Both the position numbers and the translations under genes were made by a program. A stretch of 64,000 nucleotides of DNA from Desulfobacterales bacterium (GTDB taxonomy: Bacteria; Desulfobacterota; Desulfobacteria; Desulfobacterales; UBA5616): the NCBI GenBank assembly GCA_046483495.1, contig JAWODC010000090.1, positions 32,001 through 96,000 of the forward strand, in the 5' to 3' direction. The stretch's first letter is position 1, and the number at the start of each line of letters is the position of its first letter. This document shows positions 1 to 64,000 of the stretch, in pieces. The notes under the pieces were generated by a model that saw nothing but the letters and a program-made list of their open reading frames with translations, searched no databases and had not been told where the DNA came from.

Positions 1-585
1 AAACCCTTTCAGAAAATGGGTATGTGCTGGACGGACACCAACACGGAAATTTTTTTCGATAATGTCAGGGTTCCCAAGGAAAATCGGGTCGCCGGGCCCG
101 GGGAAGATGCAAAAATACTGCATGACATCGTCGGTGTGGGGCGGATCGGCACCTGTGGATTCGCGCTTGGCGCGGCGCAGGCCTGCATGGAAATCGTCCT
201 TGAATGGACCAAAAGCAGGGAGATCGCCGGAAGGCCCGTCCGTGCACGATCGATGCACGCCGGAATCATCGGTGAAATGGCGCTTAAAATCGAATCGGCC
301 AGGGCATACGCCATACAGGTCCAACGCATGATACGAAGCGGCCGTTACGGCACTGCGGGCGAGCCTCTGCTTCTTTCGAAATGTTCCGCCGCCAAGGCCT
401 ATACGTGCGACATTACCCTCTGGGTAGCCAATAAAGCCATGGAGTTGATGGGTTCCTACGGGTATGCCTTTGACTACAATGTCGAAAAGTACTTGCGGGA
501 CGTGAAAATACTTCAGCTGTGGCTGGGTGGTCCTCAGCGGGCCCTGCTGGACACGGCATTGGGGTACTACCGCTTCGACTGGTAA
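1..585 (+). CDS. Acyl-CoA dehydrogenase, C-terminal part (truncated by left window edge)
   Basis: Frame open from base 1 (KPFQKMGM...). ACAD motifs: EIFFDNVRVP, ELMGSYGY...VEKYLRDVKILQLWLGG. Confidence 0.9.
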   Translation, partial: KPFQKMGMCWTDTNTEIFFDNVRVPKENRVAGPGEDAKILHDIVGVGRIGTCGFALGAAQACMEIVLEWTKSREIAGRPVRARSMHAGIIGEMALKIESARAYAIQVQRMIRSGRYGTAGEPLLLSKCSAAKAYTCDITLWVANKAMELMGSYGYAFDYNVEKYLRDVKILQLWLGGPQRALLDTALGYYRFDW

Positions 586-642
586 ACTTCAGGCCGATTA
601 GGCAAGGCAACGAAAATTACCCAGCCGCAAGGGAGATGATCG

Positions 643-1920
643 ATGACATCATTTAAACGGACCCGGGAAATGGTTGAAAATCGTATCCGGCCGGGGATTG
701 AAATGCTTCAAACCATGAGTGATCATCCTGATATCCGCCTCCAGCTGCTGCGGCTTGAAGATGCGCACGGCCGGCTGGATGACCTGTTTGCCGCGGCTGA
801 AGATACGAACCGGAAAGTGGCCTTATTCGAATTCGGATTAACCCCCCAACTTTTTTATGCATTCGATTGTGCGCCCCTTTGCCTGGAAACGTTTCCCATG
901 ATGTTCACCGCCGGAAACAAGGAAGTCTTTTACGACTTTATCGAAAAGGCGGAATCCTCCGGGCTGCCGTCGGATGTCTGCTCCACCGACCGTTTCATCA
1001 TGGGTGCGGCATTGTCGGGAGAATTTCCCGAAAACGCGTGCTTCGTGACCTGTTCGGCGCCATGCGACGGCACCCGCCTCGCCTACCCTGTCATGCAGCA
1101 GGCGACAGACATTCCCACTCTGTTTCTTGAAGCGCCCTATACCTACGGAAAAGAGGCGGCCCACTGGTACGGGCAGCAAATCAAACGGGAATTGATTCCG
1201 TTTCTGGAAGAAGTCACGGGAAAAACGTTCGACCTTGAAAAATTCCGGCGCATCGTGGAAGAATCCAACAGGGCCTACGAACTTCTCGTCGATATTTCAG
1301 ATGCCTATACGATGAAACCCTCCCCGCTGCCGGCATCCCTGCGCGGATTTCCCTATATGAGTTTTATCGGTTCGGCCGGACATCCCCGCAACACGAAAAA
1401 CACCGAAACGTTTCACCGGGAAGTATACCGGCGAATCAAAGCGGGCATCACCAACCCCTTTGAAGAAAAGCACCGGGTGATGTGGGGCCATGTCCCACCC
1501 ACCTTTGACAGCGAATTTTTCACCTGGATGGAAACCGAACTCGGGGCATGCGTGATCACATCCATGCTGGCGTCCTCACCGATTCTGCGGCCCATCGATA
1601 CCACGGACCTCGATACCATGCTCGAAGGGTATGCCTGGCAGGGATTGGATTTGACCATGTCGCTCATGCGGTATGACACGCGCAAACTGATCGAATACAC
1701 GATGAATACGTTTCACCAGTACCGATGCGACTGCATGATTTTCACCCTCCACGTGGGGTGCAACAGCATCTGCGGCGCCGCAGGCATCATGCGCCGTTAT
1801 TTTCAAAAAGAGGGCATCCCCGTGCTGTTTATCGAGCTGGATTACAACGATGACCGTGTCTTATCGGCCGAACCCATGAGAGAGCAAATCGAAGATTTTT
1901 TCGCCACGATAAACGCCTAA
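643..1920 (+). CDS. 2-hydroxyacyl-CoA dehydratase family subunit (HgdA/FldB/BcrB-like)
   Basis: 425 aa; Fe-S Cys motifs SDVCS, APCDG and HVGCNS; C-terminal GIPVLFIELD; RBS GGGAGA upstream. Confidence 0.85.
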   Translation: MTSFKRTREMVENRIRPGIEMLQTMSDHPDIRLQLLRLEDAHGRLDDLFAAAEDTNRKVALFEFGLTPQLFYAFDCAPLCLETFPMMFTAGNKEVFYDFIEKAESSGLPSDVCSTDRFIMGAALSGEFPENACFVTCSAPCDGTRLAYPVMQQATDIPTLFLEAPYTYGKEAAHWYGQQIKRELIPFLEEVTGKTFDLEKFRRIVEESNRAYELLVDISDAYTMKPSPLPASLRGFPYMSFIGSAGHPRNTKNTETFHREVYRRIKAGITNPFEEKHRVMWGHVPPTFDSEFFTWMETELGACVITSMLASSPILRPIDTTDLDTMLEGYAWQGLDLTMSLMRYDTRKLIEYTMNTFHQYRCDCMIFTLHVGCNSICGAAGIMRRYFQKEGIPVLFIELDYNDDRVLSAEPMREQIEDFFATINA

Positions 1921-1924
1921 TGTT

Positions 1925-3058
1925 ATGGAAATGCATATGGAAAGCCTGGCATTTTTCAGAGAGGCAGCCGATCATCCTGCCGCCGCAGAAGCGCTCAACC
2001 GGCGCACGAACGGCGGCCGCATTCTTGGAACACAATGCTCCGGCATACCGGAAGAAGTCATTCATGCCGCGGGCATACTGCCGATCAGGGTTCGCGCACC
2101 CGGACTTGCGGACACGAAACATGCGGATGCCCACCTGCACCGAATCAACTGCTCCTACACGCGATCGGTGCTGGAATACCTCATCCTGGGCAAGCTGGAT
2201 TTTTTGGACGGCTTCGTCGCGACCAACACCTGCGATCACCATCTCCGCCTGGTCAGTGAGGTGGCGGATAAATCCGAATACGCCTTCTTCCACTATTTCC
2301 AAATGCCGCACACCACGACAGCAGGCGCCAAACAATGGTTCATCCAGGAGATGAAACGCCTGATCGAGCATTTAGAAGAACACTTTCACCGAAGCGTTTC
2401 ACACGACGATCTGAGGCATAGCATTTCGGTTTACAATCGAACACGGCAGCTCATGGCCCGGCTGAACGACATGCGAAAAGCACAGTCTCCCCCATTGACA
2501 GGTGCGGAATACATGCAGATCGCCCTCGCCGGAATGACCGTTCCCAGAGAAATGTTCAACGAGAAATTAGAAGCGCTGCTGCCGCATCTCGAAAGCCGCC
2601 GCAACTCGGAAAACCCTCTGCCCCGGCTCATGATGATCGGGGGTGCGTGTGATTCACCGGCTTTTATCGATTTTATCGAAAGCAGGGGCGCCCGGGTCGT
2701 GGCGGATGGATTCTGTTTCGGTCTTCGTCACTATATGAATATGATCGACGAGGGTTTATCGGATCCTCTCGAGGCGATCGCAGATCGATACATGTCACGA
2801 ATTCCCTGCCCGTCGGTCATTGACGGCTTCGATAGAACCTATGCAGTCATCAAAAAAATCATCGAAGATTTCGATATACAGGGCGTCATCAGCGCCCGAT
2901 TGAAATTCTGCGATCATTTCGCCGGATTGCGAAAACTGCTTGCCGACCGCCTTCGGCGGGATGGCGGCGTGCCGGTAATCGAGCTCGAGCGGGAGTATAA
3001 CACGATCAAATCGGGACAGATCAGCACGAGGGTTCAGGCGTTTCTCGAGATGCTTTGA
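1925..3058 (+). CDS. 2-hydroxyacyl-CoA dehydratase family subunit (HgdB/FldC/BcrC-like)
   Basis: Motifs PEEVIHAAG, NCSY, NTCDH, KFCD and GQISTRVQAFLEML; starts 4 nt after its partner. Confidence 0.88.
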   Translation: MEMHMESLAFFREAADHPAAAEALNRRTNGGRILGTQCSGIPEEVIHAAGILPIRVRAPGLADTKHADAHLHRINCSYTRSVLEYLILGKLDFLDGFVATNTCDHHLRLVSEVADKSEYAFFHYFQMPHTTTAGAKQWFIQEMKRLIEHLEEHFHRSVSHDDLRHSISVYNRTRQLMARLNDMRKAQSPPLTGAEYMQIALAGMTVPREMFNEKLEALLPHLESRRNSENPLPRLMMIGGACDSPAFIDFIESRGARVVADGFCFGLRHYMNMIDEGLSDPLEAIADRYMSRIPCPSVIDGFDRTYAVIKKIIEDFDIQGVISARLKFCDHFAGLRKLLADRLRRDGGVPVIELEREYNTIKSGQISTRVQAFLEML

Positions 3059-3099
3059 AAAAGCGGCGCCCCATACTTTCCGATGGTCTATGCAGCTTT

Positions 3100-3245
3100 T
3101 ACAAGCTATCTCAAAATAATCTTTTGTCCCAATATCTTCGTTTGAACCTCATGTCAAGTCATCAACATACATGAGTATGCCTGCGGCTTAACATGCGGTT
3201 TTGTCTTGATCTTGAACCAAAATATTTATTTTGGGATAGCTTGTA
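3100..3245. repeat. Palindromic ~146-bp element, terminus type C (MITE/REP-like)
   Basis: Terminal inverted repeats TACAAGCTATCTCAAAATAA ... TTATTTTGGGATAGCTTGTA. The core (TCAACATAC-atga-GTATGCCTGCGG, GTCTTGATCTTGAAC) aligns with four other copies in the window. Confidence 0.8.
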
Positions 3246-4965
3246 GTATGCGTTGCCGCAGCAAATGTTCGAGCCCATCGGAAAGGTGATGAATGCTTTT
3301 TAAAAAATAGAGGTGTCCGGGAGGAAAAAATTCCCTCAAAAAGTCCCGTGTCTGGCGGTTGCATCCACATCCGAGTGTCACCACGTCGATGGCGTGGCTT
3401 CGACAGTACCCAAGGGCTTCCCCAAGGCTCAAACCGCAATTGGCCGCACCATCCGTAATATGAATGATCAACCGGTTTTTTCCGCTCTTCTTCCGCAGCA
3501 TCGCTGCAGCCATTATGGCCTGTCCCGAGGGTGTCCGTCCCGAAGGCGTGACGGAATAAACGGTTTTGCCGTGATACAGCCGCGTCAACAGGCAGACATG
3601 CCGTTCCGCGTGATAGGCGTATATATCAAAAACATTCCCGTATCCCCGTGCGGCGGCTGCGAGGGATACAAAACTCTTTTCAGCGATTTCCCACGGCCTT
3701 CGCGACCGGCTGCCGGTGCGGCCCGGTTCCTCTTTGCCGCTCATGGATGCCGATGCATCCGCAACGATGCATATGTGCCGGTACTTGTCTTCTCCCGGTC
3801 CCTGCCTCTTTTTGAACACCTTGCCGTCAAGGGGCACCCGGTAAAGCCGCGCCGGGTCCAGTTTGCCCTCTTTCAGGCCTCGCCTGACGTGCCGAATGCG
3901 CGCCCGGCGGATCATCGAATCCTGCTTTTTAAAGATTTTTCTCAATCGTCGGACCTGAACGGCGTCAGGTGAAATGCTTGAAACCACTTCGCCTTTTACG
4001 AGCCGGGTTTCCATGGGGCGGGCTCCGGGTTCATCCACAGCAACGGCCGTGCTGTGCAATTTCAGCGGCTCTTCCTGAAGGTATGCATTCACCTCCTCGG
4101 CCAGTCCCTGACGAAGCCCCTGTGCAAATTCCGTCTCCTCACGGCCGTTCGAATCCTCATTTTCAGCGTCATCTTCCCCGATATCCACATTTTTTTCAGG
4201 ACCCGCTTCATCATACATATTCACCGCATCCGGGTTCAATGCAAACCGGCGCCATTGGGATACAACCGGTTCAACCTCATGCCACATCATTCGGTAAATG
4301 CCTGTTCTTTCTTTTCTTCTGGCGCTCATGGCATCGTGTGCCGCCACTGCCCGAATGCGTGCCCTATACGGCGCTAAAACGGCAAAAAGCTCCGTGTAAT
4401 AAAAATGAAGATGGTCCGGAATACGGCCGGTGAACCCGTAACCCTGCCAGACGGCGAACGCGCTTTCCGCAGTCGGGGGCAGGGCCGGATCTCTTGTGTT
4501 TTCCGAAAAGGCGCGGCGAAAAAACCGCGATAAATACAAGTGCCAAATGCTGTCTTTTACCAACTCATAAATGTAAATATTTTCCGAAGCGGTAACCAGG
4601 TTGTCGAGGTAAGGCATGGTATGCTCATCGAGGTTTTTAAACGGTGCCGCGGTATGTTTCCTCACCCATTCATGAAATTCCATGGCCAGAAACCCCTCAC
4701 GCACGACCTGGCCGACAAGCTGGTCGTACGTGTCGTGTGGGATCGGGTATTCCCCTTCTGTTTTTTCCGGATCCAGCAAAATAAAACGGCCGTCATCTGC
4801 AGTCATTCCTTTCCAGTATACGGGTTTGACGGCTTTTCCGATATGACCGGCCACCTTTCGCACGGCCCTTAAGGCAAGGGCCAATTCAGCGGTTTCATTG
4901 GAAGAGCGGTTGATGCGCCAATACTTGGAATAGCTCGTGGGCGTGATCGCCGGCGGTAAATTCAT
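3226..4965 (-). CDS. VWA-domain protein, BssF/AssF-like partner of the MoxR-type AAA+ ATPase
   Basis: MIDAS motif DASAS...TPSG...ITDG, preceded by GKLDPARLYR. The N-terminus YSKYWRINRS...LRAVRKVAGHIG resembles BssF-type proteins (from recall). ATGA overlap with the upstream AAA gene. Confidence 0.8.
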   Translation of the reverse strand: MNLPPAITPTSYSKYWRINRSSNETAELALALRAVRKVAGHIGKAVKPVYWKGMTADDGRFILLDPEKTEGEYPIPHDTYDQLVGQVVREGFLAMEFHEWVRKHTAAPFKNLDEHTMPYLDNLVTASENIYIYELVKDSIWHLYLSRFFRRAFSENTRDPALPPTAESAFAVWQGYGFTGRIPDHLHFYYTELFAVLAPYRARIRAVAAHDAMSARRKERTGIYRMMWHEVEPVVSQWRRFALNPDAVNMYDEAGPEKNVDIGEDDAENEDSNGREETEFAQGLRQGLAEEVNAYLQEEPLKLHSTAVAVDEPGARPMETRLVKGEVVSSISPDAVQVRRLRKIFKKQDSMIRRARIRHVRRGLKEGKLDPARLYRVPLDGKVFKKRQGPGEDKYRHICIVADASASMSGKEEPGRTGSRSRRPWEIAEKSFVSLAAAARGYGNVFDIYAYHAERHVCLLTRLYHGKTVYSVTPSGRTPSGQAIMAAAMLRKKSGKNRLIIHITDGAANCGLSLGEALGYCRSHAIDVVTLGCGCNRQTRDFLREFFPPGHLYFLKSIHHLSDGLEHLLRQRILQAIPK

Positions 4966-5822
4966 GATGCCGTGTCCGGCAGGTACAGGCAGTAGGATGC
5001 CTCTTCTGCTTGTGTTTCACCGGTTTCCACCTGAATGGAGAGCAAAAGCGATTCCAGTGTGTCAACGGAAATTTGCAGGCTGTAAATCAGGGCTTCACGA
5101 AGCGATGCGCCCATGGCGACCAACTCGGCCATCATAAGGCTATGCCGGATGGAGACCCGCATTTCGATCTGGTCGTTGTTGCGAATACGGTTGACTATTT
5201 TCAAAATCCGATCCGCCGCGGCCGCATCGATTCGGGTTTTTCGGATGAGCACTTCCTTTTCTATGGGTTGGGGCAAATATTCGAGGTGAACCCTGTAAAA
5301 CCGGTCCTTCAAGGCCTCATCCAAATCGTCCGTGCCGCTGAATGTCTCCCCTTCATTCATGGTTGCAAAAAACATCACCCCCGGTGCGACCTTGATCAAG
5401 CCCAGTTCGTCGATCCATATACTTCGGTCCTCGGATAATACGCTGAACAGTTCGTTCAGCGCATGCGGGCTTTCGGTCCGATTGATCTCCTCCAGATGAA
5501 TGACGCAACCCGGCGTCTGAATGGCCTTTGGAAAAAGAAATTCCTGAAAGTACGTTTCTCCGGATCTGAGCCGCTGCTGCCCGAAAAGCTGCCCCGCCTC
5601 GAGAAGCAGTCCAATCTGAAAGGTCGCCATGGGCCTGGTGCAGATATGGGCGAATTGCCTGACCAGAGAAGATTTTCCGCAGCCCTGGTTTCCCGTTATC
5701 AGAATATTCACCGGATGCGTTTCAGACATCCGGTGAAATCGTGCGAGATTCTCTTTGTCCGCTTTCAGAATAAAAAAGTGGGGATCGGGATCGGGTACTT
5801 TCAACTGACCGGATAAATCCAT
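4962..5822 (-). CDS. MoxR-family AAA+ ATPase, BssE/TutH/AssE-like
   Basis: Walker A GNQGCGKS; Walker B VIHLEEINR. The strings HPVNILI..QGCGKSSLVRQ, ATFQIG, FLFPKAIQTPGCVIHLEEINR and WIDELGL..VAPGV.FFAT match my recollection of TutH/BssE. Start placed at ATG 5822 after AAGGA. Confidence 0.85.
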   Translation of the reverse strand: MDLSGQLKVPDPDPHFFILKADKENLARFHRMSETHPVNILITGNQGCGKSSLVRQFAHICTRPMATFQIGLLLEAGQLFGQQRLRSGETYFQEFLFPKAIQTPGCVIHLEEINRTESPHALNELFSVLSEDRSIWIDELGLIKVAPGVMFFATMNEGETFSGTDDLDEALKDRFYRVHLEYLPQPIEKEVLIRKTRIDAAAADRILKIVNRIRNNDQIEMRVSIRHSLMMAELVAMGASLREALIYSLQISVDTLESLLLSIQVETGETQAEEASYCLYLPDTAS

Positions 5823-5861
5823 TATCGGGTATCCTTTCTGAAATGGATCATATCGGTGAAA

Positions 5862-5890
5862 AGTATACTGCAAGAGGTGAAAAAAGGCAA
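5862..5890 (-). promoter_or_regulatory. Putative sigma70 promoter of the BssE/BssF-like operon
   Basis: TTGCCT-17 nt-TATACT on the minus strand, about 40 nt upstream of the ATG. Confidence 0.6.
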
Positions 5891-5936
5891 ATAACATTTA
5901 AAAATGGTGGATACGGCCGGCATTCAGCCGAAGCAT

Positions 5937-6683
5937 CTATCTCAACCCCCTGCTTTTCTTGATATCCTCATATGCGGCTTGTATCTCTTGAAATTTCTCG
6001 TTGGCAAACCGAATGAAGTCCTCCGGCAGCCCTTTCGATGCGATCTTGTCCGGATGAAAATCGCTGACCCGTTTGCGGTATCGATGTTTGATCATATCAT
6101 CCGAATCGTCGATAGTGCAGCCTAAAACCGCATAGGATGAGCCGGCGGCGCCTTTTGCATATTTTTGAAGAACGGATCGATAATACCGGCGGCTGAGATG
6201 AAATATGTCGACACCGGCCAGAACGAGTTTTTCTTTGTCATGCGTTATCCTTCCATCAGCCGAAGCAATACGAACGAGAATGTCGATCATCAATTCCAAA
6301 TACTGCGGCCGGTTTGCAAATTCGGCGTAAAATTGGAAGGCAAAGTCTTCAAAACGCCGGTCGGTATCCATGGCGGAATGAAAAATGTGCATGGCCGTGT
6401 TCCGGCCGAGCGCATCCAGGTTCAAATCGTCGACCATCAGACGTGTAACGGCATCCATCTCCTTCTGTTTCACCGGTCCATCCACACGGACCAGTTTGGC
6501 CAGCATGGAAAACGCCGCCACATAAAATATCGACTGCGGGGATTTTCGGCATGAAAGGCGCGGCTCGTCCATTTCCCCGGAAGCATCGAGTACATGTCCG
6601 AAGGCCGCTCCCGCTAAAGCCCCCAGGGGGCCTGCTACGGCAAACCCGATCGTACCGCCGACGATTTTCCCCACGACACCCAT
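5937..6683 (-). CDS. djlA: DjlA-like co-chaperone (N-terminal membrane anchor, TerB-like domain, C-terminal J domain)
   Basis: N-terminus GKIVGGTIGFAVAGPLGA..G..FGH; J-domain FHPDK...KFQEIQAAYE. Confidence 0.88.
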   Translation of the reverse strand: MGVVGKIVGGTIGFAVAGPLGALAGAAFGHVLDASGEMDEPRLSCRKSPQSIFYVAAFSMLAKLVRVDGPVKQKEMDAVTRLMVDDLNLDALGRNTAMHIFHSAMDTDRRFEDFAFQFYAEFANRPQYLELMIDILVRIASADGRITHDKEKLVLAGVDIFHLSRRYYRSVLQKYAKGAAGSSYAVLGCTIDDSDDMIKHRYRKRVSDFHPDKIASKGLPEDFIRFANEKFQEIQAAYEDIKKSRGLR

Positions 6684-6813
6684 GTTCGAGACCCTTTAAA
6701 ACAACTGAAATAGAAGTTTTCCACCTATAAAAAACAGCTTCTGCTGTCAAGGGATAATCCGCCGTGTACGCTAGTGCAATCGGAGATCAGAAGGAAGAGC
6801 GGGATGGGACGAT

Positions 6814-7824
6814 TCAGATCGAATCCATAAAGAAGCGGTTGATCCGCTCCGTCTGCTCCCGGCCGATGACGGTATTGAAGCCCTCGAACCACCTCTCCGG
6901 CCGGGTTTCAACACCCGCCATCACGGAATCCCCTCTTCCGACGATATTGAAGTAGCGCTGCTGGGCCATGCGGCCGGCAAGGAGCGTACCGATAGGGTAA
7001 AGCGCCATGCCGTATCCCATCTCGTAGAGTTCACGCGGGCTCTTATAGGGGGTTTTCGGACTGCCTTCGATCATATTGGCGACAAGAACGACCCCGGAGC
7101 CCTTGAATGCATCGGCCGCCTGCAGCAGTTGGGATTCGCCTTCCAGAGCTTCTAGAAAAATGAGTTCGGCTCCTGCCTCCCCATACCGCAGGCCGCGACG
7201 GATTCCCTCGTTGAATCCGAGGGGTGATATGGCATCCGTCCGGGCCATTACAAGAAAATCGCTCTGACTGCCGGCATAGCTGACCGCCGGTTTCAGTCGA
7301 TACTCGATCATTTCTTCGGCGGATATGACCTGTTTTCCCGTTCCCCGGGCACCTTCCATGTGACCGCACGATTTATTGATCGCGTATTGATCTTCAAGTT
7401 GCACATACTGCGCGCCCTGTTTGTGCATTTGACGACAGGTGAGAACGACCGATGCCGCCTCATTGCCGTACCCGGTATCGATATCCACTCCAATGGGAAA
7501 GGCCGGTTTTCCCGTATCCAATGCGGCAAACCAGGTGGCCTGCTCGATAATGTTCGTTTGCTGAGCGACTTCCGCCCTGAGAATGTATCCCATGTCCGGC
7601 AGCCCGTACCCGGCGGCGCACAGATATCCGGAAACGAACGTAATGAAACCGCCGACAAATTCCGGCACGGCCGCCTGAGCCTCGAGCTCATAAATCGTAT
7701 GGTGGAGCTGCCGCGCCTCGTAGCCGTTTGCTACGCCGATGCCGATCAAAATCCGATCACCTTTTTTCTCGATCATCTCGCGCAGGTTCAACCGCTTCGC
7801 TTTCCATGAAATCTCAGCCTTCAT
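6814..7824 (-). CDS. Isocitrate lyase/PEP mutase family C-C lyase (divergent)
   Basis: Motifs GLPDMG, VDIDTGYG, QLEDQ...KSCGH, MARTDA and AGAELIFLEA. Start placed at ATG 7824 (TAATG overlap with the ACT gene). Confidence 0.85.
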   Translation of the reverse strand: MKAEISWKAKRLNLREMIEKKGDRILIGIGVANGYEARQLHHTIYELEAQAAVPEFVGGFITFVSGYLCAAGYGLPDMGYILRAEVAQQTNIIEQATWFAALDTGKPAFPIGVDIDTGYGNEAASVVLTCRQMHKQGAQYVQLEDQYAINKSCGHMEGARGTGKQVISAEEMIEYRLKPAVSYAGSQSDFLVMARTDAISPLGFNEGIRRGLRYGEAGAELIFLEALEGESQLLQAADAFKGSGVVLVANMIEGSPKTPYKSPRELYEMGYGMALYPIGTLLAGRMAQQRYFNIVGRGDSVMAGVETRPERWFEGFNTVIGREQTERINRFFMDSI

Positions 7825-8228
7825 TATGGATTCCCTTTCAGGATGCGTTTTGTTTCTTCTATCTGCTGCACTTTCACCACCAGGTATGTTCGATCGTTGC
7901 TTCCATGAACGGATGCATAAATGTAATCGATATTGATGCCGTTCTCGGCGAGAATGGCCGCTATATGGCCGGTTGCGCCGGGGGTATTTGGAATCGTAAC
8001 CAGGAATACATCCGCCTCGATAACCCGGAAACCGGCGGCTTTCAGGGCCCGGCGGGTCTCGTCGCCTTTTTCCGGGACAATCCGCAGGACGGCTTCTTCG
8101 ACCGTGTCGATCGCACAGACGGCATACAGATTGATCGACTGATCCGAAATCAATCGGCACAACTCCGCCAGTGCTCCGACACGATTTTCTAAAAACACGG
8201 AATACTGTTTGGCAAGTTGAAATTCCAT
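7824..8228 (-). CDS. Tandem ACT-domain protein
   Basis: KQYSVFLENRVGALA...INLYA, then NTPGATGHIAAILAENGINIDYIYAS: two ACT repeats. Confidence 0.88.
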   Translation of the reverse strand: MEFQLAKQYSVFLENRVGALAELCRLISDQSINLYAVCAIDTVEEAVLRIVPEKGDETRRALKAAGFRVIEADVFLVTIPNTPGATGHIAAILAENGINIDYIYASVHGSNDRTYLVVKVQQIEETKRILKGNP

Positions 8229-8232
8229 CAGT

Positions 8233-9546
8233 TTATTCTCCCCTGTCGGATTCGAGGAGGTGAAGGATTCCTTCCGCATGCCTTCGTGCCGCCCCTTGAT
8301 GGTCCAGCACCGCCTTTTTTGCTTTCCGCCCCAAATCACGTCTTTTCGTTTCATTCATCAGGTAAAACACGATTTTTTCAGCCAATTCTTCACCGCTCCT
8401 CACCAAAAAAGCATCCCCCACAGCGGCTTCGACGAGGTCTTTCGCCTCCTGGAAATCCTCCATGTAGGGTCCATAAAACACGGGTTTGCCCCAGACGGCC
8501 GCCTCCAGCAGGTTTTGTCCGCCAAGCGGCACCAGGCTGCCGCCGCAGAAAGCGACACTCGATACGCCGTATACGGCGGCGAGCTCACCGATGGTGTCCA
8601 TAATCGTGATGTTTGCGGTGCGCCGGGCGTGATGTCCATTGAATCCGGAGCGCAGTTGTGGATCGAATCCCCTTTCCACGGCGAGATCATAAATGGAGGA
8701 AGCCCGGTCGATGTGCCGGGGAGCGATAAAAAGAAGGGCTTCGGGAATTTTTCGACGGATCTTTTCATAAGCATCGAAAACGACGGACTCCTCGTTTTTC
8801 CTCGTGCTGCCGGCAACAATCACCGTTTCGTCACCCGTCAGGGAATAGATCCTGCGAATCCCATCAAGGTTTACGCGCAAATGATTTCGAATGAGCCCGT
8901 CGTACTTTGCATTGCCGTTTACGAACACCCTGTCGCGGGGAGCCCCTATTCTGCAAATTCTTTCGGCGTCTTCTTCATGAATCATGCTGAAGAAATCCAT
9001 GTGCTTCAGAATTTCCCGAAAAAACGGCAGAATCTTTTCATACCGCCTGCAGGATCGAACCGAAATCCGGCCGTTGGCCATAACCGTCTTAATGCCCGTC
9101 CGATGGGCTTCAACGATCAAGTTGGGCCAGATTTCCGTCTCGATGCACACCAGCATTTCCGGCTTTATGCAAGAAAGGGCTTTTTTAACGGCAAATGTCG
9201 CATCTACGGGTGCATACACCAAAGGAACGGCCGGCACTCTTTCCCTGGCAATCCCGTACCCGGTTTCCGTTGTCGTCGACAAGAACACCGAGGATTCCGG
9301 AGACAGGCGCTGAAGTTCTTCGGCAATCACCGCAGCGACGTTTACTTCTCCGACCGAAGCCGCATGCAGCCATATTCTGCGGCCGTCGGGCCTTAATTTC
9401 ACAATTTCCGGCGAATAAAATCCAAGCCGCTGATCCAGGCTTTGAGTATACCGTCCGCTCACATTCGAGTACACTTTCAATACCGGAAATCCCAGCAGGA
9501 AAACAAGATTCGTGAACTGCCGATAGATCGAATACAAGGGATTCAT
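8233..9546 (-). CDS. waaA: 3-deoxy-D-manno-octulosonic acid (KDO) transferase
   Basis: Motifs IWLHAASVGE, ETEIWPN, NGRIS, APRHIDR and GGSLVPLGGQNLLE. Confidence 0.95.
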   Translation of the reverse strand: MNPLYSIYRQFTNLVFLLGFPVLKVYSNVSGRYTQSLDQRLGFYSPEIVKLRPDGRRIWLHAASVGEVNVAAVIAEELQRLSPESSVFLSTTTETGYGIARERVPAVPLVYAPVDATFAVKKALSCIKPEMLVCIETEIWPNLIVEAHRTGIKTVMANGRISVRSCRRYEKILPFFREILKHMDFFSMIHEEDAERICRIGAPRDRVFVNGNAKYDGLIRNHLRVNLDGIRRIYSLTGDETVIVAGSTRKNEESVVFDAYEKIRRKIPEALLFIAPRHIDRASSIYDLAVERGFDPQLRSGFNGHHARRTANITIMDTIGELAAVYGVSSVAFCGGSLVPLGGQNLLEAAVWGKPVFYGPYMEDFQEAKDLVEAAVGDAFLVRSGEELAEKIVFYLMNETKRRDLGRKAKKAVLDHQGAARRHAEGILHLLESDRGE

Positions 9547-9593
9547 TTTTCCCGGTCAACCTGTTGAATGCGTGTGGTTGGAAGAAGTCGGCA

Positions 9594-11408
9594 TCAGTAT
9601 TCAAGTTCCAAAAAACGGTTGTTGCGGATCTTCAAAAGATACAACCGTTTTCGTGCTTCACCCGTGTCGGTAAACGCCGTCAGTCCGGTGACCCCCTCGT
9701 AGTAAGGCATGCGGGCCAGGGCATCCTTTACTTCACTCCTGAGCGACATCGTATTTTCCGCCAATTGCGTAAACAGCATCATCGCGGTGTCATAGGAAAC
9801 GGCTTCTATGAAACCGGGGTCTTCCCCGTACGTGTTTCGATAATCGGAGACAAAGGCTTTCACAAGTGCCGATCGGCTGCCGACGAAAAAACCCTCCGTT
9901 AAAACGGCATTTTGGGCGTAACGTCCCGCCATTTTAATCAACTCATCCGAATGCCATAGATTTGTCCCCAAAAGAACCACATTTTCAACATCGTAATAAA
10001 GCAGCTGAGGAATGATCAACCCGGCCTTTTTAGGGGCATCCGGAAGAAAAAGGGCGTCGAAATCGACCGTAGGAAGGTCCTCTTCATTCGATTCATCCAA
10101 TGGGTCCGGCTCTTCGTTGGACACATCCGGCGACCCCGCACCGGGTTTTATATCTTCCGGAAGATCATAGTACGAGCCCGCCAACTTTCTAATCGGCGCT
10201 TCAAAATCCGTTTGGTCCAATTCATAGGATTCCGCACCGACCACTTCCCCGCCGTTTCGAAGCACTTCTTCCCAGAAGTAATTCATGAAAGACACGCCGT
10301 ATTTTTCTTTCGGATAGAGAATGGCAAACCGGCGGGCGCCAAGCTCATTGACAGCGTAGGAAACGAGGGTCTCAACCTGCATCCCGGGAGTGATGAAGTT
10401 TCGGAAAACAAAGTCTCCGGCCTCGGGAACACCGTCCATATGGGATAAGGCGATCATCGGAATGCCGTTTTCCTGGGCTGCCGCCGCTGCCGAATCGGCG
10501 GTGGCGATCGGGCCGATAATACAGGCGGCTTTTTCTTCCACCAGCTCCAAAACACAATTACGGGCCGTTTCCGCGTCGGATCGCGTGTCTTTGACAATGA
10601 TATTATAGTTGATTTGACGGATTTCGGAAAAGCGGTTCAAGGCCATCTCGATGCCCTTGAGCGCCCTGTTTCCGTAAACCTCGTAGGCCCCGCTCAAGGG
10701 CAGCAGGCATCCGATGGTGTCGGTTCGAATCGATTTTTCCTTGTAAATGGATTGCACCAGCTCAACATCTCTCGGATCTTTGAGCCTCAATGACAGCATG
10801 TGAAGATCCTCTGCAGACAGGGCGGAAACGACACTTTCAAGCCGGTCCATGACGGTCTGCCTTCCCAATGGCGATGATGCATGTCCTAAGGCGTTGACAT
10901 ACGCGTACGCCGCTTCGACAGGGGCATCCAAGGCAACGAAGGCATCCCCGACCAGGGTGGAAATTCTCATGATATGAATCGGTGTAAAGGCGGCACTCGG
11001 CAACTGAGACGATTGCTGGATCAGTTCGATATAGTTTTCCTGCCTGTACAGCATCGACAGCATTTCGACCCCGGCATCCGGCGCATAAACGGTATCCGGG
11101 TATGCCGATAAAATCCGTTCATATGCGTTGTAGGCCAGGGTGAAATCATTCCGAAGTTCATATATCCGGCCCATTTTCATCAGTGCAGCCGGAGCAAAGG
11201 GGGCATCGGGAAAGTGTTGGACAACGGCTGCGTATTGCGCAAGGGCTGCCTCGTAGTCGCCTTGTTGAAAGCGTTTTTCAGCCGCTGAAAACCGGTCTAA
11301 ACCCGTGTCAACGGGCGGAGCCGGTTTTTGGACAAGAGCGGGGCCGCAGCCGATTAATCCTAAAAAAATGATGTATAAAACCCCTGAACACAAACGTCTG
11401 AATGCCAT
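9594..11408 (-). CDS. LpoA-like lipoprotein: TPR domain plus type I periplasmic-binding domain (PBP activator-like)
   Basis: Lipobox LIGC; TPR-like helices (AALMKMGRIY); C-terminal domain with IGCLLPLSG, IIGP, FDALFLPD and YEGVTG. Confidence 0.8.
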   Translation of the reverse strand: MAFRRLCSGVLYIIFLGLIGCGPALVQKPAPPVDTGLDRFSAAEKRFQQGDYEAALAQYAAVVQHFPDAPFAPAALMKMGRIYELRNDFTLAYNAYERILSAYPDTVYAPDAGVEMLSMLYRQENYIELIQQSSQLPSAAFTPIHIMRISTLVGDAFVALDAPVEAAYAYVNALGHASSPLGRQTVMDRLESVVSALSAEDLHMLSLRLKDPRDVELVQSIYKEKSIRTDTIGCLLPLSGAYEVYGNRALKGIEMALNRFSEIRQINYNIIVKDTRSDAETARNCVLELVEEKAACIIGPIATADSAAAAAQENGIPMIALSHMDGVPEAGDFVFRNFITPGMQVETLVSYAVNELGARRFAILYPKEKYGVSFMNYFWEEVLRNGGEVVGAESYELDQTDFEAPIRKLAGSYYDLPEDIKPGAGSPDVSNEEPDPLDESNEEDLPTVDFDALFLPDAPKKAGLIIPQLLYYDVENVVLLGTNLWHSDELIKMAGRYAQNAVLTEGFFVGSRSALVKAFVSDYRNTYGEDPGFIEAVSYDTAMMLFTQLAENTMSLRSEVKDALARMPYYEGVTGLTAFTDTGEARKRLYLLKIRNNRFLELEY

Positions 11409-11608
11409 TTTTCGTCCTATCTTTGCCGCTTAAAAATAACCTGCGCCGAAATCGGATAAGAGGAAAACCGACGAGGCTGTAGGGAAAAAGATCCTCAAGC
11501 GATCGAGTACGGCGGGAATTCACCGAAAATCCCGGCCCGTCCGAAGTCGACCTTTATATACACCAGGATATTCGTGTTTCACAACCCCTTTTAGTAGAAG
11601 GGCTTAAT

Positions 11609-11755
11609 TCGGGTCCATCCAGAAACGGCTGATTCGCTCCATTTCGGCGTTGGCCGAAAAATTTTAATCCTCAAAATACATTATGTATTCCTGCGGTTAA
11701 AATTTACCGGCCGCCTTGAACTGAATCGAATTTTCTCATTTCCGGATAGACACGA
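11609..11755 (+). repeat. Palindromic ~147-bp element, terminus type A (copy 1)
   Basis: GTCCATCCAGAAACGGCTGATTCG ... CTCATTTCCGGATAGAC; near-identical to the copies at 30504-30651 and 41367-41513. Confidence 0.9.
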
Positions 11756-11817
11756 ATCCATCGGCGGCCATTATTTTATTTACAAAGACGCCGATCCATT
11801 TTAAATTGGCAGAAGGT

Positions 11818-11846
11818 TCTCAAAATAAATGATCTCAAAATAAATG
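11818..11846 (+). repeat. Tandem 14-bp direct repeat
   Basis: TCTCAAAATAAATG-A-TCTCAAAATAAATG. Confidence 0.8.
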
Positions 11847-11870
11847 GTTTTGCTTATCCGGACTCGAGGC

Positions 11871-12122
11871 GTGAAATCCACCGACGATAACGATTTTGTA
11901 AAAATTGCCGTTCTCGACAACATCATCGAGGCGCAAATGGTTATGTCCTTGCTCGACGAAGAAAATATTCCCTATTTGTTCCGATCCTTTCACGACACCG
12001 CCTATAACGGCCTGTTTCAGTTCCAGAAAGGGTACGGCGAAATTTCAGCTCCCAAAAAATTTGAAACAGATATACGTGAGATCATTGCACACATCAAGGC
12101 CGCCGGGGCAACCCGGCAATAG
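11871..12122 (+). CDS. Small DUF2007-like (putative signal-transducing) protein
   Basis: Pattern LDNIIEAQMVMSLLDEENIPY..RSFHDTAYNGLFQ..KGYG. GTG start after GAGG is assumed. Confidence 0.7.
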   Translation: MKSTDDNDFVKIAVLDNIIEAQMVMSLLDEENIPYLFRSFHDTAYNGLFQFQKGYGEISAPKKFETDIREIIAHIKAAGATRQ

Positions 12123-12160
12123 CCTCCCCAAGTGAACTGCCTGAGAAAAGGAGGTAAAAT

Positions 12161-13450
12161 ATGCCTGTAACGATCGATTCAACCACCTTCGACCGCGCAC
12201 TCAACGCCGGGCGACCGCCAAACGTGGCCAACCTGTTTCCCCATTCAAAGGCCCTGATTGTCAGCGGCAAATTTATCGACCGCGCCATGCTTGCCAAAGG
12301 CGGCGCGATTGCCATAGCCGCCAATGGACGCAATTATTTTGTCATTCGGGGCGCCCTGATCGCCGCTCAGCAGGCGAATTCCTGCCTTATCATCGAAATT
12401 GCGAAATCGGAAGGCGGCGCTAATGCGTATTGCGCGGTCAACTTTTGGAATATCGCCCGCATCGTGAATGCGCTTTGCAATGAACTGCACATCACGGTCC
12501 CCGTGGCCGTTCATGCGGATCATTACGGCATCAAAAACGATCAGGATATCGAAACGGCAAAAACCGAAATACCCTCTATGTTCGATGCCGGCATCACGTC
12601 CATCGCCATTGATGCTTCCCATATGACGGACGACAAAAACCTGCTGGCCGGTATTATGCTGAATCCGTATGTCCCCGCCTGGGCGGGACTTGAAACGGAA
12701 GTTGGTGAAATAAAAGGAAAGACCGGTCTTTCCACAGTCGAGGAGGCCCTGTTTTTGATCCAGGGGCTTAATGCCCATACGATTTTTCCCGATTGGATCG
12801 CCCTGAACAACGGCACCACCCACGGCATCGAGGCCGGCGAATTCGGAATTCAAGTGGATTTAACAACACAAATCCACGATGCCCTTCGTGATTATCATGT
12901 TTCCGGAGCCCAGCATGGGACATCGGGAAACAGTTCTCAGCGGTTGCGTGAAATCGCCTCCCGTACCCGGACCACCAAGGCGAATGTCGCGACATCGCTT
13001 CAGATGATCTCGTGGGGACTCGAAGTCAACGATTACGGAAATGCCATCCTCGATGATCAGGGGCGGTTTAAAAAGCTCCTCGATGCGGGCGTCTCCGAAT
13101 CGATGTGGGCCGAAATGGAAGCGTATGCCGACGCCCACTCCTTGAAGGCCGGCGACTACAAAAAGTTAAACATTGTTTTTGAAAACAAACTGTTGGGCCA
13201 GCCCAAGGCTGTCCGGGAGCGTATGACAAGCCGCGTCGCGGACTTCGTGTATAATCTGCTGGTAAACGTTTTCAATTCCCGGGATACGGCTCCGCTTGCC
13301 ATCGAACATATCCTGGATACGGGAATATATGATCCCGGTCCCAAGGCCGAACGCCTGGCGGATCCGAACGATTGGACACCTGCAAAAATCAGGGAGGGGG
13401 CATTGCGCATCGTCAGCGATAAAGGAGAGGCAGGAACTTTTGACGACTAG
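12161..13450 (+). CDS. fba: Class II fructose-bisphosphate aldolase
   Basis: Motifs VHADHY, IDASH, ETEVGEI, NNGTTHG and AQHGTSG; strong RBS AAGGAGGT. Confidence 0.9.
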   Translation: MPVTIDSTTFDRALNAGRPPNVANLFPHSKALIVSGKFIDRAMLAKGGAIAIAANGRNYFVIRGALIAAQQANSCLIIEIAKSEGGANAYCAVNFWNIARIVNALCNELHITVPVAVHADHYGIKNDQDIETAKTEIPSMFDAGITSIAIDASHMTDDKNLLAGIMLNPYVPAWAGLETEVGEIKGKTGLSTVEEALFLIQGLNAHTIFPDWIALNNGTTHGIEAGEFGIQVDLTTQIHDALRDYHVSGAQHGTSGNSSQRLREIASRTRTTKANVATSLQMISWGLEVNDYGNAILDDQGRFKKLLDAGVSESMWAEMEAYADAHSLKAGDYKKLNIVFENKLLGQPKAVRERMTSRVADFVYNLLVNVFNSRDTAPLAIEHILDTGIYDPGPKAERLADPNDWTPAKIREGALRIVSDKGEAGTFDD

Positions 13451-13970
13451 CCTATCCATCTATCTGCGCCCTATATCCTACTGTCATTTTTGCGGAAAAC
13501 GCCTTATCCGGAAAACCGTTGACGGCTATGAACGGTTGTTTTGCACTGCGTGCGGCATTCCGATTTATCAAAACCCCGTGCCTGCTACATGCGTTGTAGT
13601 CGTCGAGGAGGAGAACAACCTGCTCCTTGTGAAAAGAAGCGTCGAACCACGAATCGGTGAATGGTGCCTGCCGGGGGGATTTGTTGAATTGGGGGAGTTT
13701 CCGGATAAATCCGCACTGAGAGAACTGAAAGAGGAAACCGGATTATCAGGCTCGGCGATAAAGCTCCTTGGTGTTTCCACCAACCCCAGTATTCAATACC
13801 ATTCCATCCTCATGATCGGTTATCTCATCCGTCGATTCTCCGGAACACCCGTTGCCGGGGATGATGCCGCCGAAGTCGGGTGGTTTCCGTTAAACGACCT
13901 GCCGGAAATCGCCTTCGACAGCCATCGCCGATTCGTCCGGCAGTACCGGAACATGAAGCACCCGGCATAG
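13440..13970 (+). CDS. NUDIX hydrolase with N-terminal zinc ribbon
   Basis: CHFCG...CTACG.PIYQNP; Nudix box GGFVELGE...ALRELKEETG. TTG start after AAGGAGAGG is assumed. Confidence 0.88.
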   Translation: MTTSLSIYLRPISYCHFCGKRLIRKTVDGYERLFCTACGIPIYQNPVPATCVVVVEEENNLLLVKRSVEPRIGEWCLPGGFVELGEFPDKSALRELKEETGLSGSAIKLLGVSTNPSIQYHSILMIGYLIRRFSGTPVAGDDAAEVGWFPLNDLPEIAFDSHRRFVRQYRNMKHPA

Positions 13971-14068
13971 CTCAATGAAAAAGCCGGAGAAAACGGCGTC
14001 TTCCGTTGACCTTCCATACCCTCGGGCCGGACCGGCAGCCGGAGGCGGGCGGAACCCATCGACGGGTT

Positions 14069-14860
14069 CTATCCGAGCGCTTTTTTCGCTTCCCCCCAGA
14101 GGCGCTCCAACTGATCCCGGGGAACGTTATCAAGCCTGAGATTCTTTTTCCGAAGCTCTTTTTCCATAAACCGGAACCGCTTCTCGAATTTTTTCGTGGA
14201 GGCGGACAACGCCGTTTCGGGATGAATGCGGGCAAAACGGGCCACATTCACCAATGTGAACACGATATCCCCGAATTCCAGCATGAGTTTGTTCTTGCCG
14301 GATTTCTTCTCTTTCTCCAGCTCGGTTTTGAATTCAGCCCATTCCTCTTCTGTTTTTTCAATTACGCCGCCTATATCATCCCAGTCAAATCCACAGCCGG
14401 CGGCACGGTCCGAAATACGATACGCACGCATCAATGCAGGAAGCTTGCGCGGGACGGAGTCGAGAACGGATGGCTTCCTCCGGTCCTCCGGATGCTCCAT
14501 CGCCTTTATTCTGCGCCATTGTTCTTTTACCTCTCCAGCGGTTTCCACGGAAGCATCACCGAACACATGCGGATGACGGTGAATCATTTTTTCCCGGATT
14601 TTTTTTGTGACATCCGCCAACGTGAAATCCCCGGACGCGCCATACAGGCTGACGATAAACAACAGCTGAAACAAAACATCCCCCAATTCCTCACAGATGT
14701 CGGCGATAGAACCCGATTCGATGGCCTCGACCAGTTCGTATACTTCCTCAACCAGATAAACGGCCATGCTTTGGGGCGTTTGTTTTCGATCCCAGGGACA
14801 GCCCTTGTCCCCTCGAAGCGTCTCGATAAGATGAATCAGGTCGGATATGCCGGATGTCAT
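14069..14860 (-). CDS. mazG: Nucleoside triphosphate pyrophosphohydrolase MazG
   Basis: Motifs GCPWDRKQT, EEVYEL, EELGDVLFQ, RHPHVFG and GFDW. Confidence 0.95.
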   Translation of the reverse strand: MTSGISDLIHLIETLRGDKGCPWDRKQTPQSMAVYLVEEVYELVEAIESGSIADICEELGDVLFQLLFIVSLYGASGDFTLADVTKKIREKMIHRHPHVFGDASVETAGEVKEQWRRIKAMEHPEDRRKPSVLDSVPRKLPALMRAYRISDRAAGCGFDWDDIGGVIEKTEEEWAEFKTELEKEKKSGKNKLMLEFGDIVFTLVNVARFARIHPETALSASTKKFEKRFRFMEKELRKKNLRLDNVPRDQLERLWGEAKKALG

Positions 14861-15393
14861 ACGGTGTGCTTTCCGGTTTGCCAGGATTTTTTCAAGGCGT
14901 CAAATTTGCTCCTGAACTCTTTTTTCATATCATCCGGCACAATCAAAACGAATTTCTCGGAAATCACCATCGCATGCCGGGCCAACTGAGATTCCCGGAT
15001 AATTACAGTTCCTTTTGGGAGAAATGTGGTCAACATGAAAACGATAACGGAAACGATGAGAATTCCCTTAATGAACCCGAATCCGGATCCGAAAATACGG
15101 TCGAACCATCCCAGATGGGCGATTTTCAGGACATATTTGATCAGCACCCCAATAGCGGCAACGAGAATGAGCACAAAAAAGAATATCAGCAAAAAACCCA
15201 GAATATGGCGGTACGCCGGGTTGGATATCCACTTTGAAAACAGGCTTCCCACATGCGAATAGTAGGTGTAAGCACCGTATAAACCGGCGATTACACCGGT
15301 GATGGACGCCAGCTCCTTAACCAATCCCCGGAAAATACCCCGTATAAGACAGAATCCAACGATCACCAATATGATAATATCCAGTGGGTTCAT
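14857..15393 (-). CDS. cvpA: CvpA family membrane protein
   Basis: MNPLDIIIL...RGIFRGLVKE and LGWFDRIFGSGFG; ATGA overlap with mazG. Confidence 0.88.
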   Translation of the reverse strand: MNPLDIIILVIVGFCLIRGIFRGLVKELASITGVIAGLYGAYTYYSHVGSLFSKWISNPAYRHILGFLLIFFFVLILVAAIGVLIKYVLKIAHLGWFDRIFGSGFGFIKGILIVSVIVFMLTTFLPKGTVIIRESQLARHAMVISEKFVLIVPDDMKKEFRSKFDALKKSWQTGKHTV

Positions 15394-15931
15394 AGGCTGT
15401 GTATGGGTCTGGATGGGTGCAAGCACCATCCGTTGTTGCTCAGGCGCCTTCATAAGCGCCGAATGCGGAAATGAATCACGGCATTCGGCGGACGTTACCA
15501 AAATAAATCGCCCCTCGTCAAGGTGTTTTTCCCCCTTCCCGGATTGCCCCATCAAGCCCGCCCGGCGGCGGCAAATGGAACCGGCATCGCCGCAAAGCCA
15601 ATCCGCTCCGCCTCGAAAAAAAAACCCGATAACCCTTGAAAAAATAAAATCATTCCTTATTATTCACAAGACGCTCGAATTGCGGGACGCCGGATTATTT
15701 GAATTCGGCTTTCGGGTCTTACATCGAACCGGGACGTCATAACTCCCGAAAGATGAATTTTTCATTTATTTATCCTGCGGATTCGACTAAACGCCCGGCT
15801 CGGTGCGTCGAAGTTCGGCCGGCCTTTATTTGGTGTTTGATTTCTTTTTTCAACGTGTGTTATAGGTTGAATTCTCCGAAATGGAGAACTCCGCCTGCTG
15901 TCGGAAAAATGGACAGGCGGAATCCGATAAT

Positions 15932-16936
15932 ATGGCAGAAGAACAAAAACAAGATACCTTAAGCTTTTCAGACAATGAATCGGCCAGGCAACTGTTTGGG
16001 GAGCACAACAGCAATCTTCAACGGATTGCCGGTGCCTTCGGTGTCGACATCCATGCCAGAGGAAACATGGTGTTTATCAAAGGAGACACCGCCGGAAGCG
16101 AGCTGGCACGCAATGTACTGCAGCAGCTATACGGGTTGTTGAAAGAAGCTTATCCGATTTATTCTCCGGATGTTGACCACGCCATTCGAATTCTCAGTGC
16201 GGATCCTCGTGCCAAACTGAAGGACATTTTTCTCGACACCGTATTCATTACCTCAAAAAAACGACACATTACTCCGAAAAGCCGATCCCAGAAGGATTAT
16301 ATCGACGCCATTCGTTCGCATGACATGGTTTTCGGAATCGGACCCGCCGGAACCGGAAAAACGTATTTGGCCATGGCCATGGCGGTAGAGGCTCTGTCGA
16401 AGGCAAAGGTCAGCCGTATCATTTTGACCCGGCCGGCCGTGGAAGCCGGTGAAGCGCTGGGGTTTTTGCCCGGAGATCTGGCTGAAAAAGTCGATCCTTA
16501 TCTACGGCCCCTGTACGATGCACTTCACGATATGATGCGATTCGAAAAAATATCCAATTTGATGCAGCAAGGCGTTATCGAAGTCGCACCATTGGCGTTT
16601 ATGCGGGGCAGAACCCTTAATGACGCCTTCGTTATTTTAGACGAAGCGCAAAATACCACATCGGAACAGATGAAGATGTTTTTGACACGAATCGGATTTT
16701 CATCCAAAGCCGTAATCACCGGCGATATCACCCAGACCGACCTTCCGAGCGGGAAACCATCGGGTTTGATCGAGTCCAAAAACATTTTGCAGGACATCGA
16801 AGGAATTCAATTTATTTATTTTTCAAAAATCGATGTGGTCCGACATAAACTGGTTCAAAAAATTATCAACGCCTATGAAGAACACGAGGCACGCCGCGAC
16901 CGCAAAGAGCAGATTTCACAGAACCCACTGATATGA
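15932..16936 (+). CDS. phoH: PhoH family ATPase (YbeZ)
   Basis: Motifs GPAGTGKT, RPAVEAGEALGFLPG, RGRTL and DEAQN. Confidence 0.95.
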   Translation: MAEEQKQDTLSFSDNESARQLFGEHNSNLQRIAGAFGVDIHARGNMVFIKGDTAGSELARNVLQQLYGLLKEAYPIYSPDVDHAIRILSADPRAKLKDIFLDTVFITSKKRHITPKSRSQKDYIDAIRSHDMVFGIGPAGTGKTYLAMAMAVEALSKAKVSRIILTRPAVEAGEALGFLPGDLAEKVDPYLRPLYDALHDMMRFEKISNLMQQGVIEVAPLAFMRGRTLNDAFVILDEAQNTTSEQMKMFLTRIGFSSKAVITGDITQTDLPSGKPSGLIESKNILQDIEGIQFIYFSKIDVVRHKLVQKIINAYEEHEARRDRKEQISQNPLI

Positions 16937-17008
16937 TGCGCATTTTTTTCATGTACTCCCTGTTTTGATGTCGTGTTGTGCATCGAAATGCGCGGATGAT
17001 AAAAGCCT

Positions 17009-19414
17009 ATGAAGCTTGAAAGAAACAAAGACGCTGTTCGAAAAGCGCTGGAAACGAGCAATTTTATCCGATTCGCCATGCTCCTTTTGATCACCGTCAT
17101 CTTCACTATCATTCTCTATCCGGACCTGGTCATGCAGGCAACCCATTATTCATTGGGGGATGTGGCGGAAAAGGACATAAAGTCTCCGATTGACTATTTC
17201 ATAGAGGACAGGGACGCAACACTCGAAAAGCGGAAGGCTGCCGAGGATCAGGTGCTGACTGTCTATGACTACAACTCCTCTCTTGCTTCGAAGCTGACCG
17301 GCAGGGTTTCCGATGCCTTCGAGCATTTGCGAAAAATGATATCGGCCGGTGAGCCTCCTGCAGAATCACCCCTGTTGGAAAATCCCAAACAGCCGGGTTC
17401 AGGCTTATACTCCGAACAGATTACCGAAGGCGACAGGGCCCCTAAGGCGATTTTCGAAGAAAAACTCGGCATGTCCATCAGCGAAGGGGCCTTCACCATC
17501 CTTGAAAAGGAAGGGTTCTCCGCAGACATCAGCCAACTGATCAACCGCATTTTAATCGAAATTTTGCATAACGGCGTTGTCACGAACAAGGAGCTTTTGT
17601 TAAACGAGTATGACAAGGGCATCATTCTTCGCGATATCGAGTCCCAAACCGAAAGGGTCGAGACGGGCTTGAAATCCTTCTACGGTCTCGATCAGGCCAA
17701 AGCGATGGTCCGTATTATCGGGCAACCGCTGTTGCGGAACGTCGGCTATACCGTGAGAAATCTTATCGTCGATTTTGCCCAGCGGTTCATCCAGCCGAAC
17801 ATTACACTGAATATCAATGAGACCGAACTGAGGAAGAACAACGCCGTCTCCCGGATAAGACCCATTATGTATAAAATCAAATCCGGAGAGATGCTGCTTA
17901 GAGAAGGTGAGCGGGTCACTGAATTCCAGCTCCTGAAATTAAGAGCCCTTCAGGATACCCTGCGCAACAAAAATCTCTTCAAAAACAGCATCGGCGGTGC
18001 CTCGATCATCCTGTCGGTGCTGCTCATCATTTATGTCTTATATGTGAATATCGAAAAGGATTCGGCGCTTCGCAACAATAAGAATCTGTTTTTTCTCTCC
18101 TGCATGCTCATTATGTTTTTTGTCTTCGCAAAATTTTCCGCCACTTTCATGGATACGATGATTCATGACACGACCTTGTCCATTCCGGCAAATATCACCA
18201 TTTTTGGAATACCGGCGGCAGCCGGCGCCATGGTGGTGTGCATCTTCATGGGTTTGAATCTTGCTGTGGCGTTTTCCCTGGTACTTTCACTTTCCATGGC
18301 GGCTTTGTTCCAAAATGGCTTTGTCGTTTTTCTGTATCATTTTCTGAACAGCATTATGGCCGCCTACTGGATTCAGGATTGCAGGGAGAGGAAGGCGTTT
18401 ATCAAGGCGGGACTCAAACTCGGGGTGCTGAACATCCTGCTGGTCACGGTATTCTCCATTTATGCCGACGAAACCTCCGGGTACCGGCTCCCATGGAGTT
18501 ACGCATTTGCATTTTTGGGCGGGATCGGCAGCGGCATCATCGTTTCCGGGCTCGCGCCTCTTATTGAAATTGCTTTCGGCTACAGCACGAATATCACACT
18601 GCTCGAATTAGCCAACCTGGAACGGCCGATTTTAAAGCGCCTGATGCTGGAGGCGCCGGGCACCTATCATCATTCCGTCATTGTCGGCTCCATGGTGGAA
18701 GCCGCCGCATCCGCCATCGGCGCCAATCCGCTTCTGGCCAAGGTATGCGGCTACTATCACGATATCGGCAAAATCAAGAAGCCGTTGTATTTCATTGAAA
18801 ACCAATCCAACGGCCCAAACCGGCACAATAAACTGGCACCTTCCATGTCCAGCCTCATCCTGATTTCCCATGTCAAAGAAGGCGTTGAAATCGCCAAAAA
18901 GCATAAACTGGGTCATAGCATTATCGAAACGATCAAACAGCATCACGGCACGAGCCTGATCACCTACTTTTACGAAAAAGCCAAGCAGATGAAAGGAAAA
19001 GATGCCGTAAAAATCGATGACTTCCGCTACCCCGGACCGAAACCCCAGACCGTCGAGGCGGGCCTCGTCATGCTGGCGGATGTGGTCGAGGCTTCCGCCA
19101 GAACGCTCGAGAACCCGACACCTTCACGAATTCAGGGGCATGTTCAAAATCTCATCAACAAGGTTTTTTCCGACGGGCAGCTCGATGCATGTGAACTGAC
19201 ATTGAAAGACCTTCACAATATTGCAAAAAGCTTCAATAAAATTCTAAACGGCATTTATCATCACCGCGTCGAATACTCGGAAAAGAGCCTCTTGAGCAAT
19301 GGAAAGGCCGTTAATGGGAGTACTGATCGACAACAGGCAAAAAAAATTCAAAGTGCCGATAAAGACACTAAGGTCGAAAACGCAGGCCGTCTTAAACGCC
19401 TTGGGTTGTCCTGA
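17009..19414 (+). CDS. 7TM-HD phosphohydrolase (PgpH-like cyclic-di-AMP phosphodiesterase family)
   Basis: Large extracytoplasmic domain and several TM helices; motifs APGTYHHS, YYHDIGK, QHHGT, FRYPGPKPQ and MLADVVEA. Confidence 0.9.
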   Translation: MKLERNKDAVRKALETSNFIRFAMLLLITVIFTIILYPDLVMQATHYSLGDVAEKDIKSPIDYFIEDRDATLEKRKAAEDQVLTVYDYNSSLASKLTGRVSDAFEHLRKMISAGEPPAESPLLENPKQPGSGLYSEQITEGDRAPKAIFEEKLGMSISEGAFTILEKEGFSADISQLINRILIEILHNGVVTNKELLLNEYDKGIILRDIESQTERVETGLKSFYGLDQAKAMVRIIGQPLLRNVGYTVRNLIVDFAQRFIQPNITLNINETELRKNNAVSRIRPIMYKIKSGEMLLREGERVTEFQLLKLRALQDTLRNKNLFKNSIGGASIILSVLLIIYVLYVNIEKDSALRNNKNLFFLSCMLIMFFVFAKFSATFMDTMIHDTTLSIPANITIFGIPAAAGAMVVCIFMGLNLAVAFSLVLSLSMAALFQNGFVVFLYHFLNSIMAAYWIQDCRERKAFIKAGLKLGVLNILLVTVFSIYADETSGYRLPWSYAFAFLGGIGSGIIVSGLAPLIEIAFGYSTNITLLELANLERPILKRLMLEAPGTYHHSVIVGSMVEAAASAIGANPLLAKVCGYYHDIGKIKKPLYFIENQSNGPNRHNKLAPSMSSLILISHVKEGVEIAKKHKLGHSIIETIKQHHGTSLITYFYEKAKQMKGKDAVKIDDFRYPGPKPQTVEAGLVMLADVVEASARTLENPTPSRIQGHVQNLINKVFSDGQLDACELTLKDLHNIAKSFNKILNGIYHHRVEYSEKSLLSNGKAVNGSTDRQQAKKIQSADKDTKVENAGRLKRLGLS

Positions 19415-19754
19415 CAAGGAATTATCCATGGTTATCACCGATGATGACGGCATACAACAGTTGAACAAGGCGTATCTTTTCAGGGATCGACCGACGAATG
19501 TGATTGCATTTCCCATGCAGGAAGGCGACTTCCCGCATGTTTCTCCGGATATGCTCGGCGATGTCGTGATCTCGGCCGAAACAGCGGCCAGAGAGGCCCA
19601 GAACGCCGGTATGGGTTTCATGGAGCGGTTCGATGAATTGGTTGTCCATGGGATACTGCATCTGCTGGGATATGATCACGAAAAAAACGAGAAAGAAGCT
19701 GCTGAAATGAGGAAAAAAAGCATCGAGATGCTCAAAGCCGTTTCCAGGTTATAA
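19314..19754 (+). CDS. ybeY: rRNA maturation endonuclease YbeY
   Basis: Motifs DRPTNVIAF, LGDVVIS and HGILHLLGYDH. Confidence 0.93.
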   Translation: MGVLIDNRQKKFKVPIKTLRSKTQAVLNALGCPDKELSMVITDDDGIQQLNKAYLFRDRPTNVIAFPMQEGDFPHVSPDMLGDVVISAETAAREAQNAGMGFMERFDELVVHGILHLLGYDHEKNEKEAAEMRKKSIEMLKAVSRL

Positions 19755-19896
19755 GCGGGCACCCCGATGAAAAACACGCGGCGGCAAAACGCGAGCTTGC
19801 GGTTTTTTTCATTTTCGATATCTTGTACCTACACAAAATCGGCTGTCGACGCCTGATTCACCGATCCCCTTGCCGGGATTTTTTTTGTTAAAGACT

Positions 19897-20400
19897 ATGA
19901 AAGCAAACGACCCCGATTTCATCGTTACCACCCATGGTACGGACCATACGCGATTGGTGGCGGAAAAAATCGGCGCTGTTCTGTCGTCGGGATTGGTCAT
20001 TGCTTTAACCGGGGATTTGGGCAGCGGTAAAACCGCATTCGTTCAAGGACTTGCAAAAGGTCTTGAAGTTTCCGAAAAATATTATATAAACAGCCCCACC
20101 TATACTCTTTTGAATGAATACCGTGGAAGAATGCTGTTGGCGCACGCGGACCTCTACCGACTGGATTTCGGCGATGACATCGAGAGCATCGGCTTGTTCG
20201 ATATGCCTGATCGGCATTGCGTAATTGCCATTGAATGGGCCGACAAGCTGGATGGCAGGGATTTTGATGAATATCTCTCCGTGCACATCGAAATCCGCGA
20301 CGAAAACAGCCGGGCCCTCGCCTTTACAGCGCACGGCGGATATCCGAAGATGGTGATTGACTTGCTTAGAACAAAGTTCAAGGAGCTCAAATGGCTTTGA
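19897..20400 (+). CDS. tsaE: tRNA threonylcarbamoyladenosine biosynthesis ATPase TsaE
   Basis: Motifs GDLGSGKT, SPTYTL, HADLYRL and IEWA. Confidence 0.95.
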   Translation: MKANDPDFIVTTHGTDHTRLVAEKIGAVLSSGLVIALTGDLGSGKTAFVQGLAKGLEVSEKYYINSPTYTLLNEYRGRMLLAHADLYRLDFGDDIESIGLFDMPDRHCVIAIEWADKLDGRDFDEYLSVHIEIRDENSRALAFTAHGGYPKMVIDLLRTKFKELKWL

Positions 20401-21617
20401 TCGTTCAGAAATACGGCGGCACCTCAGTCGCCGATATCGATCGCATACGCAATGTGGCAAAACAGGTATCGAAAACATACGATGACGGAAACGATGTGGT
20501 GGTGGTCCTGTCCGCCATGGCCGGGGTTACCGACAACCTGATTGGTCAGGCGCATCAGATTTCGGACAGGCCGGACAAACGGGAGTTGGACGTGCTGTTG
20601 ACCACGGGTGAACAAACGACGGCCGCGCTGTTGGCCATGACCCTTTTGTCGATGAATTATCCTGCGATATCCCTCCTGGGTCACCAGGCGGAAGTGGTCA
20701 CCGACTGCACGCACGGTGATGCCCGTATTCTGGATATCGGGGCACATCGCATCGAGGAAATGGTGGCGCAGCATAAGATCGTCATCGTCGCAGGGTTTCA
20801 GGGATGCACGGAAAATGGTGATATCACCACGTTGGGCCGAGGGGGATCGGATACATCGGCGGTTGCCATTGCAGCGGCTATACATGCGGATGTATGCGAA
20901 ATTTACACCGATGTAGACGGCATTTATACCACCGATCCCAATATCTGCGCAAAAGCCAGGAAAATGAAGCGCATCTGCTTCGAAGAAATGCTTGAAATGG
21001 CCAGTCTCGGGGCCAAGGTGCTGCAGATTCGATCGGTTGAATTCGCTAAAAAATACAATGTCCCCGTCCATGTCAGGTCATCTTTTAACGAGGAGGAAGG
21101 AACCATGATGGTGAATGAAGAAGATGTAATGGAAAGGCTCGTCGTCTCGGGCATCACCTGCAATAAAAACGAGGCGCGAATCACTCTGCGAAAGGTTCCG
21201 GACCAACCGGGCATTGCGGCCAAGGTGTTCGGCCCCATAGCCGATGCCAACATCCTGGTGGACATGATCATTCAGAATACGCGACAGGGCGGGCAGACCG
21301 ACCTGACGTTCACCGTACCGGAAAAAGACTACGAATCCGCCATGGCGATCGCCCGACAGATTGCAGGTCGGATAGAGGCTGAAGACGTTCTGGGCGATAC
21401 CGATATCGCCAAGGTCTCGGTGGTCGGCGTGGGGATGAAAAATCATGCCGGTGTAGCGGCGAAAATGTTTTCAACCCTTGCCGCTGAAAACATCAACATC
21501 CGCTTGATCACCACTTCTGAAATACGGATATCTTGTGTGATAACCGAAAAGTATGCCGAACTTGCCGTCAGGGCGCTTCACGAGGCTTTCGGATTGGACA
21601 CGGATGAAAGCGTTTAA
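20391..21617 (+). CDS. lysC: Aspartate kinase
   Basis: Motifs VQKYGGTSV, TLGRGGSDT and YTDVDG; two ACT domains. Confidence 0.97.
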   Translation: MALIVQKYGGTSVADIDRIRNVAKQVSKTYDDGNDVVVVLSAMAGVTDNLIGQAHQISDRPDKRELDVLLTTGEQTTAALLAMTLLSMNYPAISLLGHQAEVVTDCTHGDARILDIGAHRIEEMVAQHKIVIVAGFQGCTENGDITTLGRGGSDTSAVAIAAAIHADVCEIYTDVDGIYTTDPNICAKARKMKRICFEEMLEMASLGAKVLQIRSVEFAKKYNVPVHVRSSFNEEEGTMMVNEEDVMERLVVSGITCNKNEARITLRKVPDQPGIAAKVFGPIADANILVDMIIQNTRQGGQTDLTFTVPEKDYESAMAIARQIAGRIEAEDVLGDTDIAKVSVVGVGMKNHAGVAAKMFSTLAAENINIRLITTSEIRISCVITEKYAELAVRALHEAFGLDTDESV

Positions 21618-21704
21618 TCGCTACCAGCAGGTCCTGGTTTTGTTTCTGGCGGCGGTGATTGCCTTTCTTATTTTTTGTCGTTCGTTTTATACGGAAAGGA
21701 TGTA

Positions 21705-23309
21705 ATGGGCAACGGCACTGCTATCGATGCAACAAAACGAAACGACCGAATCGCACATGCCGAATGTGATCATTTCGATGTGGCCGTTATCGGAGCCGGC
21801 ATCACGGGCTGCGGCATCGCCCGGGAAACGGCCATGCGCGGCATGCGCACCCTGCTCGTTGATGCCGATGATATCGGTTCGGGAACTTCCAGCCGTTCAT
21901 CGAAACTCATTCACGGCGGATTGCGCTATCTGGCACAGGGCCAGATGACGGTCGTTCGGGAAGCCGCCCGGGAACGGCGGATTCTAAGAAGAATAGCGCC
22001 CCATCTTTCCCTGACGAATATCATGGTCGTGTTGGCCCATTCCAAAAAATCCATCAACGTTCTCAGAACCGGCATGTGGACCTATGAAACAATGGGGGGC
22101 GTCGATTCGGGCGAACGCCATCGATTGTGGACTCCTGAAGAAGTGAATGCCAAAGAACCGGCTGTTCGATGGGACGCATTTGCCGGTGCGATCGTGTATC
22201 CGGAATACCTGACGGACGATGCCCGTTTGACATTGGCCAATGCCCGGAGTGCAGCGGGATGCGGGGCTGTTGTCATCAACTACATGGCCGTGACGGATGT
22301 GCTGTTCGAAAACGGCGCCGTTTCGGGACTGGTGCTGCAGAACACAGCCGGTGATGACGCTCAAAGGGTTCGAATCAGGGCTCGGAAAGTGGTCAATGCA
22401 GCGGGCCCATGGGTCGATGCCGTTCGAAAATTCGAGGATCCCGATGCCGAGGACAAGCTCCAGTTGACCAAGGGGATTCATCTGGTGGTATCGCGCACCC
22501 GCCTTCCGCTCCACCATACCGTTGTGTGGGCGGCAGCCGACGGCAGAGGCCTCTTTGCCGTACCGAGGGGCCGGTTCGTTTACATCGGTACGACGGATAC
22601 CTTTTTCTCGATTCCGGTATACTGGCCTGAAATCACCCGGGATGATGTCGGTTATCTCCTCGAATCCACGAATCGGACGTTTGCCGTCGACCCGCTGCGG
22701 GACGCGGACATTCTTGCGCTGTGGTCCGGCATCCGACCCCTGCTGGGCGCCAAAGGTAAGAAACCGTCCGAAATATCCCGCCGAAACGAGATTCTCAAAG
22801 GACCGGGCGGCATGTTGACCATCGCCGGCGGCAAACTGACCAGTTACCGGGCCATGGCACAACGGACGGCGGACCAGATCGAAAAGGATCTCGGCAGAAG
22901 TGTTTCCCCATCGAGAACCGGGGAAGAGCCGCTTCCGGGCGGCGATTTTACCGAACCGTTCGAAAACCTGAAAGCCCGTGTCGCCAAACTCGGATTGCCG
23001 GAAGACGAAGCCGAGCGGGCCGCCAATCTGTATGGCACGGAAGCCCTCGACCTGTTTTCAAACGGGACCGGACCGGCCGTGGAGGCCGAGTTCGCTGTAA
23101 AGACCGAGGGGGCTCTCCTGCTGGAAGATTACTGGATCAGGCGGAGCGCCCGATCCTATTTCGATGAAAACTGCGGGTTCGGCGCGCTGATTCCGGCCTC
23201 CAGGAAAATGGGTGAATTGCTGAACTGGTCCGAAGCATTCCGCAGTAAACAGGTGAATGCATGTAAGCACAAAAAAGATGCAACCTTTTCGGTTATCCAA
23301 TGCGAATGA
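21705..23309 (+). CDS. glpD: FAD-dependent glycerol-3-phosphate dehydrogenase/oxidase
   Basis: Motifs GAGITG, GTSSRSSKLIHGGLRYL, TDDARL, GTTDT and GGKLTSYR. Confidence 0.88.
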   Translation: MGNGTAIDATKRNDRIAHAECDHFDVAVIGAGITGCGIARETAMRGMRTLLVDADDIGSGTSSRSSKLIHGGLRYLAQGQMTVVREAARERRILRRIAPHLSLTNIMVVLAHSKKSINVLRTGMWTYETMGGVDSGERHRLWTPEEVNAKEPAVRWDAFAGAIVYPEYLTDDARLTLANARSAAGCGAVVINYMAVTDVLFENGAVSGLVLQNTAGDDAQRVRIRARKVVNAAGPWVDAVRKFEDPDAEDKLQLTKGIHLVVSRTRLPLHHTVVWAAADGRGLFAVPRGRFVYIGTTDTFFSIPVYWPEITRDDVGYLLESTNRTFAVDPLRDADILALWSGIRPLLGAKGKKPSEISRRNEILKGPGGMLTIAGGKLTSYRAMAQRTADQIEKDLGRSVSPSRTGEEPLPGGDFTEPFENLKARVAKLGLPEDEAERAANLYGTEALDLFSNGTGPAVEAEFAVKTEGALLLEDYWIRRSARSYFDENCGFGALIPASRKMGELLNWSEAFRSKQVNACKHKKDATFSVIQCE

Positions 23310-23349
23310 TGACGGTTTCCGTTCAATCGAAATTTCCAATCGCTGACAT

Positions 23350-24267
23350 ATGGATATCATCAATACCATTGTTCCCATCTTTTCCGTGATATTCATCGGA
23401 TGGTTCGCCCATCGTAAGCACTTTTTCCCCCGATCGTTTCTTGAACCCGCCAACCGCATCGTATTTTACATCGCGATACCGGCTATGATTTTCAGGGCTG
23501 TTTCAAACACCTCCTTTTCCAGGAATTTCAATCCGGATCTACTGGCCGTCGCCCTCATTTCCCTGACCCTGATTTATCTTTTGTCATGGGCGGGCGGTGT
23601 TTTTCTCAACCTGAAAAAGGGAAGCCTGGGCAGTTTTGTTCAGAGTTCATCCCACTGCAACATCGGATATATCGCCTTTGCCGTGGCGTTTTACTACCTC
23701 GGGCAGGAAGGGCTTGCAGCGACAGGCCTGTTTGCCGGATTTATCATGATTCTTCAGAATCTATACTCGGTCACGGCATTGACCGCCGCGAGGAAGGACG
23801 GTTTCGGTAACGGGGAGATATTCAGAATGGCCAAACAGGTGGTGCTGAACCCGATCATCTTATCGGCAGCCCTGGGAATTGTATTTTCAGCAGCCGAAAT
23901 TCCTCTTCCCGTTTTTGCTTCGCGGGCGTTGGATATTTTGGGCGGCATGGGGCTTCCCACGGCACTTCTCATTATCGGGGCTTCCCTGTCGCCGGAAAAG
24001 ATTCGAACGGGCTTTTGGGTCGTTGCCGCATCCTGTTTCATCAAGCTGGTCCTGCTTCCGGCGATTTCCCTCGGGTTGTTTGCCTTTTGGGGCATATCCG
24101 GTGAAGAGCGCCTGCCCATTCTGATCATACTCGCCTCCCCCACCGCTACCGTTGCTTATGTTATGGCCGGTGAAATGGGTGGTGACGCCAATCTTGCCGC
24201 CGCCGTCATAAGCCTGTGCACCATCCTTTCGTCCATTACCTTTCTTTTTTGGCTGAATATGGTTTAG
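23350..24267 (+). CDS. AEC (auxin efflux carrier) family transporter
   Basis: About 10 TM helices; motifs IVPIF, VFYIAIPA, NPIILS, KLVLLP and SPTATVAYVMA. Confidence 0.85.
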   Translation: MDIINTIVPIFSVIFIGWFAHRKHFFPRSFLEPANRIVFYIAIPAMIFRAVSNTSFSRNFNPDLLAVALISLTLIYLLSWAGGVFLNLKKGSLGSFVQSSSHCNIGYIAFAVAFYYLGQEGLAATGLFAGFIMILQNLYSVTALTAARKDGFGNGEIFRMAKQVVLNPIILSAALGIVFSAAEIPLPVFASRALDILGGMGLPTALLIIGASLSPEKIRTGFWVVAASCFIKLVLLPAISLGLFAFWGISGEERLPILIILASPTATVAYVMAGEMGGDANLAAAVISLCTILSSITFLFWLNMV

Positions 24268-24279
24268 GCGGGCCTTTGT

Positions 24280-24340
24280 TCTCCCGCAGAGGCGCAGAAA
24301 GATCAGTCATTCTCTGTGCGCCCTGCGTCTCTGCGGGAGA
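24280..24340. repeat. REP-like inverted repeat between convergent genes
   Basis: TCTCCCGCAGAGGCGCAG ... CTGCGTCTCTGCGGGAGA, an 18-bp arm with one mismatch, abutting the pyrF stop codon. Confidence 0.7.
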
Positions 24341-25066
24341 CTACCTTGCGAGTCCTTCGTCAATGGCTTCTGTGATGTGCCGAACGGCCGCAACAGGATC
24401 GGCCGCATCCCGGATGGGCCTGCCGATTACCAGGTAATCGGAACCGGACCGCACAGCATCGGCCGGTGTGGCCACACGCTTCTGGTCGTCCATGGAAACG
24501 GAATCCGCCTCGAGTCGTATACCGGGTGTAACGGCCAGAAAATCCCGCCCCAAAGCCGTTTTTATGGCGGCCGTTTCCCGCCCCGAACATACGACACCGG
24601 CACAGCCGGCTTCCTTCGCGGCGGCCGCCCTTTTCAACACCAGGCGGGTCGGATCATCGGCGAATGCATCATTGTATCCGGCCAGAGCAAGATCCTTTCC
24701 GGAAACGCTCGTCAGCACGGTTACCCCCAACACCTTCAAGCGCTCACGGCTGCCGGCAACCGCCGCTTTCAGCATTTCGGTGGATTCGCCGCAATGCACC
24801 GTGGCAAACGCGACCCCCAATTCCGCCGTACGGGCCATGGCCCGCTCTACTGTAGCCGGAATGTCATGAAGCTTCAAATCGAGAAATATGCCGGCGTCGC
24901 CCTCCATGGTGATCATCTTGACGATATCGGGTCCGCAGTGGATAAAAAGCTCGAGCCCGACTTTGAACATGCCGACATGGGGGGACAGCAGCTTAACATA
25001 GTGCCGTGCTGTCTGAAACGTCGGGACATCCAGGGGAAAGATGATATATTCCTTTGCGCGCTTCAC
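24341..25066 (-). CDS. pyrF: Orotidine-5'-phosphate decarboxylase
   Basis: Motifs FKVGLE, FLDLKLHDIPATV, VTVLTS, TPGIR and IGRPI; GTG start overlapping the ACAD stop codon. Confidence 0.96.
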   Translation of the reverse strand: MKRAKEYIIFPLDVPTFQTARHYVKLLSPHVGMFKVGLELFIHCGPDIVKMITMEGDAGIFLDLKLHDIPATVERAMARTAELGVAFATVHCGESTEMLKAAVAGSRERLKVLGVTVLTSVSGKDLALAGYNDAFADDPTRLVLKRAAAAKEAGCAGVVCSGRETAAIKTALGRDFLAVTPGIRLEADSVSMDDQKRVATPADAVRSGSDYLVIGRPIRDAADPVAAVRHITEAIDEGLAR

Positions 25067-26787
25067 AGCACCTCGCCTTCGATGATGTCATTGTGGCAGT
25101 CGATAACCTTCATATCATCGGACATGATGCAACTCAAGGCGGCGGACACACGCGCGGAGGCTTTTGTCAGGAAAACGGCGGCGGTTTTTTTCTTCAGATC
25201 GGATGCCGTCGCATCTCTGCACATCAAATAGGCAAGGACGGTATCGGTAGCGATCTCCACTAGTCGCCGGGCGTGGTATTCCTGGAATTCCGGTTGCTTC
25301 TTTTCCTTGACATGGGATACGGCCGTCTCCAGATGCCGACGCAAATTCGAGGCTGTTTCAAAGAGATCCGGAATCCGGGAAACGTCCGTCCGGGTTTCCC
25401 AATCATTGAGCCGCTCGGTCACCACACCCCCCATGACACCGCCGATGGCCGCGACAACCTGAAGCTGGGTGGTGCCTTCGTAAATGCTGGTGATCCGGGC
25501 ATCCCGCCAAAGGCGCTCAACCGGAAACTCACAGGTATATCCCACGCCCCCGTGAACCTGTATCGCATCATAGCAGATCCGGTTGGCCGCTTCCGCTGCA
25601 TATGCCTTGACCATAGGCGTGAACAGGGCCGCATACCTGGCATACCGCTTGGCGTCTTCCTTCACGTTTTCCCGGCTTACCGGAACGTCTTCCATGTAAT
25701 GTTCGATGCCCTCCTTAATGTCGACTATCCTGGAAGTTTCGTAAAGGAGGGTTCGGGCGGCCTCTATGGTGACTTTCATATCCGTGAGCATTTCATAAAC
25801 CGCTGAGAATTCACGGATAGGTCTTTTAAACTGGACCCTGGAAGCGGCATATCGGCGAGCCTCCCGAAAGGCCGATTCAGCGATCCCGACCGCTTGAGCC
25901 GCAACACCGAGGCGGGCGCCGTTCATCAGAGACATCGTATATTTCACCAGGCCCATCTTTCGCTTGCCAAGCAGCTCCGCCGGTGCATTGTCGAACTGGA
26001 TTTCACAGGTGGGAGACCCATGGATACCCAGCTTATGCTCGATCCGACGGATCTTCATACGGTCATCCCGTTCGTAGATAAACAAGGATACGCCCCGCCC
26101 CCCGGAGGATCCTTCTTCGGAACGGGCCATGACCAGGGAAATGTCGGCGCATCCGTTGGTAATAAACCGTTTTACGCCGTTTAACAGCCATGTGCCGTCT
26201 TCATTTTCATGGGCTTTCATGACGATGGACTGCAGATCGGAACCCGCATCCGGTTCGGTCAACGCCATGGCACCCATAACCTCGCCTGCGGCGAACCGCG
26301 GCAGAAAACGTTCTTTCTGGTCCTCGGAGCCGAAATTGCAAATGGTGTCCGCGATCTCTTGAAGACCGAAAATATTCATCAGTGCGGCGTCTGCGCGGGA
26401 TATCATCTCGATGGCCATGGAATAAACGGTTTTCGGCATATTGATGCCCCCGTATTTCCGTGGAAGGGTAAACCCCGTCAAATCGGATTTTTTGAGCCGA
26501 TCCAAGGCCTCGAGCGTTCCCGGCGCATACACCACCTCACCATCCTTGAACATCGCGCCGACCGCATCGACCTCGGCCGCCCGCGGAGCCACAAAATCGC
26601 CGGCGATCTCACCCACAATGTCGAGGACGCGGTGGTAATTGTCCCTGGCGTCATCGGCATCCTTCGGCGCATAAGGAAATTCATCCTTTTCTTCAAAATT
26701 GTTTTCCCTGAGTTCGATAATCCTGGAAAGGTCCATCTGCTTCATATGGAATAGAATGTCAGGATTGTCTCTATAGAAATTCGGCAC
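25063..26787 (-). CDS. Acyl-CoA dehydrogenase with C-terminal extension (Etf-associated)
   Basis: Motifs ALTEPDAGSD, GVKRFITNG, KLGIHGSPT and RDARITSIYEGTTQLQ. Confidence 0.93.
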   Translation of the reverse strand: MPNFYRDNPDILFHMKQMDLSRIIELRENNFEEKDEFPYAPKDADDARDNYHRVLDIVGEIAGDFVAPRAAEVDAVGAMFKDGEVVYAPGTLEALDRLKKSDLTGFTLPRKYGGINMPKTVYSMAIEMISRADAALMNIFGLQEIADTICNFGSEDQKERFLPRFAAGEVMGAMALTEPDAGSDLQSIVMKAHENEDGTWLLNGVKRFITNGCADISLVMARSEEGSSGGRGVSLFIYERDDRMKIRRIEHKLGIHGSPTCEIQFDNAPAELLGKRKMGLVKYTMSLMNGARLGVAAQAVGIAESAFREARRYAASRVQFKRPIREFSAVYEMLTDMKVTIEAARTLLYETSRIVDIKEGIEHYMEDVPVSRENVKEDAKRYARYAALFTPMVKAYAAEAANRICYDAIQVHGGVGYTCEFPVERLWRDARITSIYEGTTQLQVVAAIGGVMGGVVTERLNDWETRTDVSRIPDLFETASNLRRHLETAVSHVKEKKQPEFQEYHARRLVEIATDTVLAYLMCRDATASDLKKKTAAVFLTKASARVSAALSCIMSDDMKVIDCHNDIIEGEVL

Positions 26788-26797
26788 CGGCTCCTCC

Positions 26798-27805
26798 TTA
26801 CGCCCCTGACTTGCAGGCGGTTATCATTTTGGGGATGACATCATGAATATCGCCGACGATGCCGTAATGGGCGATGTTGAAGATCGGGGCATCCGGATCA
26901 CGGTTGATGGCAATAATCCGTTTGGAATCCGCCATGCCCGCCCGATGTTGAATCTGACCGGATATTCCGCAGGCAATGTATAGATTGGGCCGTACCGTCA
27001 CCCCGGTTTGGCCGACCTGGCGGCTCCGGTCCAGCCAACCGGCATCAGCAACCGGACGGGAGGCTCCTACGGCGCCGCCGAGGGTCTTTGCCAGTGCATG
27101 GACAAGCGCAAGCCCCTCCGGCCCGCCGACGCCCATCCCCGCCGAGACAATGATTTTTGCGGATTTTAGATGAACGGTTCGATGCTGCCGCACGACCTCG
27201 ATCACCTCCGTTAAAAAGTTCTCTTCGGGAAGTCCGCAGGTCCGTTTGACGATCGCCGCTTTCCCTGAACAATCGGGATCGGCCGTTTTCATGACCCCTT
27301 CCCTTACAGTGGCCATGCTGGGATGGCTTTCCGGCGATACAATGGTGGCAATGATGTTGCCCCCGAATGCCGGGCGAATCTGATGAAGAATATCGTGATA
27401 GACCCTCTGTTTGGTTTTATGGTCCCCGATTGCGAGTTGGGTGCAGTCGGCCGTAAGACCGCATTTTAACGCGGACGCCACCCGCGGCGCCACATCCCTG
27501 CCCATAGTGGTTGCACCGAACAGAACGATTCGGGGATGATGCTCTTTGATGGTATCGATAATGATTTTTGAAAATGGAACGGAAGAAAAGTGATATAACC
27601 GCTTGTCATCCGTATAAAATATGCTCGAACACCCGTATCGGCCCAATGTTTCGAGTTCCGCTTCGGCCCCATATCCGATAGCCACGCCCTCGACCTCGGC
27701 GTTCAGTTTTCGCGCCAGCCTTCCGGCTTCACAGATCAGTTCCAGGCTCACATCCGCAACCCGGCCTTCATCCAACTCGATAAATACCATTACATTCTGC
27801 GCCAT
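26798..27805 (-). CDS. etfA: Electron transfer flavoprotein alpha subunit
   Basis: Motifs GLTADCT, RPAFGGN, QVGQTG and GISGQIQH. Confidence 0.95.
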   Translation of the reverse strand: MAQNVMVFIELDEGRVADVSLELICEAGRLARKLNAEVEGVAIGYGAEAELETLGRYGCSSIFYTDDKRLYHFSSVPFSKIIIDTIKEHHPRIVLFGATTMGRDVAPRVASALKCGLTADCTQLAIGDHKTKQRVYHDILHQIRPAFGGNIIATIVSPESHPSMATVREGVMKTADPDCSGKAAIVKRTCGLPEENFLTEVIEVVRQHRTVHLKSAKIIVSAGMGVGGPEGLALVHALAKTLGGAVGASRPVADAGWLDRSRQVGQTGVTVRPNLYIACGISGQIQHRAGMADSKRIIAINRDPDAPIFNIAHYGIVGDIHDVIPKMITACKSGA

Positions 27806-27820
27806 ATCCGCTGCCGCTCC

Positions 27821-28690
27821 TTAACCGATAATATGCTCATCTCTCAATTCCTTGATCAGGGACGCGATTCCGACCGGGGTGTTGGGAATTTTCCTGGCCT
27901 CACCGGCCGTCAATACAACGTTCTCGATCTTTTTAACCTTTGTCGGCGAACCGGACAAGCCGCACAGTTCAGGGTCCGCGCCGATGGTTTCGACATTCCA
28001 CTCCTTTGTCCGGGTGCTCAGGCTGCAACCGGCGGGATCCATGTAAGCTTCTTCATAGGACCTTTCACATAACACACTTTCCAGGTTTTTATAGGCCATC
28101 ACCCGCTTTGCGCTGGGATACCGCGGCTCGTTGGCTCCGGCTGCAACGGTAATCAGAACCGGAAAACGGCTTTTTACGATCTCGTAGCCGTTTTCAAATA
28201 CACGCCTTACCGTCACCGCGTCTTCGTTGACGGATACGATATCGACCACGCATGTCAACTGATTCCACCCGAGTTTTTCAGCAATCTGTGGGCCGACCTG
28301 GGCCGTATCACCGTCGATGGCCTGCCTGCCGCAAAGCACCATATCCACCTGCCCGACATGTTCGATCGCACATGTCAGTGCATAAGAGGTGGCAAGCGTA
28401 TCGGCTCCGGCAAATCGCCTGTCCGACACCAGGATCACTTCGTCGGCGCCTCGGTATACGCATTCCTTGAGGACCTCGCGTGCTGACGGCGGTCCCATGG
28501 TAATCGCCGTCACCGTGCCCCCAAGCATATCTTTGATCGTAAGGGCCGATTCCAATGCATTCAGATCTTCAGGATTGAATATGGCCGGCAAAACGCTGCG
28601 GTTCACCGTACCGTCCGGCTTCATGGCGTCGCCGGAGAGATTGTGCGTATCCGGCACCTGTTTTACGGTTACGACCATTTTTATGCCCAT
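27821..28690 (-). CDS. etfB: Electron transfer flavoprotein beta subunit
   Basis: Motifs KQVPD, NPED, TMGPP, FAGADTLATS and DGDTAQVG. Confidence 0.95.
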   Translation of the reverse strand: MGIKMVVTVKQVPDTHNLSGDAMKPDGTVNRSVLPAIFNPEDLNALESALTIKDMLGGTVTAITMGPPSAREVLKECVYRGADEVILVSDRRFAGADTLATSYALTCAIEHVGQVDMVLCGRQAIDGDTAQVGPQIAEKLGWNQLTCVVDIVSVNEDAVTVRRVFENGYEIVKSRFPVLITVAAGANEPRYPSAKRVMAYKNLESVLCERSYEEAYMDPAGCSLSTRTKEWNVETIGADPELCGLSGSPTKVKKIENVVLTAGEARKIPNTPVGIASLIKELRDEHIIG

Positions 28691-28959
28691 GCACTTTCCT
28701 CCCTTTGGAAAAAACGGCCGTCATCGATGCATTGCCGATGAACCCGCCGCTCTATTCCCGGGCAAATTATCAGCGCCCGGGACGCGATGTCAAGGCAATA
28801 AAGCATGACCCGAATCGCCGGCAGGCTTTGGATGATGCCGATATTTATCGGTTCGGTTCAAGGATGTAAAAATTGTTTTTTAAATGGTTGCAAATGTGGT
28901 AATTTGAAGCACCATCCACCAACTTCCAACAACCCTCAAACGCATGTCGAGGAAAGGTC

Positions 28960-29958
28960 ATGAAACATCGCATTCCACTGATTATCATGTTCATCGCACT
29001 GTATGCCGTATGCCCGACATCGGGTGGCGGAGTCCGGGCAGGGCAAACGGAATTTGACGTAACCATCGCCGTCGTAAACGGTGCCGGCATTACCAAGCGG
29101 GATTTCATCTGGGCTTTGTCCAGTGAGGAGCAGCGGTTGACCAGTTCGGGCAAACTCATGTCTCCCGAAGAACTCAATGAGCTGAAAAAAAAGGTTTTAG
29201 ATCATCTGATCGATCGTGAGCTTCTGTATCAGGAAAGCATGAAAAAAAATATCGTTGTGTCCGATGTAATGGTCGATCAGGAATTCGAGAAAATGCGTGA
29301 TGCCATGATTTCCGATATCGACTTCGAAACCATCGAGGCGGAGCTGGGTATGGACATCCATCACATCAAAAACGAATTTCGGCGTGTCTTCGCCATCGAG
29401 ACGTTGATGGCCCGGGAACTGGTTATCGATGACTCGGTGTCGGAAGAGGAATCCCGGCTCTTTTACCAAGCAAACCCGGAAATGTTCACGATTCGGGGAC
29501 CGGTGTATGTCAGTCACATTCTGATACAGGTCGAATCCGGCGCCGATGCGGTACGAAAGGCCCAAGCCAAAAAAAAGGCCGAAGATATCTATAAAAGAGT
29601 ACTGTCCGGAGATGACTTCGCCCAATTGGCGAAATCCTATTCAGAGGGGCCGTCCGCCTTCCGGGGCGGTGATATCGGATGGATCAAGACCGGCCGGACC
29701 GTAAAAGCATTTGAAGACGCGGCTTTTGCCCTGAAGGTCGGTGAAATCAGCGGCATTGTTGAAACGCCTTATGGATTTCACATCATCAAGGTCATGAAAA
29801 AAATACCGGATTCGGTTTTTGCCTACGACGATATTCGGGAGCAGCTCGATGAATTCCTCAAAAAAGAAAAGGCAGACACCGTCAAAAATGCTTACGTACA
29901 GAAGCTTCGTCAAGGGGCGGATATCGACTATCTCATGGATACCGTATCCATTGACTAG
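28960..29958 (+). CDS. PpiC/parvulin-type peptidyl-prolyl isomerase (SurA/PrsA-like)
   Basis: Signal peptide; motifs AVVNG..I, SHILI, FAQLAKSYS, GGDIGW and ETPYGFHIIKV. Confidence 0.9.
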   Translation: MKHRIPLIIMFIALYAVCPTSGGGVRAGQTEFDVTIAVVNGAGITKRDFIWALSSEEQRLTSSGKLMSPEELNELKKKVLDHLIDRELLYQESMKKNIVVSDVMVDQEFEKMRDAMISDIDFETIEAELGMDIHHIKNEFRRVFAIETLMARELVIDDSVSEEESRLFYQANPEMFTIRGPVYVSHILIQVESGADAVRKAQAKKKAEDIYKRVLSGDDFAQLAKSYSEGPSAFRGGDIGWIKTGRTVKAFEDAAFALKVGEISGIVETPYGFHIIKVMKKIPDSVFAYDDIREQLDEFLKKEKADTVKNAYVQKLRQGADIDYLMDTVSID

Positions 29959-30103
29959 AACGGATCTAAAAACCTCCCCTCAGGCCCGATTTCGGCGTTG
30001 GGATGAAGGATTAAATGCTCAAGATACGCAATGTATTCCGGCGCTTGAATCCTCCCTCCCGCCTTGATCTTGGACCTGATTGAAGGTTTTGAAAGCCGTT
30101 CCA
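29956..30103 (+). repeat. Palindromic ~148-bp element, terminus type B
   Basis: Termini TAGAACGGATCTAAAAACCT ... AGGTTTTGAAAGCCGTTCCA. The core ATTTCGGCGTTGG...CTCAAGATAC..ATGTATTCC...CCGCCTTGA is shared with the type A copies. Confidence 0.8.
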
Positions 30104-30127
30104 ACATTTATTCAAAAACAGACCACC

Positions 30128-30379
30128 ATGCCCAAATACAGCCATACGTTTGTAGAAGAGTATAACGGCCTTGTCGGATTCGGACTGGACCGGAAAACGG
30201 ATGAAGCTTCTTTTGTTGTGTATCTCCAAAAATTCTCGGATGACCGGTTAATGGCCGCCTTAAAGGGGCGGCTTACAAAACCCGAAATCGAAGAAATGGT
30301 AGACCTGATCCACCGGCTGATGCGCAACCATTTTTGTGAAGAAGAATATCACCGTCTCTTTCTGAAGGAAGACTCCTGA
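30128..30379 (+). CDS. Small conserved-looking cytoplasmic protein, function unknown
   Basis: 83 aa: MPKYSHTFVEEY.GLVGFGLDR..DE...YLQKFSDD...EEYHRLFLKE. Confidence 0.7.
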   Translation: MPKYSHTFVEEYNGLVGFGLDRKTDEASFVVYLQKFSDDRLMAALKGRLTKPEIEEMVDLIHRLMRNHFCEEEYHRLFLKEDS

Positions 30380-30428
30380 ATTCGGGTCAAAAAAACCGCA
30401 CCCGACCTCTGCAGGTGAATACGATATC

Positions 30429-30505
30429 GTCCATTCGAAAACGGCTGATTCTGCGCGGGCGCCGAATAGTGTTCATCCGAAAATGAGAAAATCCGCCGGA
30501 TACTA
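30429..30505. repeat. Degenerate terminal fragments of the type A element
   Basis: GTCCATTCGAAAACGGCTGATTC (left-end-like) and TAGTGTTCATCCGAAAATGAGAAAAT...GGATACTA (right-end-like). Confidence 0.6.
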
Positions 30506-30651
30506 AATGTCCATCCAGAAATGAGATAATTCGATTCAGTTCAAGGCGGCCGGGAAATTTTAACCGCAAGAATACATTGAGTATTTTGAGGATTAAAATT
30601 TCCCGGCCAACGCCGAAATGGAGCGAATCAGCCATTTCTGGATGGGCATTA
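30504..30651 (-). repeat. Palindromic ~147-bp element, terminus type A (copy 2)
   Basis: Reverse-complement match to copies 1 and 3; begins at the TAA stop of the CoA-transferase gene. Confidence 0.9.
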
Positions 30652-31857
30652 AATAATCGCTTTTTCTTCCTTGAACGCGATAATATCGTCCCACGAATAG
30701 CCCATTTCAATTAGAATTTCTTCGGTGTGCTGCCCCAATTCAGGTGCCGTTTTCCGTATGGAAGCCGGTGTTTCTTTTAATTTGATCGGCGTATTGATCA
30801 GTTTAAACGGGCCGTGTTCCGGATGAACCACCTCCGCCACGAAATCGTTGGCCGCGGCTTGGGGATCGTTCAACGCCTCCGCCAATGTCTGAATAGGAGC
30901 CCAGATAATTTCTTTTTCATCGAACAGGGCTCCCCATTCATCACGGGGCCGGGTTGTGAAAATATCGTCAAACATGGCGATCAGCGGCGCGGGGTCTTCC
31001 GCCCGGACAAACATGTTTTCATAACGCTCATCATTCTCCAGATGCTCGATGCCGGCCACCTTGCAAAAATCCGACCAATATCGATCGGACTGCAGGCATG
31101 CCAGCATGAGCCATTTGCCGTCCTTGCATCGATATGAATTAAAGAGAGGATTGGGCACTTCTTTCCTGGAAACCCGGGTGGGTTCTTCTTCCGCAAATCC
31201 GGCACCCACTACGGACAACCCATTGCACCAGAGGGCCGTTCCCAGCAGGGAAACATCCACTTTCTGGGCCACGCCCGTCCGCTCTCTGACAAAAAGGGCC
31301 ATGGCAATTCCGCCGGCCAATGCCATAGCACTGGTATTATCGCCGTATCCCGGCAGGCACTGGGGCGGCGGTGCATCGGGTTCACCGATCATGTTCATAA
31401 TCCCGCCTCTGGCCCAAAAAGCGGCATAGTCAAACCCGGACCGCATGTATTCCGGACCCTTTTCGCCGTATCCTGTCCCATGCGCATAGATGAGGCGCGG
31501 GTTGATGCCGGCAAGCGTCTCATAATCAACCCCCAGTTTCTTCAATACATCCGCACGAACGTTTGTCACAAACACATCCGCCTGCTCGACGAGCCGGTAC
31601 ATGATCGCCCTGCCCTTTTCCACTCGTAAGTCCACGGCCATTCCCCGCTTATTCCGGTTCTCCAACTCCCAGGGAAAATTGATTTCCGGAATTTCCGTAC
31701 CGCCGCCGAACATGATGATGGCCCGTTGCGGGTCGCCGGAAACGGGGTCCTCCACTTTAATGACATCGGCCCCCATATCGGCAAGGATAGCGGTTCCGCC
31801 CGGTGCAAAAATCCATGTGGTGAAATCGATAACCTTTATTCCTTCAAGTGCCTGCAT
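30649..31857 (-). CDS. Class III CoA-transferase (CaiB/BaiF)
   Basis: Motifs LEGIKVIDFT, LADMGADVIKVE, NRNKR and APELGQHT; catalytic Asp in PGYGD. Confidence 0.93.
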   Translation of the reverse strand: MQALEGIKVIDFTTWIFAPGGTAILADMGADVIKVEDPVSGDPQRAIIMFGGGTEIPEINFPWELENRNKRGMAVDLRVEKGRAIMYRLVEQADVFVTNVRADVLKKLGVDYETLAGINPRLIYAHGTGYGEKGPEYMRSGFDYAAFWARGGIMNMIGEPDAPPPQCLPGYGDNTSAMALAGGIAMALFVRERTGVAQKVDVSLLGTALWCNGLSVVGAGFAEEEPTRVSRKEVPNPLFNSYRCKDGKWLMLACLQSDRYWSDFCKVAGIEHLENDERYENMFVRAEDPAPLIAMFDDIFTTRPRDEWGALFDEKEIIWAPIQTLAEALNDPQAAANDFVAEVVHPEHGPFKLINTPIKLKETPASIRKTAPELGQHTEEILIEMGYSWDDIIAFKEEKAII

Positions 31858-31990
31858 CGATAATTCCTCCTATTCACGTTCACATCCATTTTAAATTAAC
31901 AGCGATCACCTGAAACCGGGCCGGTGTCGGTCCGGAACCCATCCTGCTGCCTTTTTTCCTTATTATCCCGACAAAAAAGACGATTTTCGT

Positions 31991-32010
31991 AAAAGGCGAA
32001 GACGCCTTTT
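31991..32010 (-). terminator. Putative intrinsic terminator downstream of the MFS gene
   Basis: Hairpin AAAAGGCG-AAGA-CGCCTTTT. Confidence 0.5.
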
Positions 32011-32039
32011 CAGGCAACAGATGCCGTTTTCGGTTTATT

Positions 32040-33320
32040 TCAACCGGAAACTTCCCCTGCCGAGAGAACCGGCTCTGCAGTGAGCGTCGGCTTCAGATGG
32101 GCGACAGGTTTCAGCAGAACGGCTATCGTTCCGCAAAGCAGCATCAGCGGTATCAAAAAATAAAAGACGGGTAAATACGAATGATAGGCGTCATATACGT
32201 ATCCGGCACCGACCGGACCGATTGCTCCGCCGATGGTCCCCATAATATTCAGAATGCCGAACAGCGTGGCGAAATGTTTCACACCCAGGTATTCTCCCGC
32301 CAACAGCGGGTTGATCACCAGCGGTGCGCCGCACGATAACCCGTAAATACTCGCAAAAACCAGCACGATCCAGTAAGGAACGGCCATGATGAGAAACACG
32401 ATCGAAATGCAAAACAAGAGACATGAAAGGGCCATGGCATATTTAGCACCCCACCGGTCCGCCATCGGTCCGAAGACGACCTTCCCGATAACCATGACGC
32501 CCATAACCATACTCCAGGCAAACGCCGCCCGTGTGGGTGAATGGCCGATATCCGTCAGGTACGCGACGCAGTGATTTGCCAGCCCGCCGTAAGCGATCGA
32601 AATGATAAGCATGATCGCGGCAATCTGCCAGAACACTCGTAAAGAAAATGCCTCTTTGACGGTGACACCCCATTCAGGCTCCTCGGAAACGGCGGCCGCT
32701 GTTTTGTGCCGGTAGGGTTTTAATCCGATTTCTCTGGGATGGGTTCGGATGACCAGGAGAATCAGCGGCACAACCACCACCAGCACCGTACTTCCGCTGA
32801 ATACGAAAGCGGTTCGCCACCCGTAATTGACGATGATCCAATTCGCCACCGGCGACATGATCATGCCGCCGAAACTCGTGCCGACAAAAGCGGCGCTCAT
32901 CGCCGCTCCGCGCCGCGAGACAAACCAGTTCGAGATGAGAAGAGAGCAGGGAATAATTGTGGAGCACATCAACCCCAGGCCGATAAAACCGAACAGCACG
33001 TAGAGGTGCCAGAGTTCCGTAATACGACTTGCGACAATGATGGCGACGCCCACGACGGCCGCTCCGATGGTCATGACCCGTTTGGCCCCGATTCGATCGA
33101 TCAGGACACCGGCAAACGGGGAAGCCACGGCGGACACGACCGAACCCACCAGCAGGGCGATGGACAATTCGCCCCGGCCCCAATTCATGCTGACAGCAAT
33201 GGGCTTGAGAAATACAGGGAAGGTATTGAACACCACCCCCCAGAGAAAAAACAGAATGAAAAAGCAGGCGGCGACAATGAAAAAACCATAAAAAAAACGT
33301 GGTGAATCCGACGATTTCAT
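32040..33320 (-). CDS. MFS transporter (OFA/monocarboxylate-like)
   Basis: 12 TM helices; motif A GVLIDRIGAK; NWF..RRG and GWRTAF. Confidence 0.9.
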   Translation of the reverse strand: MKSSDSPRFFYGFFIVAACFFILFFLWGVVFNTFPVFLKPIAVSMNWGRGELSIALLVGSVVSAVASPFAGVLIDRIGAKRVMTIGAAVVGVAIIVASRITELWHLYVLFGFIGLGLMCSTIIPCSLLISNWFVSRRGAAMSAAFVGTSFGGMIMSPVANWIIVNYGWRTAFVFSGSTVLVVVVPLILLVIRTHPREIGLKPYRHKTAAAVSEEPEWGVTVKEAFSLRVFWQIAAIMLIISIAYGGLANHCVAYLTDIGHSPTRAAFAWSMVMGVMVIGKVVFGPMADRWGAKYAMALSCLLFCISIVFLIMAVPYWIVLVFASIYGLSCGAPLVINPLLAGEYLGVKHFATLFGILNIMGTIGGAIGPVGAGYVYDAYHSYLPVFYFLIPLMLLCGTIAVLLKPVAHLKPTLTAEPVLSAGEVSG

Positions 33321-33353
33321 GGGCGGATCTCCTTTATTAAAACGGGTTATATA

Positions 33354-35027
33354 CTATTCGCCCGGTCCCCTGCCCTCCGTTTGGACTTCCAGTACGTAAG
33401 GCGTGTTGCCGGCAAAGGCCTCCCGCAGGGCCGGCTGCAATTCCTCCGGCTTCATTACTTTTCGGCCTTTAACCCCCATGCTGCCGGCCAATTCGACAAA
33501 ATCGATCGGCGGCTTTGTAAAATCCATGTGAGCATAAGGCGTTTCGGTGTCGATATGCTGAAGCGTGACATACCGGTTCATGTTGTATTTTAAAATTCTG
33601 TAGCCCCGGTTGGCCAGGATAACATACACTACCGGAATGTCATGGTGGGCGGCGGTCCACAAGCTCTGGATGGTGTACATGGCGGAACCGTCGCCGACCA
33701 AAGCAACGACAGGCCGCTCCGGATGTGCCAACTTGACGCCGATTGCCCCGGGCATTCCCTGTCCGATGCCGCCGCCGTGGTTCCCATAGAGTGTCCCCGG
33801 CCGATCGAACGGGATCACGGACAGCAGGTCGATATAGGCGGTTATCGCCTCGTTGTAAACCACTGCATTTTCCGGCAGGCACTCTTTTAAATCGGACATC
33901 AAACGAACCGGAGAAATGGGGACAGCGCCTCTTTTTTTGTCGGCGTTCTCGGCCGTCATCTTCCGGATATGCTCCTTTTGAACAGCCATTGCTTCAGCTC
34001 TTCTTTGAGCATCGCTTCGCACATCGGAACTCATTTTCTCCGCCAGATGTTTTTCGAGCAACGCCAATCCCTGTTTGGGATCTGCCAGTATTCCGATTTC
34101 GACCGGCAGGTTTTTGCCGATTTCCCAGGCAGCGGCGTCCAACTGAATCAGCTTGCAGCCCTCCGGCAGCGGAGACCCTTCACCGTAAAATACCGCCTCG
34201 AAAAGCCGGGCGCCCACCGCGAGAACCACGTCGGTGTCGCCGAGCATCTCGCGGGTTATGGATGCCTCTCCGGGAAGCAAACCCTGAAAATGAGGATGCG
34301 ACGTGGGAAAATTCAGCGCCCCCATCATCAGCGTGTTCCAAACCGGTGCCCCGAGCACTTCCGACATCCGGACCAGTTCATCGAATGCTTTCGACGCGGA
34401 TACGCCGTCACCGCATATGATTGCCGGCGATTTCGCCTGCAGCAGGAGATCCGCCGCCGCCTCTACTGCGCCGGGCCCCGGACGCATGTCCCGGTGATAC
34501 TTCCCCGGATCCGGAATTTCTTCTGTGAGATCGTCATCCAGAACATCCGCCGGGAGAGCGACGAATACCGGCCCTCGAGGTGGATCTTGAGCGATTTTGA
34601 ACGCCCGTGACATGACCACGGGAATGTCTTTTGCGTGCTGAATCTGAACAGACCACTTGGTCAACGGTTTAGCGATTTCCGCCAAATCGTGGGAAAGAAG
34701 GGGCTCCTGAATGAGCATTCGGCTGTCCTGCTGCCCGGCCGTGACCACGAGAGGCATTTTTCCCATGGCCGCATTATAAAGAGAGCCCATCGCGTTTCCT
34801 AACCCGGGCGCCACGTGCAAATTAACGACACCGGTCCGGCCTGAAGCATTGGCGTACATGTGGGCGATGGTCAGGGCAACCGCCTCCTGAAGGGTCAAAA
34901 TATAGCGTATGCTCGGATGTCCGTGAAGCGCCGTAATCAGCCCGAACTCTGTTGTCCCCGGATTTCCGAACACATACGCCACGTCGTGTTTTTCCAGAAC
35001 TTTGACAACCGCGTCTCTGCCTTTCAT
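33354..35027 (-). CDS. ThDP-dependent decarboxylase, benzoylformate decarboxylase-like
   Basis: Motifs VFGNPGTTE, LQEAVA and NLHVAPGLGNAMG; ThDP motif GDGSAMYTIQSLWTAA...N. Confidence 0.88.
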   Translation of the reverse strand: MKGRDAVVKVLEKHDVAYVFGNPGTTEFGLITALHGHPSIRYILTLQEAVALTIAHMYANASGRTGVVNLHVAPGLGNAMGSLYNAAMGKMPLVVTAGQQDSRMLIQEPLLSHDLAEIAKPLTKWSVQIQHAKDIPVVMSRAFKIAQDPPRGPVFVALPADVLDDDLTEEIPDPGKYHRDMRPGPGAVEAAADLLLQAKSPAIICGDGVSASKAFDELVRMSEVLGAPVWNTLMMGALNFPTSHPHFQGLLPGEASITREMLGDTDVVLAVGARLFEAVFYGEGSPLPEGCKLIQLDAAAWEIGKNLPVEIGILADPKQGLALLEKHLAEKMSSDVRSDAQRRAEAMAVQKEHIRKMTAENADKKRGAVPISPVRLMSDLKECLPENAVVYNEAITAYIDLLSVIPFDRPGTLYGNHGGGIGQGMPGAIGVKLAHPERPVVALVGDGSAMYTIQSLWTAAHHDIPVVYVILANRGYRILKYNMNRYVTLQHIDTETPYAHMDFTKPPIDFVELAGSMGVKGRKVMKPEELQPALREAFAGNTPYVLEVQTEGRGPGE

Positions 35028-35064
35028 AAATGATACTCTCCGCATGTAAGGTTCATCGGTCATA

Positions 35065-35898
35065 TCACACAACCATTCCGCCGTTCGGACTGATCACTTG
35101 ACCCACAAAGAAATCGGCGTCATCGGTTGACAGGAAAACCACCGCATTGGCGATTTCCCCGGGTTTTCCCATTCTCCCGATAGGTTTGCGTGAGGTGATA
35201 ATCGCTTTCACTTCAGGAGACATCGTATCCAAAAGCGGCGTATCGACATATCCCGGTGCAACGGCATTCACGTTGATGCCGGAGGCGATCACCTCGAGGG
35301 CCACGGACTTTGTAAATGCGATAATACCGCCCTTGGCCGCGGAATAGGAAGGCGCTCCGGGGCATCCCTGCATGCCGCAGATCGACGCCATGTTGATAAT
35401 TTTGCCACGCCTTTTTTCTTCCATAATTTTCAATGCTTCCCGGGTGCAGTAAAACGTGCCGTTTAAATGCACATCGATCATGCTGTGCCAGTACTCGTCC
35501 TTAAACGAAGACGTCACCCGCATGCCGTCCTGCGCCTTGCCAAGCGTTGCCGTTTCTTCCGTCATGCGCACATAAGTGGCGTTCACGGCGTCCGTGAATT
35601 CCTTCCAGTCGGCACGTGCGCTGAATCCCGCATTGTTCACCAGGATGTCAAGGGTTCCCCACCGGGACACCAATTCCTCGAACATGGCCCTTACCTGATC
35701 CACATTTCCGACATCCGCCTGAAGCCCGATGGCTTGAGCTCCGTTTTCTTTCAGCATGGAAAGCGTTTTTTCGATGCCGTCCGGATTGATATCGTTTACT
35801 GCGATGCAAGCTCCCTCGGCGGCCATTTGCCGGGCGATAGTCCTTCCGAATCCGGACCCCGAACCGGTGATCAGGGCCACTCTGTCTTTCAGCTTCAT
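35065..35898 (-). CDS. Short-chain dehydrogenase/reductase
   Basis: Motifs TGSGSGFG, LVNNAG, YSAAK and NAVAPG. Confidence 0.93.
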   Translation of the reverse strand: MKLKDRVALITGSGSGFGRTIARQMAAEGACIAVNDINPDGIEKTLSMLKENGAQAIGLQADVGNVDQVRAMFEELVSRWGTLDILVNNAGFSARADWKEFTDAVNATYVRMTEETATLGKAQDGMRVTSSFKDEYWHSMIDVHLNGTFYCTREALKIMEEKRRGKIINMASICGMQGCPGAPSYSAAKGGIIAFTKSVALEVIASGINVNAVAPGYVDTPLLDTMSPEVKAIITSRKPIGRMGKPGEIANAVVFLSTDDADFFVGQVISPNGGMVV

Positions 35899-36123
35899 CA
35901 GTTCTCCTTTCGTTGAAGATCGGCTGATTTATTGAAATCGAATTGTTTTTCTGCTGCTGCAATTCGTGCAGTGTTTTTCGCAAAGAGAATACGATATGTC
36001 CGGTCCAAAGCGAAGGAAGCGGACCATCGGTGCGGATCCGTTTCATATAGCGAATTTCACGGAAGAACACAAATCGAATTGCAAGGGATGAACGGTTTGT
36101 CCAGCATTGAACATCAGACGATG

Positions 36124-37008
36124 TCAATCGTCCTTCGGGTCCACGTGAACGAGAACCTTATCCACTTGTCTGACATCCCGAATAATGCAGGTTTCCACCG
36201 TTTTGGCGATATCATGCCCCCGGCTGACGCTCATTCGCCCATCCACTACCACATGGATCTCCATCTGCAAATGCCCTGCCAGGCTGCGAACCCTTAAATC
36301 GTGCACATCGAGAACACCGTTTACAGACAGTGAACAAGCCTTGATTTTATCGACAATTTCCTCTGGGGGTGCCGTATCCGTGATCTCCCTAAACGTGCTG
36401 GTAATTATTTCCACCGCTATTTTAGCGATAAAGAAGGCGACAACCAGGGCGGCAACCGAATCTAGAAAATACCATGAAGGATTTACGATAGCGCCGGTTA
36501 CTCCGATGAGAACGGCTATCGACGAAAGGGAGTCGGTTCTATGATGCCATGCATTTGCAATAATCAGCTGATTGCCGAGGCGCTTTCCGATGTAAACGGT
36601 GTATCGGTACATTGCCTCTTTCAGGACAATGGAAACAGCGGCTCCGGCAATCGCCGTAATCGTGGGATGCCGAATCTGCTTTTCGTAGATATCTGTGATC
36701 GCCTCCACACCGATAAAAGCACCCGTTGCCAGGAGAACCAGACCCACACCGGCGGAAGCCATTGTCTCTATTCTGCCGTGGCCGAAATGATGCTCCGAGT
36801 CCGGTGGTTTTCCACCCATTTGCAGCCCCAGCAGCACCACGACATCGGTAAATAGGTCCGATACCGAGTGCACGGCATCGGCAATCAATGCCCGGCTGTC
36901 CCCGAAAACACCGGCAGCCGCTTTCAGCAGGATCAAAAGGCTGTTGACGGCAAGTCCGGCAACCGTCACCCTTCTTCCGGCATTTTGGTGAATCGTGTTA
37001 CGGGTCAT
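36124..37008 (-). CDS. Cation diffusion facilitator (FieF-like)
   Basis: Motifs ADAVHSVSD, HHFGHGRIE, AWHHRTD and VHVDP. Confidence 0.92.
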   Translation of the reverse strand: MTRNTIHQNAGRRVTVAGLAVNSLLILLKAAAGVFGDSRALIADAVHSVSDLFTDVVVLLGLQMGGKPPDSEHHFGHGRIETMASAGVGLVLLATGAFIGVEAITDIYEKQIRHPTITAIAGAAVSIVLKEAMYRYTVYIGKRLGNQLIIANAWHHRTDSLSSIAVLIGVTGAIVNPSWYFLDSVAALVVAFFIAKIAVEIITSTFREITDTAPPEEIVDKIKACSLSVNGVLDVHDLRVRSLAGHLQMEIHVVVDGRMSVSRGHDIAKTVETCIIRDVRQVDKVLVHVDPKDD

Positions 37009-37304
37009 GGTTCAAAACAGCCGGTCCTGGTGCGGGTGAATGGAAACCGTTTTCATGTTTTCGTTGCCGACGTTGATCGCATTTTCGGTAAAAGCGGGTT
37101 ATAAACGCCGATTCTGAGGCAAGGCGTGATGTGCAAACCGGTGGCCATTTTAACAGCCGGCATGTCGACCCGGTCCTCTTCCGGACCAAAATCGACAATT
37201 TTGGATCCAAACTCGCCAATTGCGTCGTTTAGCGAAAAAATATCGTAAACCCTTCAACTCGTCAATTCAAATTCCACCCGAAACGGATAATATTTTTTTG
37301 CCGG

Positions 37305-37333
37305 TTGTCTTGCCAATCCGCCAAATCTATACT
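37305..37333 (+). promoter_or_regulatory. Putative sigma70 promoter of the CbbQ/NorQ-type operon
   Basis: TTGTCT-17 nt-TATACT. Confidence 0.55.
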
Positions 37334-37458
37334 ATTAATTAAACAGTGCCGTTCGTAAACGGCTGGCACCTCCATTTCCGCGTTGATCCGGACCTGAGCC
37401 CCGACACATCCATCTCAAGCTGATACGCCACTTTTGACTTTCACAGGACAAAAAAACC

Positions 37459-38289
37459 ATGACCGAGGCAATCCGAAATATTCGAATCGATGAAAAAAGC
37501 TTTGAAATTACTACGGAGCCGTTTTATCTGCCGCAAGCCGGTGAAATGTTTTTATTCGAGGCGGCCTATAATAATCAACTGCCGGTAATGCTCAAGGGGC
37601 CTACCGGCAGCGGGAAAACCCGGTTGATCGAGCACATGGCCTGGAAATTGAAACGCCCCTTGTACACCGTTGCCTGCCATGATGACCTGAGCGCCAATGA
37701 TCTGGTCGGCCGTTACATCATCGTCGGGGACGAGGTGGAATGGATCGACGGTCCTCTGTTGATGGCCCTGAAGAACGGCGGCATCGTTTACCTTGACGAA
37801 ATTGTGGAGGCCAGAAAAGACACCACCGTTGTGATTCATCCCCTCACGGACCATCGCCGGTACCTGCATGTCGAGAAGCTGGGAAAAATATTCACCGCCA
37901 GAGACGAATTTATGCTGGTCATCAGCTACAATCCGAATTACCAGAGTATCGTCAAGGAGCTCAAACCCAGCACACGTCAGCGTTTTGTGACCATCGACCT
38001 GACCTGGCCCGAAGAGGAGCTCGAAATCCGGATCATCATTCAGGAAACCGGGGTCGACCGGACAACAGCCCGGAATCTGGTAAAGGCCGCCGGTAAAATT
38101 CGGCATCTCACGCACCAGGGGCTTGAAGAAGGTGTTTCGACCCGCGAACTGGTATATGCGGGGCTGCTGCTGAAAAGCGGGGTCGCACCCAAAGATGCGC
38201 TCTATGCCACTCTGGTGGAATCGCTGACCCATGACACGGACCTCAAGGAAGGCATAACAGAAGTGCTGAAAAATTATTTTCATTTTTAG
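37459..38289 (+). CDS. CbbQ/NirQ/NorQ-family AAA+ ATPase
   Basis: Motifs EPFYLP, LKGPTGSGKTR, VACHDDLSANDLVGR, YLDEIVEARKDTTVVIHPLTDHRR, SYNP.YQ, STRQRF and EGVSTR. Confidence 0.95.
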   Translation: MTEAIRNIRIDEKSFEITTEPFYLPQAGEMFLFEAAYNNQLPVMLKGPTGSGKTRLIEHMAWKLKRPLYTVACHDDLSANDLVGRYIIVGDEVEWIDGPLLMALKNGGIVYLDEIVEARKDTTVVIHPLTDHRRYLHVEKLGKIFTARDEFMLVISYNPNYQSIVKELKPSTRQRFVTIDLTWPEEELEIRIIIQETGVDRTTARNLVKAAGKIRHLTHQGLEEGVSTRELVYAGLLLKSGVAPKDALYATLVESLTHDTDLKEGITEVLKNYFHF

Positions 38290-39657
38290 ATGGTGTCCTG
38301 TCGAATTATGGATCCGAACATAGCCCATAAAAACCCCGAAACATTCGCCGGAACGTTTTCCACGGTCGATGAACGTTCATCTTTGGACGATCTCCTGGTG
38401 TCGGTCTCACGTTCGCTTTCCAAACAGGGATCGGACATCCCGGGAAAGGTAAGGCGGCTTGGCAGCCAAATTTCCCGGTACAGCCTGAAAACAGCAGCCG
38501 GGATGATCGTATGCAGCCCCGGAATCGTTGACCGGGTCGGCTTCCAGGGGCTCGAAAAAATTTCCCGTATCGGCATCGGGCTTTCCCGGAACTGTTGGGT
38601 AACCGCCGTGGAAATGTTCAAGAACAGTCCCGGATTGATTGACGTCCTCATGCCGATGGGGGGACGCAAACTGGTCCTGGATGTATATGAGCTGAGTGAG
38701 CGGGTCTGCCCATACAGCTGGAAAACCGCTGCCGGAATGCTGGACAGCAGCCCCTCGATCATCCGGCGGGTGGGCATCGAAGGGCTATACGCGATTGCGG
38801 AAATGGGGATACGGATAGCCCCGGGATGCTGGTTGACCGCTATGGGAAATTTCGAAAAAAGCCCGCGGCTTATCGACCGGCTGTCACGTTACTGCGACAA
38901 AGAAATGATCATGGATGTTTTGGACTTAGGCGCCGCAGCATCACATACCAGTTGGCAAATGGCCGTCCGCCTCATGGAAGAAAGCCCGGCGCTTATCAGC
39001 CGTGTCGGGTTTTCCGGGCTTCAAAAAATGGCGATTTTCGGTGGAAAGATTGCACGGCACAGTTGGCTCGGTGCCGTAGAAATGATTGAAAGAAGCACGG
39101 TACTCATCGATGATATCCTCGATCTCGGAACGGCATCGCTGGTGCTTGAAATTTGCGACACCTGCGGGCGGGCGGCGGATGTGTGTTGGCGTACCGCCGT
39201 TCACCTGTTTTACAAAAGTCCCTTTCTTATCGATCGTGTCGGAACGGCGGGATTTCAGCATGTGGCAGAGAAAGCCTGTGAACTGGCACAAAGCAATACG
39301 GAAAGGGCCGTTTCCTTCATAAACGGGGAATCGTTGGAGGGCGCCTCATTTATGGCCGGCATTTCGGACGGCATCGCGCTTTCGGAAGTGAAACCGATTC
39401 TTGCCAATTACCTCAATGCACTGTTGAGTTACCGCATTGAAATCGCCGGGGCCGTGGGTCACGCAACCGACGGGCGCAAGATTTTTCTTCCCGAAAGCGT
39501 GAACGATTTCAATGAGAAGAAGAAAAATTTCATGATGTATAAAATATACGCCACCCATGAAGAGGCCCACCTGGAATACGGCAGTTTCGACTTTTCCCTT
39601 TCCGAAATCCGGGAAACCGTGGATAACATCACCGCCCGTTATGGGAAACGGTCATGA
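38290..39657 (+). CDS. Helical-repeat protein ending in the N-terminal zincin-like segment of NorD/CbbO (HExxH)
   Basis: Seven repeats of [SC]W.TA..(M/F)..SP.LI alternating 37 and 41 aa; then TDGRKIFLP...THEEAHLEYGSF. Start could be 38290 or 38308. Confidence 0.8.
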   Translation: MVSCRIMDPNIAHKNPETFAGTFSTVDERSSLDDLLVSVSRSLSKQGSDIPGKVRRLGSQISRYSLKTAAGMIVCSPGIVDRVGFQGLEKISRIGIGLSRNCWVTAVEMFKNSPGLIDVLMPMGGRKLVLDVYELSERVCPYSWKTAAGMLDSSPSIIRRVGIEGLYAIAEMGIRIAPGCWLTAMGNFEKSPRLIDRLSRYCDKEMIMDVLDLGAAASHTSWQMAVRLMEESPALISRVGFSGLQKMAIFGGKIARHSWLGAVEMIERSTVLIDDILDLGTASLVLEICDTCGRAADVCWRTAVHLFYKSPFLIDRVGTAGFQHVAEKACELAQSNTERAVSFINGESLEGASFMAGISDGIALSEVKPILANYLNALLSYRIEIAGAVGHATDGRKIFLPESVNDFNEKKKNFMMYKIYATHEEAHLEYGSFDFSLSEIRETVDNITARYGKRS

Positions 39658-41369
39658 ACGGTGCAACCGATATCGAGACGTTTTTTCAGCTTTTTCCCGA
39701 ACCGAATATGGCCCGGGATCTTTTCAATATCCTCGAGGATTTCAGGATCGAGTCGCGAATAAAAGACGAATACCCCGTTCTGGGAGAACAGGTCATCGAG
39801 GTCAACCTGTTCCTGCTGAATCGGCGGCCGGACTTAGACGACATGGCCGGCGACAAGCAGCGGATCGTCGAAATCATCGGGCAGTGGCTCACCACTGGAA
39901 AAACGAAACAGGATGTTCCCCCCCGTCTATTATCGCTCTTTGAATTCGCCCAGGCCCTTGCCGGAAAATTGGAAACCCCGCGATCATCGATTCATGATGC
40001 GGCCGCCGTCGCTTCGGAAATGTATTTCAGCATCGATGACGCCTTTCCCAAGGATGCCTACCGTCCGGTTCTTCCTTTTTCCGCTTTTATCGACCCGATG
40101 AAAACCGACAGCTATGATGCACGGCTCGGCGGCAAAGACGGTTCCAAAAGCCGTTCAGAAGCAGAACCCGAGGATAAAGACGCATCCCGACCCCCTGCGA
40201 ATGCGGCTCCTATGGAAGACCGCACCCCGCCGGTGTCACATCGTTCCGATACCGCAACCGAAGACCATCGAGAACCGGTGTTCCGGCCTTCGGATCTGCC
40301 GGAATTCGAAGCGGAAAACCCGGCCGAAGATGCCGAAGAACCCAAAAAGCGTTCCAAACGTCTGCTATTCGGCGAAGACGGCATGCAGCCGGATGATATG
40401 GACGCTGCAGATCCATTTCCGAGCGAGGCGCCGTCACGGCCCGCTGTCCCGGAATTGAGATCCTCTTCTGCAACGGGAGAGGAGCTGGAGGCGGCCCCCA
40501 TCAGCTGCCTTTACCCGGAATGGGGCGTCGATATCGAAGGCTACCGCGTCAATTGGGCACGCGTGACAGAGCGCCGGTTGTCCGGCGGATCGGAAGATTT
40601 TTACCGTAGCACATTGACCAAGTACGCCGGACTGGTGAAGAAAATCAAACGGGAATTCCAGATGCTGAGACCCGAGGGTGTGATCAAGTTCAAACGACAG
40701 GTCGATGGAAATGAGATCGATCTCGATGCCGCCGTGGAATATTTCATCGATCGAAAACTGGGGATCACCCCGTCGGAAAAAAATTATATTCGCACCCGAA
40801 AAAGCAGCCGGGACATTGCGGTCGCCTTCCTTTTGGACATGAGCGGAAGCACCCGGGGCACCGCCATTTCCCTGGAAAAGGAGGCATTGATCATCCTGTC
40901 GGAAGCGTTGCACGAACTCGGCGATACGTTCTCGATATACGGCTTTTCCGGCCACACGAGGGAAAATGTGGAATTTTTCGTCATCAAGGATTTCCTGGAG
41001 CCTTATGACCATCGGATCACCAGGAAAATATCGGCGATACGCGACCTTCACAGCACCCGTATCGGTCCCGCCATCCGTCATACCCATACCAAACTAGGCA
41101 GGCGTGAGGAAAAATTCAAACTTTTGATACTGTTGAGTGACGGAAAACCCGAAGACAGCGGATACAACGACGCCTATGGAATTGAAGATACCCGTATGGC
41201 ATTGAAGGAAGGTTTACAACAGGGAATACGGCCGTTCTGTATCACAATCGATGCGGCTGCACCGGAATACCTGCACCGGATGTACAGCCACAGCAATTGG
41301 GTGGTGATCCAAAAAATGGAAAAGCTTCCCCTGGAAATTACCCGGGTATACAAGCGCTTAACCACTTAG
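39654..41369 (+). CDS. NorD/CbbO-like VWA protein (C-terminal part of the adaptor)
   Basis: ARDLFNILEDFRIE, an acidic linker, YPEW and DGNEIDLDA; MIDAS DMSGST...STRIG...LSDGKP; YGIEDTRMA. Confidence 0.9.
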   Translation: MNGATDIETFFQLFPEPNMARDLFNILEDFRIESRIKDEYPVLGEQVIEVNLFLLNRRPDLDDMAGDKQRIVEIIGQWLTTGKTKQDVPPRLLSLFEFAQALAGKLETPRSSIHDAAAVASEMYFSIDDAFPKDAYRPVLPFSAFIDPMKTDSYDARLGGKDGSKSRSEAEPEDKDASRPPANAAPMEDRTPPVSHRSDTATEDHREPVFRPSDLPEFEAENPAEDAEEPKKRSKRLLFGEDGMQPDDMDAADPFPSEAPSRPAVPELRSSSATGEELEAAPISCLYPEWGVDIEGYRVNWARVTERRLSGGSEDFYRSTLTKYAGLVKKIKREFQMLRPEGVIKFKRQVDGNEIDLDAAVEYFIDRKLGITPSEKNYIRTRKSSRDIAVAFLLDMSGSTRGTAISLEKEALIILSEALHELGDTFSIYGFSGHTRENVEFFVIKDFLEPYDHRITRKISAIRDLHSTRIGPAIRHTHTKLGRREEKFKLLILLSDGKPEDSGYNDAYGIEDTRMALKEGLQQGIRPFCITIDAAAPEYLHRMYSHSNWVVIQKMEKLPLEITRVYKRLTT

Positions 41370-41513
41370 TACCCATCCAGAAATGGCTGATTCGCTCCAT
41401 TTCGGCGTTGGCCGGGTAATTTTAATCCTCAAAATACTCAATGTATTCGTGCGGTTAAAATTTCCCGGCCGCCTTGAACGGAATCGAATTATCTCATTTC
41501 TGGATGGATACCA
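41367..41513 (+). repeat. Palindromic ~147-bp element, terminus type A (copy 3)
   Basis: TAGTACCCATCCAGAAATGG ... CATTTCTGGATGGATACCA; begins at the TAG stop of the VWA gene. Confidence 0.9.
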
Positions 41514-41524
41514 CGTAGTTTCCA

Positions 41525-41821
41525 TCACTCTGCAAACCCATAGTGAAACACCTCGTAGTCCGTATGCCCTCCAAGTATTTCATCGATTTCACGCTGAATA
41601 CTCCGCCGCTCCTCGCTGGACAGCCACTCTTCCCAGTCATCGGAGGATTTCCAGTTGCTGATGACGAGAAAAACATCGGGACGATCCAGGCTTCGAAGGG
41701 TTTCACCTGAAATGTAGCCCCGCCGCACAACGGCAAGAGACCTCATTTTCCTGAACAGCGGCATCACCTCTTTGGTTTTATTTTCGGGAACCACCCTTTT
41801 GATGAGGACTTTTACAGCCAT
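41525..41821 (-). CDS. Antibiotic biosynthesis monooxygenase (ABM) family protein
   Basis: MAVKVLIKR...GYISGETL...FLVISNW.S.DDW. Confidence 0.85.
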   Translation of the reverse strand: MAVKVLIKRVVPENKTKEVMPLFRKMRSLAVVRRGYISGETLRSLDRPDVFLVISNWKSSDDWEEWLSSEERRSIQREIDEILGGHTDYEVFHYGFAE

Positions 41822-41845
41822 ATCCAACCTCTTTGTATTGGGTCT

Positions 41846-43027
41846 TCACATTTCGGGCCCTGGCACAGCGGTTTGGACCGCCGCCTGAACTTGCCGAACG
41901 TCGTTGCGTCTTTTTTTGCTCCTTTCCATGATTATTACGCTGATGACCAGGCATTCGAGACCGAACGGCAAATAACCCCCATATCCCAGGATGGGCATTT
42001 CGAAAATGTGAAACCGCTCTACAAACGGAATCGCATATTCCCATTTTGGAAAGCTCCAATAGTTCCACATTTCCCAAAAAAATCCGCACATCAGGGCCGC
42101 CGCCGGTGCGAAAACGATCGTCTTCCAATTCCCGGAATCGATCATGTCCGAAAATATGTGCTTTTCCCGGAAAAGGGACTGCAGTGAGGTAATGATCAGC
42201 AAGGGGGAGATCCAGAGCAGCGGGAAAAGCACATTCGGCCACACGCCGATAAACGCCAATCCAACTCCGGAGATTCCCAGAACGGTTACGGCCGGCCACC
42301 GGCCCTCGGGAGGTTTCGGTGAACGGAATCGAAACGGCGCCTCATCCGAAACCGTAAACGAGATCAGGTAGTGGTAAGTCGAGTATACCGCCGGCAGGAC
42401 GGTTGAAAAGGATATGGACGCGAATACGATGTATTGGGCCGTGGTAAAGTGCGCGACCCCCAGGTAGACCCAATTTTGAACATACCGGTTCAGGTATTCG
42501 AAAAACCACCAGAAAACGGCACTTGCCGGAAAAAGCAGCCCGAAGCGAAGGGGGGATTCATTCAGAGGGCACACCCCGCGTCGCCGACAGCAGAGGGCGT
42601 TGATTACGAGGATGTATCCCAGCCACAAGGGAAAAAACGTGTGCTGCCAGACAGCGCCGCTTCGTTCGAAACGGCCCCATGCCGCAACCCATCCTGTGAT
42701 GACGATCACAATGCCGATCCAGCCCCACCAGGGAAAAGGGGCGACCGCCTTCTTCTTGACCTTTATTCCTCCATTGCGTATAAAATAAACCAGCATACGG
42801 CCGAGGAAAAGCAAAAGGACCAGGTCAACGACCCCCACCGCGATAAACGCGGGCCACGAAAAGCCGGGGTGGTCTACATATCGTGTCAGCGGCGGGAATT
42901 CGAGAAAACGGCGGGCATCGATCCCCGTCAGGTAAACGCTGATCAGTGGAAGGCAAACCAGCATGGCTGCCATTATGCCGAACTTGAGAATTGCGGAAAC
43001 GACTGGATTGTGGGGGGAATTTTTCAA
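41846..43027 (-). CDS. Trp-rich integral membrane protein, function unknown
   Basis: About 10 TM helices; internal duplication FWWFFEYLN..VQNW.Y / FFWEMWNYWS.PKW.Y. TTG start after GAGGA is assumed. Confidence 0.75.
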   Translation of the reverse strand: MKNSPHNPVVSAILKFGIMAAMLVCLPLISVYLTGIDARRFLEFPPLTRYVDHPGFSWPAFIAVGVVDLVLLLFLGRMLVYFIRNGGIKVKKKAVAPFPWWGWIGIVIVITGWVAAWGRFERSGAVWQHTFFPLWLGYILVINALCCRRRGVCPLNESPLRFGLLFPASAVFWWFFEYLNRYVQNWVYLGVAHFTTAQYIVFASISFSTVLPAVYSTYHYLISFTVSDEAPFRFRSPKPPEGRWPAVTVLGISGVGLAFIGVWPNVLFPLLWISPLLIITSLQSLFREKHIFSDMIDSGNWKTIVFAPAAALMCGFFWEMWNYWSFPKWEYAIPFVERFHIFEMPILGYGGYLPFGLECLVISVIIMERSKKRRNDVRQVQAAVQTAVPGPEM

Positions 43028-43093
43028 GGGAAATCCTCGTTTCGTCTGTTGCTGCAAAACGGTTGTGCCGCAATCCGGCGAAAATTCATTATC

Positions 43094-43750
43094 ATGCTGA
43101 AACGCGAAGAAATCAACCGAAAACTACTGCACATCGTTGCGCTGCTCATGCCGATCGGCATCTTTTACGTTCCTGTATTGACGCCCTGTTCGAAATGGAC
43201 GGGACCGGCTGTTTTGGCCGGATTGTTCACGGCATCCATTTTCCTGGAAGAATTGCGCCTGAAAAACCGGGGCATTCGCGAACGATTCACCGCCTGGTTC
43301 GGCACACTCATGAGGCAGGATGAAAAACAGCGCGCAACCGGGGCCACCTTCATTATCGGCGGCGCTTTGATATGCTCGGTGGTGTTTGTGGATTCCCCGC
43401 ATATTTCATTTATCGTATTGACGCTGTTTATTATCGGTGACGCCGCCGCCGCTCTGGTGGGCCAAAGCCTCGGCCGAATCCCGATTTTCGGCAAATCCCT
43501 TGAAGGTTCCATGGCCTGCTTCACGGCATGCATGATCCTGTTTGCGGTTGTATTTCCCCATGTTCCGCTGTTGGAGCGGCAGTGGCAAAGCGGCCACATT
43601 CCCATTTCTTCGATGATCGTCACATCCCTTGCGGTCACCATTCTGGAACTGGTTCCGATACGGATCACCAAACACCTCCTGTTAAACGACAACCTGTACG
43701 TCCCGGTTGCAGCCGGCTTGATTATGAAAGGGTTTACCGTATTATCGTAA
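43094..43750 (+). CDS. Phytol/dolichol (polyprenol) kinase family, CTP-dependent (SEC59/DGK1/VTE5)
   Basis: Motifs NRKLLH, IGDAAAALVG...KSLEGS.ACF and LNDNLYVP. Confidence 0.85.
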   Translation: MLKREEINRKLLHIVALLMPIGIFYVPVLTPCSKWTGPAVLAGLFTASIFLEELRLKNRGIRERFTAWFGTLMRQDEKQRATGATFIIGGALICSVVFVDSPHISFIVLTLFIIGDAAAALVGQSLGRIPIFGKSLEGSMACFTACMILFAVVFPHVPLLERQWQSGHIPISSMIVTSLAVTILELVPIRITKHLLLNDNLYVPVAAGLIMKGFTVLS

Positions 43751-43766
43751 TGACACGGGTATCGGC

Positions 43767-44027
43767 ATGAAGGTAGCGGTCTCATGTGATGCCGGCGGCA
43801 GCGGGGAAGAGACACCCCGCAGGTTCCGGCTCGGCGACAGAAAAGTTGAAGTTGCACAGATCCTGGATCGGTGGCCGGCAGCAGACCACTGGTATTATAA
43901 AATCCGTGGAGACGACGACAGCATCTATATTCTCCGCCATGATCTTATAACAAACGAGTGGGAAATGACCTTTTATACCGACGTTTCCCTGTCTTTTCCC
44001 GATGTCCCGGATCCGAAAATCATGTAA
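43767..44027 (+). CDS. Small hypothetical protein (DUF6504-like)
   Basis: EETPRRF.LG...V.QILDRW...YYKIRGDD...YILRHD...W. Confidence 0.65.
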   Translation: MKVAVSCDAGGSGEETPRRFRLGDRKVEVAQILDRWPAADHWYYKIRGDDDSIYILRHDLITNEWEMTFYTDVSLSFPDVPDPKIM

Positions 44028-44055
44028 GTTGCCTATATGGACAGCGGCCGACTGT

Positions 44056-44928
44056 ATGAACGATCTGGAGAAAATACATGTACCTGCCGAATGGCACGCG
44101 GTCCTGGAAAAAATCCCCGGGGGTGAGGTTATGGTCATCGGGGGAACGGATACGGGCAAAAGCACCTTCGTCCGCTGGCTAACCGTTCGGCTGCTCAACC
44201 GTTTCCAGCGCGTCGGCTGGATCGACTGTGATGTGGGCCAGTCCACACTCGGCCTGCCGTCCACACTGAACATGTCCCTGCTGGGTCCATCGGACTCGGC
44301 CGCAACGCCGCCCGATAAGGTGTTCTTCGTCGGTGCGACCTCACCGCGCGGTCACATGCTGCCGATGCTGGTCGGCGCCGAACGTCTGGTTCAATCCGCA
44401 CGCACCGCCGGCATCGAATGCCTGGTGACGGATACCACCGGGATAGTGAGTGCCGCCTCCGGCGGCGGCGCCCTGAAGCAGTGGAAAATAGAGCTCCTCA
44501 GGCCCGACATTGTAGTCGCTTTCGAGCATCACCGTGAACTGGACCACATTTTACAGCCCCTGGAAAAATCGCTTAAGCCGACAGTGCATCGGTTGCGGCC
44601 TTCCCCGGCCGTGCAGTTTCGTGAACCGCACATGCTGGAAAGTCTCCGATGGCAGCGGTACCGCAGCTATTTTTCAGGTGCGGTCCAACGGCATATCCCG
44701 GTTCGGAATCGGCCGGTATTCAATTCTGAAAAAGCGGCTGAAGGATCCTTGACGGCACTCCAGAATGCTTCCGGTTTTTGCCTTTCCATCGGAATCCTCT
44801 CACATCTCACCGAAAGAACGATCGAACTGATCGCCCCGCGCACGGACCTTGGCACGCTCGCCGGTATTCGTTTTGGAAATATTCGAATCGATGCTGACAG
44901 CTTGAGGGAAAAATCACCTGCGCCTTAA
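44056..44928 (+). CDS. Clp1/Grc3-family polynucleotide 5'-hydroxyl kinase
   Basis: Walker A GGTDTGKST; Walker B-like IDCDVGQS; FFVGATSP, DTTG and LK..KIELLRPD. Confidence 0.85.
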   Translation: MNDLEKIHVPAEWHAVLEKIPGGEVMVIGGTDTGKSTFVRWLTVRLLNRFQRVGWIDCDVGQSTLGLPSTLNMSLLGPSDSAATPPDKVFFVGATSPRGHMLPMLVGAERLVQSARTAGIECLVTDTTGIVSAASGGGALKQWKIELLRPDIVVAFEHHRELDHILQPLEKSLKPTVHRLRPSPAVQFREPHMLESLRWQRYRSYFSGAVQRHIPVRNRPVFNSEKAAEGSLTALQNASGFCLSIGILSHLTERTIELIAPRTDLGTLAGIRFGNIRIDADSLREKSPAP

Positions 44929-45575
44929 TTTCCGATGCCCTTTGACCCGGCAACAGCAAGGAGAGCCCGCTTGCGTACCGAAGCCGGCGTTACGATGCCG
45001 GTAAAATCGATATGGTCCATCTGCGGAAAAGCGTTTCCATTATAATTCAGAATCAACCCATCGAGCAGCGGCGGATCGCTTTGGGCCTGCAGAAAGTTGG
45101 CTGCAATCATGTAAAAAGTGGTTTGGCCGCCGAAAGAACCCTGAAAAAAATGCCTGAGGGCTATTTTGTTCTGATCCTCCATTTCGATAACGGCAATCCG
45201 GCGGCGCGGATGGGATTCGCCGATATAATAAATTTTTTCGATGTCAAAATGGATGAGGCTGTCATCCCCCCGGGGGGTTTTACCGAAATAGGTCTTTTCC
45301 AAATACCCGGCAAGTAATGTCAAGGCATCTTCAACCGCAATGTTTTCGGGATGCCGGACCGGCCGGGCGGATTCTAAGACCTCTTCCGTACCGGGTTCGA
45401 ACGTATACAGAATCCCCGTATACACCGATGCCGCACCGGGTTCTGTACGGCTTTTTTCGGAATCACCGGAAAGCACCAGAACGGCCGTCATAAATCCCGA
45501 CAGGAAAATCGCCGCTATACCCCCGATCATCGATACCCGGGCGATTTTCGTGTATTTGACAGGCTTTTCTGTCAT
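44925..45575 (-). CDS. Hypothetical membrane-anchored protein
   Basis: One N-terminal TM helix followed by a soluble domain (FFQGSFGGQTTF). Start uncertain (45575 or 45614). Confidence 0.6.
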   Translation of the reverse strand: MTEKPVKYTKIARVSMIGGIAAIFLSGFMTAVLVLSGDSEKSRTEPGAASVYTGILYTFEPGTEEVLESARPVRHPENIAVEDALTLLAGYLEKTYFGKTPRGDDSLIHFDIEKIYYIGESHPRRRIAVIEMEDQNKIALRHFFQGSFGGQTTFYMIAANFLQAQSDPPLLDGLILNYNGNAFPQMDHIDFTGIVTPASVRKRALLAVAGSKGIGN

Positions 45576-45773
45576 ATGACCTCTGTTTTCCTGCAAACGG
45601 TTTTCGTTTTCCATTATCAACTATGTCAAAAACCAACCGGCAAATCAATAGCTTAACACCTCCTCGATTTTTTTTGTAGACAAACCACCGGGCAGCAGCG
45701 TCTTTTCAGGAAAACGACCGTGATCTCAATTATCGCTTCAAGCATCTTTATAATTGCCAACCCGGAGGATCAC

Positions 45774-46202
45774 ATGAAGAAGCTTATGATGCTGCTGATC
45801 ATCATTGGACTAGCCGGCCTCGGTTGCGCGAACACCGGACGCTATAATACCCAAAAAGGAGCCGCTATCGGTGCGGGACTCGGCGCTTTGGCCGGGCAGG
45901 CCATCGGCAACGACACCCGTTCAACGCTGATCGGAACCGGGGTGGGAACCCTGCTGGGCACGATTGTGGGAAACGGAATCGATCAACAGGAAGACGAATA
46001 CCGCAGTCGCTCAAGGCAATACGAACATCCGATTCACCACAGCGGTGCGTATGAAAGCCGGTATTACGGACATCGTGAAAACGGCGAAGCCGCGGGTTGC
46101 CGTCAACCCCCGCCGGGCAGGTGGGTTATGGTGCCGGGCCACTGGGAAGGCCGCCGCTGGATACCGGCCCACGAAATATGGATGCCGGTAAACCCGCGAT
46201 AA
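45774..46202 (+). CDS. Glycine-zipper lipoprotein with C-terminal WxPGHW-type repeat
   Basis: RBS GGAGG; lipobox LGC; TQKGAAIGAGLGALAGQAIG; WVMVPGHWEGRRWIPAH. Confidence 0.82.
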   Translation: MKKLMMLLIIIGLAGLGCANTGRYNTQKGAAIGAGLGALAGQAIGNDTRSTLIGTGVGTLLGTIVGNGIDQQEDEYRSRSRQYEHPIHHSGAYESRYYGHRENGEAAGCRQPPPGRWVMVPGHWEGRRWIPAHEIWMPVNPR

Positions 46203-46211
46203 GGCCGCATC

Positions 46212-46262
46212 CTTATTCCCGAATCCGTTTATGAGCCTTAAAAAACCGGATTCGGAAATAAG
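46212..46262. terminator. Hairpin between convergent genes (likely bidirectional terminator)
   Basis: CTTATTCCCGAATCCG ... CGGATTCGGAAATAAG, flanked by an A-run. Confidence 0.6.
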
Positions 46263-46273
46263 AAAAAAATCTC

Positions 46274-47533
46274 CTATTCTTTTTTCGGGGGATTCATAAA
46301 CAGCGACGCGATAAACGCCATCCCCAGTATGATGGACAATAAAAGGAAAGCCGTTTGATAGCTGCCGGTTTTTTCGAAAATAAACCCTGCGCCGACCGGC
46401 ACCATCGCCCCGAAAAATACCACCGTCGGGCCGACGATCCCGTTAATGGAGGCGAAGGCTTCAACGCCATAATAATTGCCCAGCAGCGTCGGAAACATGA
46501 TCAATTGCGAACCATAACAGAAACCGAGAATCATTCCGGCGGTGATCACGAATGTCAGGTCCGTCAATTTCCACAAACCGATAAACATCACCAGCATGAT
46601 GCCCAATGTCGCGCTGATGATCCACCTCGGCTCCACCCGATCACCGAGCCAACCGACGGGAAAACGGGCCAATCCGCTGCCCAGAATGACGAAACTCAGG
46701 ACGGAAGCCGCCTCCATTTCGGTAAACCCCTTGTCCGTGAAATGGAGCACACCGTGGCTGGTGATCATGAAAAGGATCATGATATGGCCGACGATGGTGG
46801 CGATAAAAAACCATAACGTGCGCGTTTTCAAGGCTTCTCTGAATTCCCATGCGGCATGGGTGCGATATGTTTTCGTTCGCTTAACGTTTTCTCCGGCCGC
46901 CGCTGCTTTTTCCGGTGAAAGGCCGTCCGAATACTGCCCTACATCCTGGGGTTTGCCGATCAGCAGAAAACTGGCGATAAGGCCCACGAGGGCAAAGCCT
47001 GCGCCGGTCAGCCATCCGACCTGCCAGGTGCCGGTTTGTTCCATGAGCCACGTGTAAAACGGCTGAGCCAGGAATCCGCCTGCAGCCGCGCCGGTCATGA
47101 CGAGCCCGATCGCCGTACCCCGATTGATGTTGAACCAGTACATCAATATGGTTTGAATGGGGACGACACCGCAAAATGCAAACCCTGTCCCTACAACGAA
47201 TCCCCATAAAATGATCCATTGCCACATCTCGGATGTCACCGTCCCCAGCAGAACCAGCCCGAAAAGCAGCAAGCTCGTGCCGATGAGGATGGTTTTTCTT
47301 GCCCCGATTTTATTGATACAAATCGCCGCAAGAGGGACGCCGAAACCCATCAGCAGCGTGCAGATCGTATGGGCGATGGATGCGGATCCCCTGCTCCACC
47401 CCAGCGTTTTGATCATCATGGGGAAAATGACGGAAAAGCCATAAAATACCATCCCCAGGGTAGACATATAGATTAGAAACAAGAGGCCTACATTTTTCCA
47501 TCCATAGAAACCGGGTTTTACACTTGGGTTCAT
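46274..47533 (-). CDS. MFS transporter (OFA/monocarboxylate-like)
   Basis: FYGW start, 12 TM helices, WF...RGTAIG and GWLGDR. Confidence 0.9.
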   Translation of the reverse strand: MNPSVKPGFYGWKNVGLLFLIYMSTLGMVFYGFSVIFPMMIKTLGWSRGSASIAHTICTLLMGFGVPLAAICINKIGARKTILIGTSLLLFGLVLLGTVTSEMWQWIILWGFVVGTGFAFCGVVPIQTILMYWFNINRGTAIGLVMTGAAAGGFLAQPFYTWLMEQTGTWQVGWLTGAGFALVGLIASFLLIGKPQDVGQYSDGLSPEKAAAAGENVKRTKTYRTHAAWEFREALKTRTLWFFIATIVGHIMILFMITSHGVLHFTDKGFTEMEAASVLSFVILGSGLARFPVGWLGDRVEPRWIISATLGIMLVMFIGLWKLTDLTFVITAGMILGFCYGSQLIMFPTLLGNYYGVEAFASINGIVGPTVVFFGAMVPVGAGFIFEKTGSYQTAFLLLSIILGMAFIASLFMNPPKKE

Positions 47534-47991
47534 TTTTTCTCCTTTCCGAAAAAACAGGCATTCCTATCGTGGGTATGAACATGCCGGCGCAGGACAAGGT
47601 GATGGTTTATTCAGCGCCCATAAGAAGTCAGGGCCATTTTCGGCGGGTTTGTGCGGCGGTCCACACAGCGTTGTCACGAACCCCCGCAACCTGCGACTGC
47701 AAAACCATATCCTAATGAAGAAAAAAGGAAAATAATTTTTTTTTATAAACGCCGGATGAAATTTTACTGAATCCCCAATACCGGATGAATGATCCGAAAT
47801 GTGGACATCCTTCCAAAAGATGGTTGACAAACACGTGAATATAAGCAAAAAAAATAAGCTTATTCGATTTTTTTTCATCAAATATCGTCCATCTGCATAA
47901 CGGCTCAACCCACTGGTATTCGTGCCCCTATCGATAATTCATTTACGGACGGACACGAAAGAACAGTGTTTCACCAAAAAAGGAGGGATTT

Positions 47992-49212
47992 ATGGACTAT
48001 CGACTGACGCCCGAACAGGAAGCCTTCCGAAAGGAATTTTCCGAGTGGCTGGATCAGAATCTCCCGGAGGGATTCGACCCTTCGAAAAGACGGAATTACA
48101 AAACTTCCGAAGAGCATCTCGCCGCCTATAAGGAATTCCAAAACCGTCTATACAAGGGCGGTTATACGGCCATGCACTATTCTGAAGAATACGGCGGACA
48201 GGGCAAGACACTGATGGAAGAATCCATCGTTTTGCGAACAATCGCCGAAAAATGCATGGAGTTGAGGGGCCCCGGCGTGATCACCTTCGGGATGGCCGTC
48301 CCCACGATTCACACCTGCGGAAGTGAAGAGCAAAAACGCAAATATCTCCCCAAAATTATGGATGGAACCCACCTGTGGTGCCAGGGATTCAGCGAGCCGG
48401 AAGCGGGTTCCGACGTCGCGAATGTTTCCACGATGGCCATCAGAAAAGGCGATCATTACGTCGTCAACGGCCAGAAAGTATGGACCAGTATGGCTCACAT
48501 GGCGGACTACTGCATTCTGCTTGTCCGGACAGATCCTGAGGCCGTCAAACATCGGGGATTGAGTTATCTGCTGATGGACATGAAGACCCCCGGCGTCGAT
48601 GTCAGGCCCATGAAGCAGATGACGGGAGAAGCCGATTTCAATGAAATCTTCATGGACAACGTAAACGTTCCCGTTGAAAATCTCGTGGGCAAGGAGGGGG
48701 ACGGCTGGATGATCGCCATCACGACCCTGATGTTCGAGCGCGCTTTGGGGGATGTCACCATGGCAGCAATTTATGAGAAGACCATCAGTAACATGCTGGC
48801 GATGGCCAAGACCGCCAAACGCTCGGGAAAACCGGCCATCGAGGATCCGCTTTTCAGGCAGAAACTGGCGCGGCACTATATCGAGGTGATGGTCCTGAAA
48901 TATCATGGTCTTCGAAATTTCAGCAAAACCATGAAAGCCGGCGTGCCGGGGCCGGAAAGCTCCATCGGTAAGCTGCTGTGGAGTGAACCCAACCAGGGCA
49001 TCACCGATGACGCCCTCAATATCGAAGGGCCCGTCGGCCAGATAACGGAAAATTCCCCCTGGTCGATAAATGACGGCGCCTGGCAATATGCGTTTCTCAG
49101 ATCCAAGGGAAATACCATCGAGGCCGGCAGCTCTGAAATTCTACGAAACATCATCGGAGAGCGTGTACTCGGCCTGCCCAAAGATGCATCCAGAGCCGTT
49201 GTGAGAAAATAA
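47992..49212 (+). CDS. Acyl-CoA dehydrogenase, catalytic subunit of a heteromeric pair
   Basis: Motifs WCQGFSEPEAGSD, NGQKVWTS, FNEIF, TTLMFER and NTIEAGSSEILRNIIGERVLGLP. Confidence 0.93.
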   Translation: MDYRLTPEQEAFRKEFSEWLDQNLPEGFDPSKRRNYKTSEEHLAAYKEFQNRLYKGGYTAMHYSEEYGGQGKTLMEESIVLRTIAEKCMELRGPGVITFGMAVPTIHTCGSEEQKRKYLPKIMDGTHLWCQGFSEPEAGSDVANVSTMAIRKGDHYVVNGQKVWTSMAHMADYCILLVRTDPEAVKHRGLSYLLMDMKTPGVDVRPMKQMTGEADFNEIFMDNVNVPVENLVGKEGDGWMIAITTLMFERALGDVTMAAIYEKTISNMLAMAKTAKRSGKPAIEDPLFRQKLARHYIEVMVLKYHGLRNFSKTMKAGVPGPESSIGKLLWSEPNQGITDDALNIEGPVGQITENSPWSINDGAWQYAFLRSKGNTIEAGSSEILRNIIGERVLGLPKDASRAVVRK

Positions 49213-49226
49213 GGAGGGAAGCACTC

Positions 49227-50369
49227 ATGGATATTACGTTAAGCAAGTCACAACAGGATATCGCCAAGGAGGCGCGCAATTTTTTAAAGAAGGAATGCCC
49301 CAGGGAATTCGTGGAGGAAATGCACGATAACGAAAACGGGTATACGGATGCGCTATGGTCGAAAATCGTCAAAATCGACTGGCAAGCCATGTACATACCC
49401 GAAGCATACGAAGGCATGGGCATGTCGTTGCTGGATCTCGTTATGATTCTGGAGGAAACCGGCCGCGCCCTTCTGCCCGGCCCTTTTTTCTCCACGGTCT
49501 TGTATGCGGCCGAAATGGTCAAGGCTGCGGGAAGCGAAGCACAGAAGGAAAAATACCTGAAAGCGATTGCAAACGGCGATCTCAAAGCAACGGTTGCCGT
49601 GCATGAACCGGATGGCGGCGCCGACCTGGATTACATTCAGATGGAAGCCGTATCCGACGGCGGCGGATATCGGTTGAATGGAACCAAGGTGCTGGTCCCG
49701 GATGCGCATGTATCCGATCTTATCATCTGCGCGGTCCGCACATCTCCGGGAGATTCACCCGAAAACGGCGTGACGCTTTTTATCGTCGATACCGATACAG
49801 AGGGGGTTACCGTATCCCCGCTGCCTACCATGGATGCCGTAAGGAAATACAGTGTGGTCGAATTCAAGAATGTAAACGTCGGTTCGGATGCCGTTTTAGG
49901 AGAGGTCGACAAGGGATGGCCGCCCTTTTTTACCGCCGTTCAGAGGGCCAATGTGGGAATCGCGGCGGAATCCATCGGCGGCGCCCAATGGGCTATGGAG
50001 GCCGCCACGGATTATGCCAAGATGAGGGTGCAGTTCGATCAACCGATCGGTGCGTTTCAGGCGATCAAGCACCGCTGCGCCCAAATGTTCGCCGACGTGG
50101 AAAGCTCCCGGTCGCTCTTGTATTATGCCGCCTGGGCCCAAGATCATGAAGATCCGTCAACAGCCGCCATTGCCGCTTCGGCAGCCAAGGCATTTTGTAC
50201 GGAAGCCTTCAAAAACGTGGTCTGCGGGACCGTTCAGGTCATGGGCGGGGCGGGATTCATTTGGGAGAATGAAGTCCACTTTTACTTAAAGCGGGCCAAG
50301 GCCAATGAAATCATCATGGGAGACCCCGATTACCACCGTGAGAAAATTTTACGACTTCTCTCGCTGTAA
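49227..50369 (+). CDS. Acyl-CoA dehydrogenase, partner subunit of a heteromeric pair
   Basis: Motifs LEETGRALLPGPF, RVQFDQPIGAFQAIKHRCA and YLKRAKANE..MGDPDYHRE. Confidence 0.9.
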   Translation: MDITLSKSQQDIAKEARNFLKKECPREFVEEMHDNENGYTDALWSKIVKIDWQAMYIPEAYEGMGMSLLDLVMILEETGRALLPGPFFSTVLYAAEMVKAAGSEAQKEKYLKAIANGDLKATVAVHEPDGGADLDYIQMEAVSDGGGYRLNGTKVLVPDAHVSDLIICAVRTSPGDSPENGVTLFIVDTDTEGVTVSPLPTMDAVRKYSVVEFKNVNVGSDAVLGEVDKGWPPFFTAVQRANVGIAAESIGGAQWAMEAATDYAKMRVQFDQPIGAFQAIKHRCAQMFADVESSRSLLYYAAWAQDHEDPSTAAIAASAAKAFCTEAFKNVVCGTVQVMGGAGFIWENEVHFYLKRAKANEIIMGDPDYHREKILRLLSL

Positions 50370-50475
50370 TAACAATTGACCGCGATTGACCAACCCTCGG
50401 GCGGTGCCCTGCAGACGCGCCGCCCGTTTCACAAGGGCAGCCCGCGTTGTTCGCGGCTTCATTCGGAGCCTGAAA

Positions 50476-51477
50476 ATGGAAGAAATTTTGCCTCATCTTT
50501 ATCGTGTTGTCGTCCCCCTTCCGAGAAATCCCTTAAAGGAAGTAAACTCCTATATCATCACCTCGAGTGAACGTAATCTCATCATCGACACCGGCATGAA
50601 TCGGCCGGAATGTCAAGAGGTGCTTGAAGCGGGACTCGAAAACATCGGAATCGATCTTGAAAAAACCGATATTATAGCCACCCATTATCATGCCGATCAT
50701 CAGGGGCTGGTGGCCACTTTTTTAAAGGGCGGCTGCCGTGCGTATATGGGAGAAAAAGACGCCGCCGCCATGAACCAGAAGTCGACGACCCATGCCCGTA
50801 AAATGCCGATGGGGGATTACGCCGCCCTGAGCGGTTTTCCGGAAGAAGAGCTTCTATGGGCGCAGCAGAACCACCCGGGCTTCAAGTACGGCCCCCAATC
50901 ATCGGTCGATTACATCGGCGTAAAGGAAGGGAAGATCTTTCGTGTGGGATCCTACACCTTGAGCGTCATGGATACACCGGGCCACACGGAAGGGCACATC
51001 TGCCTTTATGAACCCGACAAAAAGATCTTTTTTTCCGGAGACCACGTGCTGGGAGACATCACCCCGAATATTCAAGCCTGGGCCGACAATTACGATCCGC
51101 TCGATCTTTACATTGCAAGCCTGAAAAAGGTGTACCATCTGGATGTGGCCATGTGCTATCCCGCGCACCGATCCTTCATACCGGATCTAAAAAAACGGGT
51201 CAGTGAACTGATGGAACACCACCGGCTTCGGGCCAATGAAGTCATTGCCATTCTGGAGGAAAAACCGCTCAATGCGTACCAAACCGCATCGCGAATGACG
51301 TGGGACATTGTCGCAAAATCATGGGATGATTTCCCCGTTATGCAGAAGTGGTTTGCGACCGGAGAAGCTATCGCCCACCTGCGGTATCTTGAAAACAAGG
51401 ATTACATCCGCCGGGAAATGGTCGACGGGAAAATCTTTTACGCAAAAATAGCGGGAAAAACCCTGACTTCGGTTTAA
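50476..51477 (+). CDS. Metallo-beta-lactamase-fold hydrolase with C-terminal winged helix
   Basis: Motifs THYHADHQG, TPGHT.GH, GDHVL, YPAH and GEAIAHL. Confidence 0.88.
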   Translation: MEEILPHLYRVVVPLPRNPLKEVNSYIITSSERNLIIDTGMNRPECQEVLEAGLENIGIDLEKTDIIATHYHADHQGLVATFLKGGCRAYMGEKDAAAMNQKSTTHARKMPMGDYAALSGFPEEELLWAQQNHPGFKYGPQSSVDYIGVKEGKIFRVGSYTLSVMDTPGHTEGHICLYEPDKKIFFSGDHVLGDITPNIQAWADNYDPLDLYIASLKKVYHLDVAMCYPAHRSFIPDLKKRVSELMEHHRLRANEVIAILEEKPLNAYQTASRMTWDIVAKSWDDFPVMQKWFATGEAIAHLRYLENKDYIRREMVDGKIFYAKIAGKTLTSV

Positions 51478-51496
51478 CGGGTGAGGACAGAAACGT

Positions 51497-51540
51497 GACG
51501 CGGCCGGGGAATGAATTCGACCGCGTCCTTTCTTCACTTT
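51497..51540 (+). terminator. Putative intrinsic terminator
   Basis: GACGCGG...CCGCGTC hairpin followed by a T-rich tail, between convergent genes. Confidence 0.45.
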
Positions 51541-51559
51541 TGGCATGATCCCGATCGTT

Positions 51560-52735
51560 TTACATTAAGTCGGCGGAAGAATAATTCAATATCGCCCTTG
51601 CGATGACCAGGCGGTTGATTTCCCCCGTTCCTTCGTAGATATCCGTAATCCGGGCATCCCGCCACCACTTTTCCACCAGCAGGTCATGCGTAATGCCTGT
51701 GACGCCGAGCAGCTCCAACGCGAGCGTGGCGCCGCTTCGGCAGACATCGCCGCCTTTTGCCTTGCTAATCGAGGATTCCAGATTATTGGGCTTTCCCTGG
51801 TCCATGAGCCATACGGCCCGGAGAGTCGTCAAAATGGAGGCTTCGAGCTGGGACTCGATTTCGATCATCTTTTGCTGGAGCGCGGTGCGCCGGTGCAGAC
51901 CGACTTCCCAATCCACTTCGACGCCTTCATCCCGCAGAACGTCCGATGCGGATTCATAACATGCTAAAACAGCACCCGTACCGGTTGCCGCCACCAACGG
52001 TCGGGTGATATTGAAGGTTTTCATCAGGCCCTTGAACCCGCCGCCGCCCGTTTGAATCTCTTCGTTCTGACCGAGGAGGTTTTCCCGCGGTACCCGACAG
52101 TCCTTCAACACGAAGGCCGCCGTATCGCTGGCCCGAATGCCCATTTTTTTCTCTTTTGCGGAAAGCTGAAACCCCGGTGTTCCTTTTTCGATGAGAAAGG
52201 CTTTGATGGCCCCCCTGCCCTTCGATTTATCGAGAGTGGCCCATACTACGACGCCGTCGCATTGAATGCCGCTGGTGACGAATATTTTTTCACCGTTAAG
52301 CACCCATTCATCGCCCTCCAGCACAGCGGTGGTTTCAATCGCTTTTGAATCCGACCCGCATCCGGGCTCGGTATTGGCCATGGCCAGCAGTTTGCCTCCC
52401 CATTTTTTCTTCTGCTCTTCCGTACCGGCGGCGGCAAGTGATGCATTTCCCAATCCAAATGGGTGAGACTTCAATGTCATCATGGAATCGCCCCATGATT
52501 GGTACAGATCCACAAGAATGCCGAAGACCGTCGGACTGCAGGCTCCGGGAGCCTTCGGCCGCTCCAGCATCATTAAGGGAATGTGCTCGAAATCCTTGGC
52601 TTCGGGGAATTCCGATGGCGGCAATTCGTCTTCGTGATCATCATAATATCGGGTATGTTTGCGAACAACGAGACCTTGTTTTCGAATTTCCTGGAGAATT
52701 TCCTGATCTTTTTCATTAAGGCTAAAATCGACCAT
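51560..52735 (-). CDS. Acyl-CoA dehydrogenase (FadE23-like)
   Basis: Motifs MANTEPGCGSDS, NGEKIFVT, KMGIRASDT and RDARITDIYEGTGEINR. Confidence 0.92.
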   Translation of the reverse strand: MVDFSLNEKDQEILQEIRKQGLVVRKHTRYYDDHEDELPPSEFPEAKDFEHIPLMMLERPKAPGACSPTVFGILVDLYQSWGDSMMTLKSHPFGLGNASLAAAGTEEQKKKWGGKLLAMANTEPGCGSDSKAIETTAVLEGDEWVLNGEKIFVTSGIQCDGVVVWATLDKSKGRGAIKAFLIEKGTPGFQLSAKEKKMGIRASDTAAFVLKDCRVPRENLLGQNEEIQTGGGGFKGLMKTFNITRPLVAATGTGAVLACYESASDVLRDEGVEVDWEVGLHRRTALQQKMIEIESQLEASILTTLRAVWLMDQGKPNNLESSISKAKGGDVCRSGATLALELLGVTGITHDLLVEKWWRDARITDIYEGTGEINRLVIARAILNYSSADLM

Positions 52736-52799
52736 TGCTTGCCTCCTGTGGTTTATTATTCCGGCATCACCGATGTTTTGGACCTTGTATGACTCGGCC

Positions 52800-53912
52800 C
52801 TAAGCGGCGATCATGCCTTCGAGGACGGTAAGTGTCCTGGCGTTTCTCAGCCACATTTCGACGGGAAAATCCCGAATGTAGCCGTGTCCACCGAAAATCT
52901 GAACGCCGTCATCGGCGATTTTCATGGTTTTTTGATCGACGTAATGCTTTGCCAGTGTGGCGGCTTTTGCCCCGTCCATCCCCTGATCAAGCTGACTTGC
53001 CGCCTTCCATACCATCCATCGCATCGCATCCGTTTCGATGCACATGTCGGCAAGATAAAACGCAATGATCTGCTTTTTGGCAATGGGTTCACCAAATGCG
53101 ATGCGTTCTTTGGCATAGGGAATCGTGTAATCCATTACAGCCCGCGAAAGCCCCACGCAAAGGGCGCTGTTCGCGATTCGAAGGGAATTGACAAGACGCC
53201 TGCCGTCGATGCCGTTTTCTTCTCCGAGAAAATCATCCGCCGGAACGACGCAATCCTGCAACGTCAATGCAGAACAGGGCAGTGACCGCAGCCCCATCGT
53301 CTTCTCATTGTCCGTATCGATATGCAATCCCGCCGCATCCCGCCCCACGATGAAGGCGCCCAGCCGGGAAAGCCCGGAGGCCTCCCCGGTTCGGGCGACC
53401 ACCAAAAAATGATGGGCGGAAGATCCGAACGGCACCAGCCGCTTCTTGCCGTTGATAATCCATTCACCGCCTTGTTTCGTCGCCGTTGTCTTCATGTCCG
53501 TGGGATCGAACGTGTGTCGAGGTTCGTGCAAAGCCATGGAGGCGGGTTCGAATGCTTCACCGGCATACAGGGGAAGATACTTCTTTTTCTGCTTTTCCGT
53601 CCCGAAATCGATCAGGGGATGAATGAACGACATCGGGCCCAGAATCGCCGATGCCAGAGAGGCGCAGCCGTAAGCCAGCTCTTCACAAACGAGCGCACTG
53701 GTAACGGCCGACCGCTCCATTCCGATTCCGCCATAGGACTCCGGAACCGCCGCATTCGCCAGTCCGATTTCCCAGGCCTTGTCCAGCACCTTTTCAGGAA
53801 TCACGCCGGTCTCGTCGCATTCCCGTGAAACGCCTCTGAGTTCACCGGCTGCAAATTCTTTTGCGCTTTTGACGACAAGGTCCTGCTCTTTTGTCAGGTC
53901 AAATGAGATCAT
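52800..53912 (-). CDS. Acyl-CoA dehydrogenase (FadE24-like partner)
   Basis: Motifs EELAYGC, YAKERIAFGEPIA and QIFGGHGYIRDFPVEMWLRNAR; short C-terminus. Confidence 0.9.
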   Translation of the reverse strand: MISFDLTKEQDLVVKSAKEFAAGELRGVSRECDETGVIPEKVLDKAWEIGLANAAVPESYGGIGMERSAVTSALVCEELAYGCASLASAILGPMSFIHPLIDFGTEKQKKKYLPLYAGEAFEPASMALHEPRHTFDPTDMKTTATKQGGEWIINGKKRLVPFGSSAHHFLVVARTGEASGLSRLGAFIVGRDAAGLHIDTDNEKTMGLRSLPCSALTLQDCVVPADDFLGEENGIDGRRLVNSLRIANSALCVGLSRAVMDYTIPYAKERIAFGEPIAKKQIIAFYLADMCIETDAMRWMVWKAASQLDQGMDGAKAATLAKHYVDQKTMKIADDGVQIFGGHGYIRDFPVEMWLRNARTLTVLEGMIAA

Positions 53913-53998
53913 TTTTTCCTCCGTCCCTTGTGAATAGAAAAAAAAGAAACGATGCAGGCGGCTTTGACGTGATCGAAACGACTCCCGTCAAAAAGCAC

Positions 53999-55162
53999 TT
54001 ACCCCAGCATCATCTTTGAAATAATCTCCTTCATGATTTCACTGGTTCCGCCGCCGATTGACATGATTCGGTTGTCCCTGAACATGCGCTCCACCGTATA
54101 CTCCCGCATGTACCCGTACCCCCCGAAAACCTGGACGGCGTCATAGGTCACTTTGTCGCTGACCATGCAGGCGAAATTTTTAGCCATGGAGACTTCCTTG
54201 ACTATGTTTTCCCCGGCATTGACCCTGGCGGCTACACGGTAAGTAAACTCCCGGCTGGCTTCCAGAAGCGTCGCCATGTCGGCAAGCTTATGCCGGATGA
54301 CCTGGAAGCCGGAAAGATGTTTGCCGAAAGCCTCTCGCTCTTTTACGTACTTGAGGCATTCATCCAGGCAGATCTCGGAGATCATGTTCGTTTCCGCCGC
54401 CATGCCCAGCCGTTCATGTTGAAAGTTCTCCATCTGGTAGTAAAAACCCTTGTTTTCTTCTCCGATACGATTTTCAACGGGAACCCGGCAATCGTCGAAA
54501 AAGAGTTCCGCCGTGTCGGATGCCCACCATCCCATTTTCTTCAATTTCTTTGAAACGGAGAATCCGGGTGTGCCCTTCTCGATGACCAGGAGGCTGATGC
54601 CGTGGGCCCCTTCCCCTCCCGTCCGGACGGCGCAGGTGATCTGTCCCGCCTGAACACCGGTGGTGATAAAGGTTTTGCTGCCGTTGACCACGTAATAGTC
54701 GCCGTCTTTTACGGCAGTGGTTTTCAGACGGGCCACATCAGAACCCCCGCCGGGTTCGGTAACGGCCAATGCTGCTTTTCGTTTCCCTTCGAGAACAGGT
54801 TTGACGAATTTCTCCTTCTGTTCGTGCGTGCCGTGAGAGACGATGGGCGGCAGGGCAATCGCATACGTGCCTATGCTGGCGGGTATACCAATAGAGCCGC
54901 ATCGGCAGAGTTCTTCGGTAACGGCAAAACCATGAAAAATATCACCCTCCACACCACCGTATTCGACCGGATAGCCGATCCCCAGGTATCCGAGCTCCCC
55001 CGCCTTTTGATACAGCTCCATCGGCGTTTCGCCGGCCTCTTCCCATTCGTCCACATAGGGGACGATCTCTTTTTTTACAAATTCACGCACCGCCTTGCGC
55101 AGCATCTCATGCTCTTTGGTGAAGTACTTCTGATAGGAACGGTCTCTCTCAGGTTGATTCAT
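53999..55162 (-). CDS. Acyl-CoA dehydrogenase (long-chain/citronellyl-CoA type)
   Basis: Motifs AVTEPGGGSD, NGSKTFIT, KMGWWASDTAELFF, NFQHERL and SIGGGTSEIM. Confidence 0.93.
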   Translation of the reverse strand: MNQPERDRSYQKYFTKEHEMLRKAVREFVKKEIVPYVDEWEEAGETPMELYQKAGELGYLGIGYPVEYGGVEGDIFHGFAVTEELCRCGSIGIPASIGTYAIALPPIVSHGTHEQKEKFVKPVLEGKRKAALAVTEPGGGSDVARLKTTAVKDGDYYVVNGSKTFITTGVQAGQITCAVRTGGEGAHGISLLVIEKGTPGFSVSKKLKKMGWWASDTAELFFDDCRVPVENRIGEENKGFYYQMENFQHERLGMAAETNMISEICLDECLKYVKEREAFGKHLSGFQVIRHKLADMATLLEASREFTYRVAARVNAGENIVKEVSMAKNFACMVSDKVTYDAVQVFGGYGYMREYTVERMFRDNRIMSIGGGTSEIMKEIISKMMLG

Positions 55163-55231
55163 AGCATCTCCTGTTCTCGTCTGCGGGATACGCGCAAAAC
55201 GCAAACCCGATGAAATATATGAAATTCAAAA

Positions 55232-56806
55232 TTATAAATGCAAGTGATATGAACCCCAATTACTATCCTGCCACATAATTTTACCGCCGATGATGGTCAT
55301 CAAAACCCGGATGTTTCGAATCTCCTCCGGAGGTACATGAAACGGATCGGCGGACAGGATCGTGAAGTCCGCATCTTTTCCGGCACGGATCATCCCTTTG
55401 GATGTCTCCAAATATCCGGCGGCCGCGGCGGCTGACGTGTGCATTTCCAAGGCGTTATACACCGTAACAGCTTCATTAGGCAATAACGGATTTCCCGTTT
55501 CGGTCATCCGGGTGACCGCACTGTAAATCCCTGAAATCGGATCCGGGGAAACCATCGGCGCATCCGATGCTGCACACACCCGGGCACCGGCCTTGAGCAG
55601 CGAACCGATCGGATACAAGAACGGCTGATGGTCGGGGAGAACGGATATCAGATAGCGGTCACCGTTGACGTATATAAAAGAAGGATGCGTCACAACGGTG
55701 ATGCCGAGTGCACCGATCCGGCCGGCCAATTCGGGAGGGCACAAGGAACAATGTTCGATTCTGTGCCGGCAACGCTTCTCCGGGTGCCGGTGCACGGCAT
55801 TTTCGATCGCCGTAACCGCCGCCCGAACGGCATCCGCTTCAATGGCATGAATGACGGCCTGCCTGCCGGATCGATGAATCAGCGCCACCATTTCATTAAG
55901 ATCGGCCTGTTCCGGAAGTGGTATTCCGGTCGTTTCATCGATAATGATTTTAACCCCTCCCGAAAATATGCCGTCCTGTTCGTATGCATTCGGAACAAGC
56001 GCGTTCAGATCATTTTGAAAGGATAAAAATCCCTGGATGAAAACAACCCCGGGCGCCAAAAGACCTTTTTTTTTCAACCCGTGCAGCCAATCCAGCCTCG
56101 TTCGGTCATTGCGGTATGATGCATCCTGAAATGTCGTCACCCCATGGGACAGCAGATTCCGATCGGCCGATGCAATGCCTTTAAGAAGGCTGCTTTCTTT
56201 GACATGCGGAATTTTTCGGTTCAGATCGTGTCCCATGTTGAACAAAACGCCGGTCGGTTCACCGGTATTCGGGTCTCTTTCAATAATGCCGCCGTCCGGA
56301 TCGGGTGTCTGTCGACCGATGCCGACATCTTTCAGTGCGGGTGTATTGAGCACATGGGCGTAGCCGGACCGGTGGGTGATCTTTATGGGATGTTGAACGG
56401 TTACGGCATCCAGATCCCTGCGATTCGGATGCCGCTGCTCCTTTATGTCGGTTTCATGGTAACCCGCCCCTCTGATCCATTCACCCGAAGATGCCGTTTC
56501 AAGGGCGAGTCTGAGACGGTTTTGGATATCGCAAATCGACCGGATTCCCGAATCAGCCTTTAAATCGATCGTCAGAAAGCTCTCCGCCAAGGCCCGAAAA
56601 TGAAGATGGGCATCGATAAATCCCGGTAGAAGCGTCTTCCCGTTGAGATCCAGAATCGGTATATCCCTGTTTTTAAATGCCTCTATGGATTTCCTGTCGC
56701 CGACATGCCGTATGTTCCCGTTTGAAACCGCCAGGGCCGATGCCCTGGGCAATGCCGGGTTCATGGTGACGATATCGGCATTTATGATGATCATGTCGTC
56801 TTTCAT
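55232..56806 (-). CDS. Amidohydrolase-3 family (YtcJ-like) metal-dependent hydrolase
   Basis: Motifs LLPGFIDAHLH, HAIE, HRIEHCS, ASDAP and GKDADF. Confidence 0.9.
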   Translation of the reverse strand: MKDDMIIINADIVTMNPALPRASALAVSNGNIRHVGDRKSIEAFKNRDIPILDLNGKTLLPGFIDAHLHFRALAESFLTIDLKADSGIRSICDIQNRLRLALETASSGEWIRGAGYHETDIKEQRHPNRRDLDAVTVQHPIKITHRSGYAHVLNTPALKDVGIGRQTPDPDGGIIERDPNTGEPTGVLFNMGHDLNRKIPHVKESSLLKGIASADRNLLSHGVTTFQDASYRNDRTRLDWLHGLKKKGLLAPGVVFIQGFLSFQNDLNALVPNAYEQDGIFSGGVKIIIDETTGIPLPEQADLNEMVALIHRSGRQAVIHAIEADAVRAAVTAIENAVHRHPEKRCRHRIEHCSLCPPELAGRIGALGITVVTHPSFIYVNGDRYLISVLPDHQPFLYPIGSLLKAGARVCAASDAPMVSPDPISGIYSAVTRMTETGNPLLPNEAVTVYNALEMHTSAAAAAGYLETSKGMIRAGKDADFTILSADPFHVPPEEIRNIRVLMTIIGGKIMWQDSNWGSYHLHL

Positions 56807-56813
56807 GCAGGGT

Positions 56814-58073
56814 TCACGCCTGAATCGGTTCGCATCCGATGACCCCTTCGCGGTACAGCCGACCGATTTCCGCATCCGACAGCCCCAGAATTTCTTTCAA
56901 CACCCATTCATTATCCCGGCCCAGGGTCGGTGCGGGGCTTCCTTTTTGCGATGAATCATGTTCAAAGTGAATGGCGCTGCCCGCGTACAGGCGCCGTCCG
57001 GTCTCCGGATGAAAAACCGGTTGAAAAAAGCCCCGAGCGAGAAGATGGGGATCATTCATCAGTTCCTCGGCATTCAGAACATCACCCGCCGGAATACCAT
57101 GCTCCTGCAGAAGAAGCATGAGCTCATGGGATGGATAGCCGGACGTCCAATCCGCTACCCGTCTGTCAAGCTCTTCCCTGTTTTCAAGCCGGGCATTCAT
57201 ATGCGAAAACCGCTCCTCACCGGCCCACGGAGGATTTCCCATCGACTCGACCAGCGCCTGCCATTGCGGTTCACCGGTTATTTCGATGGTGATCCATTTG
57301 TCCTCCCCCCTGCAGGGATAACATCCATAGGGAGCGCAGCAGCAGTCGTGATTTCCCATCCGCTCCGGCAGGCGATGATTGATGGCCAGATCCAGAACAT
57401 ATTCGCCGATCAGGCAGGTGGCGGATTCACATTGCGAAAGATCGATCTGTTGGCCGACGCCCGATTTGCTGCGGTGAAGAAGCGCCGTCAGTACGGCGAC
57501 GGTCCCATGCATCGCCGCCACGGCATCCGGGTAGGGGTTGCCGGAAAGGCGGGGCCCGCCTCCGGGATAGCCGGTGATGCCGGCCAGTCCGCATGCCGGT
57601 TCGATCGTCGTACCGAAGGCCACATGGTCTCGAAAAGGACCGGTCAAACCGAAACCCGACAATGAACACATAATGATCCGGGGATTCAGCCGCTGTAAAA
57701 CGGAATAGGTAATTCCGAAATTTTCCATGACACGGGGGCTGAAATTTTCCAGGACCACATCGCTGACGCTTACCAGCCGCTTGAACAGCGCGAGTCCGGA
57801 CGGTGTGTTGAGTTCGAGTGTCAGGCCGCGTTTGTTTCGGTTCAGGTCGTTTGTCAGCGCTTGCCGTTCCCAGGGCCGCTCGCCGGGATCATTATCCGGA
57901 AACGTGCCGAAAAAAGCGGCTTCCTCCTTATCGACCGGTGATCCGTCCACCAGGGCCCGGCTTTGAATATGAATGACCTCGGCGCCGAGATCGGCCAGCA
58001 TTCGTCCGGCCAGCGGACCGGCCCACACATGGGTCACATCCAGCACCCTGATTCCGTTCAATGCCGATGCCAT
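56814..58073 (-). CDS. Class III CoA-transferase, Asp-bearing subunit (BbsF-like)
   Basis: Motifs VLDVTHVWAGP and NRNKR; catalytic Asp in NPYPD; APTLGRDN. Confidence 0.9.
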   Translation of the reverse strand: MASALNGIRVLDVTHVWAGPLAGRMLADLGAEVIHIQSRALVDGSPVDKEEAAFFGTFPDNDPGERPWERQALTNDLNRNKRGLTLELNTPSGLALFKRLVSVSDVVLENFSPRVMENFGITYSVLQRLNPRIIMCSLSGFGLTGPFRDHVAFGTTIEPACGLAGITGYPGGGPRLSGNPYPDAVAAMHGTVAVLTALLHRSKSGVGQQIDLSQCESATCLIGEYVLDLAINHRLPERMGNHDCCCAPYGCYPCRGEDKWITIEITGEPQWQALVESMGNPPWAGEERFSHMNARLENREELDRRVADWTSGYPSHELMLLLQEHGIPAGDVLNAEELMNDPHLLARGFFQPVFHPETGRRLYAGSAIHFEHDSSQKGSPAPTLGRDNEWVLKEILGLSDAEIGRLYREGVIGCEPIQA

Positions 58074-59288
58074 TCAAATGACTCCTTTTTCCTTCAATTT
58101 CAAAAGGCGGTTTTCCGTCATTTTCAACCGACCCGTATAGATATCGCGGTTATGTTCACCCAAAAGCGGCGCGCGTCCCGTCTTTGCCGGTGTGCGTGAC
58201 ATGATAAACGGGGCGCCCGGCACGGTCAGCCGTCCGGCTTTCGGATGAAAGACGGTTTTCCAGAATCCTCTTTCCCGGTACTGGGGATCCGAAAGCAGAT
58301 CTTCCAGGGTGTTTACCCGGGCGGCCGGGACCCGCCATTCCATAAAGGCTTCAATGATGTCTTTACTGCTTCTCGATGCAAACCAGCCAAGCACCGTTTT
58401 ATCGAACGCATAGGCATTGGCCGCCCGTTTTCGGCTTGTATCGAATGCTGTATTCGAAGCAAGTTCCGGCATCTCCATTGCCAGGCACAACCGTTCGAAC
58501 TGATCATCGGTGACGGCACTGACGGCGACATACCCGTCCAGGCATGGATAGACAGTCACCGGGTGGGCCCACATATGGCGGTTGCCGGTTCGTTTCTGAA
58601 TGCTGCCGGAGTAGGCGTACCGGGAAAGCGTGTACTGGTGAATTCCCGCCATGCATTCCATGATGGAGACATCGACATAATCCCCCCGCCCGGTGGCACC
58701 CCGATTCATCAGTGCGGCGAGTATGCCGATGCAGGCCTGCAGTCCGCCCTGGTACGCCGGCTGCCGCCCTCCCCCGGCCAGGGGTTCTCGGTCCGGATCC
58801 CCTGTGACATACATGTATCCGCCAAGCGCGTAGCCGGCCAGACGCCCGCCCGTATAATCCCGGTAAACCCCGGTTTGTCCGAAGTCCGTGATGGAGGCCA
58901 TCACCAGCCCGGGATTCAACTTCTCGAGAATCGCATAACCCAGCCCTGATTGGTCCATGACGCCCGGACGATCATTTTCCACCAGGACATCGGCATGCTT
59001 TAAAAGCTCCAGTAGAATTTCTTTCCCCTCTCTGGTATGGAAATTCAGTGTAATGCTTTTCTTGCTTGTGTTCAGGTACTGAAAAACCGGGCTTCGCTCG
59101 GGATCTGCCGGCGTTTGCGGAGAAAAGCGGATATGCCGCGATCGGTCTCCCGTCCCCGGCGTTTCCACCTTGATCACCTCAGCTCCGAAAGCCGACATCA
59201 GTTTGGTGCAGTATGGGCCGGATAGGTACTCCGACAGGTCGATTACCGAAATGTGATCGAGTGCAGCAGCTGTATGTATGGTTGCCAT
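58074..59288 (-). CDS. Class III CoA-transferase, Asp-lacking subunit (BbsE-like)
   Basis: Motifs GPYCTKL..FGAEVIKVE and YLNTSKKS; RQPAY at the catalytic Asp position; APLLGEHN. Abuts the next gene. Confidence 0.88.
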   Translation of the reverse strand: MATIHTAAALDHISVIDLSEYLSGPYCTKLMSAFGAEVIKVETPGTGDRSRHIRFSPQTPADPERSPVFQYLNTSKKSITLNFHTREGKEILLELLKHADVLVENDRPGVMDQSGLGYAILEKLNPGLVMASITDFGQTGVYRDYTGGRLAGYALGGYMYVTGDPDREPLAGGGRQPAYQGGLQACIGILAALMNRGATGRGDYVDVSIMECMAGIHQYTLSRYAYSGSIQKRTGNRHMWAHPVTVYPCLDGYVAVSAVTDDQFERLCLAMEMPELASNTAFDTSRKRAANAYAFDKTVLGWFASRSSKDIIEAFMEWRVPAARVNTLEDLLSDPQYRERGFWKTVFHPKAGRLTVPGAPFIMSRTPAKTGRAPLLGEHNRDIYTGRLKMTENRLLKLKEKGVI

Positions 59289-59590
59289 CAGGTGTAAGCG
59301 CCATCCGCATGCCGAAGACATCGAGCCTCGATCAACGTATGGAAACGTAAGGGGCCCGCCGGTGGCCGATATCGTTTTTACGGTGAAGTGCACCGGTTTA
59401 TATTGAAGCGGATCGCGCTAAAAGGCGCCTTCCGCCCTATAACTCTATCATATACACGTTAAACTTCCCCATTTCGGCCGAAAAAGTCAAGGAATAAGGG
59501 AAAGGATGGACACTGCCTGCGAAATCCGCTAAATAGTGCAGGAGCCCTTTCACTATCGCGCTTCTCAACACACCTTAAAGGAGGTCCGCC

Positions 59591-60268
59591 ATGACTCGGA
59601 TACACCCTGTCAAACTCGGATTTGTAACATGCTACCTGCTGGAATCCGACAGCAGCTTTATTCTGGTGGATGCCGGATATCCCAAAAAAGAAGACCGCCT
59701 CTGGAAATTTTTGGACAGCCGCCAAATCGATCCGCGCCACATCAAGCTGATCATCATCACCCACGGGCATGTGGATCATGTCGGCAGCTTGAAGCCGATC
59801 AAGGAAAAAACCGGCGCCCCCGTATTGATTCATGAATCCGAGGCTCCGCTGCTGTCGTCCGGCCGAACGCCGGGGGTGGCAATCACGTTAAAGTGGCTGT
59901 CACGTTTCGTTAAAATGGAAAACGGTACAAGCGTAGCGCCGGTGGACCCGGACATCACCATTTCCGGGGAATATCCCCTGAACGATTACGGCATCACGGG
60001 GAAGGTCATCCCGACGCCGGGGCACACCGAAGGTTCACTCTCGGTCATTCTGGATGGGGAAAACGCCATTGTCGGGGATATCGCAATGAAATTCCCAATC
60101 CTCTCCCGCAAATCATATGAACCGATCGTGGCCCGGGATCTGAATCAGGTGTATCAAAGCTGGCAAACCTTGATCGATGAAGGCGTCCGGGTCATTTATC
60201 CGGCCCATGGAAAGCCCATCGGAATCGAGGTGCTTCAAGGTTTGATCGAAGCTAAGACTCGGCCTTGA
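59591..60268 (+). CDS. Metallo-beta-lactamase-fold hydrolase
   Basis: Motifs THGHVDHVG, TPGHTEGS, GD and YPAHG; RBS AAGGAGG. Confidence 0.9.
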   Translation: MTRIHPVKLGFVTCYLLESDSSFILVDAGYPKKEDRLWKFLDSRQIDPRHIKLIIITHGHVDHVGSLKPIKEKTGAPVLIHESEAPLLSSGRTPGVAITLKWLSRFVKMENGTSVAPVDPDITISGEYPLNDYGITGKVIPTPGHTEGSLSVILDGENAIVGDIAMKFPILSRKSYEPIVARDLNQVYQSWQTLIDEGVRVIYPAHGKPIGIEVLQGLIEAKTRP

Positions 60269-60378
60269 GGTTATACCGGTCCGGCACCGGGCCGCATCGG
60301 GAGCAAATCCCATTGTCACGACCGGGACTTGCAGGAATTCCGGGCTCATCGAGATTTGCCGACGGCATCGGCATGCCG

Positions 60379-61068
60379 TCAGCTTTTGATTTTCATGTAA
60401 TACGATTCCGAAAGATAGACAGCCGCCATGGGATTGTGGCCGGTGACACGGTCTTTGACCGCCAATACGGTTGACCAGGCATCGGCATATTTGAAGAAAA
60501 GGGAGTCATGCCCGACGCAAAGCCCCAACAGGATATTGAAATCGGTTTTTTCCGCATTCAGCACCTTGGCCTGGAAAATGGGATTGCACATCGTTTCGTC
60601 GATCCCGGGCATGACTTTCTCTTCATCTTTGATATGGATATCATCTTTTAATGTGCCGCCGGCCTTGCACATTACCGATACCACGTCAAACCCGTGATGG
60701 CGGAAAATGTCATCGACAATGGCCGCCTCCCGAATGAGGCCGGCGCAAAATGCCAGGCCCAGGCGGTGAAATCCCATTTTGTCGGCAAATTCATAAATTT
60801 CCATAATACGGGTTTTCGTCGGTTCCAGGACAAAGGGGTTCTCTTTGCGGTTGATGTAGCATTCGGCCTCCTGTATGGAAGCCTGACGGGCGAATTCCAG
60901 AATGTCGGGCTGCTTGTAGATTTCCGACGTCTCCGCCAAAACCTCTTTTCTCGAAACCGTCGGGCACCCCGGGGAGGCGCTCCCGTTCTTATTGACGCAG
61001 ATCCGGTTGAAAATTTCGTTTTTGCACACAGCGCACGAAGCGTGGCTTATCTTCTTTTCTTCTGTCAT
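60379..61068 (-). CDS. DUF1847 family Cys-rich putative metal-binding protein
   Basis: Motifs GLAFCAGL..E, SVMCKAG, MCNPI.QA, GLCVGHDSLF and KDRVTGHNP. Confidence 0.85.
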   Translation of the reverse strand: MTEEKKISHASCAVCKNEIFNRICVNKNGSASPGCPTVSRKEVLAETSEIYKQPDILEFARQASIQEAECYINRKENPFVLEPTKTRIMEIYEFADKMGFHRLGLAFCAGLIREAAIVDDIFRHHGFDVVSVMCKAGGTLKDDIHIKDEEKVMPGIDETMCNPIFQAKVLNAEKTDFNILLGLCVGHDSLFFKYADAWSTVLAVKDRVTGHNPMAAVYLSESYYMKIKS

Positions 61069-61196
61069 TTCAGCCTCCGATGTCGATTTATATCAGGTTC
61101 ACTTCACCTTAAAGCGGTTCTGCCGCAAAACCGCCTCACATGAATGTAGATGTACTATTGAAAATTATTTATTGCTGACCGGCTGCACGGCTGCAG

Positions 61197-63125
61197 TTAA
61201 TCCGCCAGCAATCCATCCTTTGCAAGCACCTCGGCGACATCTTCCATGTCCAGGCTGTTCAAGATCGAGGCCGTCTGGAGGGCGGTGGCGGTATCCCATC
61301 CCCGGAGCGCATAATATTCCCTTCGCATGTCCTCGTACTTGCTTTTGTCCAGGACGTTTCCCCGAAAAGAAACAGGCTCATCGCCCGGGCCGGGTACGAT
61401 CATTCTGGGATTGATGGAGGACATTTCCACCGGATCGGTAAAATTGTACTCCTGCGGATAGTCATCGACCAGCGGCTTCCATCCCTCGCGCAAAAGCACG
61501 GCACGCTGCAGATTGAATATCCGTTCACCGTATCGCAGCAGTTCCGCTTCATCCGTTTCGATTCCGGTAACAGCCGTGAAAATTTTACTTTCCAGTGACG
61601 GATCTCCCACATGATCCGGTGTGTTGAAAGAATCCATAATGGGCCAGGCCGCTTCGCACAGCAGCAGGCTGTCCTTGACCATGACGCGCTCCTGTATGAT
61701 TTTGGCGGCCAGGGCCTTTCCCTCGTAACTGGTTTGGTCCCACGCCTTGTCGCCGCCCTGGAAGCGGATCATCTGTGCCCTGAATACTTCCGAATTCGTA
61801 GGGGAGAGATCCGGTTTAATCAGGTGCAGAAGCCATCGTGCTATTGGATAGCTGATTTCATGGAGCTGGGCTATGGGTTGACGGCTTTCAAGCGCCCACA
61901 GCAGCGCCGTCCCGACGTATTCCCTCGGTGTATACCCGCCGTTTACGCCGACACCGCCCACCCGCTCTCCGAAAAGCGACTTTACCTCATCGCCGAGCGT
62001 TTCACCGGCCCTCAAAAGCCCTTCCGCCAGCAATGCACCGAAGCCTTCCTTTCTGACAATTATTTCCATCAAATCGTTGAAAAATTCGCGCGTTCCTATT
62101 TTCGAAAGTGGAAGACCGGTATCCCTGTCCGATAGATAACCCGCTTCACGGCAGTCCCGAAGCCACGCGATGATATTGCCCGCCTCCATGGTGCAAATGC
62201 CGTAATCATTGCACATAGCCGTGGCATCGAGTGCCGTATGAATGCTCCCATCCTCCTGCATCAATGCATCGGGAATGTAAAATACCAGGGACTGGCATTT
62301 CCGGACCTCTTCCCGTCCGTTCAGGGTCCGGTACAGTCCCCTGAAACAATCCAGACCGCACTGGTAGCAGGAAGCCGTCTTGATGTACTTGAGATGCTGC
62401 TTGGGGACAGGCATCCTCAGTGTGCCGCGCCGGCTTAAGTGGATGGTGTACCTATTAAGGGCCTTTAGTTCATCTTTTCGAAAAACGGCGGGGTTAACGG
62501 TGCCCGAAACCGCAACGGCTTTCATGTTTTTTGAACCCATTACCGCACCAAAGCCGCCCGTGGCCGCCCCCTCATGATCCGTGATCAGTGCCGCGGTGCG
62601 GCACATGCTTTCTCCGGCCGGACCGATGCACACCGATCGCGTATGCTTGCCGTGCATTTCCTTAAGCGCCTCGCGAACGGCATAGGTTCCCCTGCCCCAC
62701 AAAAATGCGGCATCCCGAATTTCGGCACCGCTTTCCGTTATCCAGAGATATACCGGACGCGGCGCCCGTCCGGAAATGACAATGCCGTCGAATCCCGCCC
62801 GTTTCAGCGCCGGACCGAAGAAACCGCCCATATTGCCGTAACAGAAACGTTCCGGCAGCGTCATGGGGGATTTGCCGACGGCTTCGAAACGGGATGCCCC
62901 CTGGGCGCCGGTGGCCGTCAGGGGTCCGTTCATCAGCATCAGGCAATTACCCGGATCGAACGCTTCGGTTTCCGGCTTCACCCGATCGAAATAGATTTTG
63001 GTGGCGATGCCGCGGCCGCCGAGAAATCGGTTTGCATACGACCGGGTATCGCGTTCGGATATCGTGCCATGGGTCAAATCTACGTCGAGAATTTTTCCGC
63101 ACCATCCATAAAGACGAGGTGCCAT
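61197..63125 (-). CDS. Aldehyde:ferredoxin oxidoreductase family W/Mo-bis-pterin enzyme (non-canonical)
   Basis: Motifs GKILDVDLT, LGGRG, IGPAGE and GAVMGSKNMKA; [4Fe-4S] ligands CYQCGLDC and DSLLLC; YYALRGWD. Confidence 0.9.
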   Translation of the reverse strand: MAPRLYGWCGKILDVDLTHGTISERDTRSYANRFLGGRGIATKIYFDRVKPETEAFDPGNCLMLMNGPLTATGAQGASRFEAVGKSPMTLPERFCYGNMGGFFGPALKRAGFDGIVISGRAPRPVYLWITESGAEIRDAAFLWGRGTYAVREALKEMHGKHTRSVCIGPAGESMCRTAALITDHEGAATGGFGAVMGSKNMKAVAVSGTVNPAVFRKDELKALNRYTIHLSRRGTLRMPVPKQHLKYIKTASCYQCGLDCFRGLYRTLNGREEVRKCQSLVFYIPDALMQEDGSIHTALDATAMCNDYGICTMEAGNIIAWLRDCREAGYLSDRDTGLPLSKIGTREFFNDLMEIIVRKEGFGALLAEGLLRAGETLGDEVKSLFGERVGGVGVNGGYTPREYVGTALLWALESRQPIAQLHEISYPIARWLLHLIKPDLSPTNSEVFRAQMIRFQGGDKAWDQTSYEGKALAAKIIQERVMVKDSLLLCEAAWPIMDSFNTPDHVGDPSLESKIFTAVTGIETDEAELLRYGERIFNLQRAVLLREGWKPLVDDYPQEYNFTDPVEMSSINPRMIVPGPGDEPVSFRGNVLDKSKYEDMRREYYALRGWDTATALQTASILNSLDMEDVAEVLAKDGLLAD

Positions 63126-63258
63126 TCTTCCCTCCTTTATTGTGGAAAATTGCCGCACAACAAGCCCCGGCGGCTGGGAACTTCAAAAGACGCATGCAGA
63201 AAGTCACACACGTGATACTTTAATAAAATGCAATAAAAATCAAGTGCTTTATTTTAAA

Positions 63259-63287
63259 TTGAGTCGTGCCGGCAATCGTGGTATAGC
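63259..63287 (+). promoter_or_regulatory. Putative sigma70 promoter of the enoyl-CoA hydratase gene
   Basis: TTGAGT-17 nt-TATAGC with extended -10 TG. Confidence 0.45.
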
Positions 63288-63326
63288 GGGTTAAAACACG
63301 TTTGAGTGAAAGGAGAACCCCGCATT

Positions 63327-64000
63327 ATGACCGACCCCGTTATTCTCGTGGAGAAAATAGATCGCGTTGCAACCGTCACTTTAAACCGCCCCGACGTCAT
63401 GAATGCCCTGTCATCGGAATTGCGGATCGCCATTGAAGACACCTTCGAGGATTTGAAAAACGACCGGAGCATCGGCGTCGTTATCCTTACCGGCGCAGGC
63501 CGCGCCTTCTGCGCAGGACTCGATTTAAAGGAGTTGTCGGCCGGAAAAGGCATGATCGGAGATGTCGCGAGCAAACGAGAATCCAAGGTAAACCTGGCGA
63601 CACCCTTAAAGCGGTTCGGCCGGCCCATTATCGGCGCGATCAACGGTGTGGCTGTCACAGGCGGTTTCGAACTGGCCCTGGCCTGCGATATTCTGATCGC
63701 CTCCACGGAGGCGCGATTCGCAGACACTCATGCACGGGTCGGCATCTTGCCGGGATCCGAGCTCAGCCAGAAATTATCGCGATTGATCGGGATTTACCGG
63801 GCCAAGGAAGTGTCGCTGACCGGTAATTTCATCGGTGCCCAACAGGCCGTGGAATGGGGTCTCGTCAACCGGGTGGTCCCCCCGGATCAGGTCTTGCCGG
63901 CCTGCCGTGCGCTTGCAAACGATATCTTGTCATGCCCCGACGATATGGTTGAAAAGTATAAGAAGCTCATCGACGACGGCTTTCACATGACCTTTGGAGA
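63327..64000 (+). CDS. Enoyl-CoA hydratase/crotonase family protein (truncated by right window edge)
   Basis: Read directly from the sequence: MTDPVILVEKIDRVATVTLNRPDVMNALS...LTGAGRAFCAGLDL...GAINGVAVTGGFELALACD...FADTHARVG; RBS AAGGAGA. Not in the ORF track because it has no stop in the window. Confidence 0.93.
   Translation, partial: MTDPVILVEKIDRVATVTLNRPDVMNALSSELRIAIEDTFEDLKNDRSIGVVILTGAGRAFCAGLDLKELSAGKGMIGDVASKRESKVNLATPLKRFGRPIIGAINGVAVTGGFELALACDILIASTEARFADTHARVGILPGSELSQKLSRLIGIYRAKEVSLTGNFIGAQQAVEWGLVNRVVPPDQVLPACRALANDILSCPDDMVEKYKKLIDDGFHMTFG

Follow-up and report, generated by a model that had tools for sequence, protein, structure and literature searches.

Five hairpin elements of 146-148 bp lie in the window, the whole 64,000-nucleotide stretch analysed here from the assembly GCA_046483495.1 of a Desulfobacterales bacterium (96.7% complete, 94 contigs). 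Their positions and lengths agreed with a preliminary description, and each forms a single long hairpin, as it had proposed (z = -4.2 to -11.1; 0 of 200 shuffled sequences folded equally well). The outermost TA is target DNA, and the elements proper measure 142-144 bp, with the boundaries GTG..CAC in type A and GAAG or CAAG..CTTC or CTTG in types B and C.

The type C copy (3102..3243, plus strand, 142 bp) lies in the gap of a convergent gene pair, with TA on both sides (3100-3101 and 3244-3245). Its IS5-family (IS427-type) ends share 13-14 of 16 bases with IS5 ends vs 8-9 with ISNCY ends. R1, a core model trained without ERIC, detected an ERIC-type core at 3133..3212 on the plus strand (65.3 bits); strands of cores are assigned here by which of the two begins its motifs with GCGTTG, and it is the opposite strand that folds better. 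The type B copy (29958..30101, plus strand, 144 bp; core at 29990..30070, plus strand, 69.8 bits) has mutated IS5-family ends, with just 11-12 of 16 bases in common with IS5 ends, and the flanks TA and CA. It sits at the stop-codon TA of a peptidyl-prolyl isomerase-like gene (28960-29958). The orthologous site in a genome of the same genus, G001, is empty, and the gene there stops at the same codon, TAA.

The type A copies carry ISNCY-type ends. The copy at 11611..11753 (plus strand, 143 bp; core at 11642..11722, plus strand, 87.9 bits) lies in the gap of a divergent gene pair, and its flanks TAATTC and GAATCC, alike at four of six positions, represent an eroded 6-bp duplication. The copy at 30506..30649 (minus strand; core at 30538..30618, minus strand, 89.3 bits) lies where a minus-strand CoA-transferase gene (30649-31857) has its stop codon, and its flanks TATTTA and TTAGTA are alike at three of six positions. 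It is adjoined by decayed A-like end fragments at 30421..30503, recognised in the sequence itself. The copy at 41369..41511 (plus strand, 143 bp; core at 41400..41480, plus strand, 81.6 bits) is located at the stop codon of the ORF 39654-41369, between the flanks CACTTA and CACGTA (five of six alike), and in G001 the orthologous gap harbours a B-type copy that is oriented the other way and was inserted independently. A weak nhmmer match at 31923..32033 on the minus strand (20.3 bits, no R1 match) might be a heavily decayed E-like relic.

In the whole assembly we collected 298 non-overlapping matches, 177 of them near full length. They form five subfamilies, with D (36 near-full-length copies) and E (12) in addition to the types A (93), B (20) and C (16) of the window. 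Only two of 163 copies fall within genes, according to rough gene calls made for this analysis, and one of 145 classifiable copies is a chimera with an A left end and a D right end. The common motifs, the differing arms and the tip variants aATAC/GTATt and cATAC/GTATg were all as first described. The core of the C copy in the window is indeed more diverged, but this partly reflects private mutation, as the C consensus retains CGTTGG and CCGCCTTG. The B copy of the window is mutated relative to the B consensus end, TAGAAGTGGTTTCAAAACC.

Ends, target duplications and the search for transposases

Judged from sequence comparisons, the five hairpins are copies of non-autonomous MITEs with ends from two insertion sequence (IS) families. 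They are short (142-144 bp), non-coding and multicopy, share terminal inverted repeats with autonomous ISs, have the target duplications of the partner families, i.e. TA for B and C and 6-bp TANNTA for A and D, and occur at filled and empty orthologous sites, including the empty G001 site at 29956. The preliminary description had distinguished three unrelated sets of termini. The B and C ends are mutually related, however, which reduces the sets to two end classes. It had also considered the termini as interchangeable, and the organization as the opposite of that of an ordinary MITE. That the termini lack an explanation or are freely exchanged is not supported: each class matches a known IS family in both inverted repeats and target duplication. 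As in ordinary MITEs, it is the arms that vary among members of a class, whose ends stay the same.

Over 16 bases, the best end matches sort by class, B and C to IS5 and A and D to ISNCY. The A and D ends match ISNCY ends at 14-16 of 16 bases, and A/D-like ends are present in 21 of 23 loci of ISNCY elements, whose subgroup we take to be ISDol1. These elements were identified with NCBIfam NF033593 (437 bits vs a cutoff of 325). They resemble the A and D MITEs in their ends and their 6-bp TANNTA duplication, but they are 1.67-1.86 kb long, code for transposases of 440-500 aa and lack the core. An initial match of the A ends to IS5 elements with 3-bp repeats (11-12 of 16) was superseded by the ISNCY match. 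B/C-like ends were found in 9 of 26 loci of IS5-family elements of ~840-950 bp, with up to 15 of 16 bases for B and 14 of 16 for C in common with IS427-type ends. ISs of this group (NCBIfam NF033580; Pfam DUF4096 and DDE_Tnp_1) have ends and TA flanks like those of the B and C MITEs. However, the MITEs do not contain the IS interior, and we found no core within these ISs. An excerpt of PMC3281130 describes the IS427 group as having two overlapping ORFs, ~830-865 bp and mostly 2-bp repeats. In 77 IS loci R1 detected no core inside an IS, its three matches all being outside the IS ends.

Target duplications also follow the end class. A TA duplication, initially envisaged for every type, is the only one at B and C flanks and failed for A and D, which show a 6-bp repeat (identity 0.62 vs 0.42 when shuffled, maximum 0.49, for A, n=48; 0.63 vs 0.48, maximum 0.55, for D, n=31). 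Positions 2 and 5 of this repeat agree less than its centre. Among 63 elements with A ends from other genomes, 22 are flanked by perfect 6-bp repeats, and the ISNCY copies of one genome, G133, have exact TANNTA repeats in five of six cases and a 7-bp repeat in the sixth. No duplication was visible for the E copies (n=7).

The absence of an encoded mobiliser from the window, noted from the outset, was borne out and extends to the whole assembly, in which we found no IS5-family or ISNCY partner transposase and no IS630 transposase. Its sole DDE_Tnp_1 match is of the IS1634 type, with ends that do not match. The autonomous ISs may now be lost from the genome, or unassembled. IS427-type genes are present in 11 of 38 core-negative vs 24 of 103 core-positive genomes of the order (p=0.51), and the IS630 ends of 27 loci of the order have at most their first 7 bases in common with A ends. 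A Y1/RAYT (HUH) partner was rejected, as both Y1 genes present in the genome are bounded by different ends, GGGGACGTTC. The nearest elements are 4.4 and 10 kb away from them, and they are not flanked by elements, in contrast with the Y1 genes of REP/REPIN-RAYT systems, which are flanked by repeats.

The core and its relation to ERIC

The preliminary description had proposed that selection maintains a fold of one strand, including motifs that stay unpaired, and covariation, strand and wobble data support this view; the sharing of one core among differing ends is upheld too. The arms covary strongly. Among 34 distinct cores, 77% of the cells pair, vs 56.5% after shuffling and 33-46% in slid controls, and double changes occur at 21 of the 26 core pairs; these controls do not amount to probabilities, because the cores are related and were partly selected by their motifs. 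A search with the B end alone gave 38 elements of 144-150 nt, 37 of which contain both motifs, and the B and C arms are alike at 4 of 15 positions. Of the 34 long cores, 31 fold better on the strand reading CAAGGCG first, as do 36-40 of the 47 short ones. On the other strand, 23 oppositions in the arms are A-C and three are G-T. The wobble strand is therefore the one opposite to GCGTTG, contrary to our initial expectation. Such G-T/G-U tolerance is compatible with either RNA or DNA.

Spacings change in steps of about one helical turn. With a pattern that allowed 8-30 nt, spacers of 11/11-12 were found in 105 of 126 matches and of 22/21-22 in 11, and the distance from motif to end is 26 in ERIC, 36-37 in the elements described here and ~54-57 in the short cores. 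No Rfam family matches the elements: the window has no match at gathering score, and 20 related loci gave only two chance-level matches. An IHF site or an outward promoter was discarded as the conserved function, the candidate bases varying among subfamilies when judged by eye. The core hairpin may resemble the priming hairpins ssi and pas.

The interior of the elements and the core of ERIC are homologous. In E. coli K-12, R1 places an ERIC first (E 2.2e-4); it recovered 4 of 11 ERIC loci at E<1 and missed the other seven. A relaxed core pattern gave 12 matches there, 11 of which fall at 10 ERIC-type loci, against two for the control. ERIC (also IRU or RU-1; MITEEc1 in ISfinder, with the relatives MITEPlu5 and MITEYpe1) is likewise a long imperfect palindrome, intergenic and often at stop codons. 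Its published consensus contains the GCGTTGG and CCGCCTTG motifs (PMC2759123, Table 1a), and its tip, TCAC-n-TAC / GTA-n-GCTCC, is that of the elements described here, with spacing within 1-2 nt. Thus, they have the central hairpin core of ERIC but are not ERIC/MITEEc1 in the strict sense, being 146-148 rather than 127 bp long, with ends and arms unrelated to its consensus. Furthermore, ERIC ends resemble those of IS630-type ISs (PMC6267812), with a TA duplication, whereas the ends here match IS5 and ISNCY.

Between IS630-type ends the core does occur elsewhere. It is present in several phyla, with at least 232 near-identical cores in one Psychrobium genome, whereas the part of PMC10969869 that bears on distribution describes ERIC solely from Enterobacteriaceae and Vibrionaceae. 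Another genome, G229, has core-containing tandem arrays with no obvious IS ends; they consist of 356-bp tandem units, which ruled out cassette arrays. The core pattern had no match in viral contigs, nor the core in plasmids. The end patterns gave only chance matches in viral contigs, and a loose regular-expression census also returned mostly chance matches. We found no description of a core common to these MITEs and ERIC in the open-licence literature.

Spread of the elements and possible role of the core

Element sites turn over between congeners. Out of 37 fetched from G001, 18 are syntenic, and 16 of these are empty here. The other two are occupied by elements of different type and orientation, a proportion equal to the 10-19% background, and in-place conversion of ends at shared sites was rejected on this ground. 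Contigs of four sequencing runs showed no joint removing an element. A stop codon often marks the start of a copy (24 of 71 stop-adjacent cases), and placement tracks intergenic length, divergent gaps included (45/154). Orientation counts of 32 vs 46 and 42 vs 29 are not significant, and in this genome replication strands differ slightly in copy number, an effect that lacks robustness (92 vs 62, p=0.02; 25 vs 21 at strong skew). Rare variants are as frequent in the motifs (0.045) as in the arms (0.047), i.e. the motifs decay like the arms. Given this even decay and the lack of orientation bias, selection seems to act on the spread of the elements rather than on a host function at each site.

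Our preferred explanation, unproven and with a probability of about 0.6 taken as a whole, is that these are non-autonomous MITEs with a strand-specific DNA hairpin core that boosts copying, laid out as IS end, spacer stem, common core, spacer stem and IS end. Sequence signatures point to a DDE transposase acting in trans, which would bind the ~16-bp ends and insert the element. An IS5-family (IS427-type) enzyme would move B and C and duplicate TA, and an ISNCY-family enzyme would move A and D, probably also E, and duplicate a 6-bp TANNTA target. The ~70-nt core, homologous to that of ERIC, has persisted within ends belonging to at least three transposase families (IS5, ISNCY and IS630), with covarying stems, fixed unpaired motifs and its best fold on the strand reading CAAGGCG first. 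From the even decay of inserted copies and their lack of a preferred orientation, we infer that the core is selected for making good donor copies, not for host function at the site. In the last and weakest step, the core would work in folded, single-stranded form when its DNA is exposed, either at the replication fork or while being transferred. The pair of bulged motifs and the tip, helically phased with the paired ends, would then bind a putative conserved host factor, such as a priming, fork-restart or DNA-shaping protein, and this binding would raise excision or copy gain regardless of the transposase. New end types might arise by recombination at the core or capture of IS ends, one arm subsequently serving as template for the other.

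With the same MITEs and transposases, the core might instead act as RNA, forming upon co-transcription a G-U-rich rod with fixed internal loops recognised by RNases or an RNA-binding protein, which would make insertions tolerable or tune mRNA decay and hence lead to high copy number. The one-strand wobble tolerance, the copies that begin at stop codons and an orientation-dependent RNase E effect of Yersinia ERICs, reported in sections of PMC2229807 and PMC10969869, speak for such a role. We nevertheless consider it unlikely, as orientation is unbiased relative to transcription, placement follows intergenic length even in divergent gaps, sites are not retained between congeners, motifs decay like arms, Rfam yields no match and an RNA has no need for phasing to transposase ends. 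The core could also be functionless, a remnant of one ancestral palindromic MITE whose arms were matched by quasi-palindrome correction and whose ends recombined. Template switching would yield covariation without selection, and both the A/D chimera and the lack of per-copy selection agree with this scenario. However, arm copying should erase mismatched motifs, and the motifs persist, also in elements found by their end, while arms turn over, as between B and C. The one-strand wobble bias, the one-turn spacing steps and the persistence over several phyla would be left unexplained as well, which makes this scenario improbable.

REP/REPINs, with their RAYT, and integron attC sites consist of DNA that folds on a specific strand and keeps certain bases unpaired and conserved; the hairpins of attC and IS200/IS605 likewise combine a strand-specific fold with fixed bulges. 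By analogy, the core may work in a similar manner. The folded core could be recognised by a structure-specific enzyme, be it an HUH nuclease or a recombinase as in REP/RAYT or attC/IntI, and this enzyme would move the element, with the IS-like ends as passengers. IS presence does not track the core, and the G229 arrays have the core with no obvious IS ends, both consistent with such an enzyme. We give this possibility little credence, since target duplication follows end type within one genome and is the one typical of the corresponding IS family, the Y1 genes differ in their ends and are unflanked by elements, and partial copies show, by eye, no obvious half-element pair around a gene. Moreover, unlike REP/REPINs and attC, the elements bear footprints of DDE transposases, and no GTAG-type end, linked Y1 nuclease, integrase or gene cassettes accompany them.

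The interiors of MITEs are usually regarded as unrelated filler, and in the relevant passage of PMC3184786 the MITE cores of Neisseria, E. coli and Anabaena are mutually dissimilar. Here, one core is common to elements of different transposase families and footprints in one genome, and to ERIC. The role of the conserved centre of ERIC, a long-standing question, is now directly testable, because matched end/transposase pairs are named and motifs, strand and spacing defined. If the core boosts mobility, this would explain bursts such as that of Psychrobium; otherwise, the elements are ordinary MITEs that differ only in how unusually long their interior has lasted. More tentatively, and we would sooner doubt than assert it, ERIC may belong to a MITE superfamily that spans the bacteria and is united by a portable, strand-specific folded module instead of common ends. 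Whichever transposase binds the ends (IS5, ISNCY and IS630 in the cases found here), this module would recruit a conserved host protein, helically phased with that transposase, so that infrequent cut-and-paste transposition leads to hundreds of copies. If true, the core would be a general, transposase-independent transposition enhancer, which would explain the conserved interior of ERIC.

Hairpin elements in the window and across the genome

The preliminary description had placed five hairpin elements of 146-148 nt in the window, and the sequence check bore this out: three of type A (11609-11755, 30504-30651 and 41367-41513), one of type B (29956-30103) and one of type C (3100-3245). Each folds into a single long hairpin (z-scores -4.2 to -11.1), the motifs reported for them are common to all five, which align without large gaps, and no Rfam family was matched by the window. 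Housekeeping and anaerobic-metabolism genes adjoin the elements. Judged by these genes, and by the named genomes in which the same ends occur, the host is probably of Desulfobacterales type. Between the B copy and the neighbouring A copy lies a small ORF (30104-30390) that is conserved in a genome of the same genus, G001. At 30555-30601, contigs of other organisms from sediment and salt-lake runs pile on the core to a summed depth far above that of the flanks; such communities are thus rich in related cores.

The genome-wide collection of copies that had been suggested was made by profile searches of the assembly (G000; 4.19 Mb, 94 contigs). It yielded 298 non-overlapping matches. Of these, 177 are near-full-length copies, which make up five subfamilies: 93 in A, 36 in D, 20 in B, 16 in C and 12 in E. 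Median pairwise identity is 0.78 within subfamily A and 0.86-0.92 within each of the other four. For just 2 copies does another come within 98% identity or more; thus, the amplification bursts are not very recent. In subfamily E, most intact copies have a partial second copy ~10-16 nt behind them that faces the same way, with spacers that are alike at unrelated loci (for example C58:9401-9712, C4:8987-9203, C34:88450-88644 and C11:113208-113410).

Element ends, partner insertion sequences and target sites

Judged by sequence, the element ends are those of known IS families. Scanning transposase loci from relatives revealed B-like ends on a 946-bp element, whose two overlapping ORFs (DUF4096 and DDE_Tnp_1) match the IS5 model NF033580. 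Its organization fits the IS427 group, described in PMC3281130 as having two ORFs and mostly 2-bp repeats. Inverted repeats were present at 20 of 26 DUF4096 loci examined, and B/C-like ends at 9. The A-type end was found on one 1,679-bp element among 123 loci scanned, with a 441-aa ORF that scores above threshold against NF033593, an ISNCY model. Relatives of this element occur in 20 of the 141 genomes of the order, G000 not among them, and 21 of their 23 examined loci carry the A/D end. Over 16 terminal bases, A copies agree with ISNCY ends at 14-15 positions versus 9-11 for IS5 ends, and one D copy matches the ISNCY end at 16. Type C matches IS5 ends at 13-14 positions versus 8-9 for ISNCY ends; a typical B copy matches IS5 ends at 15, and the mutated B copy of the window at 11-12.

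The footprint type follows the end type. With boundaries set at GTG..CAC, a 6-bp repeat with the consensus TANNTA borders the A copies (n=48) and the D copies (n=31), more strongly than in any of 200 shuffles. For B (n=17) and C (n=9), the flanks have TA only, and no duplication was seen for subfamily E (n=7) in the same comparison. Exact 6-bp repeats surround 22 of 63 A-end elements of other genomes. Of six autonomous ISNCY copies in one genome (G133), five have exact TANNTA repeats and the sixth has a 7-bp repeat. The TANNTA and TA footprints together indicate that one core is carried by two insertion chemistries in one genome. In the 6-bp repeats of A and D in G000, the element-proximal copy is frequently changed at its penultimate base, more so than at the central bases (A to G on the right side, T to C on the left).

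Together, these signatures make it very probable that the elements are MITEs moved by IS5- and ISNCY-type transposases, two DDE families that would mobilize them in trans. IS630, IS427-type and ISNCY transposases were sought in G000 and none was found; its sole DDE_Tnp_1 gene is of the IS1634 type. Its two Y1 (HUH) transposase genes (332-334 aa; L001 859-1863 on contig C18 and L002 1465-2463 on contig C94) were set aside as mobilizers, both having ends of their own; each lies between short GGGGACGTTC inverted repeats. Across 77 IS loci, R1, a model of the core, had no match within any IS, and its 3 matches fall beyond the IS ends. The MITEs therefore did not arise from their partners by simple deletion. 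An A-left/D-right chimera (1 of 145 classifiable copies in G000) and a B/C chimera in another genome (L296) show how modules can be swapped.

The shared core, its fold and its relatives

From 57 candidate cores, one was dropped for its low score and 34 were kept after removal of near-duplicates and aligned with MAFFT. Under a structure drawn up by hand, 77% of cells pair, versus 56.5% when shuffled and 33-46% when slid, with double changes at 21 of 26 pairs; these figures are not a probability, as the cores are related and partly motif-chosen. Since that alignment is partly motif-chosen, non-circular support for motif conservation comes from a search of genome contigs for B-type ends, with at least 116 loci chosen by the end alone. 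Among the matches listed, a second end closes 87, 38 elements are 144-150 nt long, and 37 of these 38 contain both core motifs with highly varied arms. Three of 123 B-type ends examined lead into an IS5 transposase, and some others bracket unrelated hairpins. The B-type end also brackets modules of the GTCAT..GGATC..ATGAC hairpin type and of a ~210-nt type, and some Pseudoalteromonas elements have inserted GGATG hairpins resembling those of YPAL/RU-2 (loci with such modules or insertions: L245, L295, L316; L221, L278, L309, L317; L067, L101, L118).

The CAAGGCG strand of the core is the better folder of the two in 31 of 34 long cores, and in 36 (RNA) or 40 (DNA) of 47 short cores. Arm oppositions on the opposite strand are A-C in 23 cases versus G-T in 3 (24 cores), which implies that the CAAGGCG strand tolerates wobble pairing. 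This argues for one folded strand, as against a cruciform or plain duplex site, and fits DNA and RNA alike. The covariation, the strand-biased fold and the end-only search uphold the proposal that selection acts on a folded strand with conserved unpaired motifs.

Spacers, allowed to range from 8 to 30 nt, were 11/11-12 in 105 and 22/21-22 in 11 of 126 pattern matches, several of them per genome. The motif-to-end distance is 26 in ERIC, 36-37 in the present elements (of 37 with IS5 ends, 36 have 37) and ~54-57 in short-core elements; the increments come close to one or two turns of the helix.

In E. coli K-12, a relaxed core pattern had 12 matches, versus 2 for the reversed control, with 11 ERIC-type rows at 10 loci. 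The ERIC consensus of PMC2759123 has both motifs and the tip laid out as in these elements. R1, trained without ERIC, ranked an ERIC copy top on the whole K-12 chromosome (E 2.2e-4; two weaker matches besides). With a limit of E<1 it recovered 4 of 11 ERIC loci, and it matched the window in exactly five places. R1-positive genomes number 103 of 141 in the order and 18 of 101 in the phylum. The strict pattern found at least 124 stretches, among the matches listed in Gamma- and Betaproteobacteria, Desulfobacterales, Bacteroidota, one Acidobacteriota genome and Desantisbacteria; it had 0 matches in viral contigs. A Psychrobium genome holds 232 exact short cores, and at one locus (L549) the right end of a broken IS630-type gene has the same 16 bases as the short-core MITEs. 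A core-deleted MITE copy lies within that gene. PMC6267812 links ERIC (MITEEc1) and MITEPlu5 to IS630-type ends. Among the 141 genomes of the order, 24 of the 38 that lack the core encode IS630 transposases (DDE_3, E≤1e-15), versus 27 of the 103 that have it (Fisher p=1e-4), kin not being independent and the core-negative list partly deduced; IS427-type genes showed no comparable association. Intergenic tandem arrays of a 356-bp unit with a core, without obvious IS ends, occur in a complete genome (L662; G229:C1:889721-890509 and 898707-899851). MITEs, ERIC and the IS families themselves are already known. We found no paper on a core shared across transposase families in the open-licence literature; ISfinder or the PMC11602168 catalogue may hold the elements as unnamed entries.

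Fate of inserted copies and proposed role of the core

Comparison with G001 provided an empty site: that of the B copy is empty there, and the gene stops at the same codon with TAA. G001 has 39 core matches of its own, 37 of which were compared with G000 and 18 of which are syntenic. Sixteen of these 18 sites are empty in G000, and the two occupied ones have an element of another type that faces the opposite way, a share equal to the 10-19% background. By the rough gene calls made in this analysis, 2 of 163 copies lie inside genes and placement tracks intergenic length in G000. There is no orientation bias: the counts are 32 versus 46 for copies that lie between co-directional genes and 42 versus 29 for those near stops. 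Rare variants are as frequent in motifs (171/3,799 cells) as in arms (171/3,668 cells). As sites are not kept and motifs not spared in copies, selection would act on donor copies, not on inserted sites.

Three other readings were weighed. An action of the core in RNA, making insertions tolerable, is unlikely; the strand-biased fold suits it as well as it suits DNA, and the absence of orientation bias has to be set beside it. Pure descent with arm copying, the core having no function, is improbable; the cores are indeed related, and motifs also recur among elements found by their ends. Equally improbable is a core-specific enzyme of unknown kind as the mover: footprints follow the ends.

We favour, at roughly 60%, MITEs moved in trans with the core as a host-factor-binding hairpin. 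The elements are parasites that decay once inserted. Their core, whose fold is shared with ERIC, conserved, phased and on one strand, probably aids their spread: as a folded single DNA strand, it may recruit a conserved host factor, which would lead to more excision or copy gain.

Follow-up and report, generated by a model that had tools for sequence, protein, structure and literature searches.

The CbbQ/NirQ/NorQ group of ATPases is defined by the AAA_5 and CbbQ_C domains (PMC4633670), and in the literature surveyed a client has been demonstrated for just two of its systems, those of Rubisco and of nitric oxide reductase. CbbQ/CbbO reactivates Rubisco, and NorQ/NorD is the FeB insertase of cNOR, bringing iron into nitric oxide reductase (PMC4660213 and PMC13036017). 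What, then, does such a machine serve when neither system is encoded around it? The locus studied here belongs to a sulfate-reducing bacterium, lies in a window of 64,000 nucleotides, the whole stretch of DNA analysed, and comprises three genes on the plus strand with ORFs at 37459-38289 (276 aa), 38290-39657 (455 aa), and 39654-41369 (571 aa). The three ORFs are genuine and represent a CbbQ/NorQ-type AAA+ ATPase and a VWA adaptor in two pieces, with the following features.

37305..37338, plus strand: candidate sigma-70-like promoter, TTGTCT-17-TATACT at 37305-37333, matching 9 of 12 consensus positions
37459..38289, plus strand: gene 1, CbbQ/NirQ/NorQ-type MoxR AAA+ ATPase, 276 aa (PF07728 and PF08406, motifs, own clade)
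38290..39657 (probable start 38308), plus strand: gene 2, N-terminal part of the adaptor, 449-455 aa (same end in homologues)
38362..39321, plus strand: putative alpha-solenoid arm, gene 2 residues about 25-344, seven alternating helical-hairpin units of 37-41 aa
39322..39654, plus strand: putative first half of a CbbO/CobT-type N-terminal domain, with HEEAH at 39556-39570 aligning with HCAAH of CbbO
39654..39657, plus strand: ATGA stop/start overlap, fission point of genes 2 and 3 (same overlap in G001, G002, and G004)
39654..41369, plus strand: gene 3, 571 aa, second half of the N-terminal domain, linker, pore finger, and VWA domain (PF00092, motifs, CbbO/NorD alignments)
39735-39752, plus strand: EDFRIE motif of gene 3 (ILEDFRIE is residues 26-33)
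about 40104-40493, plus strand: acidic Pro-rich linker of gene 3
about 40671-40814, plus strand: pore finger region of gene 3, aligning with NorD
40836-40850, plus strand: MIDAS motif DMSGS of the VWA domain (residue 395), completed by T468 and SDG (D496)

A sequence-only reading of this DNA had described a tightly coupled unit with its own promoter-like signal, bounded by a divergent CDF gene and a convergent ABM gene, in a window lacking nor, nir, and cbb genes. The flanks were confirmed by Pfam search (PF01545 and PF03992), the overlap between genes 2 and 3 was present, and none of the nor, nir, or cbb families was found among the 52 ORFs scanned in the 64 kb. The promoter stands as a candidate: a CTTG..AAAT.TR.AAT-like stretch occurred upstream of the genes at the same place in all four aligned orthologous loci, and three more sites were located on the opposite strand, compared with an expectation of 0.6 sites from shuffles. 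The 0-nt gap claimed between genes 1 and 2 holds for the longest ORF only; in the database call, gene 2 has 449 aa and begins at residue 7. Of the two possible starts, the ATG at 38308 has the better ribosome-binding signal (-6.3 kcal/mol versus -0.3 for the longest-ORF start), and relatives have 3, 38, and at least 105 nt between the genes; the true start of gene 2 is probably 38308. Contigs from RNA runs (151-306 nt) fell on gene 1, gene 2, and the CDF gene, which is not proof of transcription.

Gene 1 matched both AAA_5 (PF07728, 110.5 bits) and CbbQ_C (PF08406, 91.8 bits) above cut-off, the two domains that define the group. All its motor motifs are intact: Walker A GPTGSGKT, H2 insert GRYII, Walker B IVYLDE, sensor 1 SYNP, arginine finger STRQRF, and sensor 2 STREL. 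Matches to NorQ (9qh4, 9qhd) and CbbQ (5c3c, 6l1q) had E values of 1e-89 to 4e-87, with identities of about 53-55% and 51%, respectively. The H2-insert motif of NorQ is GRxL/I (PMC13036017); in the longer form GRxL/IxxxxT, gene 1 largely keeps GRxL/I and has Val for the final conserved Thr. In a quick tree, its clade of 38 rows received an SH-aLRT support of 100 on a stem of 1.21; the clade label was assigned by identity, and the branch support alone is independent. Gene 1 did not group with CbbQ (separate branches, support 100 and 97, with one carboxysome-linked CbbQ reference) or with NorQ, whose three norCB-linked references formed their own branch (98), and a sister relationship of the NorQ branch with the gene 1 clade had a support of only 64. 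This phylogeny, proposed earlier as a check, placed the ATPase in a long-branched clade of its own, common to bacteria and archaea and outside both NorQ and CbbQ. Ser occupies the Walker A position of the NorQ Cys in 35 of the 38 clade ATPases. Bacterial and archaeal members share about 75% identity, an indication that the client is conserved and belongs to anaerobic metabolism.

No Pfam family matched gene 2. The units of its arm were aligned side by side by eye; BLAST self-alignment detected no internal match, and AlphaFold2 gave a pLDDT mostly above 90 over the arm and 53-75 across the gene 2 part of the N-terminal domain. Foldseek returned nothing at E up to 0.001, and a wider structure search, which barely probed the C-terminal part, returned generic helical repeats only (best Z 10.6, a designed protein). 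The motifs quoted in the sequence-only reading were all found, TDG..IFLP, HEEAH, and YGSF in gene 2 and ILEDFRIE in gene 3. Within HEEAH (residues 423-427), H423, E425, A426, and H427 were invariant and E424 was at least 90% conserved in 38 sequences; HxxxH occurred in 58 of 61 clade loci, and the full HEEAH in 38 of 61, as well as in each of the 12 split rows that the clade has in the tree. In gene 3, which matched PF00092 (VWA) and also PF11775, E28 and R31 were invariant in 41 sequences. Its similarity to NorD (9qhd) reached E 3e-43, and the MIDAS, the finger region, and the C-terminus align with both NorD and CbbO. An adjacent VWA partner with the MIDAS DxSxS..T..D and a finger, the mark of MoxR AAA+/VWA pairs, is present. 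The CbbO-type layout (arm, N-terminal domain, linker, VWA) is collinear here on two genes, with a weak match for the N-terminal part (gene 2 against CbbO, probability 24, E 0.0009) and a probability of 100 for gene 3 residues 283-571. Judged by this layout, the adaptor is built like CbbO, not NorD, with the helical arm extended; this corrects the earlier label NorD-like.

The split itself was traced through relatives. Among 51 metagenome orthologue loci, 28 were fused (including L073, L083, L087, L088, L089, L091, L094, and L095, as well as L064, which is cut by the contig end), 11 were split and adjacent (L093 being counted as split), and 12 had the same gene 2 end with no gene 3 seen downstream. 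The ATGA overlap was found in 12 of 14 adjacent split loci compared. Genes 2 and 3 formed one ORF in all seven genomes of another family of the same phylum, two fused paralogues occur in the same genome (on C82 and C11), and fused relatives reach about 1500 aa. The two genes are collinear halves of the fused form, which has only a few residues at the join, and the cut sits in an inserted stretch that separates HExxH from EDxRxE in the N-terminal domain. In nine loci, 0.7-10 kb of sequence downstream of gene 2 holds no gene 3, and some of these loci lack gene 1 too, so the parts need not travel together and gene 2 may also act independently. With gene 2 as the only query, a scan of genome contigs found one locus. 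Copies of gene 2 without an adjoining gene 3 are under purifying selection (dN/dS 0.14-0.27, 15 pairs).

That the cut is an assembly error or a pseudogene is scarcely credible. One added base would join the frames, the split locus L052 and the fused locus L056 differ in just this way, and none of the read contigs listed bridged the junction. However, the overlap is retained in G001, G002, and G004, whose proteins are 55-73% identical and whose dS is nearly saturated, and dN/dS against G001 was about 0.035, 0.11, and 0.10 for genes 1-3, read with dS near saturation. Moreover, 12 further database proteins of 433-462 aa match at least 90% of gene 2, and the five inspected share its end. With the ATGA overlap kept in three relatives and dN/dS low in all three genes, the split is a natural fission. 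A single polypeptide made from genes 2 and 3 through programmed frameshifting or readthrough is also very improbable. Fused forms are frequent, and the typical junction involves a -1 frame step, but junctions occur in three frames (the ATGA overlap, a longer overlap in L046, and an in-frame TAA-ATG in L066), no slippery run was seen in the gene 2 frame at the junction, and gene 2 persists under selection where gene 3 does not adjoin it. Most archaeal-type junctions also have a ribosome-binding signal of -7 to -14 kcal/mol before the gene 3 ATG; in this family it is just -3.5 to -5.9 kcal/mol. Single-ORF homologues, which had been named as a result that would overturn the sequence-only reading, thus exist in relatives, and the local split is still no artefact. 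The adaptor is truly cut in two here, but what was taken for a third component is no novel type of subunit, being part of one ORF in 28 of the 51 loci.

We consider, with a probability of roughly 0.7, that the unit encodes an ATP-driven enzyme remodeller that works as CbbQO and NorQD do and represents a distinct, uncharacterised clade from anaerobic bacteria and archaea. By analogy with the known systems, gene 1 would form a hexamer, the finger of gene 3 would enter the ring pore while its C-terminus docks on the post-sensor-1 loop, and the MIDAS would hold the client by a carboxylate. Gene 2 would contribute its C-terminal ~110 residues, and gene 3 its N-terminal ~150, to the N-terminal domain, which would reassemble noncovalently and anchor on the ring exterior, and the helical arm would supply a second grip and specificity. 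ATP hydrolysis would then rotate the VWA domain and stretch the acidic linker, so that a soluble enzyme encoded elsewhere is prised open and an inhibitor released or a metal inserted or exchanged. Given a remodeller, it is about an even bet that the client is an oxygen- or metal-labile Fe-S or metal enzyme. Against the remodeller stand the nine loci without gene 3, the weak match of gene 2 to CbbO, the missing NorQ Cys, the Val in the H2 insert, and a client search that found no client. The three-component machine of the sequence-only reading survives in its three genes, its split adaptor, and its lack of NorB and Rubisco, but its third component is half of one adaptor.

When neighbours were clustered in 55 loci, acetate-CoA-ligase-like proteins (10), CDF transporters (9), MFS (6), MtrH (5), nitroreductase (5), and radical SAM proteins (5) were the recurrent families. 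No family occurred in more than 10 loci, and no client was assigned because no neighbour was conserved. Nitroreductase, ligase, and radical SAM were followed in 10 carrier and 30 non-carrier genomes. The nitroreductase was rejected (7 of 10 carriers, none in G001, G002, or G004, and 8 of 30 non-carriers), as was the acetate-CoA-ligase-like protein, whose orthologue at 55% identity or more occurred in only 3 of 10 carriers. A radical SAM orthologue (at least 59% identity) was present in 9 of 10 carriers, compared with 6 of 30 non-carriers, and adjoins the genes in five bacterial loci; in G000 the protein lies at C68:16089-17174. The orthologue gives a weak lead only, since the carriers represent two lineages, both module-less family members possess the orthologue, and none was seen in the archaeal loci. 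In five carriers (G000, G001, G004, G323, and G175), AprA (2/5) and DsrA (3/5), each missing from two 100%-complete genomes, MtrH (0/5), and CobN (PF02514, 0/5) were discarded as shared clients; acetyl-CoA synthase was found in four of the five and is a possible client. A metallo- or flavo-enzyme of anaerobic catabolism, as suggested earlier, is plausible as the client. The single flavoenzyme neighbour tested, nitroreductase, failed. CDF transporters are found close to the genes in three lineages, FieF/MamB-like at this locus and ZitB-like at others, and bacterioferritin in one.

Could the client simply be a nitric oxide reductase or a Rubisco whose genes lie in another part of the genome? The similarity of gene 1 to NorQ and CbbQ would suit such an ordinary helper, G001 has a NorB-like protein of 775 aa (qNOR-sized), and the assembly is 96.7% complete. 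Nevertheless, this is exceedingly improbable. Three NorB queries found no match at E up to 1 in the genome, the one protein matching PF00115, a cytochrome c oxidase subunit I, adjoins a subunit II-like gene, Rubisco (PF00016) is absent from this genome and from all five family genomes (a control search was positive in 5 of 14 genomes), and the ATPase falls outside both known branches. The genome search proposed earlier thus found neither enzyme, but orphan status is unexceptional: CbbQ-like ATPases occur in 32 of 40 hand-picked genomes of the phylum, in which orphan CbbQ-like genes are common. Our literature search, which covered few subscription papers, found nothing on the ATPase clade or on a split CbbO/NorD. 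A further alternative, unlikely though less so, is that gene 2 (His423 and His427) and gene 3 (Glu28) together form a working metal site across their chains and that assembly of the two gene products controls it. It draws on the conservation of HEEAH, E28, and R31 and on the nearby CDF and bacterioferritin genes, and we take HEEAH and EDxRxE to be zincin ligands. Such a site would serve an insertase as metal donor or, less likely, a zincin-type protease. The protease version conflicts with Gln or Leu at the would-be catalytic Glu in 20 of 61 loci, and no Pfam peptidase family matched at E up to 1. The HExxH and third-ligand motifs are conserved but lie on two chains, and the single-sequence fold of a fused homologue had a pLDDT of 41; the nearby CDFs are of different subfamilies, and CbbO keeps HCAAH and EDARVE with no metal role reported in the accessible parts of its description. 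The metal site is compatible with the remodeller, as a special case. A more speculative extension, which we hold to be rather doubtful, is a three-subunit MoxR machine whose metal site forms only when the chains meet and whose arm, encoded by a gene of its own, acts as an interchangeable specificity subunit; the machine would deliver or exchange metal in an unrecognised anaerobic metalloenzyme that sulfate reducers, syntrophs, and methane-cycling archaea have in common, perhaps the radical SAM neighbour.

Whichever enzyme is remodelled, a naturally split adaptor is a tool: its arm and motor-binding halves can be separately expressed, removed, or swapped, and could probe the two-grip twisting model of NorQD (PMC13036017). 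Compared with NorQ/NorD (Paracoccus and Jhaorihella; PMC13036017, PMC9976466; PDB 9qh4-9qhg), the top structural-database match for motor and finger-VWA, the unit shares the acidic linker between the N-terminal domain, which in NorD binds the NorQ small subdomain (PMC13036017), and the VWA. In contrast, NorD lacks the helical arm and the HxxxH/EDxRxE motifs, the genome has no norCB, and the NorQ Cys46-Cys68 redox pair cannot form here because of Ser at the first position. CobS/CobT of cobaltochelatase likewise combines a MoxR-type motor with a VWA partner, and the N-terminal clusters of CobT (PF06213) came closest to the joined N-terminal domain of a natural fused homologue (score 0.91, 157 shared features), a resemblance in language-model features that is a lead only. 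The CobS motor is far more distant (E 1e-6, far below cut-off), with 27.9 of 558 bits for TIGR01650 and 17.2 of 759 for TIGR01651. Two more distant MoxR/VWA pairs on the same contig presumably resemble BssE/BssF more. BssE/BssF of benzylsuccinate synthase clusters is also an AAA+/VWA pair of uncertain function in anaerobes, with genes inside the client operon (PMC7285207), and its likeness to the present unit is by description, not sequence. The closest build is that of the Rubisco activase CbbQ/CbbO (PDB 5c3c, 6l1q), characterised in Acidithiobacillus ferrooxidans (PMC4660213), with CsoCbbQ in Halothiobacillus (PMC4633670). It has the same AAA_5 and CbbQ_C motor, and CbbO has a helical N-terminal arm, HxxxH and EDxRxE, a linker, and a C-terminal VWA with full MIDAS; the ring is bound via residues 1-444 and the client via the MIDAS (PMC4660213). 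Here, however, there is no Rubisco, the ATPase forms a separate clade, and the adaptor gene is cut; the arm has seven units, and far more in fused relatives. HxxxH and EDxRxE are 58 residues apart versus 25 in CbbO, and the cut falls within these roughly 33 extra residues. The mechanism class is already known, and the split adaptor is a variant of a known machine.

Within the MoxR ATPases, the machine belongs to the CbbQ/NorQ group, and it is a member of neither characterised system, CbbQO or NorQD. Its three genes are as follows.

37459-38289, + strand: gene 1, CbbQ/NorQ-type AAA+ ATPase
38290-39657, + strand: gene 2, N-terminal part of the adaptor
39654-41369, + strand: gene 3, rest of the adaptor with a VWA domain

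According to an extract of the defining paper (PMC4633670), the CbbQ group is characterised by PF07728 together with PF08406. Both were present in gene 1, all of its motor motifs were kept, and its scores against the solved NorQ and CbbQ structures were nearly equal. A quick maximum-likelihood tree built from 92 ATPases placed gene 1 in a 38-row branch (SH-aLRT 100, stem 1.21), separate from three norCB-linked NorQ (98) and from the branch with one carboxysome-linked CbbQ (97); both paralogues of the host genome fell outside it, and its deeper relations had a support of 64. The branch includes archaeal loci of about 75% identity, some of which adjoin mtrH or sit near cdhC, and NCBI gives the name Halobacteriota archaeon to two gene 2 homologues. 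In the phylum the clade is rare: of 400 sampled genomes, 7 gave strong matches, all from one genus and all with fused adaptors, and 3 of 5 other genomes of the host family carry it, all split. No description of this clade, nor of a split CbbO or NorD, was found in the literature searched. A second, more distant MoxR ATPase lies at 3226-5897 on the minus strand (AAA_5, weak CbbQ_C); its partner, a degenerate VWA protein of 579 aa, is also coupled by a 4-nt overlap, and the pair is convergent with a 2-hydroxyacyl-CoA dehydratase-type pair.

The division of the adaptor into genes 2 and 3 is natural. The same ATGA overlap occurs in three other genomes of the family (G001, G002 and G004), and dN/dS against G001 was about 0.035, 0.11 and 0.10 for genes 1, 2 and 3. 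Of 103 matches, the best 80 were kept; among the 51 metagenome loci heading these (L046-L096), the adaptor was fused in 28 and split with adjacent halves in 11, and in 12 gene 2 terminated at the corresponding point, no gene 3 being seen after it. These class counts were partly corrected by hand. Downstream sequence of 0.7-10 kb was available for nine of the 12, and the other three lay at contig ends; six lone gene 2 copies tested were under purifying selection (dN/dS 0.14-0.27, 15 pairs). Since split and fused forms are intermingled on the tree and two fused loci (L047, L069) still have a Met and the MNG start where the halves meet, some fused adaptors may be re-fusions. Moreover, a Miltoncostaea oceani plasmid (NZ_CP064358.1; L159 5998-9708) carries a CbbQ-like ATPase of another tree branch, whose adaptor, annotated as two genes, is cut at the same position, although its gene 3 seemingly has no ATG at the overlap; the site therefore looks prone to fission.

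ORF, domain and motif checks bore out what the sequence-only reading gives for this locus: three ORFs, two of them sharing an ATGA overlap, with the stated motifs, a CDF gene on one side, an ABM gene on the other, and a promoter-like site. Its 0-nt gap between genes 1 and 2 applies to the longest ORF; gene 2 probably starts at 38308, not 38290. Upstream, the order of TPP enzyme, SDR, MFS and CDF genes (32040-37008) is kept in G001 and G002, and an apparent corrinoid methyltransferase gene, judged by eye, adjoins CDF in G001 and G004. Directly 3' of the gene 3 stop lies a MITE- or REP-like element of 140 bp (41370-41510) with terminal inverted repeats and one long hairpin fold, at which read depth peaks; it gave 188 BLAST pieces in the host genome (132 of at least 100 bp), some copies being counted on both strands.

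The absence of a known client, proposed from the window, was upheld: NorB was not found in the host assembly (4.19 Mb, 96.7% complete), and Rubisco was found neither there nor in any of the five family genomes. CobN and MtrH were not found in five carrier genomes searched. AprA and DsrA, both encoded by the host, were rejected as a shared client, being absent from other carriers. Two further CbbQ-like pairs occur in the host; their adaptors are fused, measure about 900 and 1000 aa and lack HExxH, and no obvious client adjoins them. Both types were found across the family.

G000:C82:4975-8574: paralogous CbbQ-like pair, host genome
G000:C11 (L008 6947-10957): paralogous CbbQ-like pair, host genome

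Considering these pairs and that 32 of 40 hand-picked genomes contain CbbQ-like ATPases (the gene 1 orthologue being in exactly the 10 expected), orphan status is ordinary in the phylum. Operon neighbours vary between loci. A radical SAM protein is encoded in the neighbourhood of the machine's genes in five bacterial loci, and its orthologue was present in 9 of 10 carriers versus 6 of 30 non-carriers, a comparison confounded by kinship. Acetyl-CoA synthase may be a client. The host also encodes a match to its beta subunit of archaeal length (460 aa; G000:C29:18432-19667) besides the 751-aa bacterial form.

Other loci deserve mention. On an Aestuarium plasmid (L164 2867-7020), CbbQ and CbbO-like genes lie immediately 3' of the aliphatic amidase gene amiE, whose product is a possible further client. 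A related MoxR/VWA pair in the host (G000:C56:20083-22638), whose partner has HEALH (HExxH), lies downstream of an apparent glycyl-radical activating enzyme, and we take it to resemble bssE/bssF. This sulfate reducer also encodes, at G000:C70 (L001 418-3959), a subunit I of cytochrome c oxidase whose C-terminus carries a long extension; a subunit II-like gene adjoins it.

Seven alternating units of 37-41 aa make up the alpha-solenoid of gene 2, for which a structure search gave no specific match; about 110 residues follow, terminating in HEEAH-LEYGSF. The first 150 or so residues of gene 3 are conserved and include ILEDFRIE; next come an acidic Pro-rich linker (25% Asp/Glu), a finger and a VWA domain whose MIDAS is complete. 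The HxxxH/Glu set might bind a metal, a role we consider unlikely. Its histidines persist in 58 of 61 loci and the putative catalytic Glu in 38 of 61. As described in excerpts of PMC13036017, the NorQD complex has the VWA finger inside the pore, the C-terminus on the post-sensor-1 loop and the N-terminal domain on the ring exterior, and rotation stretches the linker; in an extract of PMC4660213, the N-terminal 444 residues of CbbO bind the ring and its MIDAS binds the client. Because every element has a counterpart in genes 1-3, we infer the same cycle, in which two chains form the anchor domain and the arm serves as a second grip (probability about 0.7). The finger of gene 3 would enter the ATPase pore and its C-terminus would sit on the post-sensor-1 loop; the N-terminal domain, assembled from both chains, would bind the ring exterior, the gene 2 arm would provide the second grip, the MIDAS would bind the client, and rotation would stretch the acidic linker as in NorQD.

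The locus contributes a list of excluded clients and a bacterial split lineage of the CbbQ/NorQ-type machine; it also shows that the cut recurs and that the arm is of CbbO-type origin. By a feature comparison, which is a lead, the joined N-terminal domain of a fused homologue was nearest to the CobT N-terminal clusters. The HxxxH and EDxRxE motifs are 25 residues apart in CbbO versus 58 in a fused orthologue, and the cut between genes 2 and 3 sits in the extra stretch. Given this position and the CbbO-like order, gene 2 is the leading half of a CbbO-type adaptor whose N-terminal domain is interrupted by the cut. Of the three-component machine previously envisaged, the split adaptor stands, while the third component is not novel. 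Nitrobacter CbbO has the same order of elements as genes 2 and 3, with HCAAH, EDARVE and a helical arm that is shorter, whereas NorD has neither the arm nor the HxxxH/EDxRxE motifs that genes 2 and 3 share with CbbO.
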